DNA of 64,000 nucleotides from Spirochaetota bacterium (GTDB lineage: Bacteria; Spirochaetota; UBA4802; UBA5550). The stretch covers positions 352,001 through 416,000 of the forward strand of contig CAXXHB010000003.1 in the NCBI GenBank assembly GCA_963664815.2. Reading direction: 5' to 3'. Positions 1 to 64,000 of the stretch are shown piece by piece (position 1 is the stretch's first letter; each line of letters starts with the position of its first letter). Under the pieces are notes generated by a model, which worked only from the letters and a program-made list of their open reading frames with translations, was not told the origin of the DNA and made no database searches. The translations under genes were made by a program, and so were the position numbers.

Positions 1-155
1 CCGCGGTAAATAACATCGCTGCCAGACATAATGCCGACTTCATATTTAATTCAGGAGACAGTATGGTTTATTCGAAATTGTCATATGATGTTACAAATGA
101 AGTTATAAGTGAACTAAAGAGTCTAGAAAAAAGAACATCGCCTGTATATAAATAA
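1..155 (+). CDS. OmpH/Skp-family periplasmic chaperone, 3' end only (partial)
   Basis: Frame from base 3 reads AVNNIAARHNADFIFNSGDSMVYSKLSYDVTNEVISELK...VYK* (TAA 153-155). The 'IA...FIFN...VY.....DVT.EVI..L' pattern resembles the Skp C-terminus. Confidence 0.6.
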   Translation, partial: AVNNIAARHNADFIFNSGDSMVYSKLSYDVTNEVISELKSLEKRTSPVYK

Positions 156-172
156 AAAACGATCCGGAGATT

Positions 173-838
173 ATGAGAAAAATCTGCTATATAATATTTT
201 CTGCTTTAATTTTTATTTCCTGTAGTGATGTGAAAAAGGAGTCTCTGCAGAAAGTTTTTTCATCTCATAAAGTAGTATATGCTCTCGTAATAATAAAGAA
301 AGAGTTTAAACTGGAAGTTTATGATTCCGGTTACAGGAAAATCAATTCATATAGTATAGGTATTGCTCACAACCCTGATATGAAACCCAAACTCTATGAA
401 GGCGACAACAGAACTCCGGAAGGAATATATGAGATTAATGAAATATTGAGTATGGATTCTGCAAAAGAGTCTGAATCATACAGAAAGCTTATGAATATGA
501 ACAGGGTCTATTTTAAAAAATCAAAGGGTTATCATAAATTTGGAGATCCTGAATCTGATCTTGGTGATAATGCCTATGGTCCAAGATATTATGGAATTAA
601 TTATCCGGTTGATAAAGATTTTGATAATTACAGGAAAGCGTATGATAAGGGTGGAATCCCCTCCATAAATGGTAAACCTGCAGAGATAGGCTACGGGATA
701 GCAATACATGGGAATAATGATGAAGAATCAATCGGGCATCTGTGTTCAAGCGGATGTATCAGGATGTATAACCGCGATGTTATTGATCTTGAGAAATATG
801 TTGTGCTTTCTACGCCGGTTATTATACTGCACGAATAA
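173..838 (+). CDS. L,D-transpeptidase (YkuD family) lipoprotein
   Basis: Lipobox-like FISC; EGDNRTPEG motif; catalytic IAIHG...SSGCIRM motif. Confidence 0.9.
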   Translation: MRKICYIIFSALIFISCSDVKKESLQKVFSSHKVVYALVIIKKEFKLEVYDSGYRKINSYSIGIAHNPDMKPKLYEGDNRTPEGIYEINEILSMDSAKESESYRKLMNMNRVYFKKSKGYHKFGDPESDLGDNAYGPRYYGINYPVDKDFDNYRKAYDKGGIPSINGKPAEIGYGIAIHGNNDEESIGHLCSSGCIRMYNRDVIDLEKYVVLSTPVIILHE

Positions 839-988
839 CATTATGTATTTGTATATTTTTCCGGAGAATTATTAAGGTTTATTCTGAATGAATTATACTT
901 ATGCATTTGTAATAGGTGGAAATTAATAAGTTGACATAAGCAACTTGTTATTAAGTATTGAAAATATTCAAAGAATTTATATAACAGG

Positions 989-1297
989 ATGTGTATTATG
1001 TTTGGAGCAGCTTACGCGCAGGGGCAGGGCGCAGCAGGATCGGGAAGCTGGATGAGTTTTGTCCCGATAGTCCTTATGATTGTCATTTTCTATTTCCTTC
1101 TGATCAGACCACAACAGAAAAAAGAGAAACAAAGGTTGGCTATGATTAATAATTTAAAGAATGGAGACAAGATAATTACTGCAAGTGGAATGTACGGAGT
1201 TGTTACAGGAATAAAAGATGACATCATTATTGTAAAAGTCGCGTCTAACACTAATATTGAATTTTCAAAAAGCGCTATACAGGCTAAGATTTCCTGA
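989..1297 (+). CDS. yajC: Preprotein translocase subunit YajC (start may be ATG 998)
   Basis: FYFLLIRPQQKK and GDKIITASGMYG motifs; upstream of secD. Confidence 0.95.
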   Translation: MCIMFGAAYAQGQGAAGSGSWMSFVPIVLMIVIFYFLLIRPQQKKEKQRLAMINNLKNGDKIITASGMYGVVTGIKDDIIIVKVASNTNIEFSKSAIQAKIS

Positions 1298-1317
1298 AAA
1301 GGGTAAAAAAATATTTT

Positions 1318-1935
1318 ATGAAATTGTTAAAGGTGTTAACAATAATATTACTTTCGGTTTCTTTATTTTTTTCGGTTTCATATACCCAGGAAAATAATAC
1401 CGGTGCCGTTATTGACAATCTGCAGAACAATAACAAATCCGGAGATGTTCCCGCTGCCGAAATCGAGAAAACAGTTACAACGCCTACCAAAAAAGAAACA
1501 GAAACAGCGGACAAAAAACAGCCTTCAATTCCTGAACATAAAAGCGAAAACAGGAAAAAAGAAAAACCTGAAAAAAAAGTTACTGCTGCACCTGTTGAAG
1601 ATAAGGAAGAGAACACTGAGCAGGTAAAGGCAGAAGGGGATCTCCTTCCTATAAATGAAGGGAATTTTAAATATAAGAGAATACCTGATATAAAACTGGT
1701 CGATATAACTCCGGAAACTACCAATTCAGGCTCACTGATTTCTGAAAAACCGGGTCAAAGTAATGAGGTAAATACCGGCTTTCTTGGATTGAGTAAAACT
1801 GCATCCGATGTTATTGTAAAAGGCGGAGTACTTCTTCTTATACTTATAATCTTTATAATTTATAAAACAAGAATGTCCGGTCCTGGCGGTAAAAGTTCAA
1901 AAAGAAGAAATGTTTTGAATAGTTACAGGAAATAA
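1318..1935 (+). CDS. Hypothetical membrane-anchored protein with charged low-complexity linker
   Basis: Signal peptide, K/E/T-rich middle, C-terminal TM helix; lies between yajC and secD. Confidence 0.65.
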   Translation: MKLLKVLTIILLSVSLFFSVSYTQENNTGAVIDNLQNNNKSGDVPAAEIEKTVTTPTKKETETADKKQPSIPEHKSENRKKEKPEKKVTAAPVEDKEENTEQVKAEGDLLPINEGNFKYKRIPDIKLVDITPETTNSGSLISEKPGQSNEVNTGFLGLSKTASDVIVKGGVLLLILIIFIIYKTRMSGPGGKSSKRRNVLNSYRK

Positions 1936-1954
1936 TATTTCACAGAGGAATTAG

Positions 1955-3610
1955 ATGACTAAAGAAATGATCAGGAAACTCATTTTTATAATCTTATTAA
2001 TTACATTTTGCGTTGTTTTAATACTTCCTACCATTGGGAGTAAAAAGATGGAAATAAAACTTGCGGATACTGCTACTACTGAAGATATTGAAGCGGTTAA
2101 ACAGCGGTTTTCCGGGAGCGGGTATAGTCTGAAAATAGATGATAAAAAAATAACTGTAGCGGGGAGAAATATTACTGATGCAGTTATGAATGAAATGAAA
2201 GTTTTAAATGGTGTTTCAGATGTAAAAATTTTAAAACACTGGGCCGAAACTGTATTTTTGGCTAAGAAGATAAATCTCGGTCTTGACCTTCAGGGAGGAA
2301 TGCACCTTGTTCTTAAGGCAGATTTTGAAGGTACTGAAAAAAAACTTGGCCGTGAACTTTCCGAAAAAGATAAAAACGAAATAACACAGCAGGCTTTGGA
2401 ACTCATCCGGAGCCGTATTGATAAATTTGGCGTATCTGAGCCTCAGATAAGACCTCGTGGAAATGAAGCAATTGAGATAGGTTTGCCTGGCATTAAAGAT
2501 CCTGCAGGTGTAAAAAAAGCTATTGGTACAACAGGAAGTCTGGAGTATAGGCTTGTAGATGATAATTATACAGGATTGGCTAATGCCTGGTTAAAAGAAA
2601 ATTTTAAAGATAAGGAACTCCCATCTGATCCTGTAGAACTGAAGTCTTTGCTTTTAAAAATTTCAGAAGGTATTAAGCTTCCTGATAATCTGGAAGCTTT
2701 ATTCTCATATAAGAGAGTTAAGGATAAAGGAATTATAGTTCCGGATTATCCGATAGTTCTTTTAAAAGAAATTTCTCTTAAAGGAACAGATATACAGGAA
2801 GCAATGGTTGAAAAAGATGAATATAATCAGGTAGTTGTCGCATTTAAAACAACATCAGATGGAGCTTCTAAATTTGCAGAAGCTACTTCAGAAAAAAATC
2901 ATGGGAAAAAACTGGCAATTGTTCTTGATGATAAGGTCAGGAATGCTCCTAATATTAAAGACACTATCGGATCCGGAAGCGGTACTATTAGTGGCGGTTT
3001 TTCTTTTGAAGAAGCCCAAACTCTGGCTAGGGTAATTAAGGAAGGGGCTCTTCCTGTCAATTTGAGAATCATTGAGGAAAGGTCAGTAGGGCCGTCTCTT
3101 GGTCAGGATTCGATTGAAGCGGGAATAAAGTCTTTTATCGTTGGTCTGGGTGCGATTATAATTTTTATGATTATTTATTATAAATGGGCAGGTGTAATAG
3201 CAAATCTGGGTTTAATTTTAAATTTTATATTTATGATGGCAGTACTATCCCTCCTTGGATATACTTTGACTTTGCCGGGTATAGCCGGTTTTGTACTTAC
3301 AATGGGGATGTCTGTTGATGCAAACGTAATTATTTATGAGAGAATAAAAGAGGAATTGAAAAGAGGAAAATCGGTAAGATTTGCTATTTCAGCAGGATTT
3401 GATAAAGGTTTCTGGACTATTTTTGATTCTAACCTGACAACTCTTTTGGCTGCTTTTATACTATATGAGTTCGGCACAGGTCCGATAAAAGGATTTGCTG
3501 TTTCACTTTTCGTAGGATTATTAGCAAGTATGTTTGTGGCTCTGTATATTACAAGATTTACCTATGAATTGTTATCATTAGATAAAAAGAAAACTAAACT
3601 TAGTATATAA
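1955..3610 (+). CDS. secD: Protein translocase subunit SecD
   Basis: LGLDLQGGMHL, RIDKFGVSEP, VGPSLGQDSI, LTLPGIAG, SVDANVIIYERIKEE. Confidence 0.97.
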   Translation: MTKEMIRKLIFIILLITFCVVLILPTIGSKKMEIKLADTATTEDIEAVKQRFSGSGYSLKIDDKKITVAGRNITDAVMNEMKVLNGVSDVKILKHWAETVFLAKKINLGLDLQGGMHLVLKADFEGTEKKLGRELSEKDKNEITQQALELIRSRIDKFGVSEPQIRPRGNEAIEIGLPGIKDPAGVKKAIGTTGSLEYRLVDDNYTGLANAWLKENFKDKELPSDPVELKSLLLKISEGIKLPDNLEALFSYKRVKDKGIIVPDYPIVLLKEISLKGTDIQEAMVEKDEYNQVVVAFKTTSDGASKFAEATSEKNHGKKLAIVLDDKVRNAPNIKDTIGSGSGTISGGFSFEEAQTLARVIKEGALPVNLRIIEERSVGPSLGQDSIEAGIKSFIVGLGAIIIFMIIYYKWAGVIANLGLILNFIFMMAVLSLLGYTLTLPGIAGFVLTMGMSVDANVIIYERIKEELKRGKSVRFAISAGFDKGFWTIFDSNLTTLLAAFILYEFGTGPIKGFAVSLFVGLLASMFVALYITRFTYELLSLDKKKTKLSI

Positions 3611-3621
3611 GGAGAGATGTT

Positions 3622-4527
3622 TTGGAGAGGAAAACAATAAATTTTCTTGAATATAGACATATAGCTATCGGATTTTCCTGGATTATGATTGTTGGTTTTA
3701 CCGCCATAACATTGTTCAGAGGTGGATTTATTATGGGTATTGACTTTGTCGGAGGATATAAAGTTATAGCCAAATTTGAGGATAAAACAGTTAACGAAGC
3801 TAAAATAAGACATGCTTTAACAGCATTTGATATAGAAATACAACAGGTTGGTGAACCTGTTAAAAATGAGTATATGATTTCTACAAAGCTTGAAAATATA
3901 CCAGCTAATAATTCCAGCGGAACACCAGTATTATCAAAGTATGAAATGTTGAAAAATACAATATCAGAAAATTTTAAGGGTTCTACAATTATAAGTGAGG
4001 AAAATGTTGGTCCTTCTATTGGAGATTTTTTAAGAAAATCTGCCTGGAAACTCTCCTTTATGTCTATAGTGATGATGACTATTTATCTTGCATTCAGGTT
4101 CGAATTGAAATATGCTGTTGGAGCCATGATTGCTCTGCTTCACGATATAGCAGCAACGATTGCCTTTTGCGGTCTTATGAAAGTAGAATTTAATATTCCT
4201 GTTATAGCAGCATTACTTACAATTTTTGGATATTCAGTTAACGATACAATTGTAATTTTTGACAGGATTAGGGAAACAAATGAACTGAAATTAAAAGAGA
4301 CTTTTATTCATACAATGGATAAAGCAATCACACAAACTTTATCACGGACAATACTAACGGTAATGTTAACTCTTTTTGCTGTTATAGCGCTGTTTATACT
4401 TGGCGGACCTGTGCTGCATGACTTTTCACTTGTCCTTCTTTTCGGATTTGTTGTCGGGGCATATTCTTCTATATTTATTGCTTCTCCTTTTGTTTATTGG
4501 TGGGAACAGTTGGTTGTAAAAAAATAA
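3622..4527 (+). CDS. secF: Protein translocase subunit SecF
   Basis: GIDFVGG, VGPSIG, LLHD, GYSVNDTIVIFDRIRE; TTG start 7 nt after AAGGAG. Confidence 0.97.
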   Translation: MERKTINFLEYRHIAIGFSWIMIVGFTAITLFRGGFIMGIDFVGGYKVIAKFEDKTVNEAKIRHALTAFDIEIQQVGEPVKNEYMISTKLENIPANNSSGTPVLSKYEMLKNTISENFKGSTIISEENVGPSIGDFLRKSAWKLSFMSIVMMTIYLAFRFELKYAVGAMIALLHDIAATIAFCGLMKVEFNIPVIAALLTIFGYSVNDTIVIFDRIRETNELKLKETFIHTMDKAITQTLSRTILTVMLTLFAVIALFILGGPVLHDFSLVLLFGFVVGAYSSIFIASPFVYWWEQLVVKK

Positions 4528-4576
4528 AATTATTTTCAGGAGCAGGAATAGACTTTGTCCTGAGCTCTGTTTAAAA

Positions 4577-5464
4577 TTGAAGAATCTTAAATATTCTTTT
4601 TTCATATTATTTTTGTTCATTCATACAATGGTGTCAGCTGAAGAAGCACCATTGTATGATGATTTTACTCCGGAGAAAATTTCCTCTTTTACCTGTTCAC
4701 TAATTGAAAAGGGTGAGTATTACAGGGCATATGTTGAACTCCTCAGGGTTCGTTCATATTATCCGTCATTCATTGATACTTCTGTTTATGATATTACTGC
4801 TGATTATCTGTTCTATAAAAGCAAAAGATATGAAGATCTGCTGAAGATTGATGTTGCGGGTGTCAATGATGATATTTTTATACCTATATCACTTTTCCAG
4901 ATTGATAGTTTTATAAAACTTAAAAGGAAAGCGGATGCTGAATTAAAATTGGCTGAGTTATATAAAAGACCTGATGCAGATATTTATATGGAATATCTTA
5001 AAAAAAGATCAGTATATTTGTTGATTCTGTCTTCCAATTATGATTCAAATAAGATAAAAAATATGTATCCTGAATATAATGAGTTGTTCTATTATTCTGA
5101 AATTAATTATGAAAGCAGAAAAAACCCGTTTATTGGAGCTTTTGCGGGAATAATTCCAGGTATGGGATATTGTTATGCCGGAGAAATCGGCACAGGCATT
5201 GTGGCAATGGTTGTTATCGGGATTGGTTCTGCTGTGACATATGGTGCACACAGTTATGACCTTAATTCACTTTCAGTAATCACCGGTGCTATAACGTTTT
5301 TTTTCTACGGAGGTAGTATTGCAGGTGGATATATGCAGACGCTTAAGTTTAATGATCGCCTTGAAAGAGCTTTGGAGATGAAGCTTGACAGGGAGCTTTC
5401 GCCGGAAAAAGATATCGATGAGATTTATTTTAAATTCGGGATAAATTCTAATGACTGCAAATGA
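4577..5464 (+). CDS. Hypothetical membrane protein (helical N-terminus, TM2-like K.P......S.IIPG.G..Y motif)
   Basis: 295-aa ORF with signal peptide and C-terminal hydrophobic helices; overlaps the ribD start. Confidence 0.7.
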   Translation: MKNLKYSFFILFLFIHTMVSAEEAPLYDDFTPEKISSFTCSLIEKGEYYRAYVELLRVRSYYPSFIDTSVYDITADYLFYKSKRYEDLLKIDVAGVNDDIFIPISLFQIDSFIKLKRKADAELKLAELYKRPDADIYMEYLKKRSVYLLILSSNYDSNKIKNMYPEYNELFYYSEINYESRKNPFIGAFAGIIPGMGYCYAGEIGTGIVAMVVIGIGSAVTYGAHSYDLNSLSVITGAITFFFYGGSIAGGYMQTLKFNDRLERALEMKLDRELSPEKDIDEIYFKFGINSNDCK

Positions 5465-6677
5465 TAGATTCATGAAACGGGCTTGTGAGATCGCCTTTAC
5501 CAGAATCGGAAAGACTTCACCGAATCCGGCTGTCGGCGCAGTAATAGTCAATAATGGAATTATTATCGGGGAAGGGGGTACCGGTGCTTATGGCAGCGAT
5601 CATGCCGAAGTAGCAGCTCTAAAGGATGCTAAAAGTAAGGGTAATGACATTGAAGGAGCAGAAATTTATGTATCTCTGGAACCATGCAGCCATTACGGCA
5701 AGACTCCTCCCTGCACTGAAGCGTTAATCAAAAACGGAATAAAAAAGGTTTATCTGCCTCTTCTTGATCCGAATCCTGTTGTGTCCGGGAATGGTGTTAA
5801 GTCTCTGATCGGGGCAGGGATTGAGATAAATATCATGCATAATCATTTCAATGCTGCGTCGGATATGCTCCGCAGTTTTAAAAAATATATATTGAGAAAT
5901 GAACCTTTTATTATTAATAAATGTGCAATAACTTTAGACGGTAAAATTGCCGCAGATTCAGGTGATTCAAAATGGATATCAAATGAATATACCAGATTAT
6001 TTGTCCATAAACTCCGGTCTAAAGTTGATGCGGTAATAATTGGCAGCAACACTTTTATAAATGATAATCCAATGCTAAATGTCAGGTTGAATGATTTCAA
6101 CGGAGATATATATAATAAATTAAAAGAAAGCTCGGGGATTGTCAGTGGAAGGGATAACTTTTATCTTACCGGTTTGCTTAATAGTGAAATAACTGATTAT
6201 AAAGAACCGTTGAGAGTAATGATCGGCATGCCCCCTGATATTTCTCCGGATTCTAATTTTATTCGTGATAATAATTATATAATTATCACCGATGAAAAAA
6301 CATTTGGAGATGCAGTCTGTAAAAATCGTGAATTGAAAAAAATTACAGAAAAACTGAATATTGTCAAAGGAAGCTTCACCTCAAATGTTGAAAGTGTAAG
6401 GTTTGTTCTTGAAGTTCTTAAAGCAAAAGGGATTATGACGGCTCTCCTTGAGGGTGGAGGTACATTGAATGGTTCGTTCTTTAATGCGGGAGCTATTGAT
6501 CAGTTTTTATATGTTATTGCACCTAAAGTATTAGGAAGCGGAATTTCTCCAATTCGCGGGAAAGTGAGCGAGAAAATTACAGATTCGCTTATTCTGAGGG
6601 ATATATCGGCTGTTTTAATCGGAGATAATATGCTGTTCAATGGCTATAAAGAAGAATATAATTTTGAAATGATGTGA
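5451..6677 (+). CDS. ribD: Bifunctional riboflavin deaminase/reductase RibD
   Basis: TSPNPAVG, HAE, LEPCSHYGKTPPC, TLDGKIA, LEGGG. Confidence 0.97.
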   Translation: MTANDRFMKRACEIAFTRIGKTSPNPAVGAVIVNNGIIIGEGGTGAYGSDHAEVAALKDAKSKGNDIEGAEIYVSLEPCSHYGKTPPCTEALIKNGIKKVYLPLLDPNPVVSGNGVKSLIGAGIEINIMHNHFNAASDMLRSFKKYILRNEPFIINKCAITLDGKIAADSGDSKWISNEYTRLFVHKLRSKVDAVIIGSNTFINDNPMLNVRLNDFNGDIYNKLKESSGIVSGRDNFYLTGLLNSEITDYKEPLRVMIGMPPDISPDSNFIRDNNYIIITDEKTFGDAVCKNRELKKITEKLNIVKGSFTSNVESVRFVLEVLKAKGIMTALLEGGGTLNGSFFNAGAIDQFLYVIAPKVLGSGISPIRGKVSEKITDSLILRDISAVLIGDNMLFNGYKEEYNFEMM

Positions 6678-6684
6678 GGCGTCC

Positions 6685-7341
6685 ATGTTTACAGGTTTGA
6701 TCGAAGAAACAGGTTCAGTTCTTGGGATTAGAGGCTCTGGTGAAGGTAAGATACTAGAAATAGGCGCTGATAAAGTTCTGGAAGGGACAAAAAAAGGCGA
6801 TTCAATCTCAATCAATGGAGCATGTCAGACCGTCGTAGATATGTCATCAAATAGTTTTTCTGTTTTTGTTTCAAGAGTAACGCTTGGAATTACTACACTG
6901 GGAGAGTTTATACCCGGGCGGATTGTGAACCTGGAGAGGGCTCTGACTTTAAACTCAAGGCTTGGAGGGCATATTGTTCAGGGACATGTCGATTGCCGCG
7001 GGAAAGTGAGGAATATCAAAGCAGATGTCAAAGGTGTGGATATAGATATTGATGTAAGTGGAGATTATGGTAAATATATAGTTGAAAAAGGATCAATTAC
7101 AGTAGATGGGATTTCATTGACGGTAGTTTCAATAAGAGAAAACGGATTTAAGCTTTATCTGATACCGGAAACCATTGATAATACTATTATCAAAAACTGG
7201 AAAGCAGGAACTGAAGTAAATATTGAAACAGACATATTGGCGAGGTATGTTGAACAGATGTTAAAATTCGGGAAAAATTATCCAGATAAGAAGAATGATA
7301 TTAATCTCATGAATAAACTTTTTGAAAATGGTTATATATAA
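6685..7341 (+). CDS. ribE: Riboflavin synthase (alpha chain)
   Basis: MFTGLIEE N-terminus, NGACQTV, VNLERAL, GGHIVQGHVD. Confidence 0.97.
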   Translation: MFTGLIEETGSVLGIRGSGEGKILEIGADKVLEGTKKGDSISINGACQTVVDMSSNSFSVFVSRVTLGITTLGEFIPGRIVNLERALTLNSRLGGHIVQGHVDCRGKVRNIKADVKGVDIDIDVSGDYGKYIVEKGSITVDGISLTVVSIRENGFKLYLIPETIDNTIIKNWKAGTEVNIETDILARYVEQMLKFGKNYPDKKNDINLMNKLFENGYI

Positions 7342-7384
7342 CCATTTTCGTAATTTAAAAAATGATTTTATTCCTGAATTCTGA

Positions 7385-8470
7385 TCAGGGAAGGTTGAAA
7401 ATCTTTTTAAGATTAATTGATTCAGGTTTGAGAGGAAGCGCTATTATTTTTCTGCCAAGATGTGATGAATAATATATTGCATGGATTATCTCAAGGGCTT
7501 TATAGCCATCATCTATTCCGGATATTGCCGGCGGATTTTTACCGTTAAGAATCTGAGATGCATATTTGTAGAGTTCCGTAAAACAGTTTTTGTTTTTTAT
7601 TAATGGAAATTTTACTTCACTTATATCGTTAAAACCACTATATAGAACAGACTTCTTTTTAAGAAAAAGTCTGTTATATCCATTACCAATAAGAATCTTC
7701 CCTTCGGTTCCCCATATTTCGAGTTCAAACTGAAAGTATTTTCTTCCTCCGCCGGCTTCGAGGAAAATATTTATCCCGCTACTACTCTGAAGCCATGCAG
7801 ATGCTGTATCTTCAAAGCCTGAATTTCTTGTGAATCTTGAAAACTCTCCCTGAACAGTTATAACATCGCCAAGTATGTATCTGATAATATCAACGAGATG
7901 TGTTCCGTCATGAAGCAGAGGTCCGCCACCCTCTTCGATGAATGATTCGCCTCTGTATGAACCGGTTAACATTCTTGCATTGACAGTTTTAATTTCACCA
8001 ATTACTCTGTTTTCCACCATATTTTTTACTTTATTATATCTGCTGTCAAATCTTCTCTCGTGATTGACAATTACATGGCAGCCGGATTTTTGCGATTCGT
8101 AAATTATTTTTTTTATAAGTGGTAGAGATGCAGCTGCTGGTTTTTCAAGGATAATGATCTTTGCGCCGCTCTTTATTGCATCAAGAGCGATGGTTGCATG
8201 TGTATCTGTCCATGTGGCTATAATAACCATATGCGGTTTTCTGTTTTTAAGAAGTTTTTTGTAATCTGTAAAAAGTGAAGAATCCGGAATATTTGCCGTA
8301 AGGCCGAACTCTCTCAGTTTGTCTGGATTACTGTCACAAGCTGATGTGATTTTCAGATTTGCTGAGACTGCGCCGCCGAAATGTGTACAGGGTTTATTCC
8401 GAAGTTTGTCTTTTTCAAGGATGAATCCTATCCTTCCGCAACCAATCAGTGAGACTTCAGGAGCAGCCAT
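7385..8470 (-). CDS. Gfo/Idh/MocA family oxidoreductase
   Basis: IGCGRIG Rossmann motif, LEKP, GGGPLLHDGTH. Confidence 0.9.
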   Translation of the reverse strand: MAAPEVSLIGCGRIGFILEKDKLRNKPCTHFGGAVSANLKITSACDSNPDKLREFGLTANIPDSSLFTDYKKLLKNRKPHMVIIATWTDTHATIALDAIKSGAKIIILEKPAAASLPLIKKIIYESQKSGCHVIVNHERRFDSRYNKVKNMVENRVIGEIKTVNARMLTGSYRGESFIEEGGGPLLHDGTHLVDIIRYILGDVITVQGEFSRFTRNSGFEDTASAWLQSSSGINIFLEAGGGRKYFQFELEIWGTEGKILIGNGYNRLFLKKKSVLYSGFNDISEVKFPLIKNKNCFTELYKYASQILNGKNPPAISGIDDGYKALEIIHAIYYSSHLGRKIIALPLKPESINLKKIFNLP

Positions 8471-8471
8471 A

Positions 8472-9782
8472 TCAGAGTCTGGGGAAATAAGCTTTTATTT
8501 CATAATCGGTAATATATCTGTTAAATTGTTCCTGTTCATAAATCTTATTATCGATAATATTCTGATGTATGAAATCACCAAGTATTTCTTTCATGAATGA
8601 ACTTTTTGAAAAGCTTGTAAGAGCTTCATGGAGCTGTAAAGGTAATGTCGGGAATTTCCCGGGTTCATTTTTATAATTGCCTGAATCCAGTGGCTCCTGA
8701 AGATCATACTTCTCCTCAATTCCTTTTAATCCGGAAGCAAGCATTACAGAAAACGCAAGGTATGGATTACATGCCGGATCAGGATTCCTCAATTCAACTC
8801 GCATCGACGCCGGTTTATCATGACGGCATTGAGGAATACGCACCATTGCCGATTGGCTGTTTCTGCTCCAGGTTGCGTGTGTTGGAGACTCATATCCTGC
8901 AACAAGTCTTTTATATGAATTTATCCACTGGTTTGTTATTATAAAATATTCGCTGCTGTGTTTTAATAACCCGGCAATAAAATGTCTTCCATCACTGGAA
9001 AGATGATTTTCACTTTTCTCGTCAAAAAAAATATTTACATCATCTCTGAACAGTGACTGGTGTATATGAAGACCAGATCCGTTTTGTCCTTTAAGTGGTT
9101 TTGGCATAAAGGAGGCATATATGCTGTTAAGCTGCCCAATCTCTTTTGCTATTACTTTAAATGTCATAATGTTGTCTGCTGTTGTAAGAGCATCTTCATG
9201 CCTCAAATCAATTTCATGCTGGCTGTATGACCCTTCATGATGGGATGATATTACATCAATTCCCATCTTTTCCAGTGTAAGGACAGTTTGTCTCCTGTAA
9301 TCAGCTGCCGCATCCAGAGGTGTAAGATCAAAATATCCGCCACGATCCAGAATCTCGGGTTTATCAATGCTTTTAAAAAAGAAAAATTCAATTTCCGGGC
9401 CTGTATAAAATGTAAGACCTTTGGAAGCAGCTTTTTGCAGGTTTTTCTTTAAAATATGCCTGGAATCTCCTTCAAATGGAGTTTTATCAATTCTGTATAT
9501 ATCGCAGAATATTCTGGCTACTGAATCTTCCTGTGGTCTCCACGGGAGCAGCTTGAATGTGGAAACATCGGGAATTGCAATCATCTCCTCTTCATCTGAT
9601 CGTATATAACCAAGCAATGTTGATCCATCAACACGGACACCTTCATCCAGGGCATCTTCAAATTCGTCAATTGTAATAGCAAAACTTTTCAGAAAGCCCA
9701 GGATATCGGTAAACCAAAGCCGTATGAATTTAATTTTATTATCATGGGCAAATTTTAAAATATAATCTTTATCTGTATTCAT
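8472..9782 (-). CDS. glnA: Glutamine synthetase type I family protein
   Basis: LWFTDILG, GPEIEFF, HHE...QHEID, FMPKP, NGSGLHIH, SYKRLVAGYESP, RVELRNPDPACNPYL. Confidence 0.9.
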   Translation of the reverse strand: MNTDKDYILKFAHDNKIKFIRLWFTDILGFLKSFAITIDEFEDALDEGVRVDGSTLLGYIRSDEEEMIAIPDVSTFKLLPWRPQEDSVARIFCDIYRIDKTPFEGDSRHILKKNLQKAASKGLTFYTGPEIEFFFFKSIDKPEILDRGGYFDLTPLDAAADYRRQTVLTLEKMGIDVISSHHEGSYSQHEIDLRHEDALTTADNIMTFKVIAKEIGQLNSIYASFMPKPLKGQNGSGLHIHQSLFRDDVNIFFDEKSENHLSSDGRHFIAGLLKHSSEYFIITNQWINSYKRLVAGYESPTHATWSRNSQSAMVRIPQCRHDKPASMRVELRNPDPACNPYLAFSVMLASGLKGIEEKYDLQEPLDSGNYKNEPGKFPTLPLQLHEALTSFSKSSFMKEILGDFIHQNIIDNKIYEQEQFNRYITDYEIKAYFPRL

Positions 9783-9810
9783 TGTATTCCTTTTTTTAAT
9801 GATAGCAGTT

Positions 9811-10806
9811 CTACCAGCTCAGCATTATAAGAAGAATAAACAGGAGTAGTATAATGACAAAAAGACCAGCCATAATCATTATGCTCTTTCCGGAGCTTGA
9901 GTTGTCTTGATTAACTTCCGGTGAGGGGATGTCCTTTTTATCCGGAGGTTTTGCTTTATCATTTATTATATTGTCAGTTTTCGGATCATACATTTTAAGC
10001 TTAACCAGTTTTTCATCTTCTATACAGAGGCCATAAACTCCAGGTACAATTTCAGTAAGTAACTCAACAGGACTATTTTTCCCGGAGGATTTTATATCTA
10101 TTACTGCAGCAGGTATGGTTTTTATTCCCCGATCATCTTTTAAATTATAAAGATCAATATAATACTGTTCTTTGCTTGTAGTGGGTATTATTTTTACCAT
10201 GATTCTATCACCAATGCGAAGTTCATAGATAGGTTTGCCGTTGAGAGGGGCCAGTACGGGTTTGATTTGAAGTATTACTCCGTGACTGTCTTTTTTTTCC
10301 CGGGTTTCGTTTTCTTCATCTTCTTTTGAATTCTGAGGTTTAGATCTGTCTTCTTTTACATTCTGTAGTTCCTGTAAGGAAATCTCCTGTATTAGTGTTT
10401 CCATTACAAGGTTTTTATCATGAATTATTCTGTTTATTAAATCATAAAGAATCAGATCCATCTGGTCATAATCATAATTGTAAACGTTGTCATAAAGAAG
10501 TTTCATGTTTTTAGTGTCATCGGCAATCTTGTTGAAGGCTTCAGTAATTGATGCGGTCATACTATTATTAAAGCTGCCTTTCCATTTGCGATCTACAATA
10601 TATTCTTCATATTTATGCCATGGTGTTCCAGGTTCTATATCGTACATATCTGAATAAGAGGAAACAATTACATGATGGTTCTCAAGTTTCTTCATGGCAT
10701 TGAATGTCAGAAGGAAAAGACCATAGAGGTTCATTGAGGTAGATTTGAATCTGCCTTTGACAATCAGAATATTTCCTTCGGTTTGTGCTGATAATTCAGA
10801 ATCCAT
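9811..10806 (-). CDS. Hypothetical protein with C-terminal TM anchor
   Basis: 331-aa ORF, co-oriented and closely spaced with glnA. Confidence 0.7.
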   Translation of the reverse strand: MDSELSAQTEGNILIVKGRFKSTSMNLYGLFLLTFNAMKKLENHHVIVSSYSDMYDIEPGTPWHKYEEYIVDRKWKGSFNNSMTASITEAFNKIADDTKNMKLLYDNVYNYDYDQMDLILYDLINRIIHDKNLVMETLIQEISLQELQNVKEDRSKPQNSKEDEENETREKKDSHGVILQIKPVLAPLNGKPIYELRIGDRIMVKIIPTTSKEQYYIDLYNLKDDRGIKTIPAAVIDIKSSGKNSPVELLTEIVPGVYGLCIEDEKLVKLKMYDPKTDNIINDKAKPPDKKDIPSPEVNQDNSSSGKSIMIMAGLFVIILLLFILLIMLSW

Positions 10807-11271
10807 ATTTATTTACCACGGAATAGTTTTTAATTAATTATCAGTAATAATTTCTTAACATATATATCAGTACAAAAAAAATTAATATCATCACTTTCGT
10901 TAGTTTTGTTGATATCAGAATACTTTATATTTATAAAATTAAGGAACTGATAAATCATCATAGTTATTATTATGTCATTGAAACATAATGTCAATATAAA
11001 AAAAACCCCGCTAAACACAAATATTATTTATAACAAAGCAATTTTCAGACATTATATTGATCTGTATCAAAACTGATAAAATGATGTTTATAGTCCTCAA
11101 GTACAATATCGGAATATTATACTCTGCCGCTTCATTTTTTAATTAGCTGGAATCTATAAAATTTTATTTACAATAAAAAGATTTTATTTTAATATATTAA
11201 CGACGATATATAAAATACATGGCCTGAATTATACAAGTAACACAGATTTTATTTCAAGGGGATAAGAAGTA

Positions 11272-12540
11272 ATGAGAATCAGAACATACCTTTCATCATT
11301 GGCAGTAATATTGCTTTTCAGTGTTACAAATTCTTTTGCATCTGTAGATCAGACCTTGGTTGAGAGAATATTGAAAGAAAACAGGGATTTTATCGATTTT
11401 ATTGATCTTTCTGTGACCAATTTTGCCCCTGATAAAAAAAATGATCTTTTTAACATATATCAGAAACATTTTAATGCGGAAGTTGCTTTTCTGCAGGGTG
11501 ATTATCAAAGAGCTTTCAATAATGTTTATGATTCACAGAAAGATATGGTTGGCCTCTATGAGTATATACTAACTGAATTTTATCTTGAAGATTCAAAAAA
11601 TATACTGGATGGATTTGCTGCTGATATAATCAGAACAAAAAATACAGCAGCTAAACAATACCTTACCTTGGGATACCGTGACAGAACTCTGACGAGAACA
11701 TTTTATATATCGGGGGAAGCTTCATACCCGAAACTTTACTCGTATAAAATATTTAAGTATGTAGAAGCGATAAATATGGCCCGACGGGCAAAAAGGTATG
11801 CTTTTATTTCACTATATACCGGCCAGGATCCAAAAGTTAAACTTAAAATCTATAATCAGATGTTCAAAGCGGAAAATGAAAAAGGTGGTATTTTTTTTAA
11901 AAGGTTTGTGGATAAAAATGAAAAAGATTTTATTGCCGAGATGGATAAAACCTATGAAGAGTATGAGAAGGAGTTGGCCAAACAGCCTGTTGCTGTAGAT
12001 GGAAATACAAAAACTCAGGAAAAGAAGGAGTCCGGGACTGTTGAAAAAAAAGAAACAGGTACTGCTGAGAGTACAAGTACAGCTACTTTTGAGAAAAAAA
12101 TGGAAAGAAGTGTGAGATTCAGGAAAGAACAGAGGGTCGCCCGTTATATTCTAAATGAAGAATTTGATAAAGCTGAAACAATTATAAGATCCTATGTTGA
12201 TAATTATAATTTTAAATTAATTATGGCTACCTTTAATACACTCGGTTCAGGCGATTCTCATACCCAGGAAGGCGAAACTTCGGCTGCGGCTAAAAAGGAT
12301 TATAAAAAATTTATTCAGCATCATAATGATAATTATAACATATTAAACGGAAAGTCAGTTCTTGAAAGTGTTGTTGGAGCTGTAAAAGTAACAGATTCAG
12401 TGAAAAAAGATGATAAAAAAGAGGATAAAAAGGTAGTCGAACCGGAAAAGATTGAGGGAAACAGCAGTAAAATTTCTGATTCAGAAGCTAATAAAAAGCT
12501 TGAAGATGCCGCAAAAGAGAATAAGGATGTGAGTAAATAA
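11272..12540 (+). CDS. Secreted helical protein, Leptospira OmpL37-like family (tentative)
   Basis: Signal peptide; ENRDFIDFI...LGYRD...ARRAKRYA pattern recalled from Leptospira OmpL37-family proteins; charged tail. Confidence 0.55.
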   Translation: MRIRTYLSSLAVILLFSVTNSFASVDQTLVERILKENRDFIDFIDLSVTNFAPDKKNDLFNIYQKHFNAEVAFLQGDYQRAFNNVYDSQKDMVGLYEYILTEFYLEDSKNILDGFAADIIRTKNTAAKQYLTLGYRDRTLTRTFYISGEASYPKLYSYKIFKYVEAINMARRAKRYAFISLYTGQDPKVKLKIYNQMFKAENEKGGIFFKRFVDKNEKDFIAEMDKTYEEYEKELAKQPVAVDGNTKTQEKKESGTVEKKETGTAESTSTATFEKKMERSVRFRKEQRVARYILNEEFDKAETIIRSYVDNYNFKLIMATFNTLGSGDSHTQEGETSAAAKKDYKKFIQHHNDNYNILNGKSVLESVVGAVKVTDSVKKDDKKEDKKVVEPEKIEGNSSKISDSEANKKLEDAAKENKDVSK

Positions 12541-12568
12541 TATTATATCATAACACTGAAGGTTTTTT

Positions 12569-12934
12569 ATGTATAAAAATAAATTAATGGCATTATTGTT
12601 AGTTTCTTCTGTTTTATTTTTTTCATCATGCATAGTGGAAAAGGGAAATGGAATACTGGGTATTGAAGTTCCAATCGGAGATGGAAGGGTAAGCGAAGAT
12701 ACTCCTTATCTTATTAGTGGTGTATATGAGGATAGCCCTGCATATAAAGCTGGAATCCGGCCGGGTGACATAATTATACAGATTAATGATATGCCCATAT
12801 CCAGAGGTATGAAATTTGATGAAATTTTTTCAACGCAGTTATCCGGAAAAGCCGGAACAAAGGTCGTTATACATGTAAAAAGAGGAAACGAGAATATTAT
12901 TTTCGATGTTGTCAGAGCTAAAATAGGGAATTAG
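12569..12934 (+). CDS. PDZ-domain lipoprotein
   Basis: Lipobox FFSSC; GILGI, SPAYKAGIRPGDII and VKRG PDZ signatures. Confidence 0.85.
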   Translation: MYKNKLMALLLVSSVLFFSSCIVEKGNGILGIEVPIGDGRVSEDTPYLISGVYEDSPAYKAGIRPGDIIIQINDMPISRGMKFDEIFSTQLSGKAGTKVVIHVKRGNENIIFDVVRAKIGN

Positions 12935-13038
12935 GTATCATCGTGAAAAATATAGTTTACAGGATTTTTAAAATCATTACATATTTTGTTTGTATTATGA
13001 TAATCCTCGATATAATTTACTGGTATTTTTATTGATTA

Positions 13039-13617
13039 CTAGTTTTTACCTTTTACGTTATATTCCCATAATTCGACCAGTTTATCGAATTCCCTGTCGG
13101 CTGGTTTATCTTTATATGCTTCATTTCTTCTCTTAATAAGGTAGTAAACAGTTGAATCTTCCAGCAGAAATTTTTCTCCAAGTCCGTTCAATATATTAAT
13201 CAGATAGATCAGGTTATAAGTATTAAAGTTTCCAAGAACTTCTGTAGATGCAACGGTAGGTTCATATTTCAGTAAAAGTTCTGTAAAATAGAGTGCGCTT
13301 CTCCATGAATCATCAATACCTGCAAGCCCTGACTTAAAATGCATACTCAGTTTTTCGTATAATTCCATGTTTTTATAATATGAATCATATATTGATTTTA
13401 TATATTGGGGGAAGTTGTTCTGAACTTCCATAAGATCAATTGGTTCATTCAGAGATTTGAACAGACTAAAAATTTCACGACTTTTTTCACTGTTCGGTTC
13501 AACATCAATCAGTTCAATTTTTAAATCCTTTATTATTGTACGGACAATACCAGCTTTTTTCAGGTAAATTTCAATTTCTACCGGTTCTATATAGTATTTT
13601 TTTTCGCTGTCATTCAT
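13039..13617 (-). CDS. Hypothetical protein
   Basis: 192-aa ORF overlapping the upstream gene stop (coupled). Confidence 0.7.
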   Translation of the reverse strand: MNDSEKKYYIEPVEIEIYLKKAGIVRTIIKDLKIELIDVEPNSEKSREIFSLFKSLNEPIDLMEVQNNFPQYIKSIYDSYYKNMELYEKLSMHFKSGLAGIDDSWRSALYFTELLLKYEPTVASTEVLGNFNTYNLIYLINILNGLGEKFLLEDSTVYYLIKRRNEAYKDKPADREFDKLVELWEYNVKGKN

Positions 13618-16048
13618 TTTTCATTCTTTCTTTATATACATTAAGAATCTCAATCTGCTGCTTCATATAAGTATTTTTTTCAGCTTCAGTAATAAGTGTT
13701 TTAAGCTTATTCTTATCAGATGTGCCGCTTTTTTCTATTTCATCGATTATTTTGTAAAAATCAGCATTCATTTTCTCAAGTTTGGCATGAGCAAGATCCC
13801 ACAGTGTATCCCCTTTCTGAACAACTACTTTTTCTCCATCCAGCATAATAAATATATTTGAAGGGAAAATCCAGTGGGGATTTTTATTCTTCAATCCTGT
13901 ATAAGACAGCTTATCGTATCCATTTTTTACAGCCACATCGTTTGAATAGTTATAAATATCAGATTCACTTATTTTTACTTTATGTTTCAGGAGAAGTTCC
14001 TTCTCCTGTTCGTTAACCCGCTTAACAGTGATAATAAGATGCTGATTTTCAACAGGATGTTGTACAAATTCGGATGTAGCACCGGGCTGCGATGTTTTGT
14101 TCCTGGTAATAAAAAATGCAGCGGCAAGGAGTATAAGTATTATAAGTGATGCAGGAAAGATAATTTTTTTGTTTGAAAATATGCTTTCTGAGATATTTTT
14201 TGATATTGTAGTCTCTTTATCTGTTTTTACAATTTCTTTTTTTTCGGTTGGTATCTGGTTGAGAATGTTTTTACTCTGCTTTTTCCTGTCGTTGGAATTG
14301 TTTATGGAATAGAATTCACTGGTGTAAACATCCTTTCTGGTAAATATTTCATTTTTAAGAAGCGAAACTTCTTTTTCAATTTCGCTATATGAAGGGGTTT
14401 TAGTAATTTCCTTATAGAACATTCCAAGTAATCTGGTAAGTCTTTCTCTGTCTTCAATAATTCTTTTACATAGTATTTTTTGTTCATGATTAAGGGTAGT
14501 TTCCAGCATTGCTGATTCATTGTAGTCATCAATGAACCTTTCAACAGTATTTGATGAAGTCTGTTTTATAATTGTACAGCATGAATTATTATACAGAGCA
14601 AGAACAATTTTCATTGATGATTTAAATTCAGGTGCTGGATTAAAATTTATTTTCGTATTGAAATTCTGGTATATTTCCCTGAGAGCTGAATATTTTTTTC
14701 GGTCAGTAGTATTTGCAATAAAAAATTTTATGAGTGATGGAAGATTCAGAAGTTCAAGTGATTGTTCTGAATTTCCTATTAGTGAACTGATCAGATTATC
14801 CAGTTTTTCCCTGTCAAAATTATCAATTGCACTTTGTATTTCATCGAGTCCGGTAAATTCTTTCAGCAGAATCTCGGATGATTTATATTTTTTAAAATCA
14901 TACTGAATCCCCGGTTTTAATATTATGTTATCCGAATGGCTGATTTTCTTTATATTAATATTTCCGTCATCTATAATAATGACAGGGGATTCTGTAGATT
15001 TAAAAAGGAGTGCAGATTCTTCGTATGCGGTATATGTAATCATCACGGCATCGGATTTTTCTTTTAATATTTTTGCTGTGTCCACCGGCGATTTAATGAA
15101 TGGAACCACAATCTCCTCATCTTTTTCATCACCCGGTTTATATGTAAGTTTTATATTTGGTGAACCTGCATATGAACTGATTTTTAATCCGTCACTTGTG
15201 TTGATATGCAGGTTTGAAAATTTTTCATCCGAGACTGTGGAATTTTTAAACAATTTTTTTATCAGTTCTATTTGCTCAGTATTATCTGAATAAAGTTTAA
15301 TTTTTCCACCACGATGATTTTTAAATTTCATAAAACCGGAGATATTTATTAAATTCTGTGAAGGAAGAAGTAATTCACGGATATAATTTGGATCGATCTG
15401 AAGCAGCGAAAAATCTCCAAGGCATTTATCGGGATACTGATAAGATGTAAAATAACCTTTCTGGTAAAAAATCGGGTTGTTGTCTATAATAATCAGTCCT
15501 GCTCCTTTATATCTTTCCGTGTTTTTTGAGTTTACAGAAATTTTTGTCAAAATTTCCGCATTGTTCAGGTTGTCGCGATCTATTGTGTTAAGATCAAAAA
15601 TATTCTTTCCATCACGATTTATCTTTATATTACCGTCACTGTAGAAAATTCCTATGAATTGATCCCGGTCAGATATATTTTTCTGGCTTGATAATTCCGG
15701 TATATCTTTTTCAATATTTACAAGCGATACATTTGTCAGATCAAGTCCGAATATTCTCTGATATTCAAGAAATCTTTTCAGTATTGATTCTCCGCCGATA
15801 TACCTGTTTGTTTCAAGGTTACGGACATCAATATTAAACTGCTCATAGGAGGGATTTCCGAGAATTCTGTCTGAAACTATTATATTTTCAACAAGAGGTA
15901 TTATCTCTACAGGGAGGTCATACCATGTACCTATTCTTATGAAGGGTCTTTCATCGTTAATGGATGCTCCGGTAAAAATGATAAAACACTCTGTATCAAC
16001 AATAAATAGTCTGTCCGAGTCTTCTTTAATGATGTCGCTGAGATGCAT
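13610..16048 (-). CDS. Large hypothetical protein with single TM and C-terminal LysM-like motifs
   Basis: 812-aa ORF; TM near residue 635; NPHWIFP and VVQKGDTLWDLA motifs near the C-terminus. Confidence 0.7.
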   Translation of the reverse strand: MHLSDIIKEDSDRLFIVDTECFIIFTGASINDERPFIRIGTWYDLPVEIIPLVENIIVSDRILGNPSYEQFNIDVRNLETNRYIGGESILKRFLEYQRIFGLDLTNVSLVNIEKDIPELSSQKNISDRDQFIGIFYSDGNIKINRDGKNIFDLNTIDRDNLNNAEILTKISVNSKNTERYKGAGLIIIDNNPIFYQKGYFTSYQYPDKCLGDFSLLQIDPNYIRELLLPSQNLINISGFMKFKNHRGGKIKLYSDNTEQIELIKKLFKNSTVSDEKFSNLHINTSDGLKISSYAGSPNIKLTYKPGDEKDEEIVVPFIKSPVDTAKILKEKSDAVMITYTAYEESALLFKSTESPVIIIDDGNINIKKISHSDNIILKPGIQYDFKKYKSSEILLKEFTGLDEIQSAIDNFDREKLDNLISSLIGNSEQSLELLNLPSLIKFFIANTTDRKKYSALREIYQNFNTKINFNPAPEFKSSMKIVLALYNNSCCTIIKQTSSNTVERFIDDYNESAMLETTLNHEQKILCKRIIEDRERLTRLLGMFYKEITKTPSYSEIEKEVSLLKNEIFTRKDVYTSEFYSINNSNDRKKQSKNILNQIPTEKKEIVKTDKETTISKNISESIFSNKKIIFPASLIILILLAAAFFITRNKTSQPGATSEFVQHPVENQHLIITVKRVNEQEKELLLKHKVKISESDIYNYSNDVAVKNGYDKLSYTGLKNKNPHWIFPSNIFIMLDGEKVVVQKGDTLWDLAHAKLEKMNADFYKIIDEIEKSGTSDKNKLKTLITEAEKNTYMKQQIEILNVYKERMKNE

Positions 16049-16055
16049 ATTTTCC

Positions 16056-17756
16056 TCACTTTTGTTTTGAGTAAACCGGTTTTATTGAAGCTATAAATTC
16101 ATTGAATGTTTTAGATTTAAAAATACTGTCTCTGTTTTCTTTGTCCTGAAAAATTGATGATATATCTGCAAGGATCTGAATCTGAGCTTGATGGTCATTA
16201 AGAGGTGTGAGGATCATAAAAATCATTTTTGTTAATTTGCCATCTATTGAGTTAAAGTCAATTCCAGTCTCAGATTTTGCAACTACAATAACAGGTTTGG
16301 TAATTCCGGTTAATTTTGCGTTTGGTATAGCGATCCCATGGCCGATGCCCGTACTCATTAATTTTTCTCTTTCCGATACCATTGATGCCGCAGTTTCATA
16401 GTCAATTGATGTTTTATTTATTAAAGTTTCAGACATTATTCTTATAGCATGGAACTGATCGGCAGCTTTAAGATTGCTTATATAGAATCTGCTTTCAAGA
16501 AGGTCAATCAGATTGAGTTTTTCAACAGGTCTGAGGAAGTATTTAATCAATGGTCCGCTTGTAATGGATGTAAGTACGGCGGTTATAATAATCGCTTCAA
16601 AAATTTCGCCATTAATAAGTCCGTAACGTAAGGCTACAACGCCAAGTACAATCCCCATTGCTCCGCTTGAACTCATTGCGGCACCTATTGCCATTGACTC
16701 TCTGATATTAAAGCCTGCAATCCTCCCTGAAATTACGGTGCTGCTGAATTTTCCAGTGAAAATTATCAATAAAAAAATAATAACCAGAAGAGGATTAAAA
16801 TTTGCAATAAAATCAATTCGTAATCCTATCGATACAAAAAACAGGGGGGCGAAGATATTATCAATGAACTGAGATATTGTATTTCTCGTCTGTTCACGCA
16901 GGTGTGGAGAATCTCCTATTGCTATGCCGGCAAGAAATGCTCCAAGTATTGCGTGAGTTCCTGCAGACTCCGCAACAGCAGATAAAATAAGTCCCGTTAT
17001 TATAGTGAAAGTAATGACTCCGCCCGGCCATTCAGTTTTTGCCTGTATCCAGGGTAATGTAAGATTAATAAGATATCTCAATAAAGTGAGCGCTATTGCG
17101 GCTATTAAAACTGTCAGAGCAAGAGTTTTTGCCATATTGTAAAAATTGATAGATCCGGTTTCAAGAAGCTGTATGTTTACTGAAAAAATCAGCCAGCCTA
17201 TCAGGTCCTTGATTACAGCCGAGGCCATGATAAGCATACCGAATTCTGAGTGAAAAAGCTTAAGGTTGAGAAGAATTTTGGCAATTAACGGCAATGCAGT
17301 AATTGAAAGGGATATTCCTATAAATATTGCAAATGTAAAACTGCCTTCCGAAACACCAAATAATCCCGGGAAAAATATCACCACGCAGGCACCTATTGTA
17401 AAAGGAAATATAATACTTAGTGAACTTATTAATATAACAGATTTTCCCTGCTTAATAACAGATGAGAGTTCAACTTCAAGGCCGGCAGTAAGAAGAAGAA
17501 AAACAACACCTATAAGTATGAATGCTTCAAGTGCAATGAAAATTCTGGAATTCCCGGCAGGGAAACAGGTAGTATATATATCCGGAGAGAGTCTTCCCAG
17601 GATTGTAGGTCCGAGAATAATTCCGGCGAGTATCTCACCTATAACAGAAGGGAGCTTCATTCTTGTGAATAATTCTCCGATTATTTTAGCAAGTCCAAGC
17701 ATTAAAGCCAGGGAGAGAAACAGTATAACTATATCGCTTTTATTAAATATACTCAT
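16056..17756 (-). CDS. Cation:proton antiporter (CPA2/KefB-like) fused to a PTS EIIA(Fru/Ntr)-type domain
   Basis: PSVIGEILAGIILGP, multiple TMs, PLFFVSIG; C-terminal REKLMSTGIGHGIAIP(N)A...GIDF..IDG. Confidence 0.9.
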   Translation of the reverse strand: MSIFNKSDIVILFLSLALMLGLAKIIGELFTRMKLPSVIGEILAGIILGPTILGRLSPDIYTTCFPAGNSRIFIALEAFILIGVVFLLLTAGLEVELSSVIKQGKSVILISSLSIIFPFTIGACVVIFFPGLFGVSEGSFTFAIFIGISLSITALPLIAKILLNLKLFHSEFGMLIMASAVIKDLIGWLIFSVNIQLLETGSINFYNMAKTLALTVLIAAIALTLLRYLINLTLPWIQAKTEWPGGVITFTIITGLILSAVAESAGTHAILGAFLAGIAIGDSPHLREQTRNTISQFIDNIFAPLFFVSIGLRIDFIANFNPLLVIIFLLIIFTGKFSSTVISGRIAGFNIRESMAIGAAMSSSGAMGIVLGVVALRYGLINGEIFEAIIITAVLTSITSGPLIKYFLRPVEKLNLIDLLESRFYISNLKAADQFHAIRIMSETLINKTSIDYETAASMVSEREKLMSTGIGHGIAIPNAKLTGITKPVIVVAKSETGIDFNSIDGKLTKMIFMILTPLNDHQAQIQILADISSIFQDKENRDSIFKSKTFNEFIASIKPVYSKQK

Positions 17757-17984
17757 AAAATTCCGGTTTTAAAAAATATAAAATCCTCTCTCATCTAATC
17801 TGTCCAGTTAATATAAATTAAATAATGTTGCAATTAAAAATTAAATAGCATATAATACAGCAACAGAATAAAATATGGGTTTTAAAACGCTCATCTTATT
17901 CTAAATATTAATACAGTTGAATTTTTTTGATCTTAAACCTGGAATGAACAGACCGATAGTATAAATACGAGATATAATTAAAAA

Positions 17985-20360
17985 ATGAATAGAATATCAG
18001 GATATATTTTTAATCTTTATTTCCGTTTTCCCGGCGTCAGAATGTTTTTAATGATGATTATTATTTTTATAATTTTCAGCTTTATCAGTGTTGCTGTCAT
18101 GATATCGAATGATGTCACAACAGATCCGATCGGGTGGGAAAAGATGAAGATCATTTCTCCTGCCGGGATTACTGCGAAAAATGTCCATGCAGACAGGAAG
18201 GGGAATCTGGTCGCCGCAATTTTTGAGGGTGGGGCTAAAAATAACACTAAGATATATGTCACACTTTCATTTGACAGCGGCAACAGTTTTTTAGATCCGC
18301 TTGTGATATCTGAATTTAAATCTGAAATAAGCAGTAATCCCAGAATTGCTATATCGAACAAGGGCGAAATTTACGCGGCATGGTATGTCCTTTCGGAAGA
18401 TGAATCGAACAGCAGAATATACCTGTCTAAATCGCCGGATATGGGGGCTACTTGGAGTGAACCGGAAGTAGTTACATTTGGTATGCAGCTGGAAATACTT
18501 CCGCAGCCTGTATTTGACGATAGAGACGGGTTTCATCTCTTTTTTACCTCTTATAACGGTAATAACTTTAATCTTTTTCACGCCGGTATGAATGAAAAAC
18601 AGCTATTTACCAGAGCTGATCCGATTGTTAAATTGAAGGGAAATTTAAAGGGGGCATTCTTTCCAGCGATAAAATTTGTTGGTAATAATGTCATCGTTGT
18701 ATGTCAGGGAAAAGAGGAGAGTTACTCAGACCATCTTTATTTTACAATTTCGGATGATTATGGTAAAAGCTGGCGTGGTGTTGACAGGATAACCACGGGG
18801 AAGTTTAACAACCAGGCTCCGGCAATTGAAGTATATGATGATATAATTTACCTTGTATATATGAGCAACAGTGAAAAAAGCTGGAGTATTAATATGCTGA
18901 GAGGATATAAACTCGGTTCGAGATGGGACCCTGATCCGATGAAAATTTCCACCACTAATGCAAACTGCTACTCTCCGGATATATCGAATTCTCCGGATAA
19001 TGAACTGTTTATTACCTGGCATGACCTACGAGAGAAAGGGAGCCGTATTTTCTATAGAAAATATTCTGTTAAAACTAAAGAACTTCTTGAGGAAAATAAA
19101 CTCTCAATAAAACAGGCTACTGGCAGAAATCCTCTGTGTATCAACACATCAAAAAAGCTTGTTGTTATGTGGGAGGATGGCGGGAGGATTGCTATTAATT
19201 ACTCTGATAATTATGTTTCAGCTCCAACAGTTTTTTCCTCATCCCATCCCGAAGGTAAATGGAGTGTTGAAAATTCTGCTGTTATTAACTGGAAGAAGCC
19301 TTATGATGAATCTGGGATTTCGGGATATGCCACAATAACTGATAAAAATCCTGTAACCAATCCAACTATTCAAAATCAGAGAGGTGATTCATCAAGTATA
19401 CTTGTTACCGGGCTTGATGATGGGATTACATATTTTCACATAAGAGCTATTGACGGAGCCGGCAACATGAGCAGGACGGTTCACTACAGACTTCAGGTCA
19501 GTTCTAATCCTCTTGCCATGCCGGTAATTGTATCTCCAACTCATCCTGAAAATGCAAAAACTGAAGCAACTGACGCTGTTTTCAGGTGGGCTGTAAACGA
19601 TTCACGCAGATTGAAAGGATTTGTCTATAGTATATCAAAAGATACAGCGTTAAAACCCGAAAAGTTTATTAAAGATTTTGAAATTAAATTCAGCGATCTT
19701 GAAAAAGGGGTCTATTATTTTAATCTTGCCGCGGTGAGTACCACAAACCAGATGAGCAGGATTTCAACATATGGTTTTATTGTGGGTGAGGGTGAAATAG
19801 ATACTAATTATTTAAAGGATATAGCAAATAAAGATTGGTTGAAAGATATTAAAAGAAAACCATTAGCACTTCCCGCTCTGGAAATAAATCTTCCATTCGG
19901 TGATGCGGGACTGTACAATAGTGGTAATTTTACGGCTATTTTAAAACCTATTCATATACCATCTGCAAATGTAAGCGGATATTCCGTTATGCTGGGGAAT
20001 GAGAAGAAAGTGCCTGCTGATAAAATAAACCTGATGTCGGGTATTTTGAATATTGCCGGACTGACCAGAGGGGAATATAATCTTGCAGTGAAGTGCAGGT
20101 ATTTTAAAATTCTGAACGGGAAGAGGAGATATTTCTGGACAGAACCTGTATATAAAAGCTTTACTATTATTCCTGAAACAGAAGTGTCACCTCTGGATAA
20201 AATTTACAGCAGGCTTATGGAAAGATTTAAATCATCACCCTATGCTTTTTCTATGATAATATTTCTATTTTCAACCACAGTAATTTACAGGGGGTATGGA
20301 AGCAGAATCAGTTTTTATTTTAAGCGTATTAACTATAAGTTGAGGTATTATTTCAGTTGA
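17985..20360 (+). CDS. BNR/Asp-box repeat (sialidase-fold) protein with Fn3-like domains, N- and C-terminal TM segments
   Basis: Asp boxes SFDSGNSF, SPDMGATW, SDDYGKSW; Fn3-like YFHIRAIDGAGNMS. Confidence 0.75.
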   Translation: MNRISGYIFNLYFRFPGVRMFLMMIIIFIIFSFISVAVMISNDVTTDPIGWEKMKIISPAGITAKNVHADRKGNLVAAIFEGGAKNNTKIYVTLSFDSGNSFLDPLVISEFKSEISSNPRIAISNKGEIYAAWYVLSEDESNSRIYLSKSPDMGATWSEPEVVTFGMQLEILPQPVFDDRDGFHLFFTSYNGNNFNLFHAGMNEKQLFTRADPIVKLKGNLKGAFFPAIKFVGNNVIVVCQGKEESYSDHLYFTISDDYGKSWRGVDRITTGKFNNQAPAIEVYDDIIYLVYMSNSEKSWSINMLRGYKLGSRWDPDPMKISTTNANCYSPDISNSPDNELFITWHDLREKGSRIFYRKYSVKTKELLEENKLSIKQATGRNPLCINTSKKLVVMWEDGGRIAINYSDNYVSAPTVFSSSHPEGKWSVENSAVINWKKPYDESGISGYATITDKNPVTNPTIQNQRGDSSSILVTGLDDGITYFHIRAIDGAGNMSRTVHYRLQVSSNPLAMPVIVSPTHPENAKTEATDAVFRWAVNDSRRLKGFVYSISKDTALKPEKFIKDFEIKFSDLEKGVYYFNLAAVSTTNQMSRISTYGFIVGEGEIDTNYLKDIANKDWLKDIKRKPLALPALEINLPFGDAGLYNSGNFTAILKPIHIPSANVSGYSVMLGNEKKVPADKINLMSGILNIAGLTRGEYNLAVKCRYFKILNGKRRYFWTEPVYKSFTIIPETEVSPLDKIYSRLMERFKSSPYAFSMIIFLFSTTVIYRGYGSRISFYFKRINYKLRYYFS

Positions 20361-20690
20361 AGCAACTCTGTTTGTGATTATTGAAGCAGGGTTTTACCTG
20401 TATATTGCAGGATCCATGGTCTGTGAAAATTTTCCATAAGACATTTCGTTGCCATTTGCTGTGTGTTTTCTATCCAGTTTTAAATTATTTTCCATTAATG
20501 TCATCTTCAGTAAAAGTGCTTTTCCGAATTTCGGGCTGGTTAATTATAATTTTTCTGAAAATTTCATGGAGACGAGAAAAATATTCCCGATTGTAACTCC
20601 TTTGCGTAATATTGCTGGACTTTTATTTTATACTTTAATATATAGCAATGTATATAAATGCTTAATTATTTACGTCAGGAGAAGACAATC

Positions 20691-21782
20691 GTGGACGGAT
20701 TCCTTGTTTTAGAGTCCATTTCAAAAAGTTTTGGCAATAGAAAAGTTCTTGATAATGTTTCAGTCTCAATCAGGTTCGGTGAAATCTTTTCAATCCTGGG
20801 GCCGAGCGGATGCGGGAAAACAACCCTGCTTCGTATATGTGCCGGACTAGAAGAGCCTGACAGTGGAAGGATATATCTTAACGGGCAGGACATTACCGAT
20901 CTCCCGGCAAACAAACGGCCTGTAAATACAGTTTTTCAGAATTATGCACTTTTTCCGCACATGACGGTAAGGCAGAATATTGCCTATGGCCTGAAAATTG
21001 CCGGCCGGGATAAGAACGAAATTGATGAAGAGGTAAATCGGTTTCTCAAATTAACCCAGATGGAGAATTTTTCCGGAAGCAAGGTGACAAAACTGAGCGG
21101 CGGCCAGAAACAGAGGACGGCAATAGCGAGAGCGCTGATAAACAAACCGAATGTTCTGCTTCTTGATGAACCTCTTGCAGCCCTTGATTTAAAGCTCCGC
21201 CAGAATATGCTCAGTGAATTACAGAAAATACATAACGAAGTCGGCAGCACTTTTCTTTATGTGACACACGATCAGGGAGAAGCAATGAGTGTTTCCGACA
21301 GGATTGCCGTTATGAACAGCGGAAAGATAGAACAGTGCGCTGCTCCCGTGGATGTTTATGAAAGACCAAGCACTTCTTTTGTCGCATCTTTTATCGGTGA
21401 TACCAATCTTGTTGAAGGGATGGTTGTTTCAAATTCCAATAACTTCTGTCAGCTGGTTATAACAGCCCTGCCTGCCATGAGAGCAATGAGCCTGGATGGG
21501 GTCAGTATAGGTGACAGGGTGCGTCTCCTTATACGTCCGGAAAATATACTTATACTTAAAGATAAACCGGAATCGCTGGATTCCATTGATAATATAATTT
21601 CAGGAACAGTTAAAGAAACAACATATATGGGGCAGCAGACAAAGTATCTTATAAACGCCGGAGATCACCTCCTTTCTGTTGTGAGACATAACGGTGCGGT
21701 TTCTGACGATTCCAACATCCGGGCTGGTGATACAGTTTGGCTTCAATGCCGTGCTGATAAATCCTACGTGCTGGCTGACTGA
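20691..21782 (+). CDS. potA: Spermidine/putrescine ABC transporter ATPase (GTG start after AGGAG preferred over 20658)
   Basis: GPSGCGKT, VFQNYALFPHM, LSGGQKQR, LLLDEP, TOBE C-terminus. Confidence 0.92.
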   Translation: MDGFLVLESISKSFGNRKVLDNVSVSIRFGEIFSILGPSGCGKTTLLRICAGLEEPDSGRIYLNGQDITDLPANKRPVNTVFQNYALFPHMTVRQNIAYGLKIAGRDKNEIDEEVNRFLKLTQMENFSGSKVTKLSGGQKQRTAIARALINKPNVLLLDEPLAALDLKLRQNMLSELQKIHNEVGSTFLYVTHDQGEAMSVSDRIAVMNSGKIEQCAAPVDVYERPSTSFVASFIGDTNLVEGMVVSNSNNFCQLVITALPAMRAMSLDGVSIGDRVRLLIRPENILILKDKPESLDSIDNIISGTVKETTYMGQQTKYLINAGDHLLSVVRHNGAVSDDSNIRAGDTVWLQCRADKSYVLAD

Positions 21783-21783
21783 C

Positions 21784-22659
21784 ATGCAAATCAACAGAAA
21801 AAAAATGCTTGAAGGCTTAATAACCTTTCCGGCTGTGGTATGGCTTCTTCTGTTTTTTATTATTCCGCTGGTCTTCATTCTTGGAATTGCGTTCAGATCA
21901 ACCGATCCATACGGAAACATAGGTACTGAATGGACCGTAATATCTGTTCTAAAACTTTCAAATCCGGCTTATACAGTAATTGTATTACGCACTGTAGCGG
22001 TCAGCTTAATTACCGCTTTGCTCTCTCTATTGCTGGCGATTCCTGCGGGATATTATTTCGCCCGTGTCAGGCGATCCTGGCGAACAGTAACGATGATGCT
22101 TATTATTATTCCTTTCTGGACAAACATGCTGATAAGAATATATGCCTGGCGCTCAATGCTCGGAAGGGGCGGGGTGGTGGAGCGTTTCTTCTCTATGCTT
22201 AATATAACGGCCGGTGACACATCGCTCCTCTATAATATAAATGCTGTAGTTTTTATTCAGATTGCATTATTTCTTCCCTTCGCGATTTTACCAATTTATG
22301 CTGCAGCTGAAAAGTTTGACTGGAATCTTATTGAAGCCGCCCAGGATCTCGGAGCCGGGAAATTGCGTTCATTTATGACAATTTTTATTCCGGGCATCTC
22401 CGGAGGAATAATAACCGCCATGCTGCTTGTTTTTATTCCGGCTCTTGGAACCTATATAGTTCCGGACATTGTCGGCGGTCCCACAGCGGAAATGATAGGT
22501 AATAAAATTGCGCAGAGGATTCTTGTGGACAGAAATCTACCTGAAGCCAGCGCACTTGCAGGCGTATTATTTATAGCAATGATTCTTCCCGTGATAGTGT
22601 ATTTTTTTGTACGGTTTAGTCTTGGTAATAGAGAAATCAGAAGGAGAGATATATATTGA
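21784..22659 (+). CDS. potB: Spermidine/putrescine ABC permease (ATG 21784 preferred)
   Basis: IPFWTNMLIRIYAW and EAAQDLGA EAA loop. Confidence 0.92.
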   Translation: MQINRKKMLEGLITFPAVVWLLLFFIIPLVFILGIAFRSTDPYGNIGTEWTVISVLKLSNPAYTVIVLRTVAVSLITALLSLLLAIPAGYYFARVRRSWRTVTMMLIIIPFWTNMLIRIYAWRSMLGRGGVVERFFSMLNITAGDTSLLYNINAVVFIQIALFLPFAILPIYAAAEKFDWNLIEAAQDLGAGKLRSFMTIFIPGISGGIITAMLLVFIPALGTYIVPDIVGGPTAEMIGNKIAQRILVDRNLPEASALAGVLFIAMILPVIVYFFVRFSLGNREIRRRDIY

Positions 22660-23429
22660 AGAGAGAATCACGGTTCCCGGCTGTTATTGCCCTGATTGTT
22701 CTTACAAGCCTTTACCTTCCCATAATTATAATGGTAATTAATTCGTTTAACGGCGCCAAATACGGTTCAGAATGGCAGGGATTTTCTTTAAAGTGGTATA
22801 AACAGATGTTTAATGACAGTGCAATATGGAGTGCTGTCTGCACAAGTATGATGGTAGGGGTTATTTCAACATTAATCTCCACAATATTTGGAGTTTTAAG
22901 CGCATATGCAATCCGGCGATTCTGGAGTCGCCGTCAGTCTGTCCATTATCTTTTGATATATACACCGCTGATAGTTCCGGATATTCTTCTTGGAATGGGA
23001 CTTCTGCTTTTATTCATCATGTTTCACTTTCAACTTGGTATTATTTCAATTATAGTGGCTCATATAACATTTTCGATCAGTTATGTTGCAATGGTGGTTC
23101 TTGGAAGGCTTCAGAATTTTGATTTCACATTGATTGATGCGGCGTATGATCTTGGCGCATCGCAGTGGACTGCAGTCAGAACAGTGCTTGTCCCGCTCAT
23201 CAGTCCGGGTATTCTGGCCGGTGCGCTTATTGCCTTTACTCTGTCAATGGATGACTTTGTCGTTACTTTTTTTGTAGCCGGGCCTGGAATTTCAACGCTT
23301 CCTATACATATTTACGGCATGATGAAGTACGGGGCGCTCCCTGTTATAAATGCGCTTTCGGTAATATTCCTTTTAATTACCGTAGTAATAATATTGCTCA
23401 TACATAAACTTTCAGGAGATATAGCATGA
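22656..23429 (+). CDS. potC: Spermidine/putrescine ABC permease
   Basis: LYLPI..SFN, WQGFSLKWY, DAAYDLGA, FTLSMDDF. Confidence 0.92.
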   Translation: MKRESRFPAVIALIVLTSLYLPIIIMVINSFNGAKYGSEWQGFSLKWYKQMFNDSAIWSAVCTSMMVGVISTLISTIFGVLSAYAIRRFWSRRQSVHYLLIYTPLIVPDILLGMGLLLLFIMFHFQLGIISIIVAHITFSISYVAMVVLGRLQNFDFTLIDAAYDLGASQWTAVRTVLVPLISPGILAGALIAFTLSMDDFVVTFFVAGPGISTLPIHIYGMMKYGALPVINALSVIFLLITVVIILLIHKLSGDIA

Positions 23430-24451
23430 AAAAAATATTTGTTTTATTGATGATTCTTTTAGTCATCACATCCTGCGGGAGTAAAAAGAAAACGCTTCAT
23501 ATTTATAACTGGGGCGATTATATAGATCCGGCAGTTGTATCACAGTTTGAGAAAGATTTTAACTGCGTTGTTAAAATGGATTTCTATGATTCGAATGAAG
23601 CCCTTTATACAAAATTAAAGGCGGGTGCAAGCGGATACGATATAGCAGTTCCATCAAGTTTTATGGCCGCAATTCTTGAAAAACAGGGATTACTGCTGAA
23701 ACTTGATCATTCAAAACTTCCTAATCTTGCCAATCTTGATAAAAAATTTATGGCAAAACATCCTGATCCGGATAATAGTTACAGTGTACCCTATATGATG
23801 AGTTTTATCGGAATCGGATATAATTCAAAAAAAGTTAAAAACTTTCAGCCTAGCTGGTCCCAGTTTGACAGGGTGGATTTGAAGGGTAAAATTACCATGC
23901 TTGACGAAATGAGACCCTGCCTGGGGGCTGCGCTGAAATTTTTAGGATACAGCCTTAATTCCACCAATAGCAATGAGTTATCAAGCGCTGCCGAAGTTGT
24001 TATCAGATGGAAGAAAAATATTGCCAAATTTGATGTTGATGGAGCAAAACGCGGTCTGGCTGCGGGAGAATTTGATCTTATACATAACTACAGTGGAGAT
24101 GTACTTCAGATCCAGAAGGAAAATCCTGATCTTCTTTTCGGAATCCCAAAAGAGGGGACATCTATCAATGATGACGACCTTGTTATTCCATCTGCGGCAA
24201 AAGAGATTGAACTTGCCTATAAGTTCATCAATTATCTTCAGCGGCCCGATATCTGTGCACAAAACATGAACTATATATGCTATCTTGCGCCGAATATCCC
24301 TGCACAAAAGCTGATGCCGGAGTCTTTCAGAAAAAATCCGTCAATATTTCCCGATGCCGGAGTAATGGCGAAGTGCGAAGTTATGCGTGATCTCGGGGCT
24401 GATAATGAGAAATATTCAAAACTTTGGGATAAGATAAAAGCGGCTCAATAA
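23426..24451 (+). CDS. potD: Spermidine/putrescine-binding lipoprotein
   Basis: Lipobox ITSC; IYNWGDYID, YDSNE, GYDIAVPS, PKEG. Confidence 0.92.
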   Translation: MKKIFVLLMILLVITSCGSKKKTLHIYNWGDYIDPAVVSQFEKDFNCVVKMDFYDSNEALYTKLKAGASGYDIAVPSSFMAAILEKQGLLLKLDHSKLPNLANLDKKFMAKHPDPDNSYSVPYMMSFIGIGYNSKKVKNFQPSWSQFDRVDLKGKITMLDEMRPCLGAALKFLGYSLNSTNSNELSSAAEVVIRWKKNIAKFDVDGAKRGLAAGEFDLIHNYSGDVLQIQKENPDLLFGIPKEGTSINDDDLVIPSAAKEIELAYKFINYLQRPDICAQNMNYICYLAPNIPAQKLMPESFRKNPSIFPDAGVMAKCEVMRDLGADNEKYSKLWDKIKAAQ

Positions 24452-24469
24452 GCCGCTTTTATCTTATCC
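24427..24469 (+). terminator. 19-bp perfect hairpin terminator overlapping the potD 3' end
   Basis: GGATAAGATAAAAGCGGCT-CAATA-AGCCGCTTTTATCTTATCC. Confidence 0.75.
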
Positions 24470-24715
24470 GGCACTGATATCTGCAGTTTGATTTATTAAT
24501 TTTGTATAATAAAATATCAAATCTATACAATACAGAATCTATTATGCTTAATAGATACATTTGCTGAAGAAATATATCGAATAATCATCCGGCGAAACAC
24601 CAGTAGGTCCAGCGTATGTTTTAAGATTATATTATATCCATGTTTTTAAACTTTGAAATAAGAACACTTCTTTCGAATTTCCATCCTCAGTAAGCATCTC
24701 TCAATACAATAGTTC

Positions 24716-24765
24716 TTGACAAACATATATGTCAATTTTAGCATAAATGCTAATAAAAGCATTTA
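24716..24765 (+). promoter_or_regulatory. Sigma70-type promoter with overlapping palindromic operator candidates
   Basis: TTGACA(24716)-17 nt-TAGCAT(24739); inverted repeats TTGACA-N8-TGTCAA, TTAGCAT-N2-ATGCTAA and TAAATGCT-N6-AGCATTTA. Confidence 0.6.
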
Positions 24766-24901
24766 GGTTAAAAATAACATCTGAAATCTGTTATATGGTA
24801 TCAATAGCATAATTAAAATATATAATACAGGTAAAATACGTTTCCGGCCGGTTCATTTTTTAAAAATGAATGCGAAAATATAAAATATTAAAGAGGTTGA
24901 A

Positions 24902-27283
24902 ATGAAAAAGTATTTTGCAGTATTATTTATTTATGCTTTTCTTCTTTCGGGAACTGGACTTTTTTCACAGGAGAATAAAACTGATGAAAAAGCAGCAGAG
25001 AAAATAACTGAAGATTCCGTTAAAAAAAAGAAAAAGTCAACTAAGCCTTTTGAACAGGGAGCAATTATCGTGCGGGGAGAAAAAGACGCTACGATAGACA
25101 AGGCAACGACACAGACAGTCGTGACTGAGAAGGATATTGAAGCCCATAACGACAAGTCGCTCAATGATACACTTCAACTTGTCTCTGGTTTCCAGACATA
25201 TCAGCACGGAAAGGGTCACATCCGCTTCAGGATGCGAGGATTTGAGATGCCATATGTAGCGCTCCTTGTTGATGGAATTCCGTTTGCCGATGTCTATGAG
25301 GCTAATCTTGATATTTCAAAAATTCCTGTGATGAATGCTTCGGAGATAATTATCAATCGCGGGACTTGCTCGGCACTGTATGGGACAACAGGAACAATCG
25401 GGTCAATAAATGTTATTTCAAAGAAACCGGTCGATCTGTATCTGAAAGGTAGTGCTGAATATGGAGTAAATGGCGATTATACTATTAATGCAGCTCACGG
25501 TAATGCAATAGGCGGATTTTATTACTGGCTGACAGCCAATGTAGAAAATCAGGCGCCATTTGAGGTGTCAAAAAAATTAACAAAAGCGAAACGCCAGGAG
25601 TGGTACGATAAATTTTTCCCGAATGTAGGATACACAAATACTTCCTCAACGGCCAATAATACATATCTTAATGATACAGGAGATTGGCCGCACCAGGAGA
25701 TGCTCAAATATAATATTACAGGCAAAACCGGATATAAGATTTCTGATAAACTTGAAGCCGGTATCAGCGCAAGTTATACTGAAAGTGAGGCAAAACGATA
25801 TAGCAACAGTCTCAGCAATATTGAACAGCATACTTATAATACCACCACGCATGTCTGGTATTGGAAAGAACCGACATCTTCGTTACCCTATGCACTTGGC
25901 TCGGGAGCATTCAATTGGCGGGAAGTATACACTGTTAATGTGTCTCCTTATATTTCATATGAAAACAAAAATCTGAAGATCAAGGCAAATACATTTTATA
26001 TCTATACCGACGAAGATCTTGATGGATACCAGGATGAAGCTGAAACTGTAGCGGTTAAGGGCTGGGGCGGTGCTCATTCCAACTGGCAGAATACATCTGC
26101 AGGGTTTAATATATTTCCAACATATAAAATGGTTGAGTGGAATAAGATTAATACATCGTTATTATTCCGCTGGGATAAACATCTTGAACGTCAACAGGCA
26201 GATGAACAATACGCATCAAGCCCTCAGGGAGTATATACCAATTCATATAATTTTGCTGGATATGACTGGTTTGATACAAAACTGATGACAGGCAGACAGT
26301 TTACTCTTGCAATTGAAGATGAAATTGATCTTGATAAATTGATAGAGGTTCCTGTTAATATAAGTGCCGGAATTTCATATGATGCTCAAAGTTTTGATAA
26401 ATACAAAAAGAGGGATACCTCGGGAACTACTTATGGAGATCTTCTTGAACAATATATTGCAAAAGACGATTCTGTTCTATGGGGAACAAGAGATTCATTT
26501 AATCCTGTTATAGGACTGACATATGAACCGCTGAAAGATTTTCTGCTTCTGCGAAGTTCATATTCGCAGAAAACAAAACTTCCGACAATGTCACAGTATG
26601 CCAATGTTACTGATTCCACACTGGATACAGGATTGAAGACTGAAAAATCATATAATACTAATGCCGGTTTTGAACTGTTTTTTCTTGATAAAGAGATAAG
26701 CTTTAGAACTGATTACTTTTTTACAAGGTTTAAGGACAAAATTGCAACTGTTTATAATACTGATACATTTCTTAAAACTTACACGAATATAGAAGGTGAA
26801 GATCATCAGGGAGTAGAGGCTATTGTCAAGACATCTTTTGACAGAGTTTTCGATATCATGTCAGTAGATTCTGATTTTTCCTATACATATCTACGAGTCA
26901 GAAACCTTGATACCGGCAGCCAGGATTCAAATATTTATATGGGAAAGAAATTAATTGATATCCCCGAGCATCAGGTTACAGGTGATATAAGATTTAATTT
27001 CATATCAAAGACTTCCCTGAATATATTCGGAAGCTATACTGCGAATGCAATCAAATATGTAATGACGAGTAATCCGGGTACATCGGCTACATATACAACC
27101 AGCTATTTCAAAGAAGTCAAACTTCATAATCCATTAATGATAAATATCAAAATTTCACAGATCTTCATGGAGAAGTATGAAGCATTTGCCATGTGTAAAA
27201 ATATTATGGATGATTATGCTGCCGATCCATTTAATCCGGGTCCCGGAAGACAGTTCAGCTTTGGTGTAAAAGCTGAAATATAA
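24902..27283 (+). CDS. TonB-dependent outer-membrane receptor
   Basis: Signal peptide; plug motifs MRGF, LLVDGIP, RGTCSALYG..GSINVISKK; barrel end GRQFSFGVKAEI. Confidence 0.92.
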   Translation: MKKYFAVLFIYAFLLSGTGLFSQENKTDEKAAEKITEDSVKKKKKSTKPFEQGAIIVRGEKDATIDKATTQTVVTEKDIEAHNDKSLNDTLQLVSGFQTYQHGKGHIRFRMRGFEMPYVALLVDGIPFADVYEANLDISKIPVMNASEIIINRGTCSALYGTTGTIGSINVISKKPVDLYLKGSAEYGVNGDYTINAAHGNAIGGFYYWLTANVENQAPFEVSKKLTKAKRQEWYDKFFPNVGYTNTSSTANNTYLNDTGDWPHQEMLKYNITGKTGYKISDKLEAGISASYTESEAKRYSNSLSNIEQHTYNTTTHVWYWKEPTSSLPYALGSGAFNWREVYTVNVSPYISYENKNLKIKANTFYIYTDEDLDGYQDEAETVAVKGWGGAHSNWQNTSAGFNIFPTYKMVEWNKINTSLLFRWDKHLERQQADEQYASSPQGVYTNSYNFAGYDWFDTKLMTGRQFTLAIEDEIDLDKLIEVPVNISAGISYDAQSFDKYKKRDTSGTTYGDLLEQYIAKDDSVLWGTRDSFNPVIGLTYEPLKDFLLLRSSYSQKTKLPTMSQYANVTDSTLDTGLKTEKSYNTNAGFELFFLDKEISFRTDYFFTRFKDKIATVYNTDTFLKTYTNIEGEDHQGVEAIVKTSFDRVFDIMSVDSDFSYTYLRVRNLDTGSQDSNIYMGKKLIDIPEHQVTGDIRFNFISKTSLNIFGSYTANAIKYVMTSNPGTSATYTTSYFKEVKLHNPLMINIKISQIFMEKYEAFAMCKNIMDDYAADPFNPGPGRQFSFGVKAEI

Positions 27284-27305
27284 TACTGTTAAACTTTAAA
27301 AAAAG

Positions 27306-27360
27306 ATTAATGAATATTCGTATTGCAGGAGTTTATTCTGCAATGCGAATATTCATTAAT
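27306..27360 (+). terminator. 25-bp near-perfect inverted repeat after the TonB receptor (terminator or mRNA-stabilising hairpin)
   Basis: ATTAATGAATATTCGTATTGCAGGA-GTTTA-TTCTGCAATGCGAATATTCATTAAT. Confidence 0.65.
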
Positions 27361-27589
27361 GGCAAATATTCCAAACTTAATATAATTGAATTTAAAAACT
27401 AGCATCCCCGGTGAGCAGAATCGAACCATGAATGTTCCATTCATCAATATGACAGCTCTCGGGAATTCTGGTTTTATGCAACTGAAGAAGAGCGGTGGTG
27501 TTTGTTTTGTGAATATAATTAAAGACTATGGTGATATTGTACGGAGACTTGCATAATGATGATTTAATAATTTAAAACAGGAGTATGTT

Positions 27590-28186
27590 ATGGGTATAAA
27601 ACAAAACGATAATCTTGATCTGGATAAATGTCTTGAAGATGCAAAAGAGTTTCACGGCGACGCCTGCGGCGGGATACAGATGGGAACACGCATGGCAATA
27701 CGCGGAATGAAAGAAATAGGGATTTATGATCCGAAGGGGGAAGACAGAAAAGATCTTATGGTTATTGTAGAAATTGACAGGTGTCCCACTGACGCGATCC
27801 TTGCGGTAACGGGATGCCACCCCGGGAAGCGTACAATGAAAATACTCGATTACGGTAAAATGGCAGCAACATTTATTAACCTGAAAACAAACAAAGCAGT
27901 GAGAGTATCTGCAAGAAACAGGCAGGGGGATGAAATAAAGACCCGTGATATGATTGAAAACCAGCCCATGACTGACGATTTCGCAACTCTCAGTGATGAT
28001 GAACTTTTTACGGTTACTGAGGTAAAGGTTCATTTAAAACCGGAGGATATGCCCGGCAGGCCGGTCAGGTCCATTCCATGTGCATTATGCGGTGAGCGTG
28101 TACTTGATATGAAAGATATGGAAATAAACGGGAAGTATTACTGCAGGCCCTGCGCTGAAAATAAAAGTTATTATACAGCAGTATAA
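27590..28186 (+). CDS. FmdE-family protein with C-terminal zinc finger
   Basis: EFHGDACGG, VEIDRCPTDA, GCHPGKRT, DYGKMAATF; CALCGE...CRPC. Confidence 0.88.
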   Translation: MGIKQNDNLDLDKCLEDAKEFHGDACGGIQMGTRMAIRGMKEIGIYDPKGEDRKDLMVIVEIDRCPTDAILAVTGCHPGKRTMKILDYGKMAATFINLKTNKAVRVSARNRQGDEIKTRDMIENQPMTDDFATLSDDELFTVTEVKVHLKPEDMPGRPVRSIPCALCGERVLDMKDMEINGKYYCRPCAENKSYYTAV

Positions 28187-28202
28187 CAGGACGTGAATAG
28201 TC

Positions 28203-29042
28203 ATGAATAACGCGGCGAAATACCCCATTACGGATATCACAGATATCGACTGGAGCGAAGTGATTAAAAATAAAAAAAATGCCAGAATTGAGCCGGTTAA
28301 AAACAGCTCAGAGTTCTGGAATAAACGCGCCCCTTCATTTGCAGATCACGCCGGTAAGACATTTTATCCTGAGGCATTTCTGAAAATTATGAATCCGGAG
28401 TCTTCATGGACTGTTCTTGATATGGGATGCGGGGCCGGGACTCTGGCAATACCACTTGCAGATAAGGTTAAGCATATTACTGCCGTGGATTTTTCCGGGA
28501 AGATGATTGAGATACTCCGTGTTGAAGCAGAGAGGCGAGGAATAAATAATATTGAAACAATAAATGCGAGCTGGAGCGATAACTGGAATGAATACGGTAT
28601 TGGTACCTATGATGTCGCTTTGGCTTCACGTTCACTTGCGGTGGATGATATTCAGTCTGCACTGACAAGGCTGAATAATGCCGCGCAAAAACGTGTGGTA
28701 ATTTCTACAGTTGTAGGAGACGGCCCTTTTGACCGGAAGATGTTTGCAGCAGTCGGGAGAGAACGGGCGGAAAATATCGATTATATATACTTTTATAATC
28801 TATTATATCAGATGGGTATTTTTGCCAATATCGCGTTTATTACAGAGGATAATAATAAAACATTTGAAAGTCATAAAGATGCATGTGAATCCATGAAGTG
28901 GATGTTTCAGGATATGACCCCTGACGAAGAATTGCATTTAAAAAAATATTTAGCCGATCATCTTGTGGATGTGAATGGATCATTTACCCTTGATTATAAA
29001 AGAATTTCACGTTGGGCAGTCATCTGGTGGGATAAGGAATAA
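28203..29042 (+). CDS. Class I SAM-dependent methyltransferase
   Basis: FWNKRAPSF, VLDMGCGAG, AVDFS. Confidence 0.9.
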   Translation: MNNAAKYPITDITDIDWSEVIKNKKNARIEPVKNSSEFWNKRAPSFADHAGKTFYPEAFLKIMNPESSWTVLDMGCGAGTLAIPLADKVKHITAVDFSGKMIEILRVEAERRGINNIETINASWSDNWNEYGIGTYDVALASRSLAVDDIQSALTRLNNAAQKRVVISTVVGDGPFDRKMFAAVGRERAENIDYIYFYNLLYQMGIFANIAFITEDNNKTFESHKDACESMKWMFQDMTPDEELHLKKYLADHLVDVNGSFTLDYKRISRWAVIWWDKE

Positions 29043-29046
29043 TCAT

Positions 29047-29868
29047 ATGCAGGGTGCAATGACACAGAATAATGAGATACTTGAAATTGAAAATATCAAT
29101 TTCAGTTACCATGAACGCAGGATTCTTAACGGGATAAACTTTTCGGTAAAAAAAGGGGAGATTTGCGGTTTGCTTGGACCCAATGGCTGTGGCAAGACTA
29201 CATTGCTCAAATGCATTAACAGAGTTTTACATCCCGGATCGGGAACAATTCGGGTTCAGGGACGTGATGTGTCCAAAATGTCCAGGGATGAAATAGCGGG
29301 GATGATAGCGGTTGTGCCGCAGGAACTGAATGTGGTTTTCTCATTTACCGTTATGCAGATGGTTCTTATGGGAGGGAGTGTGCGGTACGGCTTTTCCGGT
29401 ATCCCGGGTAAAAAAGAGTATCTATATGCGTTTGAAATTCTTGAAGAGCTTAATATTGAGGATCTTGCAAACCGGAGGTTTAATGAACTTTCCGGCGGAG
29501 AAAAACAGGTGGTGCTGATAGCACGAGCCCTGTTTCAGAAAGCTGAAATAATGTTGCTTGATGAGCCGACATCTCACCTCGACTTTAAGCGCCAGCATAT
29601 AATAATGGAAATGATTAAAAAAATATCTGAGGAGAAAGGGCTTACAACTCTTATCACACTTCATGATCCGAATACAGCCGGAAGATACTGTAACAAGCTG
29701 ATTATGCTGAACAGAGGGTGCGTCTGTCACCAGGGTTCCCGGGAAAAGATTTTTGATGTGGAATCACTTGAATCAGTTTATGAAATGAAGATAAAAATAG
29801 AACGTACAGACACGGGGGCTGATTATGTGACTCCCCATTCTATCCAGAGGGAAAATGAAAAAAATTAG
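29047..29868 (+). CDS. Iron-chelate/cobalamin-type ABC transporter ATPase
   Basis: GPNGCGKT, LSGGEKQ, LLDEPTSHLD; ATG 29047 preferred over 28975. Confidence 0.92.
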   Translation: MQGAMTQNNEILEIENINFSYHERRILNGINFSVKKGEICGLLGPNGCGKTTLLKCINRVLHPGSGTIRVQGRDVSKMSRDEIAGMIAVVPQELNVVFSFTVMQMVLMGGSVRYGFSGIPGKKEYLYAFEILEELNIEDLANRRFNELSGGEKQVVLIARALFQKAEIMLLDEPTSHLDFKRQHIIMEMIKKISEEKGLTTLITLHDPNTAGRYCNKLIMLNRGCVCHQGSREKIFDVESLESVYEMKIKIERTDTGADYVTPHSIQRENEKN

Positions 29869-30868
29869 TCCATTTATAATCATCACTGTTTTACTCATGG
29901 CGGGAATTATCTTTGCTCTTACAGTCGGGCAATATCATATTAAACCTGAAACACTCCGGGAGATAATAATGTCAAAGTTTTCCGGAAAAACAGCAGGAGA
30001 TGATCTTGAAACCCCTGCAATGGTGCTGTGGTCTGTAAGGCTGCCAAGGGTAACAATGGCATTACTTGCGGGAACCGCGCTTTCAGTTGGTGGAGTTGTT
30101 TTTCAGGGGATAATGAGAAATCCCCTTGTATCACCTTCATTTCTTGGTGTTACACATGGAGCTGTATTCGGCGCATCCATTGCTATAATATTTGTCAGTA
30201 AATCATCCCTTTCTATTGAAACCTCCGCTTTTATCTGGGCAGTTGCTGCGGTGGTAATGGTTTATGTTGTAGGGGGCCGCGGGATAAATACACTTACCAC
30301 TCTTGTCATTGCCGGTGTTATTATATCTACATTTTTCCAGGCAGCAGGTTCTTTCTTGAAATATATTGCCGACCCGTATGAAGAGCTTCCTTCAATCGTG
30401 TTCTGGATGATGGGTGGGTTGAATAATGTTCTCTGGGTGAATGTTATCAGGGCATCGGTAATTATAACATTTGGTGTTGCCGTGATTTATGTATTCAGGT
30501 GGAAACTGAACCTCATGGCTTTGGGTGATGAGGAAGCTTTGTCAATGGGAGTGAATGTCAGACTAACACGAATACTGTTTATGCTTTTCGGTACACTTAT
30601 TGTGGCAGCAGGGAGTTCATCATGCGGGATAATTATGTGGGTTGATCTGATCGTAGCACATATATCGCGATTAATAGTAGGGCCAGATCATAAAAGGCTG
30701 GTACCGTTTGCAGCCCTTCTTGGCGCTTTTTTTCTGCTTATGACAGATACAATTGTCCGCAGTATTCCGGGTGGTGAAATTCCTATAAGTATTATTACAT
30801 CATTTATCGGGGCTCCATTGCTGGGATATCTGCTGATGAAACAGAATAAACAATGGAGTGAGCAATAA
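29855..30868 (+). CDS. FecCD/BtuC-family ABC permease
   Basis: VRLPR, QGIMRNPLVSP, LGDEEA.SMG, GEIPISI. Confidence 0.92.
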   Translation: MKKISPFIIITVLLMAGIIFALTVGQYHIKPETLREIIMSKFSGKTAGDDLETPAMVLWSVRLPRVTMALLAGTALSVGGVVFQGIMRNPLVSPSFLGVTHGAVFGASIAIIFVSKSSLSIETSAFIWAVAAVVMVYVVGGRGINTLTTLVIAGVIISTFFQAAGSFLKYIADPYEELPSIVFWMMGGLNNVLWVNVIRASVIITFGVAVIYVFRWKLNLMALGDEEALSMGVNVRLTRILFMLFGTLIVAAGSSSCGIIMWVDLIVAHISRLIVGPDHKRLVPFAALLGAFFLLMTDTIVRSIPGGEIPISIITSFIGAPLLGYLLMKQNKQWSEQ

Positions 30869-31951
30869 ATGAATAAGAAAGTCCTTTTTTCTGTCTTGGT
30901 TGCAGCTTTTTCAATATTTATTGTTTTTTTAATAATTTCCGGGTTAAGATATCATAAAAATCCGCCTGATACAGGTGCATATAAAACTATAACGGATATG
31001 GATGACCGAAAGATAGAGGTTCCCTCTGATCCCCGGCGGATTGCATGTTTACATGGTGTTTCCTTTGAAAGGATTGTAATTCTTGGGGAAGGGAATCGCC
31101 TTGTTCTGTCTATGAAAGCTTCTCCATGGATGCTGAAGCTTTTTCCGGAGGTGAAAAGTTCTCAGATTGTAGAACCTCCATACACCGGTAATATTGAGAG
31201 AATGCTTGATCTTAAAGTGGATCTGGTATTTTATTCCCCTTTCCCGGGGGAGGCGGAAAAATATAAAGCTGCCGGGATAAAAAATGCATGCGGATTTTCA
31301 GCACAAAAAAGGCCGAGAACCCTTGAAGAATATTCAGAAAACTTTAAACGGCAGATAAATTTTTTTGGTGAGCTGCTTGGCCCTGATGCCAGAGTGAGAG
31401 CTGCCAGGTACTGTATATATTTTGATAAGAAAATCGGTCAGATTCGCGCAATAACATCAAAAATAAAGGAAAAGGATCGTCCGAGGATTTATTATGGAGG
31501 CAGAGGCGGGAATCCGTTAAACAGCCAGGGAAAAGCCAGCGTGATGAACTGGGATACCGAAATTGCAGGTGGTAATTTTCTTCCCCAATCGATGGATAAT
31601 AATTTTGTAGAAGTCAACATGGAACAGGTAATTGCGTGGGATCCTGACATTATTCTTCTCAGCGGATGGTGCAGTTCCACTGATATGATTAAAAAAAATC
31701 CTGCATGGGGATCTCTGCGGGCTGTTAAAACCGGGAAAGTTTTTCTTATACCTGAGGGAGTTCTCTTATGGGATTTTGCCAGCGGGGAGAGTGTTCTATT
31801 AATGATTTACATGGCAAAGATATTCTATCCTGAACAATTTAAAGAGTGGAATATGGCAGATGAAATGAAAAAATTTTATTCAGAAATATATGATAAAAAA
31901 ATAACAGATAATGATGCGGAAAGAATATTGAAGCATCTTCCGCCAATGTGA
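30869..31951 (+). CDS. Iron-chelate/cobalamin-type ABC substrate-binding protein 1
   Basis: ITDMDDRKIEVP, NIERML, MEQVIAWDPDII, LRAVKTGKV. Confidence 0.88.
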   Translation: MNKKVLFSVLVAAFSIFIVFLIISGLRYHKNPPDTGAYKTITDMDDRKIEVPSDPRRIACLHGVSFERIVILGEGNRLVLSMKASPWMLKLFPEVKSSQIVEPPYTGNIERMLDLKVDLVFYSPFPGEAEKYKAAGIKNACGFSAQKRPRTLEEYSENFKRQINFFGELLGPDARVRAARYCIYFDKKIGQIRAITSKIKEKDRPRIYYGGRGGNPLNSQGKASVMNWDTEIAGGNFLPQSMDNNFVEVNMEQVIAWDPDIILLSGWCSSTDMIKKNPAWGSLRAVKTGKVFLIPEGVLLWDFASGESVLLMIYMAKIFYPEQFKEWNMADEMKKFYSEIYDKKITDNDAERILKHLPPM

Positions 31952-33015
31952 ATATCATGAGAAAGAAAGCTGTAATCCTTATATTCATTATCTGTGCAGC
32001 ATTGGTTAATTGTGGTGATAAGAACTCTTTACCACAGCAAGGACCTGAAAGAACAGTTAAAACAATCGACGGCGGTAAAACTGAAATACCTTTTTATCCG
32101 CAGAGGATAGCATGCTTTTATAATCCGGCATATGACAAGATAGTAATGCTCAGCAAGGGTTCGAGAATAGCTTTAATGCCAAAAGGAATTTCACCCTGGG
32201 CGCATAAGTTTTACCCTGAGCTTGCAGGAATCCCGGTAAATTCAACCGAAGGTATACCCGATGTCGAACGGCTGCTGAAGCTGAAAGTAGACCTTGTGTT
32301 TTATCCTAAAGGGCGTAGCAGTATGGAGAAGGTTATGGAAGCCGGTATTGCTGTATTATGCCCATTTAATGATAAATATACACCTTCGACTATGGATGAA
32401 TATACCGGAGAATTCAAAAAACAGATTATGTTTTTCAGTGATGTGCTCGGCAGAGATACTGCGCCAAGGGCTGAAAAATATTGTAAATACCTGGATGAAA
32501 TTACTTCAAGAGTATTTGCCATTACCTCGAAGATTCCTGAATCGGGTAGGCCCCGGGTTTATTATGGTAAGCTTAATGACCTCTGTTCAACCCAGGGGAA
32601 CAATACAATTATGAGATGGTATACTGAACTGGCGGGAGGTATCTATCTTCCGAAAAAGCTGGATAAATATTTTGCAGCAGCAAGCATGGAACAGATTATA
32701 GCCTGGGACCCTGATATAATTTTACTGGGAATGTACGGTTCCTTTGATGCTGTAAAAAATACCCGGGGACTGGATACTCTCAGGGCATATAAAAACAGAA
32801 GGGTTTTTAAAATACCAACAGGCGTATTCTGCTGGGATATGACAAGTTGCGAAACTGCGATCCTGCCTGTATTCCTGGGGAAAAAATTTCATCCGGGTCT
32901 TTTCAAAAACTGGGATATTGAAAAAGAAATGAAGAAATTTTATCTGGAAATCTATGGGATAAGTATTGCTGATAACGATATAAAACGGATATTGGAAGGA
33001 ATGCCTCCATTGTGA
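31948..33015 (+). CDS. Iron-chelate/cobalamin-type ABC substrate-binding protein 2 (paralog, lipoprotein-like)
   Basis: PDVERLLKLKVDL, MEQIIAWDPDII; clearly similar to the preceding gene. Confidence 0.88.
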   Translation: MNIMRKKAVILIFIICAALVNCGDKNSLPQQGPERTVKTIDGGKTEIPFYPQRIACFYNPAYDKIVMLSKGSRIALMPKGISPWAHKFYPELAGIPVNSTEGIPDVERLLKLKVDLVFYPKGRSSMEKVMEAGIAVLCPFNDKYTPSTMDEYTGEFKKQIMFFSDVLGRDTAPRAEKYCKYLDEITSRVFAITSKIPESGRPRVYYGKLNDLCSTQGNNTIMRWYTELAGGIYLPKKLDKYFAAASMEQIIAWDPDIILLGMYGSFDAVKNTRGLDTLRAYKNRRVFKIPTGVFCWDMTSCETAILPVFLGKKFHPGLFKNWDIEKEMKKFYLEIYGISIADNDIKRILEGMPPL

Positions 33016-33182
33016 TGCCGCTGCAGTCTGTTCAGACTGGCATCAATAATATTTGATAAAATTATGTTTTACAAAAACAGATTGCTTTATTTTGTTATCA
33101 ATGAGAATCTTTAAACATTTAGTTATGAATAGATATTGTTATAAGTATAAATGGTATCAGATATTTTCTTAAGGTATGATGA

Positions 33183-34193
33183 ATGCGATGCAGTTATTGT
33201 GAAAGACGATGTGAAATAGCCGGGGGAAAAACCGGGTTTTGCCGGATGTATATAGTTTGTGAGGGAGAGATTAAGGAACGGTTTCCTCACCGGTGGAGTG
33301 CCTGCGGAACATCTCAGGTTGAATCTATTCCTTTCTATCATATTTATCCTGGGAGCCGGTGTCTTACAATAGGTACAACAAGCTGCAATTTCCGCTGCCG
33401 GTACTGTTCCAATGCTTATATTGCAAAGGAATGTCCGGAGCATCAACAGGAGAGAATGTTTAATCTTCCGGCAGATGAACTTGTCGCAATGGCAAAGAAA
33501 CTCAATTGCCACAGTATTATCTTTAATGTGAATGAGCCAACAGTATCAATACCTTCACTTGTTGAGGTTTCAAGGGAGGCTGGAGTCGCAGGTGTTAAAA
33601 TGGGCTGCCTGACAAACGGGTATATGACTGAAGAATCTGCAGAGATACTGGCATCAGTTTTTTCTTTTTTTAATATCAGTCTCAAGGGAATTTCAGACAG
33701 TTTCAATACTGCTTATATCGGCATAGATTCATCAAAACCTGTATTGAGGAATATAAGACGGCTCGCATCAAACCGGCATGTGGAGGTGACAACACCTGTT
33801 ATCACAGGGGGTAATGATAACGAAATAGATTCAATTGCTGATTTTATTGCCGGAGTTAATCCATCAATACCCTGGCATGTATTCCGGCTTCTTCCGGAGG
33901 ATGAGATGAAGGGTGAAGAATATCCCGACATCGGCTATATTGATAACGCGTTGATTGTATCAAGGAAAAAACTCCCATATATCTATTTTCATAACTTTGT
34001 AGGATCAGACTGGGTAAATACCATTTGTCCATCATGTGGAACTGTTGTAATTGAGCGTTTCAGTCTTGGCTGTGGTGGTGACAAACTGAAAAAAATTCAT
34101 ATTGAAGATGGAATGTGTCCTTCCTGCGGATTTACAATTAATTTAACAAGTGAAAAAACCCGGGAAGAAAATACAAGAGGAATAAACAAATGA
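33183..34193 (+). CDS. Radical SAM protein (AmmeMemoRadiSam/PflX-like architecture)
   Basis: N-terminal CSYCERRC...C; SAM motif CNFRCRYC; C-terminal CPSCG...CPSCG. Confidence 0.9.
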   Translation: MRCSYCERRCEIAGGKTGFCRMYIVCEGEIKERFPHRWSACGTSQVESIPFYHIYPGSRCLTIGTTSCNFRCRYCSNAYIAKECPEHQQERMFNLPADELVAMAKKLNCHSIIFNVNEPTVSIPSLVEVSREAGVAGVKMGCLTNGYMTEESAEILASVFSFFNISLKGISDSFNTAYIGIDSSKPVLRNIRRLASNRHVEVTTPVITGGNDNEIDSIADFIAGVNPSIPWHVFRLLPEDEMKGEEYPDIGYIDNALIVSRKKLPYIYFHNFVGSDWVNTICPSCGTVVIERFSLGCGGDKLKKIHIEDGMCPSCGFTINLTSEKTREENTRGINK

Positions 34194-35329
34194 GTACAAC
34201 GATAGTGGATGCACGTGGGTGGCAGAACGCATTCGATCTAAAAACCGGTGATAAAGCTGAGACAGAAACCCCGGTTGCCGGAATCGTGAAAAATGTGCTG
34301 CAGCGGCATCCTTATCCCGGTGATATGGATAGTGGAAGCAATCGCTGGGTAAGCGACACGGCTCTTGATCTTATAGAGAGTTATAATCCGCGTTTTGTGT
34401 TTCTTTCCTATGCTGCCCAGTATTTCGCCGGAAGATATAATGCAATGAAGGAAGAATCCCGTGCTGAAATGATAACTGATGCTTTCAATGAAGTAGGTCG
34501 CTTTGTTAATAAATCAGGTTTTTCTGCGATAGTAGTCGGATCCGGTGATATGACTCCCCTGTTAGGAAGCATCGATATAACGAGGCTTGATGGGATCGGC
34601 GTGTGTACAAACTGGTCGACAAAATATGCAGGCCTCTATAATCCGAGTCAGAAAGACCTTGACTTTATAAACTCCCATCCGTTTGTTGAAAAAATTATTC
34701 CACGCGAAGAGGTTGTCAGACTTTTTAATGGTACGCCTGCTCAGGCTTTGCGGGTACCGGAATTTCTTATACTCGCCCGTATGGGGTATACCTTTAAAGC
34801 CATGAGCCCTACCATGAAAGTTCCGGTAATGATCCCTTCTGATAATTTTAATATTCCATTGCATATAACAGATTATGATGTTAAAGATATTACCGGTATA
34901 AGGGGAGTTATAGAGAAAAAAATTGCAGAGAAAAATGTTGCACTGATAATAATGGAGGGTGTGGGGCTGGATGAATTTCTGCTGTCTCACATATCGTGTA
35001 ATAACGGGAAAGAGTGGTTTTACTATGAAACAGGGGATGCGCAGTATCTAACAATATCTTCCGGAGAGCACCGGTTTTTTGATTATCCGAAAGGATATCG
35101 TTATTTTGATGAAGTGGATAGAACAAATGAGTACCCGTTTTCCGGATATTTTAAATCTGTTCCCGGGAATACCTTCGGAAGTTCATTTGCCGGTAAAAGT
35201 ATTGCAGTGGGAAACAAGAGTATGTTCATGCACATGGTAACGGGAGCGGATATCTCGGTTGAATGTTTTTCGCGAAATATGTTCAATCAGGGAACGATGG
35301 CCGTTATTCACAGGGATGATAAATTGTGA
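34190..35329 (+). CDS. Hypothetical protein, partner of the radical SAM enzyme
   Basis: 379-aa ORF overlapping the radical SAM stop; segments reminiscent of an alkaline-phosphatase-like fold (RWVSDTALDLI..Y.P.FVFLSY). Confidence 0.75.
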   Translation: MSTTIVDARGWQNAFDLKTGDKAETETPVAGIVKNVLQRHPYPGDMDSGSNRWVSDTALDLIESYNPRFVFLSYAAQYFAGRYNAMKEESRAEMITDAFNEVGRFVNKSGFSAIVVGSGDMTPLLGSIDITRLDGIGVCTNWSTKYAGLYNPSQKDLDFINSHPFVEKIIPREEVVRLFNGTPAQALRVPEFLILARMGYTFKAMSPTMKVPVMIPSDNFNIPLHITDYDVKDITGIRGVIEKKIAEKNVALIIMEGVGLDEFLLSHISCNNGKEWFYYETGDAQYLTISSGEHRFFDYPKGYRYFDEVDRTNEYPFSGYFKSVPGNTFGSSFAGKSIAVGNKSMFMHMVTGADISVECFSRNMFNQGTMAVIHRDDKL

Positions 35330-35437
35330 ATAATTGTTTTATTAAGTTGAACGAAGCTTTCTAAAAAAGAGTATTTCGTATGGTTTTACCGGGATTGTCG
35401 TCTATGGCAGTTGTCGGATTTCTAATCAAGGCTTTAA

Positions 35438-35920
35438 GTGTTAAAAATGATTTATATAATCTGCGGTGAATACAATCAGGGGAAGACAGCAAAAATAAAA
35501 TCTATCTACCTTGAACAAAAAGAGGGTGATGGGTTTATTACACAGAAAATATTCAGGAATTCAATATTCTGCGGTTACGAAATTGTCAGATTATCTACCG
35601 GTGAGACAGTAACTCAGTCGTTAAAAACAGAATTGTTTCCCCTGGATAAGAAACCATTATTTGCATATGGGCCATTCAGCTTCTGCCATTATGGCTTCAG
35701 TTTTGCCGATTCAATAATTGATGATATAATTAATACAGAAACTGATCCGGTTTTTATTGATGAAATAGGCCCGATTGAGCTTGAGGGAAATGGGCATCAT
35801 AACTGTTTTACTAAAATTTTAAAAACTGACCGGACAATATATTTCACCGTACGTAAGTACAGTCTCGAAAAAGTGATCTCGTTTTTCTCACTCAAAGATT
35901 ATGTATTGATTAAAATTTGA
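35438..35920 (+). CDS. Small P-loop NTPase (NTPase_1/DUF2478-like)
   Basis: GEYNQGKT Walker A; FIDEIGPIE Walker B. Confidence 0.8.
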   Translation: MLKMIYIICGEYNQGKTAKIKSIYLEQKEGDGFITQKIFRNSIFCGYEIVRLSTGETVTQSLKTELFPLDKKPLFAYGPFSFCHYGFSFADSIIDDIINTETDPVFIDEIGPIELEGNGHHNCFTKILKTDRTIYFTVRKYSLEKVISFFSLKDYVLIKI

Positions 35921-36104
35921 TGCCGATAGTTAAAATTATTCTATGTTGTAGAACATTAGGTTTATTGGCAGAGTGCGTTTAACGTATTCCTTCAGGTATA
36001 GAGTTTGATTGGAAATCTCATGATATCTGCAAATATTGCCCGAATTGAACGGATATCTGGCTTGCCATCCTTTAAATATAAGTAAGTCTGTAATTGTCTT
36101 ATTA

Positions 36105-36665
36105 TTAACACCCTTTTTTGATGATATTATTAATTATTCCATGCCATTTTAAAGCGTCTTTAAGCAGTACTCTATAATCCTCGCTATCCTTACTTGTTTC
36201 CCAGAATAAAAAGTTCGCTAATACAGATGTATTTTGATAATCATTAAATAATATTTTTAGATCAATTCTGTTTATTTTTTGGTGTATAACAAACAGATCT
36301 CTAATTGCTGATTCTTTTTCTGAAGAAGGATTTTCAGCATTTAATTCATATTCCGGGATATCTGTTTTTATTTCAACTCCATCTTCCAGAATATCACAAC
36401 CTATGATGTCATCAAATTGATATATAAAAGAAGCAGGAGTTCCATTTTTCATCACGCAAATACAGAGCTTTTTATCATCATAATTGATGGCGAGAGCCAT
36501 ATTCTGGTTAACATACTTTTCTGTTGACCTGAAATCTTTAATAAAATCATCAAATATTTTTTTTCTTTTCATATAGTGATTATATGTTTTCATCTTTTTG
36601 TTGTTAAATAACCAGTAATAAATCAGACCGATCACTATTATAGAAACTATTACAAACTTTAACAT
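36105..36665 (-). CDS. Hypothetical N-terminally anchored protein
   Basis: 186-aa ORF with AGGAG upstream and an N-terminal TM. Confidence 0.7.
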   Translation of the reverse strand: MLKFVIVSIIVIGLIYYWLFNNKKMKTYNHYMKRKKIFDDFIKDFRSTEKYVNQNMALAINYDDKKLCICVMKNGTPASFIYQFDDIIGCDILEDGVEIKTDIPEYELNAENPSSEKESAIRDLFVIHQKINRIDLKILFNDYQNTSVLANFLFWETSKDSEDYRVLLKDALKWHGIINNIIKKGC

Positions 36666-37056
36666 ATAAATCTACTCCTAATGAAGGATTGACCAGAAAG
36701 GATTTAAACCTGTTTCTGAAATCGTTTTCCCATGATAGATTGTAAACAACCAAAATAGCGTTTAATGTCATAGATATAGAAAAAATTACAAGAAAAATTT
36801 AACAACCGGATTTACAAACAAGATGGAGTTTATTGTAAGGAATATATATTGTCAGGAAAACGGATCTTTTTTTTCTTCAATGATGCTGTAATAGCGCGGC
36901 ATTTATTATGAAGTACGGAACTTCAGATTAGTACATCTTTGAAAATAAATTAATCCATCAAGTTTTGACTGTCTATCAAATTATTTTTTTGTAGACATGA
37001 AAAAGTTATTAATTTAAACTGGCTTGACTTGAAGAGATTTCATTATTAATAATGAA

Positions 37057-38943
37057 TTGGATAGTCTGGAGAAGTATTCTATGACTAGTGAATTAAATTC
37101 AATGTCTGAAATCCGCATAACTGATCTGCGGGTTGAAGACGTAATGACGCGGAATTTCGGTGTTGTAAAACATAACGTGTCTATCAGTGATGTTGTGAAT
37201 TTGATTCTGGCAAATGACTGGGAAGAGATCTTTATAATTGATGAATCAGATAAGTTCATACATATAGTAACAAAGAAACATCTGTTGAACATTATAAAAG
37301 ACGGATTTGACCAGCAGAAACCTATCTCGCATATCTGCAATAATAAAATAATAACAACATCCCCGAAAATTTCCCTGATTGACGCCAGAAGCGTTATGCG
37401 TGAAAACAGGATAGGGCGTTTGCCTGTTGTCGACAAGGACAAAAATGTTCTTGGTGTTTTAACTGCACGCGATGTGTGTAATGGATTTTCATCAAAGCTG
37501 GAAATGCTTGGTGAACATATGTATTCAATTATGGAAAATATTTCTGAAGCCATACAGGTAATAGACTGTACCGGTGTAGTAACTTACTGGAATCATAGTG
37601 CTGAAAAAATGTTTGGTTTTAAAGCATCAATAATTTTAGGTAAAAAGCTTGCTGATTTTATTCCTGATGATCTTCCTTTGAAAGTAATAACAGATCATGA
37701 TACATATCGGGATGTTATAACTGAACTGGATAGTGGAATTGTTATTGTCAGGAATGCGGTACCTGTTATCTCCTCTGGAGGTGAGATGATAGGAGTGGTC
37801 TGTACAAGTAAGGATATCACCGTCACAAAGAATCTTATAAGTAAGATTGACCATTATCAGACGAGAGTCGTTAAACTTGAACAGATTATGGATTCACGTG
37901 AATGCACTCAGGTATCCAATGCAGAAGAAAAGTTTTATACGATAGATACAGAAACATTAACTATATTGAAACAGGCTGCCAGGGTTGCTGCTTCGAATGC
38001 CACGGTTCTTATTACAGGTGAAAGTGGTACCGGGAAAGAGCTTATGGCAAAATATATATATCGTAATAGTCAAAGGTATGATAAACCATTTATTGAAATT
38101 AATTGCGGCGCTATTCCTGAAGCATTATTCGAAAGTGAAATGTTCGGCTATGAATCCGGTGCTTTTACGGGAGCGTCTAAAAATGGTAAACCTGGAAAGT
38201 TTGAACTTGCCAAACTGGGAACTCTTTTTCTGGATGAAATAGGGGAGCTGCCGATAGAAATGCAGGCAAAATTCCTGCGCGTTCTCCAGGAGAAAAATTA
38301 TTACCGGGTAGGAGGGAAAACACCTCTGGTAAGTGATGTGAGGATTATCGCTGCGACAAACCGCGATATGAAAAAACTTGTAGAAGAGAATATATTCCGA
38401 AAGGATCTCTTTTATCGTATGAGTGTTGTTGTTCTGGAAATACCACCTTTAAGAGAAAGAAAATGCGATATCCCGGGTCTTATTCAACTGTTCATCAATC
38501 AGCTGAATCTTCAATATGGAAGATCTATCAGTGGTATTGGTTCTGATGTTATTGATTTATTGACCGATTATTCCTGGCCTGGTAATGTAAGGCAGCTTCA
38601 CAATATACTCGAAAGAATATTTATTCTCAGTGAAGATAATTATATTACATTGCAGACAGTAAGTGAATCCGGTTTAAATACAACATTATCTGGTGACAGG
38701 ATTAACATGAATAATAAACCAGTTATTTCAGAGATTGAGGAGCCAATTAACAGTAATATAAAACTTGATGAATTAATTGATACTCGAGAAAGGGAAGTAA
38801 TTCTTGAAGTTCTTAAAAACTGTGATTATAATAAATCTCAGGCAGCGCAGGTTCTGGGAATTCCCCGCAGTACGTTATATTACAAATTGAAGGTTCTTGA
38901 TATAGAGACTGATCTTGTTTCAAAAAAACTGACATTTTGTTAA
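37057..38943 (+). CDS. Sigma54-dependent transcriptional activator with CBS pair, PAS, AAA+ and Fis-HTH (start possibly 37081 or 37102)
   Basis: CBS motifs (VEDVMTR, IGRLPVVD), PAS (YWNHSAE), GESGTGKE, GAFTGA, LFLDEIGE, WPGNVRQL, AAQVLGIPRSTLYYKL. Confidence 0.95.
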   Translation: MDSLEKYSMTSELNSMSEIRITDLRVEDVMTRNFGVVKHNVSISDVVNLILANDWEEIFIIDESDKFIHIVTKKHLLNIIKDGFDQQKPISHICNNKIITTSPKISLIDARSVMRENRIGRLPVVDKDKNVLGVLTARDVCNGFSSKLEMLGEHMYSIMENISEAIQVIDCTGVVTYWNHSAEKMFGFKASIILGKKLADFIPDDLPLKVITDHDTYRDVITELDSGIVIVRNAVPVISSGGEMIGVVCTSKDITVTKNLISKIDHYQTRVVKLEQIMDSRECTQVSNAEEKFYTIDTETLTILKQAARVAASNATVLITGESGTGKELMAKYIYRNSQRYDKPFIEINCGAIPEALFESEMFGYESGAFTGASKNGKPGKFELAKLGTLFLDEIGELPIEMQAKFLRVLQEKNYYRVGGKTPLVSDVRIIAATNRDMKKLVEENIFRKDLFYRMSVVVLEIPPLRERKCDIPGLIQLFINQLNLQYGRSISGIGSDVIDLLTDYSWPGNVRQLHNILERIFILSEDNYITLQTVSESGLNTTLSGDRINMNNKPVISEIEEPINSNIKLDELIDTREREVILEVLKNCDYNKSQAAQVLGIPRSTLYYKLKVLDIETDLVSKKLTFC

Positions 38944-39005
38944 GTAATTCTACGTTTATTTTAATTAATTGCAGCTCTTTTATGTAATCCGGAGAGGAAG
39001 AAAAA

Positions 39006-40289
39006 ATGGCAACTTATCAGGAAATCAGACAAATGTGGTCAGATATAGGCATTGATCTGGATAAGCATGATATTTTTCTGGATACATTCCCCGGAGTATA
39101 TAAACGGATAATTCAGAAGCAGGAAAGAAGACCCGATAAGATAGATTATTTCAGCAGGATGGTGGCCAGTGTACATGGACGCCGTCCTTATGAACTTTTT
39201 GAACATAAACAGCAAGGGGGTAAGGTTTTTGGTGTCTATTGTGTTTATGTTCCGGATGAAATTATTCTGGCTTTAGGTGGAATCAGTACTGGTTTATGCG
39301 GTGGCGATCAGTTCTGGGTTCCCGGCGGAGAGAAATATTTGCCGGCAAATACCTGCCCATTGATTAAGTCTTCTATGGGATCACGCCTTGACAGAACCAG
39401 TCCCTTTTGCCAGATAGCAGATATCTTTATCGGGGAAGCTACATGTGACGGGAAGAAAAAAGCCTGGGAAATTCTGGCTCAGGATGTACCTATGCATATA
39501 ATGCAGGTACCACAGATGAAAAGGGAGGAGGACATCCGGAGTTTTGTCAGTGAAATACGGCAACTGATAAAAGTTTCCCAGGGTTTAACCGGTAAGCATT
39601 TAACCTTTGATGCTCTGGCCAGGAGTATAGTTACTATAAACAACAAGCGCAGAGCATTGAGCCGGCTTAATCTGACCAGACAGGCATCACCTGTACCCAT
39701 CAGCGGTAAGGACGCCCTCATGGTCATACAGGTGGCTTTCTATGATGATCCAATACGTTTTGTTGAAATGATCAATATTCTCTGTGATGAACTGGAAGAC
39801 AGGATAATTAAAAGAGAAGGTACTTTTTCTGCTGATACCCCCCGTATACTTGTGACGGGAACACCAATGGCTCTGCCAAACTGGAAACTTCATCACCTGA
39901 TAGAGACTTCCGGAGGAGTTGTTGTTTGTGAAGAAAGCTGCACAGGTACACGGTATTTTGAAAATCTTGTTGATGAAAACAGCAGTAATTTGGAAGAACA
40001 GATTATGGCTTTGGCCGATCGCTATATGAAAACCAATTGTGCATGTTTTACCCCCAATAGTGCACGGATTGAAGATATTCTTCGCTATGTTAAAGATTAT
40101 AATGCAGACGGTGTTATAGATTGCTCTCTGCAGTTCTGTGGTCTTTATTCCACAGAAAGTTATCTGCTGAGAGAGGCTTTGCGAAATGAAGGGATCCCCT
40201 TTCTTCATCTGGAAACGGATTATAGTGAACAGGATTCAGGACAGCTGCAGACGCGGATTGAGGCTTTCATGGAAATGATAAAAAAATAG
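39006..40289 (+). CDS. 2-hydroxyacyl-CoA dehydratase-family / double-cubane-cluster anaerobic reductase
   Basis: Cys motifs YCVY, GLCGG, TCPLIKS, TCDGKKK, EESCTGTRY, NCACF, LQFC; ETDYS...TRIEAFMEM. Confidence 0.85.
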   Translation: MATYQEIRQMWSDIGIDLDKHDIFLDTFPGVYKRIIQKQERRPDKIDYFSRMVASVHGRRPYELFEHKQQGGKVFGVYCVYVPDEIILALGGISTGLCGGDQFWVPGGEKYLPANTCPLIKSSMGSRLDRTSPFCQIADIFIGEATCDGKKKAWEILAQDVPMHIMQVPQMKREEDIRSFVSEIRQLIKVSQGLTGKHLTFDALARSIVTINNKRRALSRLNLTRQASPVPISGKDALMVIQVAFYDDPIRFVEMINILCDELEDRIIKREGTFSADTPRILVTGTPMALPNWKLHHLIETSGGVVVCEESCTGTRYFENLVDENSSNLEEQIMALADRYMKTNCACFTPNSARIEDILRYVKDYNADGVIDCSLQFCGLYSTESYLLREALRNEGIPFLHLETDYSEQDSGQLQTRIEAFMEMIKK

Positions 40290-40484
40290 ATTTCAAATTA
40301 GAGAGAGCTGCACTAAGAACTGTCGTACATGATTTTAATTTGAAATTTAAAGATGAAATGTTGAGAATTTAATGAGTAAGGAATTAAATAGAGGTTTGTT
40401 CATTAAGATATGCAGCTTTCTTTACTAAATAGTAAGATGTTAAGGCAGACTCATTAGAATGATTTTAATCAGGGTGGTTTATTA

Positions 40485-41048
40485 ATGACTAATGAAGGAT
40501 TGAAACACAGAAGAGCGAAAATCGAGAAATCAAAGGATATTCTTTTAATTACTGTCCCTTCAATGAAGAAAATTTCATTCATTATATTTCTGGTTGCATC
40601 TTCATGTGTCTGGATATTGGGAGAAAAGGTTGTTGTTGCATTAATTCTAAAGATGGAGGTGCTTCAGGGATTTAATATTATTTTTATGCTCTGGTTTATA
40701 GTATGGACTATAATGGGGTTCTATCTGTTTCTGAAACTGCTATGGGTGATAGCGGGAAGGGAGATAGTTACCATATTGCCAGGGACTTTGAAAATCGAAA
40801 AAGCATATATTATCGGGATTCTCAGAAGCAGAGAGTACCTGCTGGAAGGGGTTAAAGATATTCAGATTGTACCAAATGCATCATTACGACACCGAAGAGG
40901 AGTTGTGTACAATACATTTTTCAAGGGGTATATTAAATTTAATTATGGTAAAAAAACTATTGCATTTATGAGCAGTGTGGATGAGGAAGAAGCCGGATAT
41001 ATTCTTGAACAGATCAAACAATATATTTATAACAGTAATGCTGTCTGA
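40485..41048 (+). CDS. Hypothetical membrane protein (2 TM plus PH-like domain)
   Basis: 187-aa ORF with two hydrophobic helices. Confidence 0.7.
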   Translation: MTNEGLKHRRAKIEKSKDILLITVPSMKKISFIIFLVASSCVWILGEKVVVALILKMEVLQGFNIIFMLWFIVWTIMGFYLFLKLLWVIAGREIVTILPGTLKIEKAYIIGILRSREYLLEGVKDIQIVPNASLRHRRGVVYNTFFKGYIKFNYGKKTIAFMSSVDEEEAGYILEQIKQYIYNSNAV

Positions 41049-41244
41049 TCTGCAGATTTACTGAACGCCATGATTAAATTATATTCTTTTTTCAGCCAGT
41101 AAGCCAGCATTATTAATACCCTGAACATGAATTTATTTAGTATAATAATTATTTTTTAGAGATTATTATACTAAAACCTGGACTTTTACAGAATAATTAT
41201 AATTTTATATGACGTTCAAGTATGAGAAATCTGACAGATCGATG

Positions 41245-41279
41245 TGTCAAAAGCCTGACATATTGTCAGGTTCCTGACA
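41245..41279. promoter_or_regulatory. Tandem enhancer (UAS) candidates TGTCA-N6-TGACA
   Basis: TGTCAAAAGCCTGACA (41245-41260) and TGTCAGGTTCCTGACA (41264-41279). Confidence 0.65.
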
Positions 41280-41844
41280 CTTTGCTGATTTGTTTACGCT
41301 GTAAAATCCGAGAAATAGACATATACTATCTATATTCCTCAATTTCAGATTAACGTAAATTTTTGTTAATAAAAAAGATTTCAACATATTAATTGGACGG
41401 TCTGTATTTAATATATTTTTTTATTTTATTCTGGAAGATTAAAATCTTCTTTCATTAGTAGCTGTGTACACTACTTCTGATTCGTAATTACAGTTTTTAT
41501 TAAAAAAATAAAATAATTCTTTCATTAATCAAGGCTCTTTATTGTTGCCATTATTATTGAATGGCTGCTCTGCATTCTCTATTAGTTTCTTTTTGAGAAG
41601 TATTACCTGTTGCGAGTGTAATACATGCTCTCGAATTATATCCAGTACTTACTGATCATTTTTAAATGCTCAGATTATCATCTTCACTTTATGCATATCA
41701 TCCTTTCCTTTTATTAAAGCTTAATCGGCTCTTCTTCTTTCTATAAAGAAAATCTGTTTCTATAAAATAAAAGTCATGATTAACTTAACATGCATGTTGG
41801 GTAGTGACATTAAAATTATTCAGGTGCTGCAAATATTTTGAGGA

Positions 41845-41861
41845 TTGGCATGGAATCTGCG
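41845..41861 (+). promoter_or_regulatory. Sigma54 (-24/-12) promoter of the cstA-like gene
   Basis: TTGGCATGGAATCTGCG, GG-N10-GC. Confidence 0.7.
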
Positions 41862-41916
41862 AATTATAATTACAGTACTACAAATAATTAAATTCTAAAA
41901 AGGAGAGGTGCAATAT

Positions 41917-43572
41917 ATGGTACTTACTACTTCGACCCTGACAATTATCGGGTTGGCAATCTGGACTTTTGGATTTTTAATCATCAGCGGATACCTGCAG
42001 AAAACTTATCTCAAATTTAAGCCAGGCAGGAAAGTTCCGGCAGTTGAATTCCGTGATGACGTGGATTTTTATCCAGCTAATCCGGTAACTCTGTTTGGAG
42101 ATCACTGGGCTTCAATTGCCGGTGGAGCTCCTTTAGCCGGAGGAGCAACCGGTGCTATGTGGGGTTTTCTGCCCGCATTCCTTTACATCACCGTAGGTAA
42201 CATATTTCTGGGATCACCCCATGACTATGCTACAATGCATCTATCCATGCGCAAAAAAGGTATGACTATAGGGCTCCTTATCAGGGAACTTATAAGTGAA
42301 AGAGCCGGTAAGATGGGTGTTTTTCTCGGATGGTGCAGTATTGCTGCGTTTATGGCTGTTTTTTTAACAGCGCTTGCCAAGCTTTTCGTGGCTACTCCTG
42401 AAATGACACTTCCTACATTTGCGTTCACAGGCTGCGGAGTTATGATGGGTTTTCTGATTTATAAGTTCGGCTGGTCAGTAACAAGAGCGACAGCTATTGG
42501 TATAGTTATAGTTGCAATTTGTATTGTTCTGGGTATGTATCACCCGATAAGTTTACCGTTTTATGTCTGGTTTGCTATTTTCACTATTTACCCGGTTGTT
42601 TCAGCTTCTATTCCTGCCTGGATGCTGGTTGAACCGAGAAACTTTCTTAATTTCTGTTTTATGTGCGTAGGTGCGACAGCACTGTTAATCGGCTGTATCG
42701 TTGGTAATATTCCAATTCAGCTGCCGGCAGTTATAGCCACCACAAAACAGGGTCCACTATGGCCTATGCTGTTTTTAACGATCTCATGCGGAGCATTAAC
42801 CGGAATGCACTCTTTCTGGACAACGGGATATACTTCAAGACGTGTTCCTGATGAGAAATATGTACGTATTATCGGTTACGGCGGCGAAGTGCTTGAAGGT
42901 CTCACTGCATTTGTAGCCCTGGCTTCTGCAGCTGTTCTTCCGTTAGCTGTATACACTGAATATATAGCCAAGGGCTGGATATTTATACTTCAGAACGGCT
43001 ATGCACAGATTGCAGGAAGTGTATTTACTTTTATTACCTATCACTCCTGGGCTGTGTGGGGAGGATTGCTTGGAAGTATTTTTATGATCACAACGCTGGA
43101 ATCCGGCGCACGAAATATGAGAATTTTTATGCTGGAACTCTGGGGAATGTTTGTTAAACCTGTATCTCCTAATAATGGGGCGGCTAAATGGGGAGCTGCA
43201 TCTCTTTCACTTGTTGCCTGTGCTGCATTATCTCTTTCCGGAGGATGGTTCTATATCTGGATTCTATTCCCCGCGCTATCAAGTCTGCTTGCGTTGATGT
43301 CATTCATGACAGTTATCATATGGCTTAAGCTGGTTGGAAGACCTACAGGGTATTTCTGGTTTGCATTGCTAATCACAACTTTTGTCATAGCATTACCGGG
43401 AGCAGGTTACCTCAGCTATACGTATATAGTTAAAGGTATGTATCATCTTGCCTGGATACCGGCTCTTGCGATTGTACTGACAGCATTTTTCTATGTTGAC
43501 TTCTTCAAGAAAAAGAATTCAATAACTGCTCAGGAAATTGAAATAGCTTCAAAAGTTGAAGAAGCTGTTTAA
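41917..43572 (+). CDS. CstA-family (carbon starvation A; peptide/carboxylate:H+) transporter, divergent
   Basis: PA....DDVDFYP, LFGDHWASIAG, PHDY, LFLTISCGALTGMHS, IGYGG; ATG 41917 is better spaced from AGGAG than GTG 41908. Confidence 0.85.
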   Translation: MVLTTSTLTIIGLAIWTFGFLIISGYLQKTYLKFKPGRKVPAVEFRDDVDFYPANPVTLFGDHWASIAGGAPLAGGATGAMWGFLPAFLYITVGNIFLGSPHDYATMHLSMRKKGMTIGLLIRELISERAGKMGVFLGWCSIAAFMAVFLTALAKLFVATPEMTLPTFAFTGCGVMMGFLIYKFGWSVTRATAIGIVIVAICIVLGMYHPISLPFYVWFAIFTIYPVVSASIPAWMLVEPRNFLNFCFMCVGATALLIGCIVGNIPIQLPAVIATTKQGPLWPMLFLTISCGALTGMHSFWTTGYTSRRVPDEKYVRIIGYGGEVLEGLTAFVALASAAVLPLAVYTEYIAKGWIFILQNGYAQIAGSVFTFITYHSWAVWGGLLGSIFMITTLESGARNMRIFMLELWGMFVKPVSPNNGAAKWGAASLSLVACAALSLSGGWFYIWILFPALSSLLALMSFMTVIIWLKLVGRPTGYFWFALLITTFVIALPGAGYLSYTYIVKGMYHLAWIPALAIVLTAFFYVDFFKKKNSITAQEIEIASKVEEAV

Positions 43573-43652
43573 GGGTATCACAGTCTCAGGTTGAAAATAT
43601 AGATCCCTCAGAAATAAGAGGAATTAAAAATGGTTTTAATTTGAAAATATAG

Positions 43653-43690
43653 CGATAACCGGGTGAAGTCTTCTTTACCCGGTTTTATCG
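43653..43690 (+). terminator. Rho-independent terminator after the cstA-like gene
   Basis: CGATAACCGGGTGAAG-TCTT-CTTTACCCGGTTTTATCG. Confidence 0.65.
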
Positions 43691-43925
43691 TTAAGATAAA
43701 TCACAAGAGGGACTGTTGTGAGATGCTTATAAAATATTGATAGACAGAACAGTAAATATTTATTAAATTATAATTCAGTAAGATTTGCTGTAATATTATA
43801 TGAAATAATGCTTAATGGGATGATTCGTTTCAATTAAATCCCGTATATTTTTTCAGGATATCATAAGCATTAGCGTTATCTGTGTGAAGGTTTGAAGCAG
43901 TAAAAAAATCAGGAGGTGTTAAATA

Positions 43926-44192
43926 ATGCAAAATGGTGAATTAACACAGGTTCAAAAACTTTATCTTGAAGCTTTAAAAGACGGTCCAAAAGAATCAGGT
44001 CAACTAACGACTATTGTGCGAAATAGGCTTACTCAGATTAAAAGCGGGAATAATCCTGTAGGAGCGACAGGGAGAGCTCAGGCAGTGCTGGATGAGCTTG
44101 AAAAAGACGGTTATATTGTTGTAATATCGAAGAAGCTTTTCGGTGGTAAAAAATATGACATTACAGATAAAGGTAAAGGAATTATTGGTTAG
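43926..44192 (+). CDS. Small winged-helix (PadR-like) protein
   Basis: AGGAGG RBS; L.ALKDGP....L, LDELEKDGYI, YDITDKGK. Confidence 0.75.
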   Translation: MQNGELTQVQKLYLEALKDGPKESGQLTTIVRNRLTQIKSGNNPVGATGRAQAVLDELEKDGYIVVISKKLFGGKKYDITDKGKGIIG

Positions 44193-44198
44193 GACAGC

Positions 44199-45167
44199 AT
44201 GACAAAAATGCATCAGGCGAAATTAGAGATCCTTAATAACCGCTTGGATCGTCTGGAAAAAGACGTTCAGAGAATACAGGCTTATAATGGCAAGGGGATG
44301 AAGGCTGATAATTCGCTCAATGATGTATACTCCAGTTTTGTAAACATGGGAGAAATCCTTAAGCAGACTCAGGCAGAGAATAACAACAAAACAGATGAAT
44401 TAAATGATATATGTGTAAGGTATAAAGATCTGTTTGCTAAATTTGAGTTCGTTGCAGATGAATTCAATTCGCAGAACAAAGGTATGGTTCTCGTAAGTAA
44501 AAGAGCCATACCTGAATTTTTTTATAATATAACCATGCGCTATCGCAGGTTCTGGAATATATATGAGAAGATTGCAACCTTCTTTGGAGTTGGAATTATC
44601 GCTTTCACTTTAATCATATTGACATACTTTTCTGCTTATGGTCACTTCCCGTTGTTACAACAAAACAGTGGAGGAACACAGGCGATAAAAGCTTTTGGGT
44701 TTATAGCTGGTCTTGTTATAGGGCTATGTGTGCATGAATTTGCTCATGGAGTTGTTCTTGCTAATAATGGCATTAAAATCAAACAGGTAGGTGTGATGGC
44801 AGGTTCTATGGTCGGAGGATTTATAGAGGCTGAAGAGACTACTTTTTTCCAGGCTGACCGGAGAGTACATTTAAGATTTAATGCATCGAGTATCGGAACC
44901 AATGCTTTGCTGGCTGTATTATTGGGATTAATTGCGATGTTAACTTCTTCCGGACTTTTATTATACCTGTCATTAGGAAATCTGTTTTTTGGCATAATAA
45001 ATTCATTTCCGATTCTCCCTCTGGACGGGGGATGGGTTTATGAAGATTTAATTAATATTTACCTGACAAATAAAATCATCAGAAAGATACTACTATATGC
45101 AAGATTTGCCTTTGCCATACTTTGGCTAATCCTTTTTACTTTTTCTGTTCTCTCGTATCATTCATAG
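44199..45167 (+). CDS. Site-2 protease (M50) family membrane metalloprotease with coiled-coil N-terminus
   Basis: HEFAHG zinc motif and NSFPILPLDGG motif. Confidence 0.9.
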   Translation: MTKMHQAKLEILNNRLDRLEKDVQRIQAYNGKGMKADNSLNDVYSSFVNMGEILKQTQAENNNKTDELNDICVRYKDLFAKFEFVADEFNSQNKGMVLVSKRAIPEFFYNITMRYRRFWNIYEKIATFFGVGIIAFTLIILTYFSAYGHFPLLQQNSGGTQAIKAFGFIAGLVIGLCVHEFAHGVVLANNGIKIKQVGVMAGSMVGGFIEAEETTFFQADRRVHLRFNASSIGTNALLAVLLGLIAMLTSSGLLLYLSLGNLFFGIINSFPILPLDGGWVYEDLINIYLTNKIIRKILLYARFAFAILWLILFTFSVLSYHS

Positions 45168-45446
45168 CATGTTAACCAATATCAGCGGACGTTGAGTAAT
45201 TAGCCGTTTTGCTGTTAAGTGTTTTGTTAGGTGCTGCATCAGTTTCAGATGTTTGGGTTATAGTTTTGCATATATTATAACTTATCCATGTATGTAGTAA
45301 CATTCAGCGGGGAGAGAACAGCTGAATCGGTCTGAGTATGAAATTTACAGATGAAACCTGATAAGAATCTGCTCAAAGTATCCTTTATGAACCTGAAATA
45401 TTCATCGTACACCGGACTTCACAAAACATTTACATTTAAAAAATGA

Positions 45447-45490
45447 GACCCATGACTGTGAAATTATAAATCAGTTTATAGTCATGAGTC
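45447..45490 (-). terminator. Hairpin downstream of the small lipoprotein gene
   Basis: GACCCATGACTGTGAA...TTTATAGTCATGAGTC imperfect inverted repeat with an A-run on its left (U-tract on the minus strand). Confidence 0.5.
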
Positions 45491-45524
45491 ATCAGATCAA
45501 TTTTTTTCTACCGGTAGATCCATG

Positions 45525-45728
45525 TTATTTAAAATTGAAACCGGATGCATTATCAACTTCCTTTTTCATATCATCTTCTTTATCTGTTTTAGTTGCTGAA
45601 GCATCAGTTTTCTTTTCTTCAGCCGCAACCGGAGAAGACTTATCTGCTTTTTTGCAGCTTGTGAAAGCAAAACCTGACGTTAATACCAAAGTAAGTACAC
45701 ACATTACAGCGAGAATCTCTTTCTTCAT
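45525..45728 (-). CDS. Small lipoprotein
   Basis: AGGAG RBS; MKKEILAVM...FTSC lipobox; charged mature part. Confidence 0.75.
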   Translation of the reverse strand: MKKEILAVMCVLTLVLTSGFAFTSCKKADKSSPVAAEEKKTDASATKTDKEDDMKKEVDNASGFNFK

Positions 45729-46048
45729 AAAAATACAACTCCTGTTATAATAATTTTTTAACCCTTAATATATCATGGGTTAAAAAAAGCAAAAATATTT
45801 TTTAAATTTTTTTATTTTGAATAAAGTACAGCGTGAGTATCGTTGATAAGGTGAAGCGATGATTGTTGCGAAGTAAAATTTTTATGTTGAGTAATCTGCC
45901 ATTCAACATCCATCTGTTGGTATACTTTTTCGGATTACGGATTTCTTTCTTATATGTTTTAACTTCTTCGGGGCAACTAAGATGAAACCACTACGTATTC
46001 AATTCGGCATTCCGGAGTTGAAAGTCCTACCGGATGATGTGAAAAAAA

Positions 46049-46064
46049 TGTCAACTTTCTGACG
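46049..46064. promoter_or_regulatory. UAS candidate upstream of the hdr operon
   Basis: TGTCAACTTTCTGACG, about 160 bp upstream of the sigma54 promoter. Confidence 0.6.
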
Positions 46065-46220
46065 CCACTATTCAAAAAACGGGCACATCTTAATTCTGAA
46101 AATCTGACAATTGAAAAATATTATTAATAAAACACAGAATGAATAAGAATATTAATAATAAAACCTGTTTAAACTGGAAGAATTTAGCTTAAAGAGGCGC
46201 TTTATAATGGTTTTTATAGC

Positions 46221-46237
46221 TTGGCATGATTATTGCA
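46221..46237 (+). promoter_or_regulatory. Sigma54 promoter of the hdr operon
   Basis: TTGGCATGATTATTGCA, near-consensus GG-N10-GC. Confidence 0.8.
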
Positions 46238-46289
46238 TATTTATAATAAATAATAATACAAAAATATTTATTTTTTTTGGAGGTATAGT

Positions 46290-46883
46290 TTGCCACGAGA
46301 ATCGGAAAAAGATTGGGACGATCAGCTATTCCAGAAAGTTGACAGATATAAACTGGCCCAGAATCTTGAAAGCTGTCTTCAATGCGGGAAATGCACGGGT
46401 AACTGCCCGGTTGCTGCGCTTACTACTTCTTATAATCCAAGGGCAATTATCAATGATATACTATCAGGGAATATATCCAGACTGCTGGACAGCGAAGAAA
46501 TCTGGAGATGTTTCTGGTGTGCAAATTGTTACAGGGTATGTCCGGTTGATATCAGTTATCCAATGCTTATGATGCAGCTCAGATATTTGGCACTTGAAAA
46601 TGGATACGGATTAAAATATGTCGTCAATATAAATAAATTTACATACAAAGCTCTTGATGAAGGTCTGAGTTTTGTACCCGGTGCGAAAGGTATAGAACGT
46701 ATAAAAAAACTTCGCACTGCGATAAACGTTTCTCCATGGCCTGAAGTATCAGAAAGGGCTAAAAAGGAATACAGGGAAATATTTGAACAAACCGGAGCCG
46801 TGGCGTGGATGAAAAAGATTGAATCTCAGGAGGAGAAAGGACTGAGAATGAGCTTCGCAGAAGGGAGAATTACAAATGAGTGA
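46290..46883 (+). CDS. hdrC: Heterodisulfide reductase-like subunit C (copy 1)
   Basis: CLQCGKCTGNCP and CFWCANCYRVCP; TTG start after GGAGG. Confidence 0.9.
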   Translation: MPRESEKDWDDQLFQKVDRYKLAQNLESCLQCGKCTGNCPVAALTTSYNPRAIINDILSGNISRLLDSEEIWRCFWCANCYRVCPVDISYPMLMMQLRYLALENGYGLKYVVNINKFTYKALDEGLSFVPGAKGIERIKKLRTAINVSPWPEVSERAKKEYREIFEQTGAVAWMKKIESQEEKGLRMSFAEGRITNE

Positions 46884-47835
46884 TAATATTCAAGTCAGGG
46901 TAATCAGACCGGAAGAACGGATACCGGAGATACCGGAAAAAATATTTCTTTTCCGCAGCTGTACCGGAAGCATGGAATACCCTGGAACAGAGCTTGCTGT
47001 CAAAACAGTACTGTCAAAAATCGGTGTTGAGGTTATAATGGATCCGGACCAGACATGCTGTTCGGGATATATACTAACATGTTCCGGGTATACACCTGAA
47101 GCTTCACTGGCGGTAACTGCAAGGAACCTCGCTATGGTTGAACAGAAGTATAATCTGGATACATATGCCTTTTGTAATGGATGCTTCGGATATATGCGCG
47201 AGTTGTCTCACATAGTAAATCATGCACCCGGCATGAAAGAGCAGGTGAATGAGCTTATAGGAAAATGGGGATATAATTATAAAGGTAAAACTACAATTTA
47301 TCATGTGCAGGAATTGTATTATCTATTGATAGATAGAATCAAATCTCTTGTTGTACGGCCTCTTAACGGTTTGCGGGTGGCATCACATTACGGCTGCCAT
47401 TACCTTGCTCAGCAGTATGGAATTCTTGATGATGGTGATTTGCCGACATTTCATGAAAAGATATATGAAGTTCTTGGAGCAACACCGGTTTTTTACAAAG
47501 AGAGAAGAATGTGTTGTGGTTATGCAGTAGGACGGGGATTTACTCACAAAGAAAGTATGGTGCAGCCTCATCTGTCAAGGAAATTTGACAGCGCCAAAGC
47601 GGAAGGAGTACAGCTTATGACTACTGTCTGTCCGGGATGTAACACAGGGCTTGACAGGGAACAGTCTAATCTTGCGGCAAAGGGATTCGGCCCTTATAAT
47701 ATTCCTGTTATAGATCTGTCTCAACTGATCGGGCTCGCTATTGGTTTGCCGATAAAAAGCCTCGGATTTCAGGCAAACAGCGTATCTATGGATGGTGTAT
47801 TAAATTTTTTGGGATTAAATAAGGAGATCGATTGA
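46876..47835 (+). CDS. hdrB: Heterodisulfide reductase-like subunit B (copy 1, divergent)
   Basis: Two CCG domains: FRSC...QTCCSG...CNGC and HYGCH...MCCG...CPGC. Confidence 0.9.
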   Translation: MSDNIQVRVIRPEERIPEIPEKIFLFRSCTGSMEYPGTELAVKTVLSKIGVEVIMDPDQTCCSGYILTCSGYTPEASLAVTARNLAMVEQKYNLDTYAFCNGCFGYMRELSHIVNHAPGMKEQVNELIGKWGYNYKGKTTIYHVQELYYLLIDRIKSLVVRPLNGLRVASHYGCHYLAQQYGILDDGDLPTFHEKIYEVLGATPVFYKERRMCCGYAVGRGFTHKESMVQPHLSRKFDSAKAEGVQLMTTVCPGCNTGLDREQSNLAAKGFGPYNIPVIDLSQLIGLAIGLPIKSLGFQANSVSMDGVLNFLGLNKEID

Positions 47836-48878
47836 TGAAAGATAAAACTGTTCTTGTAATAGGCGGCGGAATAGCCGGGATGGAAGCCGCATTGCAGATT
47901 GGTAATTCCGGTTATAAAGTTATGCTTGTGGAAAAAGAAAACTCACTCGGGGGAACTCTCCTCAACCTGTACAGCAGTTTCCCTCGGTGGGAGGATCCTG
48001 CCAGACTTGTGCAGATGAAATATGATGATCTTAAAAATTGCGGGAATGTTCAGATAAAAACCGGAACAGTACCTGTTGCAAGCACAAAGCAGGGAAAGGG
48101 ATACATTGTAGAACTCAAGGGTACTGACGGGCAGAATGATAAAGTTCAGGCTGATGCAGTTGTAATTGCAACGGGTTTCGGGCTTTTTGATGTTTCTGCA
48201 TATGGCGAATATGGATATGGCGAATATGATAATGTTCTCAATACACTCGAGTTTGAAGCGAAACTGAAGGAGTGGATTGAAGATAAATCAGGAATGATAA
48301 AAAAACCCAAGACAATTGCTTTTATCAAATGTGTCGGCTCGCGGGACAGGTCAAAAGGGTATCCTTACTGTTCTAAAATTTGCTGCATGATAACTGCAAA
48401 ACAGGCTGGACTTGTTAAAGATATTCTCCCGGACGCAAAATGTTTCGTTTTTTACATGGATTACCGTGCAGCGGGAAAGGAATACGAGGAATTTGTGCGT
48501 ACTGTTATTGAAGAAAAGCATGTTCGTTATGTCAGAGGCAGACCAGCCAAGATTCTGCCTGAAAACGGCAGAATGACTTTAAGGGTTGAAGATACTCTTA
48601 TGGGTGTACCTGTTGAGGTAAGGGCTGATATGGTTGTACTGGCTGCTGCAATAGAACCGAGTGCGGGGACAAAGCAAATGGCGGAGATTTTCAGACTGGA
48701 GTCAGATCATTACGGATTTTTGGAGACGGTTTACGGAAGTCCTTCAAGAGCATCTGATATGATTTTTGTCGCGGGTTCGTGTACATATGCGGTAGAGACA
48801 AAAGGGGCCCTGCAGCAGGGAGCATCAGCAGCAGCTGAAGTATTGGCCATGTTCGGCCGTGAAAATACAGGAGAATGA
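47832..48878 (+). CDS. hdrA: Short heterodisulfide reductase-like subunit A (FAD plus one Fe-S cluster, no ferredoxin inserts)
   Basis: VIGGGIAG, EYGYG, CVGSRD...CSKICC, FYMDYRA; only 348 aa. Confidence 0.9.
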   Translation: MMKDKTVLVIGGGIAGMEAALQIGNSGYKVMLVEKENSLGGTLLNLYSSFPRWEDPARLVQMKYDDLKNCGNVQIKTGTVPVASTKQGKGYIVELKGTDGQNDKVQADAVVIATGFGLFDVSAYGEYGYGEYDNVLNTLEFEAKLKEWIEDKSGMIKKPKTIAFIKCVGSRDRSKGYPYCSKICCMITAKQAGLVKDILPDAKCFVFYMDYRAAGKEYEEFVRTVIEEKHVRYVRGRPAKILPENGRMTLRVEDTLMGVPVEVRADMVVLAAAIEPSAGTKQMAEIFRLESDHYGFLETVYGSPSRASDMIFVAGSCTYAVETKGALQQGASAAAEVLAMFGRENTGE

Positions 48879-48879
48879 T

Positions 48880-49476
48880 ATGTCAGAAACAGTCCGGCAG
48901 ACATCAGAAGTTTTTTATCATTTAGTAAAACTGGATGAAACAGACAATAGACTGGCTGATGAAATAAAACAGAGCTGCGGTGTTGATATTGAGATGTGTC
49001 TGGAATGCGGTAAATGCACTGGCGGCTGTTCAAATACTCATATATTCGATTTTACACCACGGAAAATTATACAGCTTATAAAACTCGGACAGGAGGATAA
49101 ACTGTTGCATATGGATTCTCTGTGGACATGTGTTTCATGTCAACTCTGCTTTGACCGCTGCCCTTCAGGGATCAGCGTAGCCAGAATTATGGATTACCTT
49201 CGTGAAAAAAGTCATAAAAAAAATATTAAACCCTCACGTGAAAACGTTATGCTGTTCCATGAAATAGTATTGAGGTCAGTTCAGCATTCAGGAAGGCTTC
49301 ATGAACTTGGTTCCGTTATGCAGTTCAATATAAAAAGCGGAATGTTATTCAAGGATACGGAGCTTGGCATTAAAATGTTTTTTAAAGGCAAATTGAGTCT
49401 TTTTCATTTTAAAATCAAAGGCGTAAAACAGGTAAGACGCTTATTTAAATATTTTTATGCCGGGGGTGAAAAATAA
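48880..49476 (+). CDS. hdrC: Heterodisulfide reductase-like subunit C (copy 2)
   Basis: CLECGKCTGGC and CVSCQLCFDRCP; ATG 48880 preferred. Confidence 0.9.
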   Translation: MSETVRQTSEVFYHLVKLDETDNRLADEIKQSCGVDIEMCLECGKCTGGCSNTHIFDFTPRKIIQLIKLGQEDKLLHMDSLWTCVSCQLCFDRCPSGISVARIMDYLREKSHKKNIKPSRENVMLFHEIVLRSVQHSGRLHELGSVMQFNIKSGMLFKDTELGIKMFFKGKLSLFHFKIKGVKQVRRLFKYFYAGGEK

Positions 49477-50351
49477 TGATAAATGTAGCTTATTATCCCG
49501 GTTGTTCTTTAAAAGGAATGGCCAGCGAATATGATAAATCATCCCGCATTGTGTGCAGCCACCTGGGAATAAAACTTCATGAAATTAAAAACTGGAATTG
49601 CTGCGGGGCCACATCGGCTCACAGTTTAAATCATAACCTTGATATAAGTCTTTCAGCCCGTAATCTTGATATTGTAAAAAGCATGAACCTTGACCATGTG
49701 ACAAGTCCATGTCCTGGATGTTTTAGCCGCCTTAAAGGTTCATCTTTTGAAATGAGGAATAACACGGCAGTCAGAAATACAGTCGAGAAATTCCTGGGGA
49801 GATCCGCACCTGTTGAGCCCGAGGTCAGCAGTATGGTTCAGCTTATTGTTGAGAATAACAGTATGAAAGAGATTGCAAGTCATGTGGTAAAACCTCTTAA
49901 CGGGCTGAAAGCAGCCGTGTACTACGGGTGCCTTCTTACAAGGCCAAAAAAGATTGTGGGATTTGATGATCCGGAAAAGCCGATGTCTCTGGATTTTATA
50001 ATGCAGTCTGTTGGAGCTGAGACCGTCACCTGGGGCTGTAAAGCCGAATGCTGCGGGGGCGGATACTCTGTTTCGGAAACAGATATCGTTATGGATCTTT
50101 CATCCAGAATTTTGGAGTCAGCCCATCAGTCAGGTGCTGAGGCTATTGTTGTTGCATGTCCGCTTTGTCAGGCTAACCTGGATACAAGGCAGAAAGCTAT
50201 CAGTGAAAAGCAGGGGATTAAGTATAATTTACCTGTTATCTACTTTACTCAGCTTATGGGACTTGCTTACGGAGATAAGTCTTCGTCACTGGGGTTCAGG
50301 CGTCTGTTTATCAGTCCATTCAAACTTTTAAAATCAAAGGGGCTGATATAA
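49476..50351 (+). CDS. hdrB: Heterodisulfide reductase-like subunit B (copy 2)
   Basis: YYPGC, WNCCG, CPGC, YYGC, ECCGG, CPLCQ. Confidence 0.92.
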   Translation: MINVAYYPGCSLKGMASEYDKSSRIVCSHLGIKLHEIKNWNCCGATSAHSLNHNLDISLSARNLDIVKSMNLDHVTSPCPGCFSRLKGSSFEMRNNTAVRNTVEKFLGRSAPVEPEVSSMVQLIVENNSMKEIASHVVKPLNGLKAAVYYGCLLTRPKKIVGFDDPEKPMSLDFIMQSVGAETVTWGCKAECCGGGYSVSETDIVMDLSSRILESAHQSGAEAIVVACPLCQANLDTRQKAISEKQGIKYNLPVIYFTQLMGLAYGDKSSSLGFRRLFISPFKLLKSKGLI

Positions 50352-50381
50352 AAATAAAAAATTAAGGAGGTAATAAAAAGA

Positions 50382-50415
50382 CTGCCTGAAAGCTGGGGCT
50401 TTTCAGACAGCTTTT
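50382..50415 (+). terminator. Terminator-like hairpin after hdrB2
   Basis: CTGCCTGAAAG-CTGGGG-CTTTTCAGACAG followed by CTTTT. Confidence 0.55.
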
Positions 50416-50527
50416 ATAAAAAACACAAAGATCATTTTTCACACTTAATTGTTATTTTCAGGAGTTAGAATTAAGAGTTACTCAATGACTTAAAGGCATT
50501 TTAATATTAATCAAGGAGTGAAATCAA

Positions 50528-51514
50528 GTGAAAAACAAGCTTATTTCAATACAAGAGGCAGTAAAAAAATATACATGGGACGGTATGACTTTTGCCCATG
50601 GCGGTGCTTTACCTGTAGGTTCCGACTGTATAGCATTCTTTCGTGAAATGGTTCGCAATGGAGTAAAGGATATAAACTGCATTTCAAACTGTAATACACA
50701 GGGATCAAATCTGCTTGCCGGTGCCGGTCTCATGAAACGTATGGAGGTCGGGTTTTCCGGTCTTGAGGTATATGGTTTTGCCAACGGTCTTAAAAGGGTT
50801 GTGGAAAGCGGCAAGACAATTCTTGAAGACTATTCCAATGGAGCAATTCCACTCAGACTCATGGGTGGTGCTTTAGGCTGGCCATTTGTTCCCACATTTA
50901 TATGCACAGGTTCCGGTCAGCAATCCTGTTCTGCTGATGAACCGGATGTTTTTCCAAATAAAAAAAAGATACCCGAGATTAAAGATCCTTTTACCGGAGT
51001 TACAATGGGAGCTATGAAAAGTCTCACGCCTGATCTTGCAGTGATCCATGTAACTATGTCTGATATATACGGGAATGCGATTATGCTTGGTACGGAATGG
51101 AGTCGTTTTGAACTTTCCCGTGCATCTAAAAAGGTTATACTGCAGACAGATTATATTGTTGATACTGACTGTATAAAACAGTTTCCGAACCTTGTGAGGA
51201 TCCCTGATCTTGTTGTTGACGGAGTTGTCTATTGGCCCATGGGTGTATGGCCGGCATGTTCAACAGGTGTTTATGACAGTGATGAAGAACATATGGGGCT
51301 GATGAATAAACTGCTTAAAACAGAGGATGGCACAAAAGAATACATAGATAAATATGTCAGGAGTTACACCACATATGAGGAATACCTGGAAGTTATAGGC
51401 AAGGATAAGATCAAAACTCTCAAAGATACAGCAACCGCATTTTTAATGGATCCTTATAAAAAATGGATAGTAAGCGATTCTGAGATCAAGTCTTCGATGG
51501 GGGGAGGTAAATAA
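50528..51514 (+). CDS. Family I CoA-transferase alpha subunit (GctA-like), copy 1
   Basis: KLISIQEAV, LEDYSN...RLMGGALGWPF, PDLAVIH..SDIYGNA. Confidence 0.9.
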   Translation: MKNKLISIQEAVKKYTWDGMTFAHGGALPVGSDCIAFFREMVRNGVKDINCISNCNTQGSNLLAGAGLMKRMEVGFSGLEVYGFANGLKRVVESGKTILEDYSNGAIPLRLMGGALGWPFVPTFICTGSGQQSCSADEPDVFPNKKKIPEIKDPFTGVTMGAMKSLTPDLAVIHVTMSDIYGNAIMLGTEWSRFELSRASKKVILQTDYIVDTDCIKQFPNLVRIPDLVVDGVVYWPMGVWPACSTGVYDSDEEHMGLMNKLLKTEDGTKEYIDKYVRSYTTYEEYLEVIGKDKIKTLKDTATAFLMDPYKKWIVSDSEIKSSMGGGK

Positions 51515-52308
51515 TGGAATATTCTAAAAATGAAGGGATGGCGATTGCCACAGGGAGAGAATTTAATGATGGTGAGCTTGCAATATTCGGCGTGGGTCTG
51601 AGTATGCTTGCAGGATTTTTCGCACAGAAGAATCATGCTCCGAATCTTATAGCATTCACTGAGGGTGGAGTATACGGGTCTACTCCTGTCGGAGGACTGC
51701 CGTGGGGTATTGAGGATAACCGCATATCCGCGAATGCAACAAGCTTTACAAATGCCATTGATGCTCTTGGTATGCTCGTGGCATCGGGCAGGGTCGACAA
51801 TGCTGTAATAGGGGCTGCACAGATTGATAAATTCGGAAACGTTAATACTACAGGTATATGGGACGAAGGAACACAGCCGTGGAAGGTTGGAAGATATACT
51901 CTTCCAAAAGTAAGACTTAACGGAAGCGGCGGCGCTAACGAAATCGCTGTTGGTGCCAAAAAATATTTAATAATGGCAGCTCATGAGAAAAAAAGATTTG
52001 CCGACAGAGTGGATTATATTTCCTCACCCGGCTACATTGATGGAGGAAATGCACGCCAGAGATACGGTTTTCCTGGTGGCGGCCCTTCAGCTATCATCAC
52101 AAATCTTGGTATACTGAGGCCTGATCCGGTAACAAAGGAATTTTATCTGGATGCGTATTTCAGCCATTCGTCTGTTGAAGAAATAATAGAGAATACAGGC
52201 TGGGTGTTAAAGATATCTCCGAATGTCAAGATGGTTCCTGAACCAACTGAGAAAGAACTTGAGAATCTGAGAGCGGTTGATGCGACAGGATCGCTACGGA
52301 AAAAATAA
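51514..52308 (+). CDS. Family I CoA-transferase beta subunit (GctB-like), copy 1, catalytic Glu retained
   Basis: FGVGL, HAPNLIAFTEGG, GAAQIDKFGNVNTT, RLNGSGGANEI. Confidence 0.9.
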   Translation: MEYSKNEGMAIATGREFNDGELAIFGVGLSMLAGFFAQKNHAPNLIAFTEGGVYGSTPVGGLPWGIEDNRISANATSFTNAIDALGMLVASGRVDNAVIGAAQIDKFGNVNTTGIWDEGTQPWKVGRYTLPKVRLNGSGGANEIAVGAKKYLIMAAHEKKRFADRVDYISSPGYIDGGNARQRYGFPGGGPSAIITNLGILRPDPVTKEFYLDAYFSHSSVEEIIENTGWVLKISPNVKMVPEPTEKELENLRAVDATGSLRKK

Positions 52309-52459
52309 TATATTGGCAGGCAGCATAATAACCATGTGAAACATGATTATTTTCTGCCTGTTTAAAATAAGGTAAAGAATTTAATTCAGTATTTATATTC
52401 AGTCACTTGGAACCAGTAGTAGAAAGAGTAAAAATAAATTTAATCAAAGGAGGTTGAAA

Positions 52460-53275
52460 ATGCACGAAAAGTTGATGTCATTATCAAAGGCTGCCGATCT
52501 CATCAGAAATGATATGCTGCTCAGCTTCGGTGGTAATGGGATGCATCGTAATCCTGTTGCTTTTGCATTAGCCCTTACAAAGAGACCTTTAAAAAGTCTC
52601 AGGATGTGCGGGGCTGCACCTGGAATTGCGACTGATATCATGATGCCACAGTCTTGTGAAGCATATTTCGGTTTTTTTGGTCTGGAAAATGAGGCCGGCC
52701 TGGCACCAGGTATGAGAAAAGCGATGGAGGGGGCAAATCCTACAGTCAAGGCATATGAGGGTTCCTGAACGGCGATGATTGCTGCTCTCCGTGCGGGAGC
52801 CTATGGAATACCCTTTATGCCAGTCGGAGGCATGTGGGGAAGCGACTTAGTTGCATTACGCCCAGATTTTTATCAAGTCATGAAAAGCCCGTTTGACGGG
52901 AAAGAAGTAGTATGTGTTAAAGCTCTTGTGCCTGATTATGCCGTAATTCATGTACAGGAAGCGGATATCTACGGGAATGCCCGTATACTCGGCCCGAGTT
53001 ATCAGGATGCGCTTCTTGCAAGAGCAGCAAAAAAAGTAATAATAACAGCAGAGCGAATAGTGGGTACATACCGGATGCAGGAAGAACCTAAGCTTACGGC
53101 AATTCCTCATATGCTGGTTGAAGCTGTTGTTGAAGTACCCGGCGGTGCTAAACCCGGAATTTGTTATCCTGATTATCTCACTGCTGACTGGGATGCTCAT
53201 AAGGCTTATCAGAAAGCTGTGAAGGAAGGTACGGTATCGGACTGGGTGGCTAAACTTTTGGAAGGGAGGTCATAA
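52460..53275 (+). CDS. CoA-transferase alpha-like subunit, copy 2, with in-frame UGA (candidate selenocysteine, codon 103)
   Basis: Track ORFs 52454-52768 and 52775-53275 share a frame: GAG GGT TCC TGA ACG GCG ATG. Read-through gives a continuous 271-aa GctA-like protein. AAGGAGG precedes ATG 52460 and there is no strong SD before 52775. Confidence 0.8.
52769..52800 (+). promoter_or_regulatory. Bacterial SECIS-like hairpin
   Basis: GCTC(T)CC-GTGC-GGGAGC at 52784-52800; the apical loop begins with GU 23 nt after the UGA, and there is a bulged U on the 5' arm. Confidence 0.65.
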
Positions 53276-53276
53276 A

Positions 53277-54014
53277 ATGGAATATGGAAAACCTGAAATG
53301 ATGGCAGTAGCCCTCATACGTGAAATACAGGAAAATGACGTTGTGTTCCATGGTCTTGCTTCATCTACTCCAATGGTGGCCATGAAAGCGGCCAAGGCAC
53401 TTGGCAAAGATTATACATATGTTACTCTCAGTGACGGTCTGGACCATGACTGGAAAAGACCCCCATATTTCGCATCCACACTTTCTGAAAATACTTATAC
53501 TGGTTCCGTGGCGACTTTCGGACTGGATGAAATATTCGATCTTTATATGTCCGGTAAAGGAGATATAGCTTTCCTTTCATGCCTTCAGATGGATAAAACA
53601 GGAAGGATCGCGATGTCATACGTTGGCGGAGAATATGATCATCCGAAACTCAGGGGGCCGGGAGGAGCAGGCAGCGCCTCGCTTACGCCTATGACTCCCA
53701 GAACAATAATCTGGAAAACTCAGCATGACAAGAGAACTTTTATCGAGCACGTAGATTTTGCAACAACATCACCGGCTGTTGATAAAATGTTCACTCTGGT
53801 TACGCCTCTTTGTATTTTCAGGAAGCCGGTTGGAGAAAAACTTCTTAAACTGGATTGTATTTTCCCGTACACAACACTGGAAGAAGTTAAGGAAAATACC
53901 GGATGGGTAATTGATGAAACAAAAGTACCTGTAATGGATCCCCCTACAGAGGCTGAATTGTCAGCAATCAAGAGAGTGGATCCTAACAATATTCTTGCTT
54001 ACGAGTTTAAATAG
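53277..54014 (+). CDS. CoA-transferase beta-like subunit, copy 2 (canonical Glu apparently absent)
   Basis: EMMAVAL, FHGL, FLSCLQMDKTG, LRGPGGAGS, HDKRTF, ENTGW; VTLSDG where copy 1 has FTEGG. Confidence 0.88.
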   Translation: MEYGKPEMMAVALIREIQENDVVFHGLASSTPMVAMKAAKALGKDYTYVTLSDGLDHDWKRPPYFASTLSENTYTGSVATFGLDEIFDLYMSGKGDIAFLSCLQMDKTGRIAMSYVGGEYDHPKLRGPGGAGSASLTPMTPRTIIWKTQHDKRTFIEHVDFATTSPAVDKMFTLVTPLCIFRKPVGEKLLKLDCIFPYTTLEEVKENTGWVIDETKVPVMDPPTEAELSAIKRVDPNNILAYEFK

Positions 54015-54036
54015 TTTAAAAAGTATTGATTTATAA

Positions 54037-54081
54037 TGCCAAACAGGAACAGAGTAGCTGGTGCTTCGTTCCTGTTTGGCA
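54037..54081 (+). terminator. 14-bp inverted repeat after the second beta subunit
   Basis: TGCCAAACAGGAAC...GTTCCTGTTTGGCA. Confidence 0.6.
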
Positions 54082-54155
54082 AAAAATATTGCTGTAATTT
54101 ATATTTTATTGTTTAGCAGGATTTAAAATTTTAATGTGGTGGAATGGTGATTTTT

Positions 54156-55805
54156 ATGAGTAAAAAAGTACTTATAGTCGGAGGTGTTGCAGGTGGAGCC
54201 AGCACTGCTGCGAGACTCAGGAGACTTGACGAAAATGCTGAGATTATTATGTTTGAACGTGGTGAATTTATTTCATTTGCCAACTGCGGGCTTCCATATT
54301 ATGTAGGGGGTGCTATTGTAAACAGGAAAAGCCTTTTCGTACAGACTCCTCAGTCAATGAAAAAACGATTTAACCTGGACGTTCGTATACACAGCGAAGT
54401 CGTAAAAATTTTTCCTTCTGAAAAGAAGGTTGAAGTCCGCAGCATTCAGAAAGGGGAGAATTACTTTGAGACCTATGATTACCTTGTACTTTCTCCGGGA
54501 GCGCAGCCCGTTTTACCGGACATAAAAGGACTGAATCTTCCAAATGTATTCAGTGTCCGCAATGTTCCTGACAGTGATGCAATAAAGCAGTTTATCGATG
54601 CTCATAAGCCTGCAACAGCTGTGATAATAGGCGGAGGTTTTATAGGTATGGAAATGGCAGATGTGCTTCATCAGTGCGGAGTAAAGACAACTGTTGTTGA
54701 AGCGGCAGACCGGATTATGAATCTCTGGCTTGACGGGGAAATGGCAACAACAGTACAGCAGTATATAAATAAGAAAGGAATAGAGCTTGTTTTAAATGAT
54801 AAAGTTGCGGTTCTCGAGGGTTCTTCTGGAGTTGAGAGGGCAGTTCTTGAAAGCGGCAGAGAAATTTCTGCGGAGATTGTAATTCTCGGTACAGGAGTAA
54901 AACCTGAGGTATGGCTTGCAGAAGATGCCGGACTTGTCATTGGCTCCACGGGCGGGATACACGTGGATGAATATCTGCGGACCTCAAATGAATTTATTTA
55001 TGCAGTTGGCGATGCCATTGAAGTAAAAAATATGATTACGGATAAATATGAACTGATGTTTCTTGCAGGTCCTGCCAACAGGCAGGGGAGGCTTGCGGCA
55101 GATAATATTGCAGGAAGACCATCTAAATATTCCGGTTCACAGGGAACAGCAATAATAAAAATAATAGATATGACTGTGGCTGTAACCGGTGCGAACGGGA
55201 AAAGTCTCAGTAATTCAGGAATACCTTTTCTCGCGTGTCATATACATCCCGCTTCTCATGCGGCATACTATCCCGGCGGAACGCAGATGTCGATCAAACT
55301 TTTTTTCACCCCTGATGAAGGAAAAATCCTCGGGGCACAGATTGTGGGATTTGACGGAGTTGACAAGCGCATTGATGTTTTTGCAACTGCTGTCAGGGCT
55401 GGAATGACAGTGTTTGATCTCACTGAGCTTGAGCTGGCCTATGCACCCCCATTTTCATCGGCAAAGGATCCAGTGAATATGGCCGGGTATGTGGCCTCAA
55501 ACATATTGCTTAAGGATATTGAAGTGGTTTACTGGAAAGATGTTCCGGCACTTGTTTCAGGAGGTGCATTTCTCCTTGACGTTCGCATGCCGTCAGAAGT
55601 AGAGGCTGGGGCGGTTAATGGTTCGGTTAATATACCTGTTGATGATCTGAGAAACCGCATTGAAGAGATACCTAAAGACAAGGTGATCCTGGTTTACTGC
55701 CAGGTGGGTCTGCGTAGCTATATCTCTAATCGTATATTAAAGCAGAAAGGATTTATTGTAAAGAATATCAGCGGAGGATACAAGTCCTTCCAATCACAAA
55801 AGTAA
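54156..55805 (+). CDS. CoA-disulfide reductase with C-terminal rhodanese (CoADR-RHD/Npsr-like)
   Basis: IVGGVAGGAS, SFANCGLPY, IIGGGFIG, ELAYAPPFSSAKDP, rhodanese LLDVR...YCQVGLR; ATG 54156 preferred. Confidence 0.92.
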   Translation: MSKKVLIVGGVAGGASTAARLRRLDENAEIIMFERGEFISFANCGLPYYVGGAIVNRKSLFVQTPQSMKKRFNLDVRIHSEVVKIFPSEKKVEVRSIQKGENYFETYDYLVLSPGAQPVLPDIKGLNLPNVFSVRNVPDSDAIKQFIDAHKPATAVIIGGGFIGMEMADVLHQCGVKTTVVEAADRIMNLWLDGEMATTVQQYINKKGIELVLNDKVAVLEGSSGVERAVLESGREISAEIVILGTGVKPEVWLAEDAGLVIGSTGGIHVDEYLRTSNEFIYAVGDAIEVKNMITDKYELMFLAGPANRQGRLAADNIAGRPSKYSGSQGTAIIKIIDMTVAVTGANGKSLSNSGIPFLACHIHPASHAAYYPGGTQMSIKLFFTPDEGKILGAQIVGFDGVDKRIDVFATAVRAGMTVFDLTELELAYAPPFSSAKDPVNMAGYVASNILLKDIEVVYWKDVPALVSGGAFLLDVRMPSEVEAGAVNGSVNIPVDDLRNRIEEIPKDKVILVYCQVGLRSYISNRILKQKGFIVKNISGGYKSFQSQK

Positions 55806-55918
55806 ATGTTCTTTATTGATGGTCTGAATTTAAGAAAAGCTAATAAGTTCATATGTAACTGATTTTAGTAACATATGATAATTTTATTTTATGATAAAAC
55901 AACTGGAGAAAAGATTTA

Positions 55919-57433
55919 ATGAAAAAAATTATTATTTCCACGATTTTCCTTTCTTTAATATTGATTTCACTTCCTAATACAATTTATTTGTACGCAAGTA
56001 ATACACAGGCTGCAGTAAAAATTCAGGATAATGTTAATGTTGAAGATAATGTAAAGAATGGAACTGTTGGTACGAGTATTTCTGAACATAGTAATCCTCA
56101 TATCAATGCTAAAAATTTAAGTCTTTTATGGATAATTCCATTTATTGGTATACTCCTGTCAATTGCCCTTTTACCACTTTTTACGCCGGACTTCTGGCAC
56201 CACCATTATGGCAAAGTGTCGATCTTCTGGTGGCTAACATTTTTTGTGGCGTTTTCTGTTAAATTTGGAATAGGTATCGGTTCCTACTACCTTCTGGAAG
56301 TATATCTGATGGAGTTTATTCCATTTATAACTCTGCTCCTTGCCCTTTTTACTGTTGCCGGAGGCATTCAGCTTAAAGGGGAGCTTGCAGGAACGCCAAA
56401 AGTAAACACTGTCATGATCCTTATAGGAGGTATACTTGCAAGTTTTATGGGTACAACCGGAGCAGCAATGGTAATGATACGACCTGTTCTGAAGGCAAAC
56501 GAATGGAGAGCAAACAGAGCGCATATAGTTGTTTTTGTAATTTTCGTTGTTGCCAATGTAGGGGGTGGACTTACCCCTCTCGGTGATCCTCCTCTATTTC
56601 TTGGTTTCCTTAAAGGAGTTGATTTTTTCTGGACAGTGAAGCATATGTTTCCACTTGTTGCTTTTACAATCGGGATACTCCTCGTAATTTTCTTTATAAT
56701 GGATACATATTATTACAGTAAAGAAAAAAATAAACCGGTAAAAGATGCTGCCGGGGAAAAGTTAAAACTCATTGGTATACCCAATATGCTTTTAATTCCA
56801 TTAATAATTGGAGCTGTCATAATATCAAGCATCGACATGGGAACTGCCTTCACTGTTCATTTCGTTGCAGTGCAATTATCATCAATCTTTCAGGTTATGC
56901 TTCTTCTTGTCATAACTATCATTTCGCTCAGGGTATCAAACCCGGATATAAGAGAAGCGAACGGATTCAGCTGGGAGCCGATCAGGGAAGTCTCAAAACT
57001 TTTCGCAACAATTTTCATGACTATGGTTACACCGATTGCTATGCTCAGAGCCGGAGTTGACGGACCTATGGGGATGGTTGTAAGAGGAGTTGCCGATAGC
57101 AGCGGTAATTTTATCAATTCTCATTTTTTCTGGGCGGCAGGTGCCCTTTCAAGCTTTCTTGATAATGCCCCAACATATCTTGTTTTCTTTAATACTGCAG
57201 GGGGCAGCCCTGTTGATCTGATGGGTGTTCATGCCGGAACGCTTATTGCAATAAGTGCCGGTGCAGTTTTCATGGGGGCAAATACATATATCGGCAATGC
57301 CCCTAATTTTATGACAAAATCAATCGCGGAAGAGTCTGGTGTGGCAATGCCGAGTTTTTTCGGGTATATGTTTAAATATTCAATACCGATCCTTATTCCG
57401 GTATTTATTCTGGTAACATATATATTTTTTTAA
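55919..57433 (+). CDS. IT-superfamily transporter (putative Na+/H+ antiporter or carboxylate transporter)
   Basis: GTTGAAM, VANVGGGLTPLGDPPLFLG, SSFLDNAPTY, TYIGNAPNF. Confidence 0.85.
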   Translation: MKKIIISTIFLSLILISLPNTIYLYASNTQAAVKIQDNVNVEDNVKNGTVGTSISEHSNPHINAKNLSLLWIIPFIGILLSIALLPLFTPDFWHHHYGKVSIFWWLTFFVAFSVKFGIGIGSYYLLEVYLMEFIPFITLLLALFTVAGGIQLKGELAGTPKVNTVMILIGGILASFMGTTGAAMVMIRPVLKANEWRANRAHIVVFVIFVVANVGGGLTPLGDPPLFLGFLKGVDFFWTVKHMFPLVAFTIGILLVIFFIMDTYYYSKEKNKPVKDAAGEKLKLIGIPNMLLIPLIIGAVIISSIDMGTAFTVHFVAVQLSSIFQVMLLLVITIISLRVSNPDIREANGFSWEPIREVSKLFATIFMTMVTPIAMLRAGVDGPMGMVVRGVADSSGNFINSHFFWAAGALSSFLDNAPTYLVFFNTAGGSPVDLMGVHAGTLIAISAGAVFMGANTYIGNAPNFMTKSIAEESGVAMPSFFGYMFKYSIPILIPVFILVTYIFF

Positions 57434-57615
57434 TATTTGTATTTTTTGTAACTCAAATGTAAGTTTTTTATGTTCTTATTCTTAATAAAATGAATATATA
57501 ACTGTCTTTAGCAATGCCGGTTTTCCGGCAGATCATTGAAACCTGTGATTTAATAAAAAAAAATATTGGCAGGCAGCGATGGTCTGGCCGAAGAATAGGC
57601 ATGGATATAAACAGC

Positions 57616-57648
57616 AAAAAAGAAGGGCTGCCTTTTAGGCAGCCCTTT
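57616..57648 (-). terminator. Rho-independent terminator of the thiolase-like/OB-fold operon
   Basis: AAGGGCTGCC-TTTTA-GGCAGCCCTT with an A-run on its left (U-tract on the minus strand). Confidence 0.75.
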
Positions 57649-57664
57649 GTAGATGATATTAATC

Positions 57665-58093
57665 TTAATCCAGCTCGAATCCCATGATAGTACATCCTTT
57701 TTCATCATCATCAAGCCATACGACATGCACAGGGGCATCATAAGGAACTTTTTCAATATTGCTATAGTTTATCAGTCGGCCGAACACACGCGGCCCTTCG
57801 TCCAGGGTGACAGAGCATATGGCGAGGGGCAGGTATTCCTTAATAGCCTTATGGAATGGGAAGCGGCCTTCCACGAAGGAGTAAATTTTGCCATGACCGG
57901 AAACTTCTTTCCAGTCAACATCGGCGCTGCCACAGTGCTGGCAGATAAAACCCCCCGGCCAGTAATACTTGCCGCAGCTCTTGCAGTGGGGCAGTAAAAA
58001 CTTATGCTCATCATGAGCAGTCTTGTAAAACAGTTCGTTGTCAGAGCTGGTTCTGAGGTCAAAAGGCAGATTTACTTTTAATGCATTAGCCAT
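57665..58093 (-). CDS. DUF35/ChsH2-like Zn-ribbon plus OB-fold acyl-CoA-binding protein
   Basis: CKSCG...P...CQHCG, VSGHGKIYSF, VTLDEGPR. Confidence 0.9.
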   Translation of the reverse strand: MANALKVNLPFDLRTSSDNELFYKTAHDEHKFLLPHCKSCGKYYWPGGFICQHCGSADVDWKEVSGHGKIYSFVEGRFPFHKAIKEYLPLAICSVTLDEGPRVFGRLINYSNIEKVPYDAPVHVVWLDDDEKGCTIMGFELD

Positions 58094-58095
58094 TG

Positions 58096-59289
58096 TTATT
58101 CCCCCCTTTCTACAATTATAGTTTCGTTGCTCTGATAATAACCGCCGTTATCAGAGATAAGCATGAATTCAGGAAGCTTTGTGCCCGGTATTACCCCTAA
58201 CTGACGATCTCCGCAGCGCTTAGACATCTGCATCACCGCCTCAGCCATCGGAGTAAGGCCCATATAATAACCTTCAGAGAGCAGACCGCCTCCAGTGTTT
58301 ACTGGGAATGCGCCGCCGGGCCCGATATTTTCCACTGTCATGAAGTCGCGGGATTTATTCTTGTCGAAGAACCCATAGTCACCCAGAGTTGCCTCAACTG
58401 TGTATGTGTAGCAATCGTATATCTGGGCTGCACCTATGTCTTTTGGCTCTAAGCCGGCCATCTGGAAAGCTTCACGTCCGGCTACAGCGGCACTGCTTGC
58501 GGGATCACCCGGTGTAAGCTGCCAGCCTTTGGAGGTGTCATTGGCAGCACCGAAACTGCGGATCTTTACGGGCGGATTCTTAAGGTGTTTAGCCCGTTCT
58601 GTGGTGGTGATGATAACAGCCCGGCCGCCGTCAGTTGATGCCGTGGCATCTAAGGCACGGAATGGCCATGAAAGAAACGGTGTAGCCAGGTAGTCATCCT
58701 TTGTCAAAGGCTTGCTGTACTGAATGGCCTTGGGATTCAGATTAGCCCATTTGCGGTGTGCAATAGCTATATCTCCCCATACATCGGGCCCTGTCCCATG
58801 TTCATGCATGGCACGACTGGCGAAAATTGCATAATTTGTGAAAGCAGAAATATTACCGTAAGCGCCGTACTCATCATAGGGCTTGTTGCTTAACAGGTCA
58901 ATTTCGTCTGTCCATGTACGGCGGCCGGTTCTGCCACTCTCGGCAAATACAATCAGTACATATTTACATGTACCGTTTTCAAGAACACCAATCGCTTTAT
59001 TGATGTTGGTGCGGTAGCAGTAAGCTTCCTGGCTTAAGAATTTCGGGCGTATGCCCAGACTGGAGGTTATTACGTTGGCTGTATGGTGAAAAGCGTCTCC
59101 AGACAAAATTGGAAAATCACGGTAAAGAATCAGACCATCTATATCATCCTTCTTTAATCCCGCATCATTAATGGCGTTCATGGTCGCTTCGAGATAAAAA
59201 CTCGCTGCGGAACGTCCAGAAACTACTCCCTGCGGTGTATAACCGACACCGGCAAAGGCATATTTGTTTCTTAATCCTGTACGATCCAT
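58096..59289 (-). CDS. Thiolase-fold protein, SCP-x/Ltp2-like (possible retro-aldolase)
   Basis: AGVGYT, DIDGL, NPKA, TDGGRA, IYDCYT, VNTGGGLLSEGYYMG (no GHP). Confidence 0.85.
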   Translation of the reverse strand: MDRTGLRNKYAFAGVGYTPQGVVSGRSAASFYLEATMNAINDAGLKKDDIDGLILYRDFPILSGDAFHHTANVITSSLGIRPKFLSQEAYCYRTNINKAIGVLENGTCKYVLIVFAESGRTGRRTWTDEIDLLSNKPYDEYGAYGNISAFTNYAIFASRAMHEHGTGPDVWGDIAIAHRKWANLNPKAIQYSKPLTKDDYLATPFLSWPFRALDATASTDGGRAVIITTTERAKHLKNPPVKIRSFGAANDTSKGWQLTPGDPASSAAVAGREAFQMAGLEPKDIGAAQIYDCYTYTVEATLGDYGFFDKNKSRDFMTVENIGPGGAFPVNTGGGLLSEGYYMGLTPMAEAVMQMSKRCGDRQLGVIPGTKLPEFMLISDNGGYYQSNETIIVERGE

Positions 59290-59476
59290 AAATGTGTCCT
59301 CCTTAACTTATTTTGCTATAGATTTTATTGTTTTGAGAGATTCCGCTGTTAACAGAGCAGATGGCAAAAGGAGAAATGCAAATAAAGACAGAAAATATTC
59401 ATTCCATTGGCTATCTACATGTTTCAAGTCAGTACCTTCATGGTGGAATAAAAAATCTTAAACTGATTATATAAAT

Positions 59477-59493
59477 TGCATTATTCGTGCCAG
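59477..59493 (-). promoter_or_regulatory. Sigma54 promoter of the thiolase-like/DUF35 operon
   Basis: Minus strand CTGGCACGAATAATGCA, GG-N10-GC. Confidence 0.78.
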
Positions 59494-59655
59494 TTTAGTG
59501 AATTTATTGTCGGGGAAAACTTGTGCGGAATTACTCCTGATTAAGAAACTTTAATCGTGAATTGAAGAAAAACCGGCAAAAAGCCGGATGTAATATGTAA
59601 TAGATATTTATCTATAAGATTATGATGACATCATATGACGGTTTTTTGAATGAAA

Positions 59656-59686
59656 TGTCAAAAAACTGACGTCAGTAATATTGACA
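59656..59686. promoter_or_regulatory. UAS candidates upstream of the thiolase-like operon
   Basis: TGTCAAAAAACTGACG (59656-59671) overlapping CGTCA-N7-TGACA (59670-59686), about 165 bp from the promoter. Confidence 0.6.
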
Positions 59687-60165
59687 GTTGTACTGTTGTG
59701 CACTGAATTAAAAAAAGTTGATAAATATATATGAGTTGAATTACTCAGTTCAATATAAACGGGAAAATTATAGGTAAAAATAATTGAGTTAATACTTAGA
59801 GAAATAACATAGTGGATCAAATGAGCAAGAATAAAAGAAAGCAATTAAGATCTGAGAAAAAGTTTAATATCGTCAAACAGCATGTTTGAGTAAAACTTAA
59901 ATATAGATAATTAATTCCACGAATTGAGTTAAGGAATTAGTACTGATTTTATTCTATGATAAAACCAATGGGGAGAATATTAATGTAATGGGATTTTTCA
60001 CCTGTTTTTAACAAAATCAGATTTTTTATTATATTTCTGACAGGAATCTTTGCTGAATCCTTCGTAATCATTACGGGCAGTACTGATAAACCATTCATAG
60101 TTTATCCGTGGGAAGTGTCATTATAAAAACGGCAATTTATGGACTAAATATAATGATACAGAGAT

Positions 60166-60204
60166 CGTTATAACCGCACAACATTAGGCTGTGCGGTTAT
60201 AACG
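60166..60204 (-). terminator. 15-bp perfect hairpin after the SCP2 thiolase
   Basis: CGTTATAACCGCACA-ACATTAGGC-TGTGCGGTTATAACG. Confidence 0.65.
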
Positions 60205-60213
60205 GCGTAACTG

Positions 60214-61452
60214 TTACATCTTTTCCAGTATATGTATACACATGGAGGCCTCTTCAACTCCGATATTGCCGCCGCCGTTTTCTGCAAGACCAATTCTGGC
60301 ACCTGCGACCTGTCGTGGACCTGCGTCACCCCGTAGCTGCAGAACTAATTCATGGATCTGGGCAAGGCCTGATGCCCCTATGGGATGCCCTCTGCATTCC
60401 AGTCCGCCGCTTGTGTTTACAGGTTTTTTCCCTCCGAGTGTGGTTGCACCTGATTCTGCATATGGGCCGCCTTCGCCGGTTTTGCAGAATCCCATTGATT
60501 CGCACTGGTGTAGTTCACCCCAGCTGGTGGCGTCATGCAGCTCGGCAAAATCTATATCATCCGGCCCGAGTCCGGCCGTTTCATATGCCTGTTTAGAAAG
60601 TCTTTCGCCAATATCAGGTGCATCAAGGGGACGGTTCTCACCCTGTCCGAGTACCGAAGCGCGTATTTTTACAGGGCGTGCTCCGATAAGTTTTTTAAGA
60701 AACCTGTCCGAACAGATAATTACAGCTGCTGCACCATCTCCAAGAGGTGCACACATAGCACGGGTGAGAGGCCATGCGATTTTTTTATCAGCAAGAACCT
60801 CTTCAACAGACATTTTCTGCTGATACTGTGAGTATGGATTAAGAGAACCATGCAGGTGGTTTTTTGAACAGATTACAGCAAGTTGTTTCTGTGTCGATCC
60901 GAAACGGTCCATATGCCAGCGGGCACCCATGGCATATGCATCCATAAAAATGCTTCGGCCTTCCCCGGGCCTGGAGCCGTCGTCAGGGATTGATACTTTC
61001 AATGTTTTTCCGATTTCTTCCATCATTTTTAACTGATTTAACATATTCCCGACATCCATACAGGATGCGTAGGCTCCCATGGCCACGTTTTTATCAGGGT
61101 GTGATATTTTTTCCGATCCGACTGCTATTGCAGCTTCATACATTCCGGCACGTATTCCAGTGTATGCAAGATGAAGTGCTGTTGAGGCTCCGGCACAGGC
61201 ATTTTCAACATTTGTTACAGGTATTTTATCAATTCCCATTCCCCGGAACACAACCTGACCCCGTATGGAATGCTGCCGCTCATACATCCCCCAGAAAGTA
61301 TTGGAAAAAAATCCCGCCTGAATGTCTTTTTTTGTAAGGTTAGCATCTGCAAGAGCCAGATCAATTACCTTTTCCGCCATTGATTTTACAGTATCATCAG
61401 GATATTTATTAAAGCGTATCATTCCTGATCCGATGATGTATACATCATTCAT
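60214..61452 (-). CDS. SCP2-type thiolase (acetyl-CoA acyltransferase family)
   Basis: VENACAGAS, AELHDA, GHPIGASG, ENGGG. Confidence 0.92.
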   Translation of the reverse strand: MNDVYIIGSGMIRFNKYPDDTVKSMAEKVIDLALADANLTKKDIQAGFFSNTFWGMYERQHSIRGQVVFRGMGIDKIPVTNVENACAGASTALHLAYTGIRAGMYEAAIAVGSEKISHPDKNVAMGAYASCMDVGNMLNQLKMMEEIGKTLKVSIPDDGSRPGEGRSIFMDAYAMGARWHMDRFGSTQKQLAVICSKNHLHGSLNPYSQYQQKMSVEEVLADKKIAWPLTRAMCAPLGDGAAAVIICSDRFLKKLIGARPVKIRASVLGQGENRPLDAPDIGERLSKQAYETAGLGPDDIDFAELHDATSWGELHQCESMGFCKTGEGGPYAESGATTLGGKKPVNTSGGLECRGHPIGASGLAQIHELVLQLRGDAGPRQVAGARIGLAENGGGNIGVEEASMCIHILEKM

Positions 61453-61488
61453 TATTAAACCCTCCGATTATAAATAATTTAAAATACA

Positions 61489-63948
61489 TTATTCTATCCA
61501 ATCCACCTGAGGGAATTCCCTCTCGACAGGTTTGTCTATCTGCACTGCAGGATACCCTATAACAATTGATGTTGCCACAAGATCGTATGGCCATTTAATA
61601 CCCAGTTTTTTCCTGAGTTTTTTGCTCATATTTACCGGTTCTGTCCCGAATCCGGCATAACAGGTTCCAAGACCAAGAGAATGTGCCGCGAGTACCATGT
61701 TCTGGCAGCACATGCCGGTGCTGAATACAGGTGTTGATATACCCATGTGATGCACAAGGACATAGATTACTGTTGTCGCACCGAAAAATATATCCATTTG
61801 CTTTTCACCGAACTGTGGTGTAAGTAGCGCCTGTATAGCCACCATCGGCCGCTGGTCAATACCGTCCGGACGCAGAAAAGCCGCGCTGTTTTTCACCAGT
61901 TTCCGAAACGGACCTCTGCCCTGGTAAATGCGGGTAACCATTCCGAGAGTCCTTGTGCAATCTCTGCTCAATTCATCAAGGAGTGCACGATCCCTTATAA
62001 CAATAAATTTCCATGGTTGTGAATTTCCTGCCGAAGGTGAAAAGCGCCCTGCCTCAAGTATACGGTGGACTAACTCCCGGGGGACTGCTTCATCTGTAAA
62101 GACACGGTTGGATCTTCGGCGGTAAATAATACGCTCTGTAGAGGTAATTTTATTTTCAATAACTGCGAAAGCTGGAGGATTCTCCTGCATGAATGGGTTT
62201 GGATATCCCTTTCCTTTTTCAGGTATACCAAGTGCGGTATTTGACCAGCGGCCTTTTTCAATCCTGTAGTAATTCGGAAATGTAAGAGCATCTTGTGGAC
62301 ATATTGCCTCGCAGTTGTGGCATGCAAGGCACACTTTTCCGAAATATTCAGATCTGCTGCCGGTAAATTCAGATTTATAATTGCCGCAGGAGATGCATCT
62401 TCCAGATTCGCTTGATACCTGGTCGGGCGTAAGACTTCCGTCAACAGGGTTGCTTATGCTTTTAAGGCGCTCAACAAAGCCCGGTCTTACTGCACAATTT
62501 CGTTCAGTATTTTTATAGCCGTATAGAGGTACATTACGGAAAGATATTTCCTTTTTTAAAGGAACTGAATATTTTTTTCCGGAAAGATAAGCGTTTATGG
62601 AAAACGCGGCATTTTTACCGGCACCTATTGCGGCTGTTACTGTCGCGGACCCGTTTAAAACATCACCACCTGCGAATACTCCGGCATGTTTAGTCATCCA
62701 TGTGTCATCTGCAATAAGACGGCCATTTTCAAAAATCTCTTCAAAGCCGCTGGGTTCCACCTCCTGACCTATGGCATAAACAGCCAGATCTGCCTCCATG
62801 TCGAATTCTCCACCTTCAGCCGGCAAAGGGCGGCTTCTGCCGGAATCATCCTCTTCATATAAACGCATCCGCGTGCATTTTATTTTTAATGGGCCGTTTC
62901 CGGTATGGGTGATGTTAAGCGGCGCCGAGAGAAATTCAATTTTTACACCTTCCTCAAGTGCATCGCTGATATCTTTATCGAATGCAGGCATCTCTTTTCT
63001 TGAGCGCCGGTAAAGGATTGTAGCTTCAGCACCGCACCTTCTTGCCGTTCGCGCTACATCTATGGCGGTGTTTCCGCCTCCGATTACTATTACATTCCGC
63101 GCATCCGGCATCTCCTCTCCTTCACGGATATTCCTTAAAAAATCGAGTCCGGACAGAACCCGGCCGAATATTGGGAAATCAGTTTTTTTACTATTTGCGG
63201 TTCCGATAGCCAAATAGACTGCATTATAGTCTGACATGAGCGTTTTTAATGATATATCACTTCCTGCTTTAACCCCGAGTTTCAGTGTAACACCCATGTC
63301 TGTTATACGCTGATATTCGCCGTCAATCAGATCAGAAGAGAGCCGAAATGCAGGTATAGCATATCTGAGCATTCCCCCGGGTTTCAGATCAGCCTCATAA
63401 ACAGTAACATCGTGGCCCATCCGTGTAAGCTGATAAGCGCAGGACATGCCAGATGGCCCGGAGCCCACAATGGCAATTTGTTTTCCGCTTTTTTTCTCAG
63501 GTTTAATGAAGGATTTTTTTTCTTTGATTCCCCACTCTCCGATGAAACGTTCAATCTCATTAATATTAACAGATTCATCAAGGTTTTGACGGTTGCATCC
63601 CCCCTCGCAGGGGTGAGGACATACCATTCCTGTAATGGCCGGGAACGGGTTAGCATCCGTGATTATATCCCACACCTCTTCATATGTTCCTCCATCAGCC
63701 AGCACCTTCATATACTTTCTCACATCCACCCCTGATGGACAATTATGCTGGCAGGCCGGCTCCTGGTTGCCGGAGTATGCCCGGGATACAAGTGAAAGTG
63801 TCTGGCACGGGCATTGCTGAACACAAAGCCCGCATCCGATACATTTTTCATCATCAAGAATAATACTGAAAGGTGTTTTGACTACCGGCGGATCGCTTAA
63901 TATTCTGAATTTCTGAGTAAAACTTCCGTTCATAAAGTTATTCTCCAT
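61489..63948 (-). CDS. Ferredoxin / GltD-like NAD(P)-FAD oxidoreductase / nitroreductase fusion
   Basis: CIGCGLCVQQCP; PACQHNCP...VCPHPCE; IVGSGPSG; VIGGGNTAID; CLACHNCEAICP; RRRSNR...SPSAGNSQPW...AAHSLGLGTC. Confidence 0.88.
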   Translation of the reverse strand: MENNFMNGSFTQKFRILSDPPVVKTPFSIILDDEKCIGCGLCVQQCPCQTLSLVSRAYSGNQEPACQHNCPSGVDVRKYMKVLADGGTYEEVWDIITDANPFPAITGMVCPHPCEGGCNRQNLDESVNINEIERFIGEWGIKEKKSFIKPEKKSGKQIAIVGSGPSGMSCAYQLTRMGHDVTVYEADLKPGGMLRYAIPAFRLSSDLIDGEYQRITDMGVTLKLGVKAGSDISLKTLMSDYNAVYLAIGTANSKKTDFPIFGRVLSGLDFLRNIREGEEMPDARNVIVIGGGNTAIDVARTARRCGAEATILYRRSRKEMPAFDKDISDALEEGVKIEFLSAPLNITHTGNGPLKIKCTRMRLYEEDDSGRSRPLPAEGGEFDMEADLAVYAIGQEVEPSGFEEIFENGRLIADDTWMTKHAGVFAGGDVLNGSATVTAAIGAGKNAAFSINAYLSGKKYSVPLKKEISFRNVPLYGYKNTERNCAVRPGFVERLKSISNPVDGSLTPDQVSSESGRCISCGNYKSEFTGSRSEYFGKVCLACHNCEAICPQDALTFPNYYRIEKGRWSNTALGIPEKGKGYPNPFMQENPPAFAVIENKITSTERIIYRRRSNRVFTDEAVPRELVHRILEAGRFSPSAGNSQPWKFIVIRDRALLDELSRDCTRTLGMVTRIYQGRGPFRKLVKNSAAFLRPDGIDQRPMVAIQALLTPQFGEKQMDIFFGATTVIYVLVHHMGISTPVFSTGMCCQNMVLAAHSLGLGTCYAGFGTEPVNMSKKLRKKLGIKWPYDLVATSIVIGYPAVQIDKPVEREFPQVDWIE

Positions 63949-64000
63949 ACAAATATTCGTAAAATGCTGCGTATTCTTTAAATTTTATAACATTTACCGT

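Follow-up and report, generated by a model that had tools for sequence, protein, structure and literature searches.

GctA2, encoded in a stretch of 64,000 nucleotides of DNA from a Spirochaetota bacterium (the window), is predicted to be a genuine selenoprotein with a CoA-transferase alpha fold, in which selenocysteine at position 105 (Sec105) is encoded by a TGA codon at positions 52766-52768. In two phyla, the pair of GctA2 and its beta-like partner GctB2 is genetically tied to an Hdr-like complex, a Gct-type CoA-transferase and an anion transporter, and often to a CoA-persulfide reductase. The cluster would serve organosulfur catabolism, in which sulfur is cut off imported acids.

The GctA-like open reading frame of GctA2 (52454-53275, plus strand) contains a single in-frame TGA, and an ATG at 52460 may be the true start instead. 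The codon for position 105 is TGA in 47 and TGC or TGT in 31 of 79 related loci, the remaining locus being cut off before the site. Among 120 homologues listed, all 41 full-length proteins carry Cys at the Sec position and the other 79 are fragments of 150-174 amino acids that start at the first Met past the TGA. A SECIS hairpin (GCUCUC-CGUGC-GGGAGC; 52784-52800, plus strand) is located 18 nt 3' of the UGA. Its 6-bp stem is paired in 99.6% of 282 cells, a value as high as which was reached in none of 500 shuffles, and 15 cells are compensatory (both sides changed) at synonymous positions; at the same site in the Cys loci 47% are paired and the full hairpin occurs in 0 of 30. The genome encodes selA, selB, selD and tRNA-Sec. 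The codon alignment, the hairpin and the Sec machinery bear out the original prediction, which had named the gene as a Sec candidate. GctA2 was absent from the selenoprotein catalogues checked.

Pfam and NCBIfam profile searches recovered all 21 genes that had been named between positions 37057 and 63948, with the domains ascribed to them. The plus strand carries a CBS-PAS-AAA+(sigma54)-HTH activator with a PrdR-like architecture (37057-38943; Pfam), a double-cubane reductase (DCCP, 39006-40289; NF040772, 473 bits, cut-off 350), a 187-aa membrane protein (40485-41048), a CstA-family transporter (cstA, 41908-43572; Pfam) and an 88-aa protein (hyp88) with an M50-like membrane metalloprotease (43926-45167; Pfam); the 187-aa protein, hyp88 and the metalloprotease had not been listed before. 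A terminator scan placed a terminator with a 12-bp stem after cstA (43657-43684). Further along the same strand are hdrC1 (46290-46883), hdrB1 (46876-47835), a short hdrA (47832-48878, 348 aa), hdrC2 (48859-49476) and hdrB2 (49476-50351), all assigned by Pfam and NCBIfam, the family-I CoA-transferase subunits GctA1 (50528-51514) and GctB1 (51514-52308), GctA2, the GctB-like GctB2 (53277-54014), a CoA-disulfide/persulfide reductase with a C-terminal rhodanese domain (CoADR-rhodanese, 54144-55805; Pfam, NCBIfam) and a CitMHS_2 transporter of the IT superfamily (55919-57433). The minus strand encodes DUF35 (57665-58093; Pfam), which is followed by a strong hairpin terminator of 11 pairs and a T run (57623-57647; terminator scan), the Ltp2-like thiolase-fold protein thlY (58096-59289; Pfam), an SCP2-type thiolase (60214-61452) and an Fd-GltD-nitroreductase fusion (61489-63948).

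The hdr genes share their order with the hdrC1B1AHC2B2 cluster of sulfur oxidizers (sHdr), and both systems have two HdrB and two HdrC paralogues and a short HdrA of about 340 aa; the sHdr HdrA structure 6tjr matches the hdrA product end to end (152 bits; 198 bits against methanogen HdrA cores). Both HdrB proteins carry two CCG-type Cys motifs in their translations, and the best NCBIfam match of HdrB2 is the fumarate-reductase subunit SdhE. CCG-domain proteins also act on the non-sulfur substrates lactate, glycolate and succinate. Unlike sHdr, the system here has no genes for LbpA, DsrE, TusA or lipoate ligase among the 21 genes (Pfam), the hosts are strict anaerobes and syntrophs, and the partners are CoA-transferase-fold enzymes. 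GctA1-GctB1 had been described as a conventional GctAB pair and is indeed predicted to be a true family-I CoA-transferase, with the catalytic Glu retained (GctB1 against 1poi_B, 144 bits; the Glu of FTEGG aligns with that of VESG in GctB). CoADR-rhodanese is homologous over its full length to CoADR-RHD, Npsr and the CoA-persulfide reductase (3icr, 611 bits; 3nta, 573 bits; 8a56, 522 bits), and shows the active-site Cys, not Sec (SFANCGLPY), and the rhodanese-loop Cys of these enzymes; no difference from them was seen at this level, and what is new is its genomic partnership. The best solved relatives of thlY are 4u4e and the aldolase Ltp2 (6ok1), and the thlY residues that align with 6ok1 chain residues 294 and 344 are both Tyr. 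The Ltp2 family performs C-C cleavage, and thlY and DUF35 are a candidate aldolase- or thiolase-type C-C cleaving pair.

A sigma54 -24/-12 promoter was predicted about 55 bp upstream of hdrC1 (TGGCATGATTATTGCA, 46222-46237, plus strand) and another upstream of thlY (TGGCACGAATAATGCA, 59477-59492, minus strand), and a weak sigma54-like -24/-12 element (8/11 positions) lies upstream of cstA (41846-41861, plus strand). In ten of 18 loci examined, hdrC1 is preceded at the corresponding position by a promoter match of 10-11/11. Candidate activator-binding sites with the palindromic motif TGTCA-N6-TGAC occur as two overlapping copies upstream of cstA (41245-41279) and as one copy 173 bp upstream of the hdrC1 -24 element (46049-46063, plus strand), and two adjacent TGTCA-N6/7-TGAC sites are found 165-195 bp upstream of the thlY promoter (59656-59686). 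The window contains eight matches to the motif (0.52 expected; eight was reached in 0 of 100 shuffles), seven of which fall in these three upstream regions. Because of the predicted promoters and the shared motif, cstA, the hdr-gct operon and thlY-DUF35 are predicted to form one sigma54 regulon. Its regulator is likely the CBS-PAS-sigma54-HTH activator, which scores 583 bits against the PrdR model NF041552 (below the cut-off of 795) and whose homologues (49-58% identity) immediately precede hdrC1 in 10 of the 47 TGA loci.

The gene neighborhood was compared across the 79 GctA2-related loci, 47 of them of the TGA form; upstream genes were counted in the 33 TGA loci that extend 6 kb or more in that direction and downstream genes in the 39 with at least 2 kb downstream. 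GctB2 adjoins GctA2 in 47 out of 47 TGA loci, at least three of the five hdr genes are present in 22 out of 33 (hdr is absent from the other 11), GctA1B1 is present in 21 out of 33, and CoADR-RHD is located directly downstream of GctB2 in 11 out of 39. Within this close branch, 20 loci encode an MFS transporter, or CstA is found instead; cstA homologues with 76-81% identity are part of the cluster, together with hyp88 and M50, in four loci (L022, L037, L052 and L064). Together, hdrC1B1AC2B2, GctA1B1, a transporter and GctA2(Sec)B2 make up the conserved core, in which CoADR-rhodanese may be present or absent. The core is also found in Syntrophomonadaceae, Syntrophobacteraceae, Pelotomaculum and Desulfovibrio, its synteny spans the Bacillota and Desulfobacterota, and the arrangement exceeds chance. 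The association of the Sec gene with its neighbors, as first proposed, holds for the core genes, less often for CoADR-RHD, and for thlY-DUF35 in two loci, in which thlY-DUF35 immediately precedes GctA2(Sec)-GctB2-CoADR in the same orientation (L025, 85-86% identity; L040, 77-78%). The double-cubane reductase, IT transporter, SCP2 thiolase and Fd-GltD-nitroreductase, which had been included as partners, have no counterpart in the 79 loci. In 12 loci the cluster occurs together with short-chain acyl-CoA dehydrogenase genes, and in four Etf genes follow downstream. Where both hdr and CoADR are lacking, nearby genes encode AhpC, DsbA, an NfnAB-like pair, cysteine-desulfurase-like proteins or ferredoxins. 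Among the distant Cys loci, a CoA-disulfide reductase is located directly upstream in 19 out of 26 (one scores 610 bits against NF007123, cut-off 458). Distant Cys homologues (39-47% identity) sit in microcompartment loci of the methylthioribose-shunt type that contain MtnK (326 bits, cut-off 275), MtnA (406 bits, cut-off 279), a class II aldolase, an acylating aldehyde dehydrogenase and PTAC.

GctA2 and GctB2 are predicted to form a CoA-transferase-fold heterodimer that has lost the transferase catalytic Glu. The two-subunit CoA_trans fold is shared with GctAB of Acidaminococcus fermentans, a family I CoA-transferase (PDB 1poi; GctA2 family profile against 1poi_A, 181 bits), but the GctA equivalent of position 105 is the Gln of "SQD", where GctA2 has Sec or Cys, and the catalytic beta-Glu of GctAB and GctB1 aligns with Leu in GctB2 and with Leu or Ile in all 68 GctB2-type sequences. 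In a profile alignment, C/U105 of the GctA2 family is matched with the "MDEGM" Glu of 6co6 and 6con, which is Ala in the variant structure 6coj. [quoted passage not shown] Glu105 of IpdA reportedly has a catalytic role. Since GctB2 lacks the catalytic Glu and Sec occupies the position of IpdA Glu105, GctA2B2 is probably not a CoA-transferase; the earlier description of a second GctAB-like pair holds for its fold alone. Among solved structures, GctB2 is best matched (67 bits) by AibA/AibB, a 3-methylglutaconyl-CoA decarboxylase (PDB 5mzw-5n03), in which the beta-Glu of the Gct fold is replaced (PMC7756340); AibB has Cys56 where GctB2 has Leu. AibA has Gly at the position of the GctA2 Sec. IpdAB and AibAB are the two characterized Gct-fold enzymes without beta-Glu, and neither is known to be a redox enzyme.

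We tentatively propose that GctA2B2 catalyzes the reductive C-S cleavage of a thio-substituted acyl-CoA. An imported thio-substituted carboxylate (candidates are 3-thia acids of the alkylthio- or mercapto-acetate type, or a relative) would be converted to its CoA ester by GctA1B1, and the selenolate of GctA2B2 would attack next to the thioester and cleave the C-S bond, releasing an acyl-CoA enolate (e.g., acetyl-CoA) and leaving a Se-S adduct on GctA2. Resolution of the adduct by CoASH would yield a persulfide or a mixed disulfide of CoA, which the Hdr-like complex and/or CoADR-rhodanese would reduce to a thiol or H2S, and thlY-DUF35 would trim the carbon skeleton where needed. A mechanistic precedent is 2-ketopropyl-CoM oxidoreductase/carboxylase, in which a thiolate attacks the thioether sulfur beside a carbonyl to give an enolate and a mixed disulfide that is reduced by NADPH, although this is a single disulfide oxidoreductase of a different fold with neither Sec nor a CoA ester. 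The Stickland glycine and D-proline reductases likewise place a Sec nucleophile beside an activated carbonyl and follow an anaerobic electron-sink logic, and their activator PrdR resembles the sigma54 activator found here; their folds are unrelated to GctA2 and they activate the substrate by a pyruvoyl group instead of a CoA thioester. The organosulfur reading is supported indirectly by the full-length CoA-persulfide-reductase homologue, the thiol-redox neighbors in other loci and the distant Cys homologues beside a CoA-disulfide reductase in the methylthioribose-shunt loci. DHAP-shunt chemistry in such a locus would lead to (methylthio)acetaldehyde and from there to (methylthio)acetyl-CoA; the shunt also handles 5-deoxyribose, yielding plain acetaldehyde.

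Several observations speak against C-S cleavage. Neither IpdAB nor AibAB is known to be a redox enzyme, CoADR-RHD adjoins in just 11 out of 39 TGA loci, 11 out of 33 lack hdr, CCG proteins also serve non-sulfur substrates (HdrB2 best matches SdhE), and LbpA, DsrE and TusA are missing from the 21 genes. The microcompartment argument comes from homologues of 39-47% identity and a shunt that also takes 5-deoxyribose, and simple alpha-C-S cleavage leaves the role of thlY-DUF35 unexplained. An unlikely alternative that nonetheless deserves weight is a non-redox role for GctA2B2, as a lyase, hydrolase or decarboxylase of the IpdAB/AibAB type acting on a sulfur-free acyl-CoA, with Hdr as the electron module of a dehydrogenation and CoADR-RHD incidental. 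Example substrates would be a dicarboxylyl- or cyclic beta-keto-acyl-CoA, with Cys/Sec as nucleophile or general acid-base. This agrees with a hydrolase and a decarboxylase as the closest solved relatives without beta-Glu, the acyl-CoA dehydrogenase genes in 12 loci and Etf in four, the Ltp2-like thlY-DUF35 from a family known for C-C cleavage, and the SdhE match. However, selenoproteins employ Sec almost exclusively for chemistry that demands redox activity or a strong nucleophile, the most persistent neighbor of the family is a CoA-disulfide or -persulfide reductase (19 out of 26 distant and 11 out of 39 close loci), and thiol-redox genes lie beside GctA2B2 in loci without hdr.

The occurrence of CoADR partners in both family branches, together with a fold that binds CoA, would also fit a CoA-thiol maintenance system of GctA2B2 and CoADR (and Hdr) that has no dedicated carbon substrate, a reading we consider improbable. 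CoA persulfide, disulfide or mixed disulfides would be bound via the CoA-binding fold and passed to the reductases; AhpC, DsbA and DJ-1 neighbors in some loci and the dependence of the microcompartment context on a private CoA pool are in line with this. The close branch, however, is consistently joined to GctA1B1 (21 out of 33) and an organic-anion transporter (MFS in 20 loci, or CstA) and a substrate-type PAS/CBS sigma54 activator is present, a combination of CoA-transferase, transporter and activator that suggests the catabolism of an imported acid.

No orthologue of the cluster or of GctA2 was found in seven same-genus genomes, the best GctA2 match among another 23 relatives has 37% identity, and the closest homologues are from Syntrophomonadaceae metagenome-assembled genomes (79% identical). 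Because orthologues are absent from these same-genus genomes and the closest homologues are syntrophomonad, the unit is taken to have been acquired horizontally. The SCP2 thiolase and the Fd-GltD-nitroreductase had been suspected to form a separate unit and are the tail of a minus-strand operon that runs past the window, next to an AraC regulator. It is very improbable that the whole 27-kb stretch brings unrelated units together by chance, without a common function: DCCP, CitMHS_2 and the two genes of the AraC-associated operon lack a counterpart near GctA2 in the 79 loci, and CitMHS_2 is the only part shared with same-genus genomes at the DNA level (75-79% identity), but the synteny across the Bacillota and Desulfobacterota and the three transcription units with sigma54 promoters and a common upstream motif refute it for the core, so that it holds for these four peripheral genes only. 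A true stop at the TGA, with gctA2 split or decaying, would match the 150-174-aa C-terminal piece that gene callers give in public collections but is hardly conceivable given the same TGA in 47 loci of different families, the conservation of both gene halves, the covarying hairpin 3' of the TGA, Cys in every full-length homologue listed and the complete Sec machinery.

If reductive C-S cleavage by GctA2B2 is true, the pathway would also be an electron sink for hydrogen-limited syntrophs.

The GctA-like frame GctA2 (plus strand), which with the GctB-like GctB2 forms the second Gct pair of the cluster, contains a single TGA codon (52766–52768) and had been proposed as a selenocysteine candidate, a proposal borne out by alignment of TGA with Cys codons, a SECIS hairpin and the Sec machinery of the host. 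A total of 79 genomic loci carrying GctA2 relatives were drawn from one-per-species genomes, and the codon at the aligned site is TGA in 47 and TGC or TGT in 31 (the sequence of the remaining locus ends short of it). The read-through protein retrieved 120 listed relatives from a database, and all 41 full-length ones have Cys at the TGA position. GctA2 is truncated by gene callers in public data, with 79 of the 120 listed relatives being 150–174-aa C-terminal fragments that begin at the first Met past the TGA. The SECIS hairpin (GCUCUC-CGUGC-GGGAGC, 6 bp, window 52784–52800) lies 18–34 nt past the UGA. In an alignment of 47 distinct sequences (the window and 46 loci; L042 was left out as identical to L041), 99.6% of 282 cells are paired, and the two pairs located at synonymous third positions include 15 cells with changes on both sides. 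These values were matched by none of 500 shuffles, and slid registers pair 31–68%. At the Cys loci the hairpin columns are 47% paired and the full hairpin occurs in 0 of 30 (30 of the 31 loci were caught by the pattern).

The host genome encodes selB (324 bits), selA (474), tRNA-Sec (70) and selD (370), all above cut-offs, with selA and selB adjacent. The selD gene (contig C3 of the host genome, 2287335–2288261, minus strand) covers the whole length of its model and has a single in-frame TGA, so that SelD is itself probably a selenoprotein. Judged from its sequence, GctA2 is a real bacterial selenoprotein. A CoA-transferase-fold selenoprotein is absent from the 2022 and 2026 reviews (term search of text and catalogue tables), a term search of passages from the Haft 2022 preprint, deep-Sep and the 2016 ISME survey found none, and a full-text literature search returned nothing relevant. 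GctA2 represents a selenoprotein family with an unexpected fold, unlisted in the catalogue tables checked.

The alpha/beta pairing of CoA-transferase subunits is textbook knowledge, and GctB2 is adjacent to GctA2 in all 47 TGA loci. Both proteins match PF01144, and the CoA-transferase fold of both alpha and beta subunits is also supported by PDB matches. The other pair in the operon, GctA1B1, was rightly described as conventional: the Glu of FTEGG in GctB1 aligns with the Glu of VESG in 1poi_B (144 bits), and since GctB1 retains the catalytic Glu of glutaconate CoA-transferase, GctA1B1 is an ordinary acid-activating transferase. This position is Glu in 27 GctB1-type sequences but Leu or Ile in 68 of 68 GctB2-type sequences, so that GctA2B2 has the fold of the family I CoA-transferases (GctAB) without the catalytic Glu of the beta subunit. 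GctA2B2 also differs from the decarboxylase AibAB: AibB has Cys56 (PMC7756340) where GctB2 has Leu, a residue that aligns with the position varied in 5n00_B and 5n03_D.

The Cys/Sec of GctA2 is invariant at its column in 26 of 26 family sequences in a profile, which aligns it with the Glu in the "MDEGM" stretch of IpdA (6co6, 6con; Ala in the deposited variant 6coj); true GctA has the Gln of "SQD" at this column. The IpdA residue is Glu105, which is catalytic in the ring hydrolase, and GctA2 thus has Sec or Cys in place of an alpha-subunit catalytic Glu. The lack of the catalytic Glu in GctB2, together with the Cys/Sec at the IpdA Glu column, argues that GctA2B2 puts the Gct scaffold to a third new use, following those seen in IpdAB and AibAB. 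The distinctive residue of GctA2B2 would be a selenol or thiol beside a bound thioester.

The gene list of the original prediction for the 27-kb stretch (37057–63948) stands on the basis of ORFs, Pfam and NCBIfam. On the plus strand, the CBS-PAS-sigma54-HTH activator covers the PrdR model NF041552 end to end (residues 24–613), yet its 583 bits lie below the equivalog cut-off of 795. The double-cubane reductase (39006–40289, plus strand; 473 bits, cut-off 350) starts 63 bp past the activator gene, and no gene for its ATP-dependent activase was found within the window. The plus strand continues with a 187-aa membrane protein and then, in this order, a CstA-family transporter, an 88-aa protein and an M50-like protease (41908–45167). 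The 88-aa protein has no family match, the protease has an N-terminal coiled-coil-like part and a HEFAHG motif, and the three genes occur together in five genomes (the window and loci L022, L037, L052 and L064). The 1.1-kb gap between the protease gene and hdrC1 contains a 67-aa ORF (45525–45728, minus strand) with a lipoprotein-type signal (…SGFAFTSC). Next on the plus strand are hdrC1-hdrB1-hdrA-hdrC2-hdrB2 and GctA1-GctB1, then GctA2-GctB2, a CoA-disulfide/persulfide reductase with rhodanese domain (CoADR-RHD) and a CitMHS_2 transporter. The minus strand carries the thiolase-fold gene thlY with its DUF35 partner, an SCP2-type thiolase and a ferredoxin-GltD-nitroreductase fusion. An Rfam scan of 36000–64000 gave no family at gathering score. 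Outside the cluster, window 24902–35329 (plus strand) encodes a Plug-domain outer-membrane receptor, an FmdE-like protein, a methyltransferase, an ABC ATPase, a FecCD permease, two periplasmic binding proteins, a radical-SAM protein and an unassigned 379-aa protein, a set that could serve to take up and process a metal or a corrinoid.

The hdrC1-B1-A-C2-B2 order and the short HdrA match the sHdr sulfur-oxidation system, but the small "H" gene of that system is absent here and no LbpA or DsrE/TusA Pfam domain was found among the 21 proteins of 37057–63948. CoADR-RHD is homologous over its full length to 3icr, 3nta and 8a56 ("CoA-persulfide reductase"), with a complete core, a C-terminal rhodanese and both Cys residues (SFANCGLPY, YCQVGLRS). 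ThlY may correspond to the Ltp2 subunit of the Ltp2-ChsH2(DUF35) aldolase, as it aligns Tyr at both 294 and 344 of 6ok1, the catalytic residues of that aldolase, and the adjoining gene has the DUF35 domains PF01796 and PF12172.

Conservation of the neighbourhood was analysed by tblastn, with the 21 proteins of the 27-kb stretch as queries and the 79 loci as targets. The expected co-occurrence held for hdr, GctA1B1 and GctB2 and less so for CoADR-RHD. Among TGA loci with at least 6 kb upstream, at least three of the five hdr genes are present in 22 of 33 and GctA1B1 in 21 of 33, and CoADR-RHD is directly downstream in 11 of the 39 TGA loci with at least 2 kb on that side. The activator was found at 45% identity or more in 10 of 47 TGA loci, the cstA trio in three (plus one Cys locus) and thlY-DUF35 directly upstream on the same strand in two (L025 and L040; 85–86% identity). 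The expectation failed for the double-cubane reductase, CitMHS_2, the SCP2 thiolase and the ferredoxin-GltD-nitroreductase, none of which was found at 45% identity or more in any of the 79 loci. An MFS anion transporter lies between both Gct pairs in 20 loci, and in L009, L030 and L033 hdr directly abuts GctA2 with no GctA1B1 between them. The hosts include Syntrophomonadaceae, Syntrophobacteraceae, Syntrophaceae, Pelotomaculum, Desulfosporosinus and Desulfovibrio, a range that shows that the core crosses phyla. Where a locus lacks both hdr and CoADR, AhpC, DsbA, an NfnAB-like pair, cysteine-desulfurase-like genes or ferredoxins are found nearby. One delta-proteobacterial MAG has GctA2(Sec)-GctB2 on each of two contigs (L041 and L042) with 48 identical nt downstream of the TGA, and instead of hdr the L041 copy has a peroxiredoxin, a DsbA-like gene and an NfnAB-like pair beside it. 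Natural Cys-form pairs with an adjacent CoADR occur in Desnuesiella massiliensis (L065) and a Desulfovibrio MAG (L052). The neighbouring MFS transporter and acyl-CoA dehydrogenases are generic family matches below cut-offs and therefore give no clue to the substrate. A literature search for an Hdr/Gct cluster in Syntrophomonas found nothing.

Sigma54 -24/-12 elements were identified about 55 bp upstream of hdrC1 (46222–46237) and upstream of thlY (59492–59477, minus strand), with a weak one upstream of cstA. Of 18 loci examined, 10 have the hdrC1 element in the equivalent position. The motif TGTCA-N6/7-TGAC occurs eight times in the window (0.52 expected; eight reached by 0 of 100 shuffles), and seven of the eight sites are upstream of cstA, hdrC1 and thlY, 165–195 bp before both strong promoters. 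The other loci show scattered single matches without conservation, and the motif therefore backs co-regulation in this genome only. The one other locus with a site in a comparable position is L046, from a Syntrophomonas MAG, where a palindromic TGTCA-N6-TGAC (9828–9843) precedes a Cys-form GctA2 by about 160 bp. An exact sigma54 consensus, TGGCACGGGCATTGC (63803–63817, plus strand), within the 5' part of the minus-strand ferredoxin-GltD-nitroreductase gene, is probably fortuitous since no plus-strand gene follows closely.

Strong terminators are present 3' of cstA and DUF35, and a terminator scan found none that breaks the stretch from hdrC1 to CitMHS_2. The suspicion that the last two genes form a separate unit proved correct: the SCP2 thiolase and the ferredoxin-GltD-nitroreductase end a minus-strand operon that runs past the window (1120–9098 of host contig C3 segment 415001–433000). 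This operon also encodes two SDRs, an acetyl-CoA-hydrolase-type CoA-transferase and two acyl-CoA-dehydrogenase-like genes in overlapping frames, with a divergent 537-aa AraC-type regulator, and is a second, unrelated acyl-CoA pathway. Comparison with relatives indicates that the unit was acquired horizontally in this genome. No GctA2 orthologue was found in seven same-genus genomes (73–97% complete), and 23 further relatives have nothing closer than paralogues (at most 37% identity). Syntrophomonadaceae MAGs reach 79%, and other island proteins up to 92% (GctB1). The DNA shared with four same-genus genomes comprises CitMHS_2 (75–79% identity) and short paralogous matches, a divergence too large for the comparison to define the island borders. 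The G+C content is 0.31–0.36 over the window's first 18 kb and rises to 0.40–0.455 at the cluster.

Distant Cys-form relatives of GctA2 (39–47% identity) have a CoA-disulfide reductase directly upstream in 19 of 26 loci (the one scanned scored 610 bits, cut-off 458). In 11–14 of these distant loci the trio of CoA-disulfide reductase, GctA(Cys) and GctB-like protein is inside a microcompartment locus with methylthioribose kinase and methylthioribose-1-phosphate isomerase, both above cut-offs, a class II aldolase, an acylating aldehyde dehydrogenase, PTAC, shell proteins and an Fe-alcohol dehydrogenase. Such loci, within L061–L087 (e.g., L065:210–12561 and L061:144–11600), belong to Clostridia and other Bacillota and also contain BMC and EutN shell genes, a solute-binding-like protein, DeoR and sometimes Dak1/Dak2. 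From its gene set the locus looks like a DHAP-shunt microcompartment, for which a literature search found nothing. Established DHAP-shunt chemistry on this gene set would lead to (methylthio)acetaldehyde and hence to (methylthio)acetyl-CoA, a thioether alpha to the thioester. Methylthioacetyl-CoA, mercaptoacetyl-CoA and thioglycolyl-CoA each had zero occurrences in the literature search.

A possible mechanism begins with the import of a thio-substituted carboxylate, which GctA1B1 would convert to the CoA ester. The selenolate of GctA2B2 would then attack the C–S bond beside the thioester, giving an acyl-CoA enolate and a Se–S adduct that CoASH would resolve to a mixed disulfide or persulfide, to be reduced by the Hdr-like complex and/or CoADR-RHD; thlY-DUF35 might contribute accessory C–C cleavage. 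Precedents are 2-ketopropyl-CoM carboxylase and the Stickland selenoenzyme reductases, the latter in keeping with the PrdR-like activator in the cluster. As a whole, C–S cleavage is proposed tentatively and may well be wrong: the linkage to CoADR is incomplete, CCG-domain proteins also act on sulfur-free substrates, the sHdr sulfur-transfer partners are absent among the 21 cluster proteins, and the microcompartment argument leans on distant homologues. That GctA2B2 is instead a lyase acting without redox chemistry is rather unlikely. A beta-elimination of 3-thiopropionyl-CoA to acryloyl-CoA would agree with the AcrC-like dehydrogenase neighbours but needs neither Sec nor a reductase, and is ranked below the redox reading. 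A role in CoA-thiol maintenance is improbable.

The broadest form of the C–S cleavage proposal, which is rather unlikely to hold in full, is that GctA2B2 defines a new Sec/Cys class of CoA-dependent, CoA-transferase-fold reductases that cut C–S bonds in thio-acyl-CoAs and are re-reduced by Hdr, with the microcompartment Cys homologue acting in methylthioribose salvage. If so, a dedicated Hdr-like complex would re-reduce GctA2B2 in beta-oxidising syntrophs, where otherwise non-degradable 3-thia acids would yield acetyl-CoA together with a thiol or H2S, and their breakdown would serve as an electron sink that is perhaps energy-coupled. The Cys homologue and CoA-disulfide reductase would then be the missing methanethiol-releasing step of anaerobic methylthioribose (DHAP-shunt) salvage. 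The sulfur-oxidiser-type Hdr architecture gains a new partner in strict anaerobes, and what Hdr-like complexes reduce or oxidise becomes testable with a defined two-protein partner. C–S cleavage, if true, would add a new route of organosulfur turnover in the syntrophic consortia of digesters, peat and aquifers and a new branch of methionine-sulfur salvage in Clostridia.

Follow-up and report, generated by a model that had tools for sequence, protein, structure and literature searches.

Two tandem CoA-transferase-fold gene pairs in a Spirochaetota genome, the second without the beta-subunit glutamate and with a predicted selenocysteine in its alpha subunit

In the window, by which we mean the whole 64,000-nucleotide stretch of Spirochaetota DNA that was analysed, four genes of the CoA_trans family (PF01144) are arranged head to tail on the + strand, from position 50528 to position 54014. 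They form two alpha/beta pairs. The first comprises alpha-1 (50528..51514), which codes for a GctA-like CoA-transferase alpha subunit of 328 aa (PF01144 match 2.1e-15), and beta-1 (51514..52308), which codes for a GctB-like beta subunit of 264 aa (4.3e-22). The second comprises alpha-2 (52460..53275), a CoA-transferase-fold alpha subunit of 271 aa when one UGA is read through (9.2e-17), and beta-2 (53277..54014), a beta subunit of 245 aa without the catalytic glutamate (1.3e-09).

When beta-1 was aligned with GctB (1poi_B; E value 5.8e-41), its FTEGG segment fell on IVESG and Glu50 was found opposite the GctB glutamate. The codon of this residue, GAG, is located at 51661-51663 within ...NLIAFTEGG..., just where a preliminary description of the locus had placed it in the string LIAFTEGG. 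Similarly, alpha-1 was matched to GctA (1poi_A; 1.2e-25), with 'EDYSNG' on the GctA segment 'EDYSQD' and Asn104 at the site of the GctA Gln and of IpdA Glu105. According to an excerpt of PMC5380842, Glu54 of the beta subunit is essential for catalysis in GCT. The catalytic Glu of beta-1 was retained in 12 of the 12 orthologues found beside a relative of pair 2 (hereafter, a Cys/Sec pair). Both marks of GctAB-type family I, namely the CoA_trans fold in the two subunits and the beta catalytic Glu, are present in pair 1, and by these sequence marks it is a true GctAB-type family-I CoA-transferase, as had been claimed. It would activate a carboxylic acid through a glutamyl-CoA intermediate formed on beta Glu50.

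The two pairs are separated by a 151-nt spacer, in which a stable hairpin, followed by UUUAAAAU, was located (52315..52362, + strand). Its fold of -19.8 kcal/mol (z -3.38) was equalled by none of 200 shuffles, and it may be a terminator or an attenuator. Elsewhere, the pairs are set apart at this point by transporter genes, either MFS or CstA+M50 (L002-L005, L008-L010, L022).

The PF01144 match of alpha-2 covers residues 6-225 and thus spans an in-frame TGA (52766..52768, + strand). Numbered from the ATG at 52460, this codon corresponds to selenocysteine 103 in an invariant motif, E100-x-x-U/C103; a TTG at 52454 is an alternative start. Among 80 related genomic loci, the column of codon 103 holds TGA in 23 and Cys in 57, and Cys is invariant at this site in the full-length homologues (41/41). 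These loci span Syntrophomonas, Syntrophobacteraceae, Pelotomaculum, Desulfosporosinus, Desulfovibrionaceae, Thermodesulfobacteriota, Methylomirabilia and Chloroflexi. In an AF2 monomer model of alpha-2 (pLDDT 91.7), a helix (103-115) begins with Sec103.

Downstream of the UGA, at +19 to +35 from its U, lies a SECIS-like hairpin, GCUCUC-CGUGC-GGGAGC (52784..52800, + strand). When related sequences were compared, 99.2% of 120 cells were paired, compensatory changes were seen in 2 of the 6 pairs, and the covariation score was reached by none of 500 shuffles. In a Cys orthologue (L019), different synonymous codons are used and the hairpin is absent, and in four other Sec lineages its place, equally far from the UGA, is taken by a different hairpin. 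The hairpin overlaps conserved codons (ALRAGA). In the window sequence taken by itself, 75 of 200 shuffles were as good (z -0.35), and 58 of 200 in a second run (z -0.54). Since the single sequence folds like its shuffles and the conserved codons are overlapped, the support for the hairpin is purely comparative.

Were the TGA a real stop, alpha-2 would have to be regarded as split or broken, and pair 2 as a duplicate of pair 1 in decay. Gene callers do split alpha-2, so that many database entries consist of a 166-aa or a 152-aa C-terminal piece, and the failure of the window's own hairpin to surpass its shuffles is in keeping with such a reading. However, TGA occupies the same codon in loci of several phyla, with Cys in all the others; both halves of the gene are in frame and conserved at 60-80% identity; the hairpin carries compensatory changes; and selA, selB, selD and tRNA-Sec were all found in the genome. 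Moreover, pair 2 has merely ~25-30% identity to pair 1 and so is not its recent duplicate. A real stop is thus barely conceivable, and the TGA is almost certainly a selenocysteine codon, to judge from its conservation. This agrees with the earlier view of the UGA as functional, and a UGA-Sec alpha-2 explains why gene callers report two alpha-subunit fragments in syntrophic and sulfate-reducing bacteria.

The stretch of beta-2 around the glutamate site reads ...DYTYVTLSDGLDHD... In the preliminary description, the string YTYVTLSDG was correctly recognized here, but the coordinates assigned to it, 53421-53438, belong to VTLSDG alone (residues 49-54); in full, the string corresponds to 53412-53438. 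Leu51 (53427-53429) is the residue opposite the catalytic Glu. In the HMMER placement it falls on the site mutated in the AibB structures (Cys56), and an ungapped read-across anchored on APD/GKD and on the downstream Asp again brought Leu51 to the Glu site. In an excerpt of PMC7756340, AibB Cys56 is described as standing in place of the catalytic Glu of Gct. In the alternative hhalign placement, Glu50 of beta-1 lies in an insertion between Ser52 and Asp53 of beta-2; under neither placement does beta-2 have a Glu at the site. Another Glu or Asp at the GctB nucleophile position, named earlier as grounds for refutation, does not come into play: Asp53 (53433-53435) lies two residues past the Glu-equivalent, and 22 of 38 relatives have Gly in its stead.

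A beta-2-like partner was found in 75 of the 80 related loci. Its residue at the Glu site is I in 52 cases, L in 16, V in 6 and G in 1, with neither Glu nor Asp among the 75 partners; in the beta-2 family column, 38 relatives have I (20), L (16) or V (2). Because all 75 partners found have I, L, V or G there, the loss of the glutamate is not due to chance, and the claim that beta-2 lacks it holds well beyond the window. It had also been taken to support readthrough of the UGA, of which it is not evidence in itself; the case for the UGA is independent. The glycine-rich loop, R126-x-P-G-G-A-G, is retained, and P128, G129, G130, A131 and G132 do not vary within the beta-2 family. We take the GxGG loop of the beta subunit to be a family-I CoA-transferase motif. 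Of the family-I marks, pair 2 thus shows this loop and the CoA_trans fold in both subunits, and lacks the beta catalytic Glu.

In the family profile alignment, the Cys/Sec103 column is exactly opposite IpdA Glu105, the GctA Gln and Asn104 of alpha-1 (alpha-1 against the alpha-2 family, 2.9e-35 by hhalign). The same column holds the one IpdA position at which 6co6 and 6coj are not alike, the title of the latter naming E105A. IpdA Glu105 is reportedly catalytic. When the single alpha-2 sequence was compared with wild-type IpdA by phmmer, the gap was placed elsewhere and Gly101, not Sec103, came opposite Glu105; the clean match is obtained from the family profile only, because most members are without the window's two extra residues. 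Among the best 150 superfamily representatives, site 103 is E in 55, C in 29, N in 17, G in 15 and H in 8, and the best 14 full-length matches all have Cys. In the wider superfamily this alpha-subunit site therefore alternates among Glu, Cys/Sec, Asn/Gln, Gly and His, and in AibA it is Gly. The column is presumably equivalent to Gln110 of TbASCT and Gln99 of SCOT. This glutamine touches the bound acid, as stated in an excerpt of PMC12817287.

Since the beta Glu is gone and Sec103 is opposite IpdA Glu105, pair 2 would be a non-transferase with its reactive site in the alpha subunit; judged from the alignments, its key residue is residue 103. The analogy with IpdAB drawn in the preliminary description proved closer than had been proposed. 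It leads to a first alternative, in which pair 2 would act as a hydrolase or retro-Claisen lyase of the IpdAB kind: in the role of IpdA Glu105, Sec/Cys103 would serve as base or covalent nucleophile, and a beta-keto or cyclic acyl-CoA would be cleaved at a C-C bond with no redox step. Besides the exact alignment to Glu105, a beta subunit without Glu, as in IpdB, argues for it. Foldseek searches with the alpha-2 model gave IpdA, AibA and GctA as top matches (TM 0.85-0.88), the best being IpdA (6con_A, 2.8e-23, TM 0.87). Furthermore, thiolase-like genes occur nearby (58096-59289 and 60214-61452), and in steroid catabolism the step after IpdAB falls to a thiolase, as stated in an excerpt of PMC5380842.

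A second alternative is that pair 2 is an AibAB-like decarboxylase acting on a glutaconyl-type acyl-CoA supplied by pair 1, with Sec/Cys103 serving only as proton donor to the enolate. At neutral pH, however, most of a selenol has already lost its proton, so that it is ill suited as a general acid. The nearest solved relative of beta-2 is AibB (1.3e-17 with the single sequence, 2.7e-35 with the profile, which gave 1e-20 with GctB and 3.6e-12 with IpdB), AibA is the second Foldseek match of alpha-2 (TM 0.88, rmsd 2.3), and pair 1 is nearest to glutaconate CoA-transferase. The excerpt of PMC7756340 also has a Cys acting as general acid in AibAB, but this Cys belongs to the beta subunit and occupies the Glu site, which in beta-2 is Leu, and AibA has Gly at the Sec103 column. 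In addition, AibB Cys56 is dispensable in the same excerpt, whereas the Cys/Sec of the pair-2 family is strictly invariant. These differences make a decarboxylase quite improbable.

The gene neighbourhood also bears on these alternatives. Downstream of beta-2, a gene at 54144..55805 (+ strand) codes for a fusion of a CoA-disulfide-reductase-like (CoADR-like) flavoprotein with a rhodanese domain (553 aa; Pyr_redox_2 6.8e-56, Rhodanese 1.4e-13). Its motifs SFANCGLPYY and CQVGLRS are readable, and it scored 500 bits against TIGR03385, under the cut-off of 578.8. Directly upstream of alpha-1, an Hdr-like set (46290..50351, + strand) consists of HdrC-like, HdrB-like, short HdrA-like (348 aa), HdrC-like and HdrB-like genes, recognized by the Pfam domains Fer4, CCG and Pyr_redox_2; its matches to the NCBIfam HdrA/B/C models are under their cut-offs. 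The set recurs with identical content and order in 12 of 21 close loci. Of the 80 loci, 38 have a CoADR-like gene no more than 8 kb away from the Cys/Sec pair, and this neighbour recurs both in the Hdr cluster and, as an unrelated setting, in microcompartment loci. At 42 loci no CoADR-like gene was found, at 68 no Hdr set and at 68 no pair 1; many of these loci are truncated by contig ends. As an orthologue of pair 1 lies within 8 kb in only 12 loci, the divided labour of the two pairs that had been suggested is not obligatory.

The CoADR-like and Hdr-like neighbours point to thiol/selenol redox or covalent catalysis, and the flavoprotein is proposed to be the redox partner of pair 2. Few enzymes employ selenocysteine for anything but redox or covalent-redox chemistry, which weakens the case for an IpdAB-like lyase. 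Redox proteins make up most of the selenoprotein families in the tables of PMC13188914. Around the pair, no steroid or ring-catabolic context (such as the steroid ring C/D genes echA20, ipdC and fadA6) was seen, the neighbours being Hdr-like, CoADR-rhodanese and transporter genes or, at other loci, microcompartment genes. The recurrent CoADR-like neighbour would be left unexplained by the lyase and without a role by the decarboxylase. The lyase or hydrolase function assigned earlier to pair 2 is not established, the association with CoADR-like and Hdr-like genes pointing at least equally to thiol/selenol redox or covalent chemistry, and we consider an IpdAB-like lyase unlikely.

We rather favour, as reasonably probable, a model in which Sec103 of pair 2 reacts with a bound acyl-CoA or CoA and is restored by the flavoprotein, pair 1 being an ordinary transferase. 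Barred from the glutamyl-CoA route by the Leu of beta-2 at the nucleophile position, pair 2 would most likely still bind CoA or acyl-CoA, because the fold and the glycine-rich CoA-thioester loop are retained; in this cluster, the acyl-CoA would probably come from pair 1. Sec103, inserted at the UGA with the help of the hairpin, would be the reactive group. First, this residue (Cys elsewhere) would act as a nucleophile on the bound acyl-CoA or CoA to form a selenenyl-sulfide or a seleno-ester. Then, the CoADR-like flavoprotein would regenerate the enzyme with NAD(P)H, a task in which the Hdr-like iron-sulfur complex may also take part in this cluster. The dispensable Cys of AibAB speaks against this model, since an active-site Cys need not be essential in this fold, as do the loci at which no CoADR-like gene was found.

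The invariant nucleophile adjoins the position of the thioester carbonyl in transferases. Together with the retained glycine-rich loop, this could also suit an acyl-group transferase, in which the acyl group leaves CoA to form an acyl-seleno(thio)ester on residue 103 and is then handed on to a different thiol or acceptor, in contrast to the movement of CoA between acids. However, no gene for a second-thiol carrier was recognized in the cluster, the disulfide reductase neighbours are not explained by such a transfer itself, and we know of no precedent for it in the CoA-transferase fold. Acyl transfer of this kind is very improbable.

In its most extended form, which we put forward tentatively, the redox model makes pair 2 and its Cys relatives a possible new class, that of reductive acyl-CoA enzymes dependent on a thiol or selenol. 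By attacking the bound acyl-CoA at C-alpha or C-beta, or else the CoA sulfur, Sec103 would leave a selenenyl-sulfide, possibly Se-S-CoA. The adjacent CoADR-like flavoprotein would have this 'heterodisulfide' as its physiological substrate, as would the Hdr-like HdrC-B-A-C-B complex in syntrophs. If this is true, acyl-CoA metabolism would be tied to heterodisulfide-type electron transfer in bacteria, and a microcompartment type in Firmicutes would gain a signature enzyme. Pair 2 would offer a testable link between acyl-CoA metabolism, CoADR-type flavoproteins and bacterial Hdr-like complexes. Since Cys-type relatives of pair 2 occur within microcompartment loci of cultivable Firmicutes, these organisms provide an experimental route to the substrate of the pair 2 enzymes. 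When a 2026 selenoproteome review, in its text, and the deep-Sep paper were searched by term, no entry for the PF01144 or CoA-transferase-fold family was found, so that alpha-2 would add a selenoprotein family not found in the searchable selenoprotein literature.

Among known systems, GctAB of Acidaminococcus fermentans (PDB 1POI) has the two-subunit layout of pair 1, with the Glu aligned and the Asn of alpha-1 at the GctA Gln. Its fold is common to pair 2 (4.6e-51 with the alpha-2 family profile), but pair 2 has Leu for the beta Glu and Sec for the alpha Gln, and the glutamyl-CoA mechanism would thus be closed to it. The fold is known to have been re-used twice, by the hydrolase IpdAB and by the decarboxylase AibAB; pair 2 would be a third, widespread re-use, with a reactive alpha-subunit Cys/Sec at IpdA's own site. 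IpdAB, the COCHEA-CoA ring-cleaving hydrolase of Rhodococcus jostii and M. tuberculosis (PDB 6CO6, 6CO9, 6COJ, 6CON), resembles pair 2 in its fold, in its beta subunit without Glu (Gly57-beta of IpdB stands in its place, according to the excerpt of PMC5380842) and in having its special alpha residue in the same column. It differs by its Glu, where the column is Sec/Cys in 80/80 loci, by ~25% identity, and by a steroid-catabolic context in place of disulfide-reductase-type neighbours. AibAB, the 3-methylglutaconyl-CoA decarboxylase of Myxococcus xanthus (PDB 5MZW-5N03), is likewise a non-transferase of this fold with an active-site Cys, which is however carried by beta (Cys56), whereas pair 2 has Leu/Ile/Val there and its invariant Cys/Sec in alpha. 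Finally, bacterial selenoproteins such as formate dehydrogenase and glycine reductase combine an in-frame UGA with a downstream bSECIS. From its sequence, alpha-2 conforms to this pattern: a conserved UGA with Cys homologues, a downstream hairpin whose apical loop, with GU, lies ~25-29 nt downstream, and the selA/selB/selD/tRNA-Sec machinery are all found.

Four genes with a CoA_trans domain (PF01144) are arranged head to tail on the + strand at 50528-54014. Alpha-1 (50528-51514, 328 aa) and beta-1 (51514-52308, 264 aa) make up pair 1. Alpha-2 (52460-53275, 271 aa when the TGA at 52766-52768, codon 103, is read through) and beta-2 (53277-54014, 245 aa) make up pair 2, which has the textbook subunit pairing. 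The 151-nt spacer between the two pairs holds a stable hairpin (52315-52362; z -3.38 on folding against shuffles). Another, very stable hairpin was observed 3' of the beta-2 stop codon, between beta-2 and a gene for a CoA-disulfide reductase (CoADR)-rhodanese protein (54037-54081; 14+5 bp, -29.2 kcal/mol, z -6.89); no U-run follows it.

The preliminary description had placed the catalytic glutamate in beta-1 and reported its loss from beta-2. For beta-1 this was borne out, as the subunit reads NLIAFTEGG with Glu50 encoded by GAG at 51661-51663. When compared with solved structures, beta-1 matched GctB of Acidaminococcus fermentans (5.8e-41), and Glu50 fell on the Glu of IIVESG. Glu54-beta of glutaconate CoA-transferase is described as the catalytically essential residue (PMC5380842).

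The corresponding region of beta-2 reads DYTYVTLSDGLDHD; the coordinates first assigned to its YTYVTLSDG segment, 53421-53438, span just VTLSDG. By HMMER, with the single sequence as well as with a 38-member family profile, Leu51 of beta-2 aligns with the AibB site that differs among the deposited AibB mutant structures. Since Cys56 of AibB is described as standing in for the Glu that is conserved and catalytic in glutaconate CoA-transferases (PMC7756340), Leu51 was taken as the Glu-equivalent residue of beta-2. The alignments disagree here: an hhalign comparison of beta-1 with the beta-2 family assigned Glu50 to an insertion lying between Ser52 and Asp53. For the assignment of Leu51, preference was given to the HMMER and ungapped alignment that runs via Cys56 of AibB. 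Under either the HMMER or the hhalign alignment, beta-2 has no Glu, and pair 2 is predicted to be unable to form glutamyl-CoA. Among the beta-2-like partners, found in 75 of 80 related genomic loci, the Leu51 column is occupied by I (52), L (16), V (6) or G (1). As the glycine-rich loop P128-G-G-A-G132 is invariant in the beta-2 family, the CoA-thioester pocket has probably been kept. An AibAB-like decarboxylase is a possible alternative for pair 2.

Asp53, the sole nearby acid in beta-2, was considered as a replacement nucleophile and rejected, being 2 residues past the Glu-equivalent site and replaced by Gly in 22/38 relatives. In three distant loci with a Cys-type alpha subunit, two from Acidilobaceae archaea and one from 'Muproteobacteria' (L041, L049 and L051; SVAEP, SVTEA and SGAEG), a Glu is present at +2 from the Leu51 equivalent; an acid close to the former nucleophile position may thus have been retained, or acquired again, in these beta partners.

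The in-frame TGA of alpha-2 was then considered. The source genome contains selA, selB, selD and a tRNA-Sec with anticodon TCA. The genes for SelB, SelA and tRNA-Sec form a cluster on one contig (C2:15627-23707), and selD (C3:2287335-2288261) probably encodes a selenoprotein itself, because one in-frame TGA lies inside the gene. A search for alpha-2 homologues returned, besides full-length proteins, many entries of 166 aa and 152 aa, which are C-terminal pieces split at the TGA by gene callers. Across the 41 full-length proteins aligned, Cys103 is invariant, as is the motif E100-x-x-C. Codon 103 is TGA in 19 and Cys in 2 of the closest 21 loci; among all 80 loci, 23 carry TGA and 57 carry Cys, with no other residue at this position. 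A genuine stop codon is very unlikely, and the UGA almost certainly specifies selenocysteine (Sec103).

Downstream of the UGA, at 52784-52800 (+19 to +35), a 6-bp helix closed by a CGUGC loop was detected. In the window and 19 orthologues, 99.2% of the 120 cells of this helix are paired, with compensatory changes in 2 of the 6 pairs; its covariation score was reached by 0 of 500 shuffles, and slid registers pair just 27.5-66.7% of cells. A Cys orthologue (L019) encodes identical residues via different codons and has no helix. When the window's stretch downstream of the UGA was folded alone, no signal above shuffles was obtained (z -0.35 and -0.54); the support for the hairpin is thus entirely comparative, and the helix overlaps conserved codons. 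Further Sec lineages (L054, L059, L069 and L074) carry, at an equal offset, a GC-rich hairpin of quite different sequence. These loci, from Thermodesulfobacteriota, Methylomirabilia and Chloroflexi, have TGA at the alpha-2 Sec codon (L054 2964, L059 7096, L069 1792, L074 1622) followed by a GGCUGCGGGCCGCAGCC-like hairpin; in L059, genes for GrdB-like and GrdA-like glycine-reductase selenoproteins lie nearby.

Around residue 103, the alignment of alpha-2 with IpdA by single-sequence phmmer was ambiguous, because the alpha-2 of the window carries two extra upstream residues (NP); a family profile was used instead. In the ungapped profile alignments, the Cys/Sec column corresponds to the Glu of REMDEGM in IpdA, the Gln of EDYSQD in GctA and the Gly of EHDGY in AibA; it also aligns with Asn104 of alpha-1. 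Structures 6co6 and 6coj differ at this Glu of IpdA, and the latter is entitled 'IpdAB E105A COCHEA-CoA complex'. Crowe and colleagues are said to have identified Glu105 of IpdA as catalytic in 2018. With Sec103 at the position of this Glu, the reading first put forward for pair 2, a repurposed hydrolase or lyase that uses the alpha-subunit Sec, is possible. In an AlphaFold model of alpha-2 (pLDDT 91.7), residue 103 starts a helix (103-115) after the strand 97-100, and the best structural matches of the model were IpdA, AibA and GctA (TM 0.85-0.88).

When 1.84 billion representatives were searched with a profile, 3896 relatives were recovered. In the best 150 of these, the alpha site is E in 55, C in 29, N in 17, G in 15, H in 8, a gap in 6 and other residues in 20, and the best 14 full-length matches are all Cys. 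This distribution argues that the Cys/Sec proteins are a single subfamily and that the alpha-subunit position varies as a switch point across the superfamily. Asn or Gln at the site accompanies true transferases; in pair-1 orthologues, the alpha Asn is present in 11/11 whose alpha subunit lies within the fetched DNA, and the beta Glu in 12/12. As judged from its sequence, pair 1 is an ordinary CoA-transferase.

Genes in the closest loci are ordered HdrC-like, HdrB-like, short HdrA-like, HdrC-like, HdrB-like, alpha-1 and beta-1, with a transporter gene frequently interposed before alpha-2(Sec), beta-2 and a CoADR-rhodanese gene. The Hdr set, located in the window at 46290-50351 (short HdrA-like protein of 348 aa), accompanies the Sec pair in 12/21 close loci. 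Its order resembles the hdrC1B1A(hyp)C2B2 of sulfur-oxidising sHdr systems; no genes for a lipoate-binding protein, TusA or DsrE were recognised near it. At a distance of up to 8 kb from the Cys/Sec pair, a CoADR-like flavoprotein was found in at least 38 of the 80 loci, the Hdr set and a pair-1 orthologue each in at least 12, and a rhodanese fusion in at least 7, these counts being lower bounds because contig ends cut many loci.

In Firmicutes, the Cys-type pair occurs inside microcompartment loci (L024 1261-12524; L025, L030, L033, L042 and others), in the order aldehyde dehydrogenase, shell proteins, PduL, SBP-like protein (SBP_bac_1-like), CoADR-like flavoprotein, alpha, beta, Fe-alcohol dehydrogenase and DhaK/DhaL. 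The pair and the flavoprotein may be the signature enzyme of this locus type, of which term look-ups gave no mention in the main text of PMC8217296 and PMC6620236, although their supplementary tables may list it; literature searches for such a locus returned nothing relevant. Present across two unrelated settings, the Hdr cluster and the microcompartment, the flavoprotein is the most constant companion of the pair, and gene neighbourhood is the one line of evidence that suggests a physical partnership between them.

From the type, position and invariance of residue 103 and from the gene neighbours, we infer that pair 2 would bind CoA or acyl-CoA and that Sec103 would act as a nucleophile, giving a selenenyl-sulfide or seleno-ester state. 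This intermediate would be resolved by the flavoprotein and, in the window cluster, perhaps also by the Hdr-like complex. Pair 2 could possibly be an acyl-selenoester transferase instead.

Elsewhere in the window, a double-cubane-cluster anaerobic reductase gene (39006-40289; NF040772, 473 bits against a cut-off of 350) stands alone, no activator ATPase being recognised with it; a sigma-54 activator with CBS and PAS domains is encoded directly upstream (37057-38943). On the - strand, an 818-aa fusion of ferredoxin-like, glutamate-synthase-small-subunit-like flavoprotein and C-terminal nitroreductase domains (61489-63948) adjoins two thiolase-like genes of the SCP-x type, at 58096-59289 and 60214-61452.

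Text term searches returned no CoA-transferase-fold entry in a 2026 review of prokaryotic selenoproteins, where a Sec form of CoA-disulfide reductase does appear, and no selenoprotein of this fold in the deep-Sep paper. Wider literature searches for such a selenoprotein gave nothing relevant, and no NCBIfam model names the Cys/Sec pair family. Non-transferase members of the CoA-transferase fold, such as the ring-cleaving hydrolase IpdAB and the decarboxylase AibAB, are known already; what is new here is a clade with Cys or Sec at the alpha site that is linked to disulfide reductases.

Follow-up and report, generated by a model that had tools for sequence, protein, structure and literature searches.

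A predicted selenoenzyme on a CoA-transferase fold, encoded across an in-frame UGA in a Spirochaetota genome

Introduction

Does an apparently broken gene in the genome of a Spirochaetota bacterium, seen as two ORFs around a TGA codon, encode a single selenoenzyme, and, if so, what might that enzyme do? Most characterized selenoproteins have thioredoxin-like folds with a redox-active motif (PMC13188914), and the original prediction for this locus placed selenocysteine (Sec) elsewhere, claiming that the two ORFs are one gene (here A2) for a CoA-transferase-fold protein with Sec at residue 103. We followed this claim through the reading frame, the column that holds the stop in related loci, the RNA downstream of it, the Sec machinery of the genome, the fold and the gene neighborhood. 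Throughout, the window denotes the whole stretch of DNA that was analyzed (64 kb), and the coordinates of the features discussed are collected in the table.

Table. Features of the A2 locus, in coordinates of the window
Feature	Position	Strand	Basis or remark
Hdr-like genes, in the order HdrC-, HdrB-, HdrA-, HdrC-, HdrB-like	46290..50351	+	Pfam Fer4, CCG, FAD
A1	50528-51514	+	GctAB-like pair with B1
B1	51514-52308	+	Match to GctB 1poi_B at 5.8e-41; TEGG on VESG, Glu kept
Ribosome-binding site GGAGG	52449..52453	+	6 bases 5' of ATG 52460; read directly
A2, alpha subunit, CoA-transferase fold, 271 aa with predicted Sec103	52460..53275	+	One frame with TGA = U
UGA codon, predicted to be read as selenocysteine 103	52766..52768	+	Column comparison, 159 loci
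SECIS-type hairpin	52784..52800	+	Stem 52784-52789 with 52795-52800, 6 bp; ortholog comparison
A2 stop codon TAA	53273-53275	+
B2, beta subunit, 245 aa	53277..54014	+	Pfam CoA_trans; begins one base after A2 stop
CoA-disulfide reductase with C-terminal rhodanese domain	54144..55805	+	Pfam, NCBIfam; active-site Cys48 in FANCGLPY

Results and discussion

A reading frame with one internal TGA

Translation from ATG 52460 gives 271 residues with a single internal stop, the TGA, in the peptide E-G-S-*-T-A-M-I-A-A-L-R-A-G-A-Y-G-I-P-F, and the second ORF opens at ATG 52775 in the same frame as the ORF that ends at the TGA. All sequence statements of the original prediction agreed on checking, namely that two ORFs share one frame around this codon and that the joined 271-aa protein is colinear with the paralog at 50528, to which it is 31% identical (E 4e-27), with Asn facing the TGA. 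The Pfam CoA_trans match covers A2 residues 6-225 with the TGA inside it, and the A2 orthologs align over residues 1-270, across the stop, at 54-82% identity.

Three simpler accounts of such a stop are a sequencing error, a pseudogene and a truly split gene. With regard to the first, which had been named as a point to check, the TGA and the letters of the hairpin discussed below are identical in contigs assembled from two further runs, X3 (depth 39) and X4 (depth 6.6); these contigs speak to letter identity only, and X3 comes from the same study as the best-matching run and so may not be independent. Runs X1 and X2 yielded no contig at this place, and no RNA run was among those listed as matching. 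The other two accounts take the TGA as a stop, with reinitiation at ATG 52775. Translation table 11 does yield two ORFs, and a GAGGG lies 13 nt upstream of that ATG, but Met is found at +3 in only 11 of 29 TGA sequences, i.e., the restart codon is not conserved, and recovery of the same letters in the two further runs also counts against this reading. Its standing is best judged against the behavior of the column and of the downstream RNA across related loci.

Conservation of the Cys/Sec column

Orthologs with either TGA or Cys at this position were what the original prediction looked for, and this is the pattern observed. The comparison took in 160 loci, 80 from species-representative genomes and 80 from metagenomes, of which 159 cover column 103. 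The column is TGA in 44 of these 159 and Cys (TGT or TGC) in the other 115, with no residue other than Sec or Cys among the 159 loci and with every stop there being TGA, and Cys makes up at least 90% of it when 40 of the 41 full-length homologs are aligned. TGA at this exact column spans at least four phyla with both gene halves conserved, and all other homologs carry Cys, both of which argue against a pseudogene or a split gene.

The TGA forms from the species collection belong to Syntrophomonas or Syntrophomonadaceae (11), Syntrophobacteraceae (3) and Thermodesulfobacteriota (2), with further records labeled 'delta proteobacterium', Desulfosporosinus, Pelotomaculum, Desulfovibrionaceae, Methylomirabilia and Chloroflexi, and TGA forms also lie on 22 metagenome contigs. 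Among the 120 homologs listed, 41 are full length and 79 are proteins of 150-174 aa that correspond to the C-terminal 54-61% of the query, which is the usual treatment of a Sec gene by gene callers; the public records for orthologs, at 152-174 aa, bear the names 'hypothetical protein' or 'CoA transferase subunit A, partial'. The only candidate pseudogene among the loci is L112, which has a second TGA within the hairpin.

Evolutionarily, the Sec/Cys label changes at least six times on a FastTree phylogeny of the 159 sequences with the paralog as outgroup (rows with fewer than 200 aligned residues, L112 and L144, left out), and at least two of these changes are forced by well-supported branches. 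The Sec forms fall in two separate Sec-rich clades (clades I and II below), one with 31 Sec and 7 Cys members (support 100) and one with 13 Sec and 4 Cys members (support 99). Within the source organism's own family, the A2-type gene is present in 1 of 64 genomes, this genome only, a distribution that points to lateral acquisition, and A2 was probably acquired in this way.

A hairpin conserved downstream of the TGA

The original prediction also claimed a hairpin past the UGA that resembles bacterial SECIS elements in having a G near the beginning of its small apical loop, and such a hairpin (GCTCTC/CGTGC/GGGAGC) is indeed present. Its stem is separated from the UGA by a spacer of 15 nt, and its loop, CGUGC at 52790-52794, has the G at 52791, 23 nt beyond the A of the UGA. 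When positions 52760-52830 were folded alone, the result was no better than shuffles (z -0.35), which could be read in favor of a split gene; a single-sequence fold of this kind is uninformative, however, and the hairpin was therefore assessed by comparison of orthologs. An Rfam scan of 52700-52900 found no family, with only a chance miRNA match (E 5.4).

Of 29 distinct clade-I TGA sequences, 23 contain the exact 17-mer hairpin. At the codon level, the codons that make it up are nearly fixed (GCT 26/29, CTC 27/29, CGT 29/29, GCG 24/26, GGA 27/28), CGT being invariant despite the existence of six Arg codons. Equally conserved residues nearby use three or four codons each (four in the case of Gly and Pro, the commonest codon occurring in 13-18 of 29), and six close Cys forms retain the peptide A-L-R-A-G-A with varied codons and no hairpin. 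Synonymous sites are thus frozen exactly across the hairpin, and in the TGA forms only, which a pseudogene or split gene would not lead one to expect.

The covariation analysis that the original prediction had suggested came out in favor of a conserved stem. Two loci carry compensatory changes on both sides (L031, GCCCTG...TGGGGC; L033, GCGCTG...CAGCGC), and across 32 sequences 94.3% of the cells are paired, with a covariation score of 0.138 versus 0.032 in shuffles, a value reached by 0 of 500 of them, while all slid controls scored lower. Stems of 6 bp or more at the appropriate distance are present in 40 of 44 TGA forms versus 33 of 115 Cys forms, the clade-II hairpin sitting one base further on. 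Discrimination is poor in this second Sec clade, since in GC-rich relatives the coding sequence for the peptide G-L-R-A-A often forms a hairpin anyway (GC-rich forms with hairpin: 10 of 13 TGA versus 15 of 56 Cys), and this built-in tendency may explain the recurring switches from Cys to Sec.

Selenocysteine machinery of the genome

A genome that decodes UGA as Sec needs the means to do so, and a search for selA, selB, selC and selD, another check that had been proposed, found all four. selA is present (367 bits), and a 608-aa frame adjoining it contains the SelB winged-helix domain; tRNA-Sec (selC, 70 bits) lies near selA/selB; and in selD itself a single TGA interrupts the frame at the canonical GAG-U-AAK site, with a hairpin downstream. 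In the reading that we favor, the A2 hairpin together with SelA, SelB, tRNA-Sec and SelD would direct the UGA to Sec.

The claim that the UGA is Sec103 is thus supported by a column that holds TGA or Cys exclusively, the conservation of the hairpin and the presence of the machinery; none of the refuting conditions that were checked held, and we hold Sec decoding of the A2 UGA with strong confidence. By the same comparisons, the apparently broken gene is almost certainly a single selenoenzyme gene, and a pseudogene or a truly split gene is highly improbable.

Fold and active-site column of A2

A2 has the fold of the class I CoA-transferases (PF01144, GctAB/SCOT type), a fold and Pfam domain present in both subunits, and NCBIfam has no specific model for it (best match 29.6 bits versus a cut-off of 128.5). 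By sequence, the family profile matches the glutaconate CoA-transferase subunit GctA best (2.7e-55), followed by AibA (1.9e-45) and IpdA (about 1e-38). By structure the order is reversed: an AlphaFold2 model of A2 (pLDDT 91.8, pTM 0.90) has IpdA as its top match (6con_A, 1.5e-23), then AibA, then GctA. In the model, residue 103 is the first of helix 103-115 and directly follows strand 97-100.

The original prediction had equated the UGA position with the Glu in the 'EMDEG' segment of IpdA, and two observations agree with it: a profile alignment sets the Cys/Sec column on the E of REMDEGM in 6co6_A, and 6coj_A, whose entry bears the title 'IpdAB E105A COCHEA-CoA complex', has A at the aligned position. 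Crowe et al. 2018 reportedly identified IpdA Glu105 as the catalytic residue. The same column is Gln in GctA and Gly in AibA.

The partner subunit and the transferase question

In class I transferases the catalytic Glu lies in the beta subunit or beta domain, and B2 bears on whether A2B2 is a transferase at all. A and B are adjacent in 38 of 38 close loci, and pairing of A with B is textbook for the fold. The closest solved chain to B2 is AibB (2.4e-17), and a Leu of B2 faces AibB Cys56, the position of the catalytic Glu in GctB. Among 138 B subunits, none has Glu at this catalytic column (Ile 96, Leu 28, Val 12, Gly 2) and no Cys is conserved among them, so that A2B2, with a B2 that lacks the transferase Glu, is without a defining feature of the transferase family.

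One could still suppose that the selenoprotein is a CoA-transferase in which Cys/Sec forms an acyl-enzyme that replaces the glutamyl anhydride and thioester intermediates, as the fold, the Pfam family and the constant pairing with a beta subunit would allow. Against this stand the absence of the defining beta Glu in all 138 B subunits and the encoding alongside of A1B1, a GctAB-like pair that bears the Glu and is a probable true CoA-transferase by sequence, which would make a second transferase redundant. Furthermore, the class I ping-pong mechanism proceeds through an enzyme-CoA thioester, which is impossible on Cys or Sec. We consider a transferase role quite unlikely, and A2B2 is probably not a CoA-transferase. 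Judged jointly, and on sequence comparison, it is very likely that 52460-53275 is one gene, that its UGA is decoded as Sec and that its product is a non-transferase.

Gene neighborhood

What A2B2 would do instead may be approached through its neighbors. Among clade-I loci with adequate flanks, 9 of 23 have a CoA-disulfide reductase beside A-B (10 of 38 overall), as do 32 of 43 such loci of the distant Cys forms (~40% identity, motif EHACYTVI), and the single active Cys is retained in 57 of 57 co-located reductase matches. The phosphotransacylase PduL and microcompartment shell genes are each found in 28 of these 43 distant Cys-form loci. Within the 38 close loci, at least part of the Hdr-like set is upstream of A2 in 10 (in the window, its HdrA NCBIfam matches are below the curated cut-off) and A1 and/or B1 are upstream of A2 in 15; other neighbors in the Sec clade include MFS, CstA-like and CitMHS transporters, and, in L029, two rhodanese proteins. 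A sigma-54 activator is encoded at 37057-38943 of the window. Thiolase-like and ChsH2/DUF35-type genes are found at 57665-61452 of the window, on the opposite strand, and L022 has such genes immediately upstream of A2.

The thiolase-like and DUF35-type genes bear on a reading in which the selenoprotein cleaves C-C bonds, by an IpdAB-like retro-Claisen ring-opening or a thiolase-like reaction, with Cys/Sec replacing Glu105 as nucleophile or base and the nearby thiolase-like and DUF35 proteins taking part. IpdA and AibA do rank above GctA in the structural comparison, the Sec column coincides with IpdA E105, thiolase-like/DUF35 genes occur in both places just named, and IpdAB performs retro-Claisen hydrolysis (PMC6678751). 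However, repeated exchange between Cys and Sec is typical of redox-active residues and not of general bases (PMC13188914), the neighbors conserved family-wide are disulfide reductases and not thiolases, and thiolase plus DUF35 adjoin A2 in just 1 of the 38 loci. On balance we regard C-C cleavage as unlikely, and return to a redox role for residue 103 after considering the loci that suggest a substrate.

Bacillota loci with Cys forms

The distant Cys forms include three fully annotated loci, in Clostridium malenominatum, Acetanaerobacterium elongatum and Cytobacillus solani. These open with a sugar ABC transporter, MtnK, MtnA, a DeoR regulator and a class II aldolase, continue with an acylating aldehyde dehydrogenase, four or five shell genes, PduL and a binding-protein-like gene, and end with the CoA-disulfide reductase, A (Cys) and B. 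MtnK is S-methyl-5-thioribose kinase and MtnA is MTR-1-phosphate isomerase, and both score above curated cut-offs in all three loci. In all 13 Bacillota genomes checked, an MtnK above its curated cut-off precedes the Cys form by about 8-11 kb; in the ten beyond these three, the distance is 7.6-10.7 kb, with the kinase on the same strand every time (10 of 10). The 13 genomes were hand-picked and are not a random sample, and identity of the contig was inferred from matching coordinates and strand. Near the A2 locus in the 64-kb window, there is no MtnK, aldolase or shell gene.

Functionally, the combination of kinase, isomerase and aldolase corresponds to the 'DHAP shunt', which converts methylthioribose to DHAP and 2-(methylthio)acetaldehyde, and the aldehyde dehydrogenase of the Bacillota loci would then give (methylthio)acetyl-CoA. 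The same set of enzymes could instead process 5-deoxyribose to plain acetaldehyde, with no C-S cleavage required. As for published microcompartments, the known SPU type was considered and rejected, SPU being defined by a DeoC-type aldolase (DERA); the SPU paper mentions neither methylthioribose nor a CoA-transferase. A methylthioribose microcompartment locus was not found in the main text of the microcompartment catalog, and a methylthioribose kinase beside an Acetobacterium woodii cluster has been described as unrelated. Taken together, the Bacillota Cys forms appear, from their gene content, to mark a methylthioribose-utilization microcompartment locus for which we found no description.

Proposed reaction

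A Cys that is invariant, has repeatedly been switched to Sec and sits at a helix N-terminus in an acyl-CoA site suggests a redox-active nucleophile, and the constant single-Cys CoA-disulfide reductases and the Hdr-like proteins of the window point in the same direction. We thus infer, by analogy with 2-ketopropyl-CoM oxidoreductase/carboxylase and glycine reductase, that Cys/Sec103 may be a redox-active nucleophile that acts on a bound acyl-CoA. In the substrate to which the Bacillota loci point, a thioether adjoins the thioester, from which follows the proposal of an attack on the C-S bond with release of a thiol and acetyl-CoA.

Tentatively, then, A2B2 could catalyze reductive C-S cleavage of an alkylthio-acyl-CoA. 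In such a scheme, A1B1 would make the acyl-CoA substrate from an imported (thioether or mercapto) acid; the nucleophile would attack the sulfur or the alpha carbon of the substrate, the preferred example being conversion of (methylthio)acetyl-CoA to acetyl-CoA and methanethiol; the reaction would convert the enzyme into a mixed selenosulfide or disulfide; and the CoA-disulfide reductase and the Hdr-like proteins would reduce this adduct. A2B2 with its reductase and Hdr-like partners would, on this admittedly speculative analogy, constitute an enzyme system of a new kind, a selenol/thiol-dependent reductive C-S lyase on a CoA-transferase scaffold.

Novelty and meaning

The original prediction suggested that the CoA-transferase fold is not a classical selenoprotein family, and the literature agrees: the fold family is absent from the 119 families and subfamilies in Table 1 of the May-2026 review (PMC13188914). 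Likewise, no CoA-transferase selenoprotein was found in literature searches or by looking up terms in the texts of the papers on deep-Sep and BSepDB (111 families) and of earlier selenoproteome papers. By sequence comparison, the A2 family would be a genuine, previously unlisted selenoprotein family, and the enzymology of A2B2 is probably new as well.

If so, the locus adds a selenoprotein family in a fold missing from the 2026 inventory, and it puts right a systematic mistake in annotation, since dozens of public entries give the orthologs as fragments of 152-166 aa. The combination of Cys/Sec, a missing beta Glu and reductase neighbors would define an uncharacterized class beside the transferases, IpdAB and AibAB, and offers an entry point to an unknown step in sulfur or SAM by-product metabolism. 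Should the C-S cleavage proposal be true, glycine-reductase-like chemistry would occur in a new fold; in Bacillota, it would supply the missing downstream step of an undescribed methylthioribose-utilizing microcompartment, and SAM by-product disposal would be linked to ATP gain and to methanethiol/methionine recycling; and in syntrophs, thioether acids would be usable as electron acceptors.

Comparison with known systems

Within the fold, the best structural match is IpdAB, the hydrolase that cleaves a cholesterol ring in Mycobacterium and Rhodococcus (PDB 6CO6, 6CO9, 6COJ, 6CON). Like A2B2, it has an alpha/beta CoA-transferase fold, a beta subunit without Glu and its key residue in alpha at the same column. 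Unlike the A2 family, IpdA has Glu where A2 proteins have Cys or Sec, identity is ~25%, and the conserved neighbors of A2 are disulfide reductases; no steroid-catabolic genes were found in the 64-kb window by Pfam or NCBIfam. AibA/AibB, the 3-methylglutaconyl-CoA decarboxylase of Myxococcus xanthus (PDB 5MZW and related), is also a non-transferase of this fold, and AibB Cys56 occupies the position of the catalytic Glu of glutaconate CoA-transferases (PMC7756340). It differs from A2B2 in both subunits, B2 having Leu in place of AibB Cys56 and AibA having Gly at the Sec column. GctAB itself (glutaconate CoA-transferase, PDB 1POI) includes GctA, to which the A family is closest by sequence match, yet it combines the GctB catalytic Glu with a GctA Gln at the Sec column, and A2B2 has neither.

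Mechanistically, the nearest analogies lie outside the fold. In the glycine, sarcosine, betaine and D-proline reductases, a Sec nucleophile cleaves a carbon-heteroatom bond beside a carbonyl; an acetyl thioester and then acetyl phosphate are formed, and the enzymes have their own disulfide reductase system to reduce the selenosulfide. The likeness to A2B2 is one of inferred mechanism, with the PduL phosphotransacylase of the Bacillota loci as a counterpart, and the folds are unrelated. In 2-ketopropyl-CoM oxidoreductase/carboxylase, a Cys attacks the thioether sulfur, an enolate is released, and FAD and NADPH reduce the mixed disulfide. That enzyme belongs to the same superfamily as the CoA-disulfide reductase co-encoded with A2B2, and again the parallel would be one of mechanism; there, one protein carries out both steps, whereas here the proposed nucleophile is on a separate CoA-transferase-fold protein.

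Context of the probable selenocysteine gene

A single operon probably codes for both a true transferase and a Glu-less selenocysteine (Sec) enzyme, since A1B1, the alpha/beta pair immediately 5' of the Sec-encoding pair A2B2 (52460-53275 and 53277-54014), is a close GctAB homolog in which the catalytic Glu is kept. The Hdr-like genes further upstream include an HdrA-like flavoprotein of 348 aa, all of whose matches fall under curated cut-offs, and the identical five-gene order also occurs upstream of the A2 homolog at three other loci (L020, L023 and L024). Upstream of both the Hdr and CoA-transferase genes sit a sigma-54 activator and a double-cubane-cluster anaerobic reductase, which may belong to the same regulon; at another locus (L095), a homolog of this reductase comes after B2. 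Sec forms of the CoA-disulfide reductase family are already known, with the motif UGxP (table in a 2026 review, PMC13188914), and the active residue is Cys in the window's copy as well as in the co-located homologs (57/57).

Features of the window and the selD gene of its genome
Feature	Position	Remarks
TonB-dependent receptor plug domain ORF	window 24902-27283	
Sigma-54 activator, then anaerobic reductase	window 37057-40289	activator CBS-PAS-AAA-HTH; reductase NF040772, over cut-off
Hdr-like genes	window 46290-50351	two HdrC-like + HdrB-like sets on either side of short HdrA-like flavoprotein
A1B1	window 50528-52308	
CoA-disulfide reductase	window 54144-55805	C-terminal rhodanese domain
selD	G000:C3:2287335-2288261 (L011)	selenoprotein gene itself, GAG-TGA-AAK

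UGA and hairpin variants

In the selD of the window's genome, a hairpin lies 12 nt past the UGA. Among A2 relatives, one metagenome ortholog (L112:22-60, CGTGCGTGAGC) carries a second in-frame TGA through a G-to-T change within the hairpin, and may be a pseudogene or contain a read error. In GC-rich forms with Cys at the Sec103 column (L067, L125, L138 and others), a hairpin of 7-8 bp, built by the G-L-R-A-A codons, occupies the SECIS position, and this may represent a pre-adaptation easing repeated Cys-to-Sec switches.

Distribution and origin

At E <= 1e-40, the A2 gene was found in the window's genome only (1 of 64 genomes of its family) and was absent from the 63 others. Its nearest relatives, at up to 82% identity, are metagenome contigs and records named Syntrophomonas; together, these observations suggest that the locus was acquired by lateral transfer. 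The GC content of the window climbs from ~0.35 to ~0.42 along its length. Separately, the TonB-dependent receptor plug domain encoded at 24902-27283 indicates that the host has an outer membrane, a sign worth recording since the closest A2 orthologs are Bacillota records.

Comparison with microcompartment loci

Cys-form A-B pairs (homologous to A2B2) also occur in one microcompartment locus conserved among Clostridium malenominatum (L034/L174), Acetanaerobacterium elongatum (L037/L175) and Cytobacillus solani (L063/L176), together with methylthioribose kinase, MTR-1-P isomerase, class II aldolase, acylating aldehyde dehydrogenase, shell genes, PduL and CoA-disulfide reductase. No description of this locus was found in the article main texts that were searched. 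It was rejected as an instance of the known SPU type, which is defined by a DeoC-type aldolase (DERA) and whose description names neither methylthioribose nor CoA-transferase.
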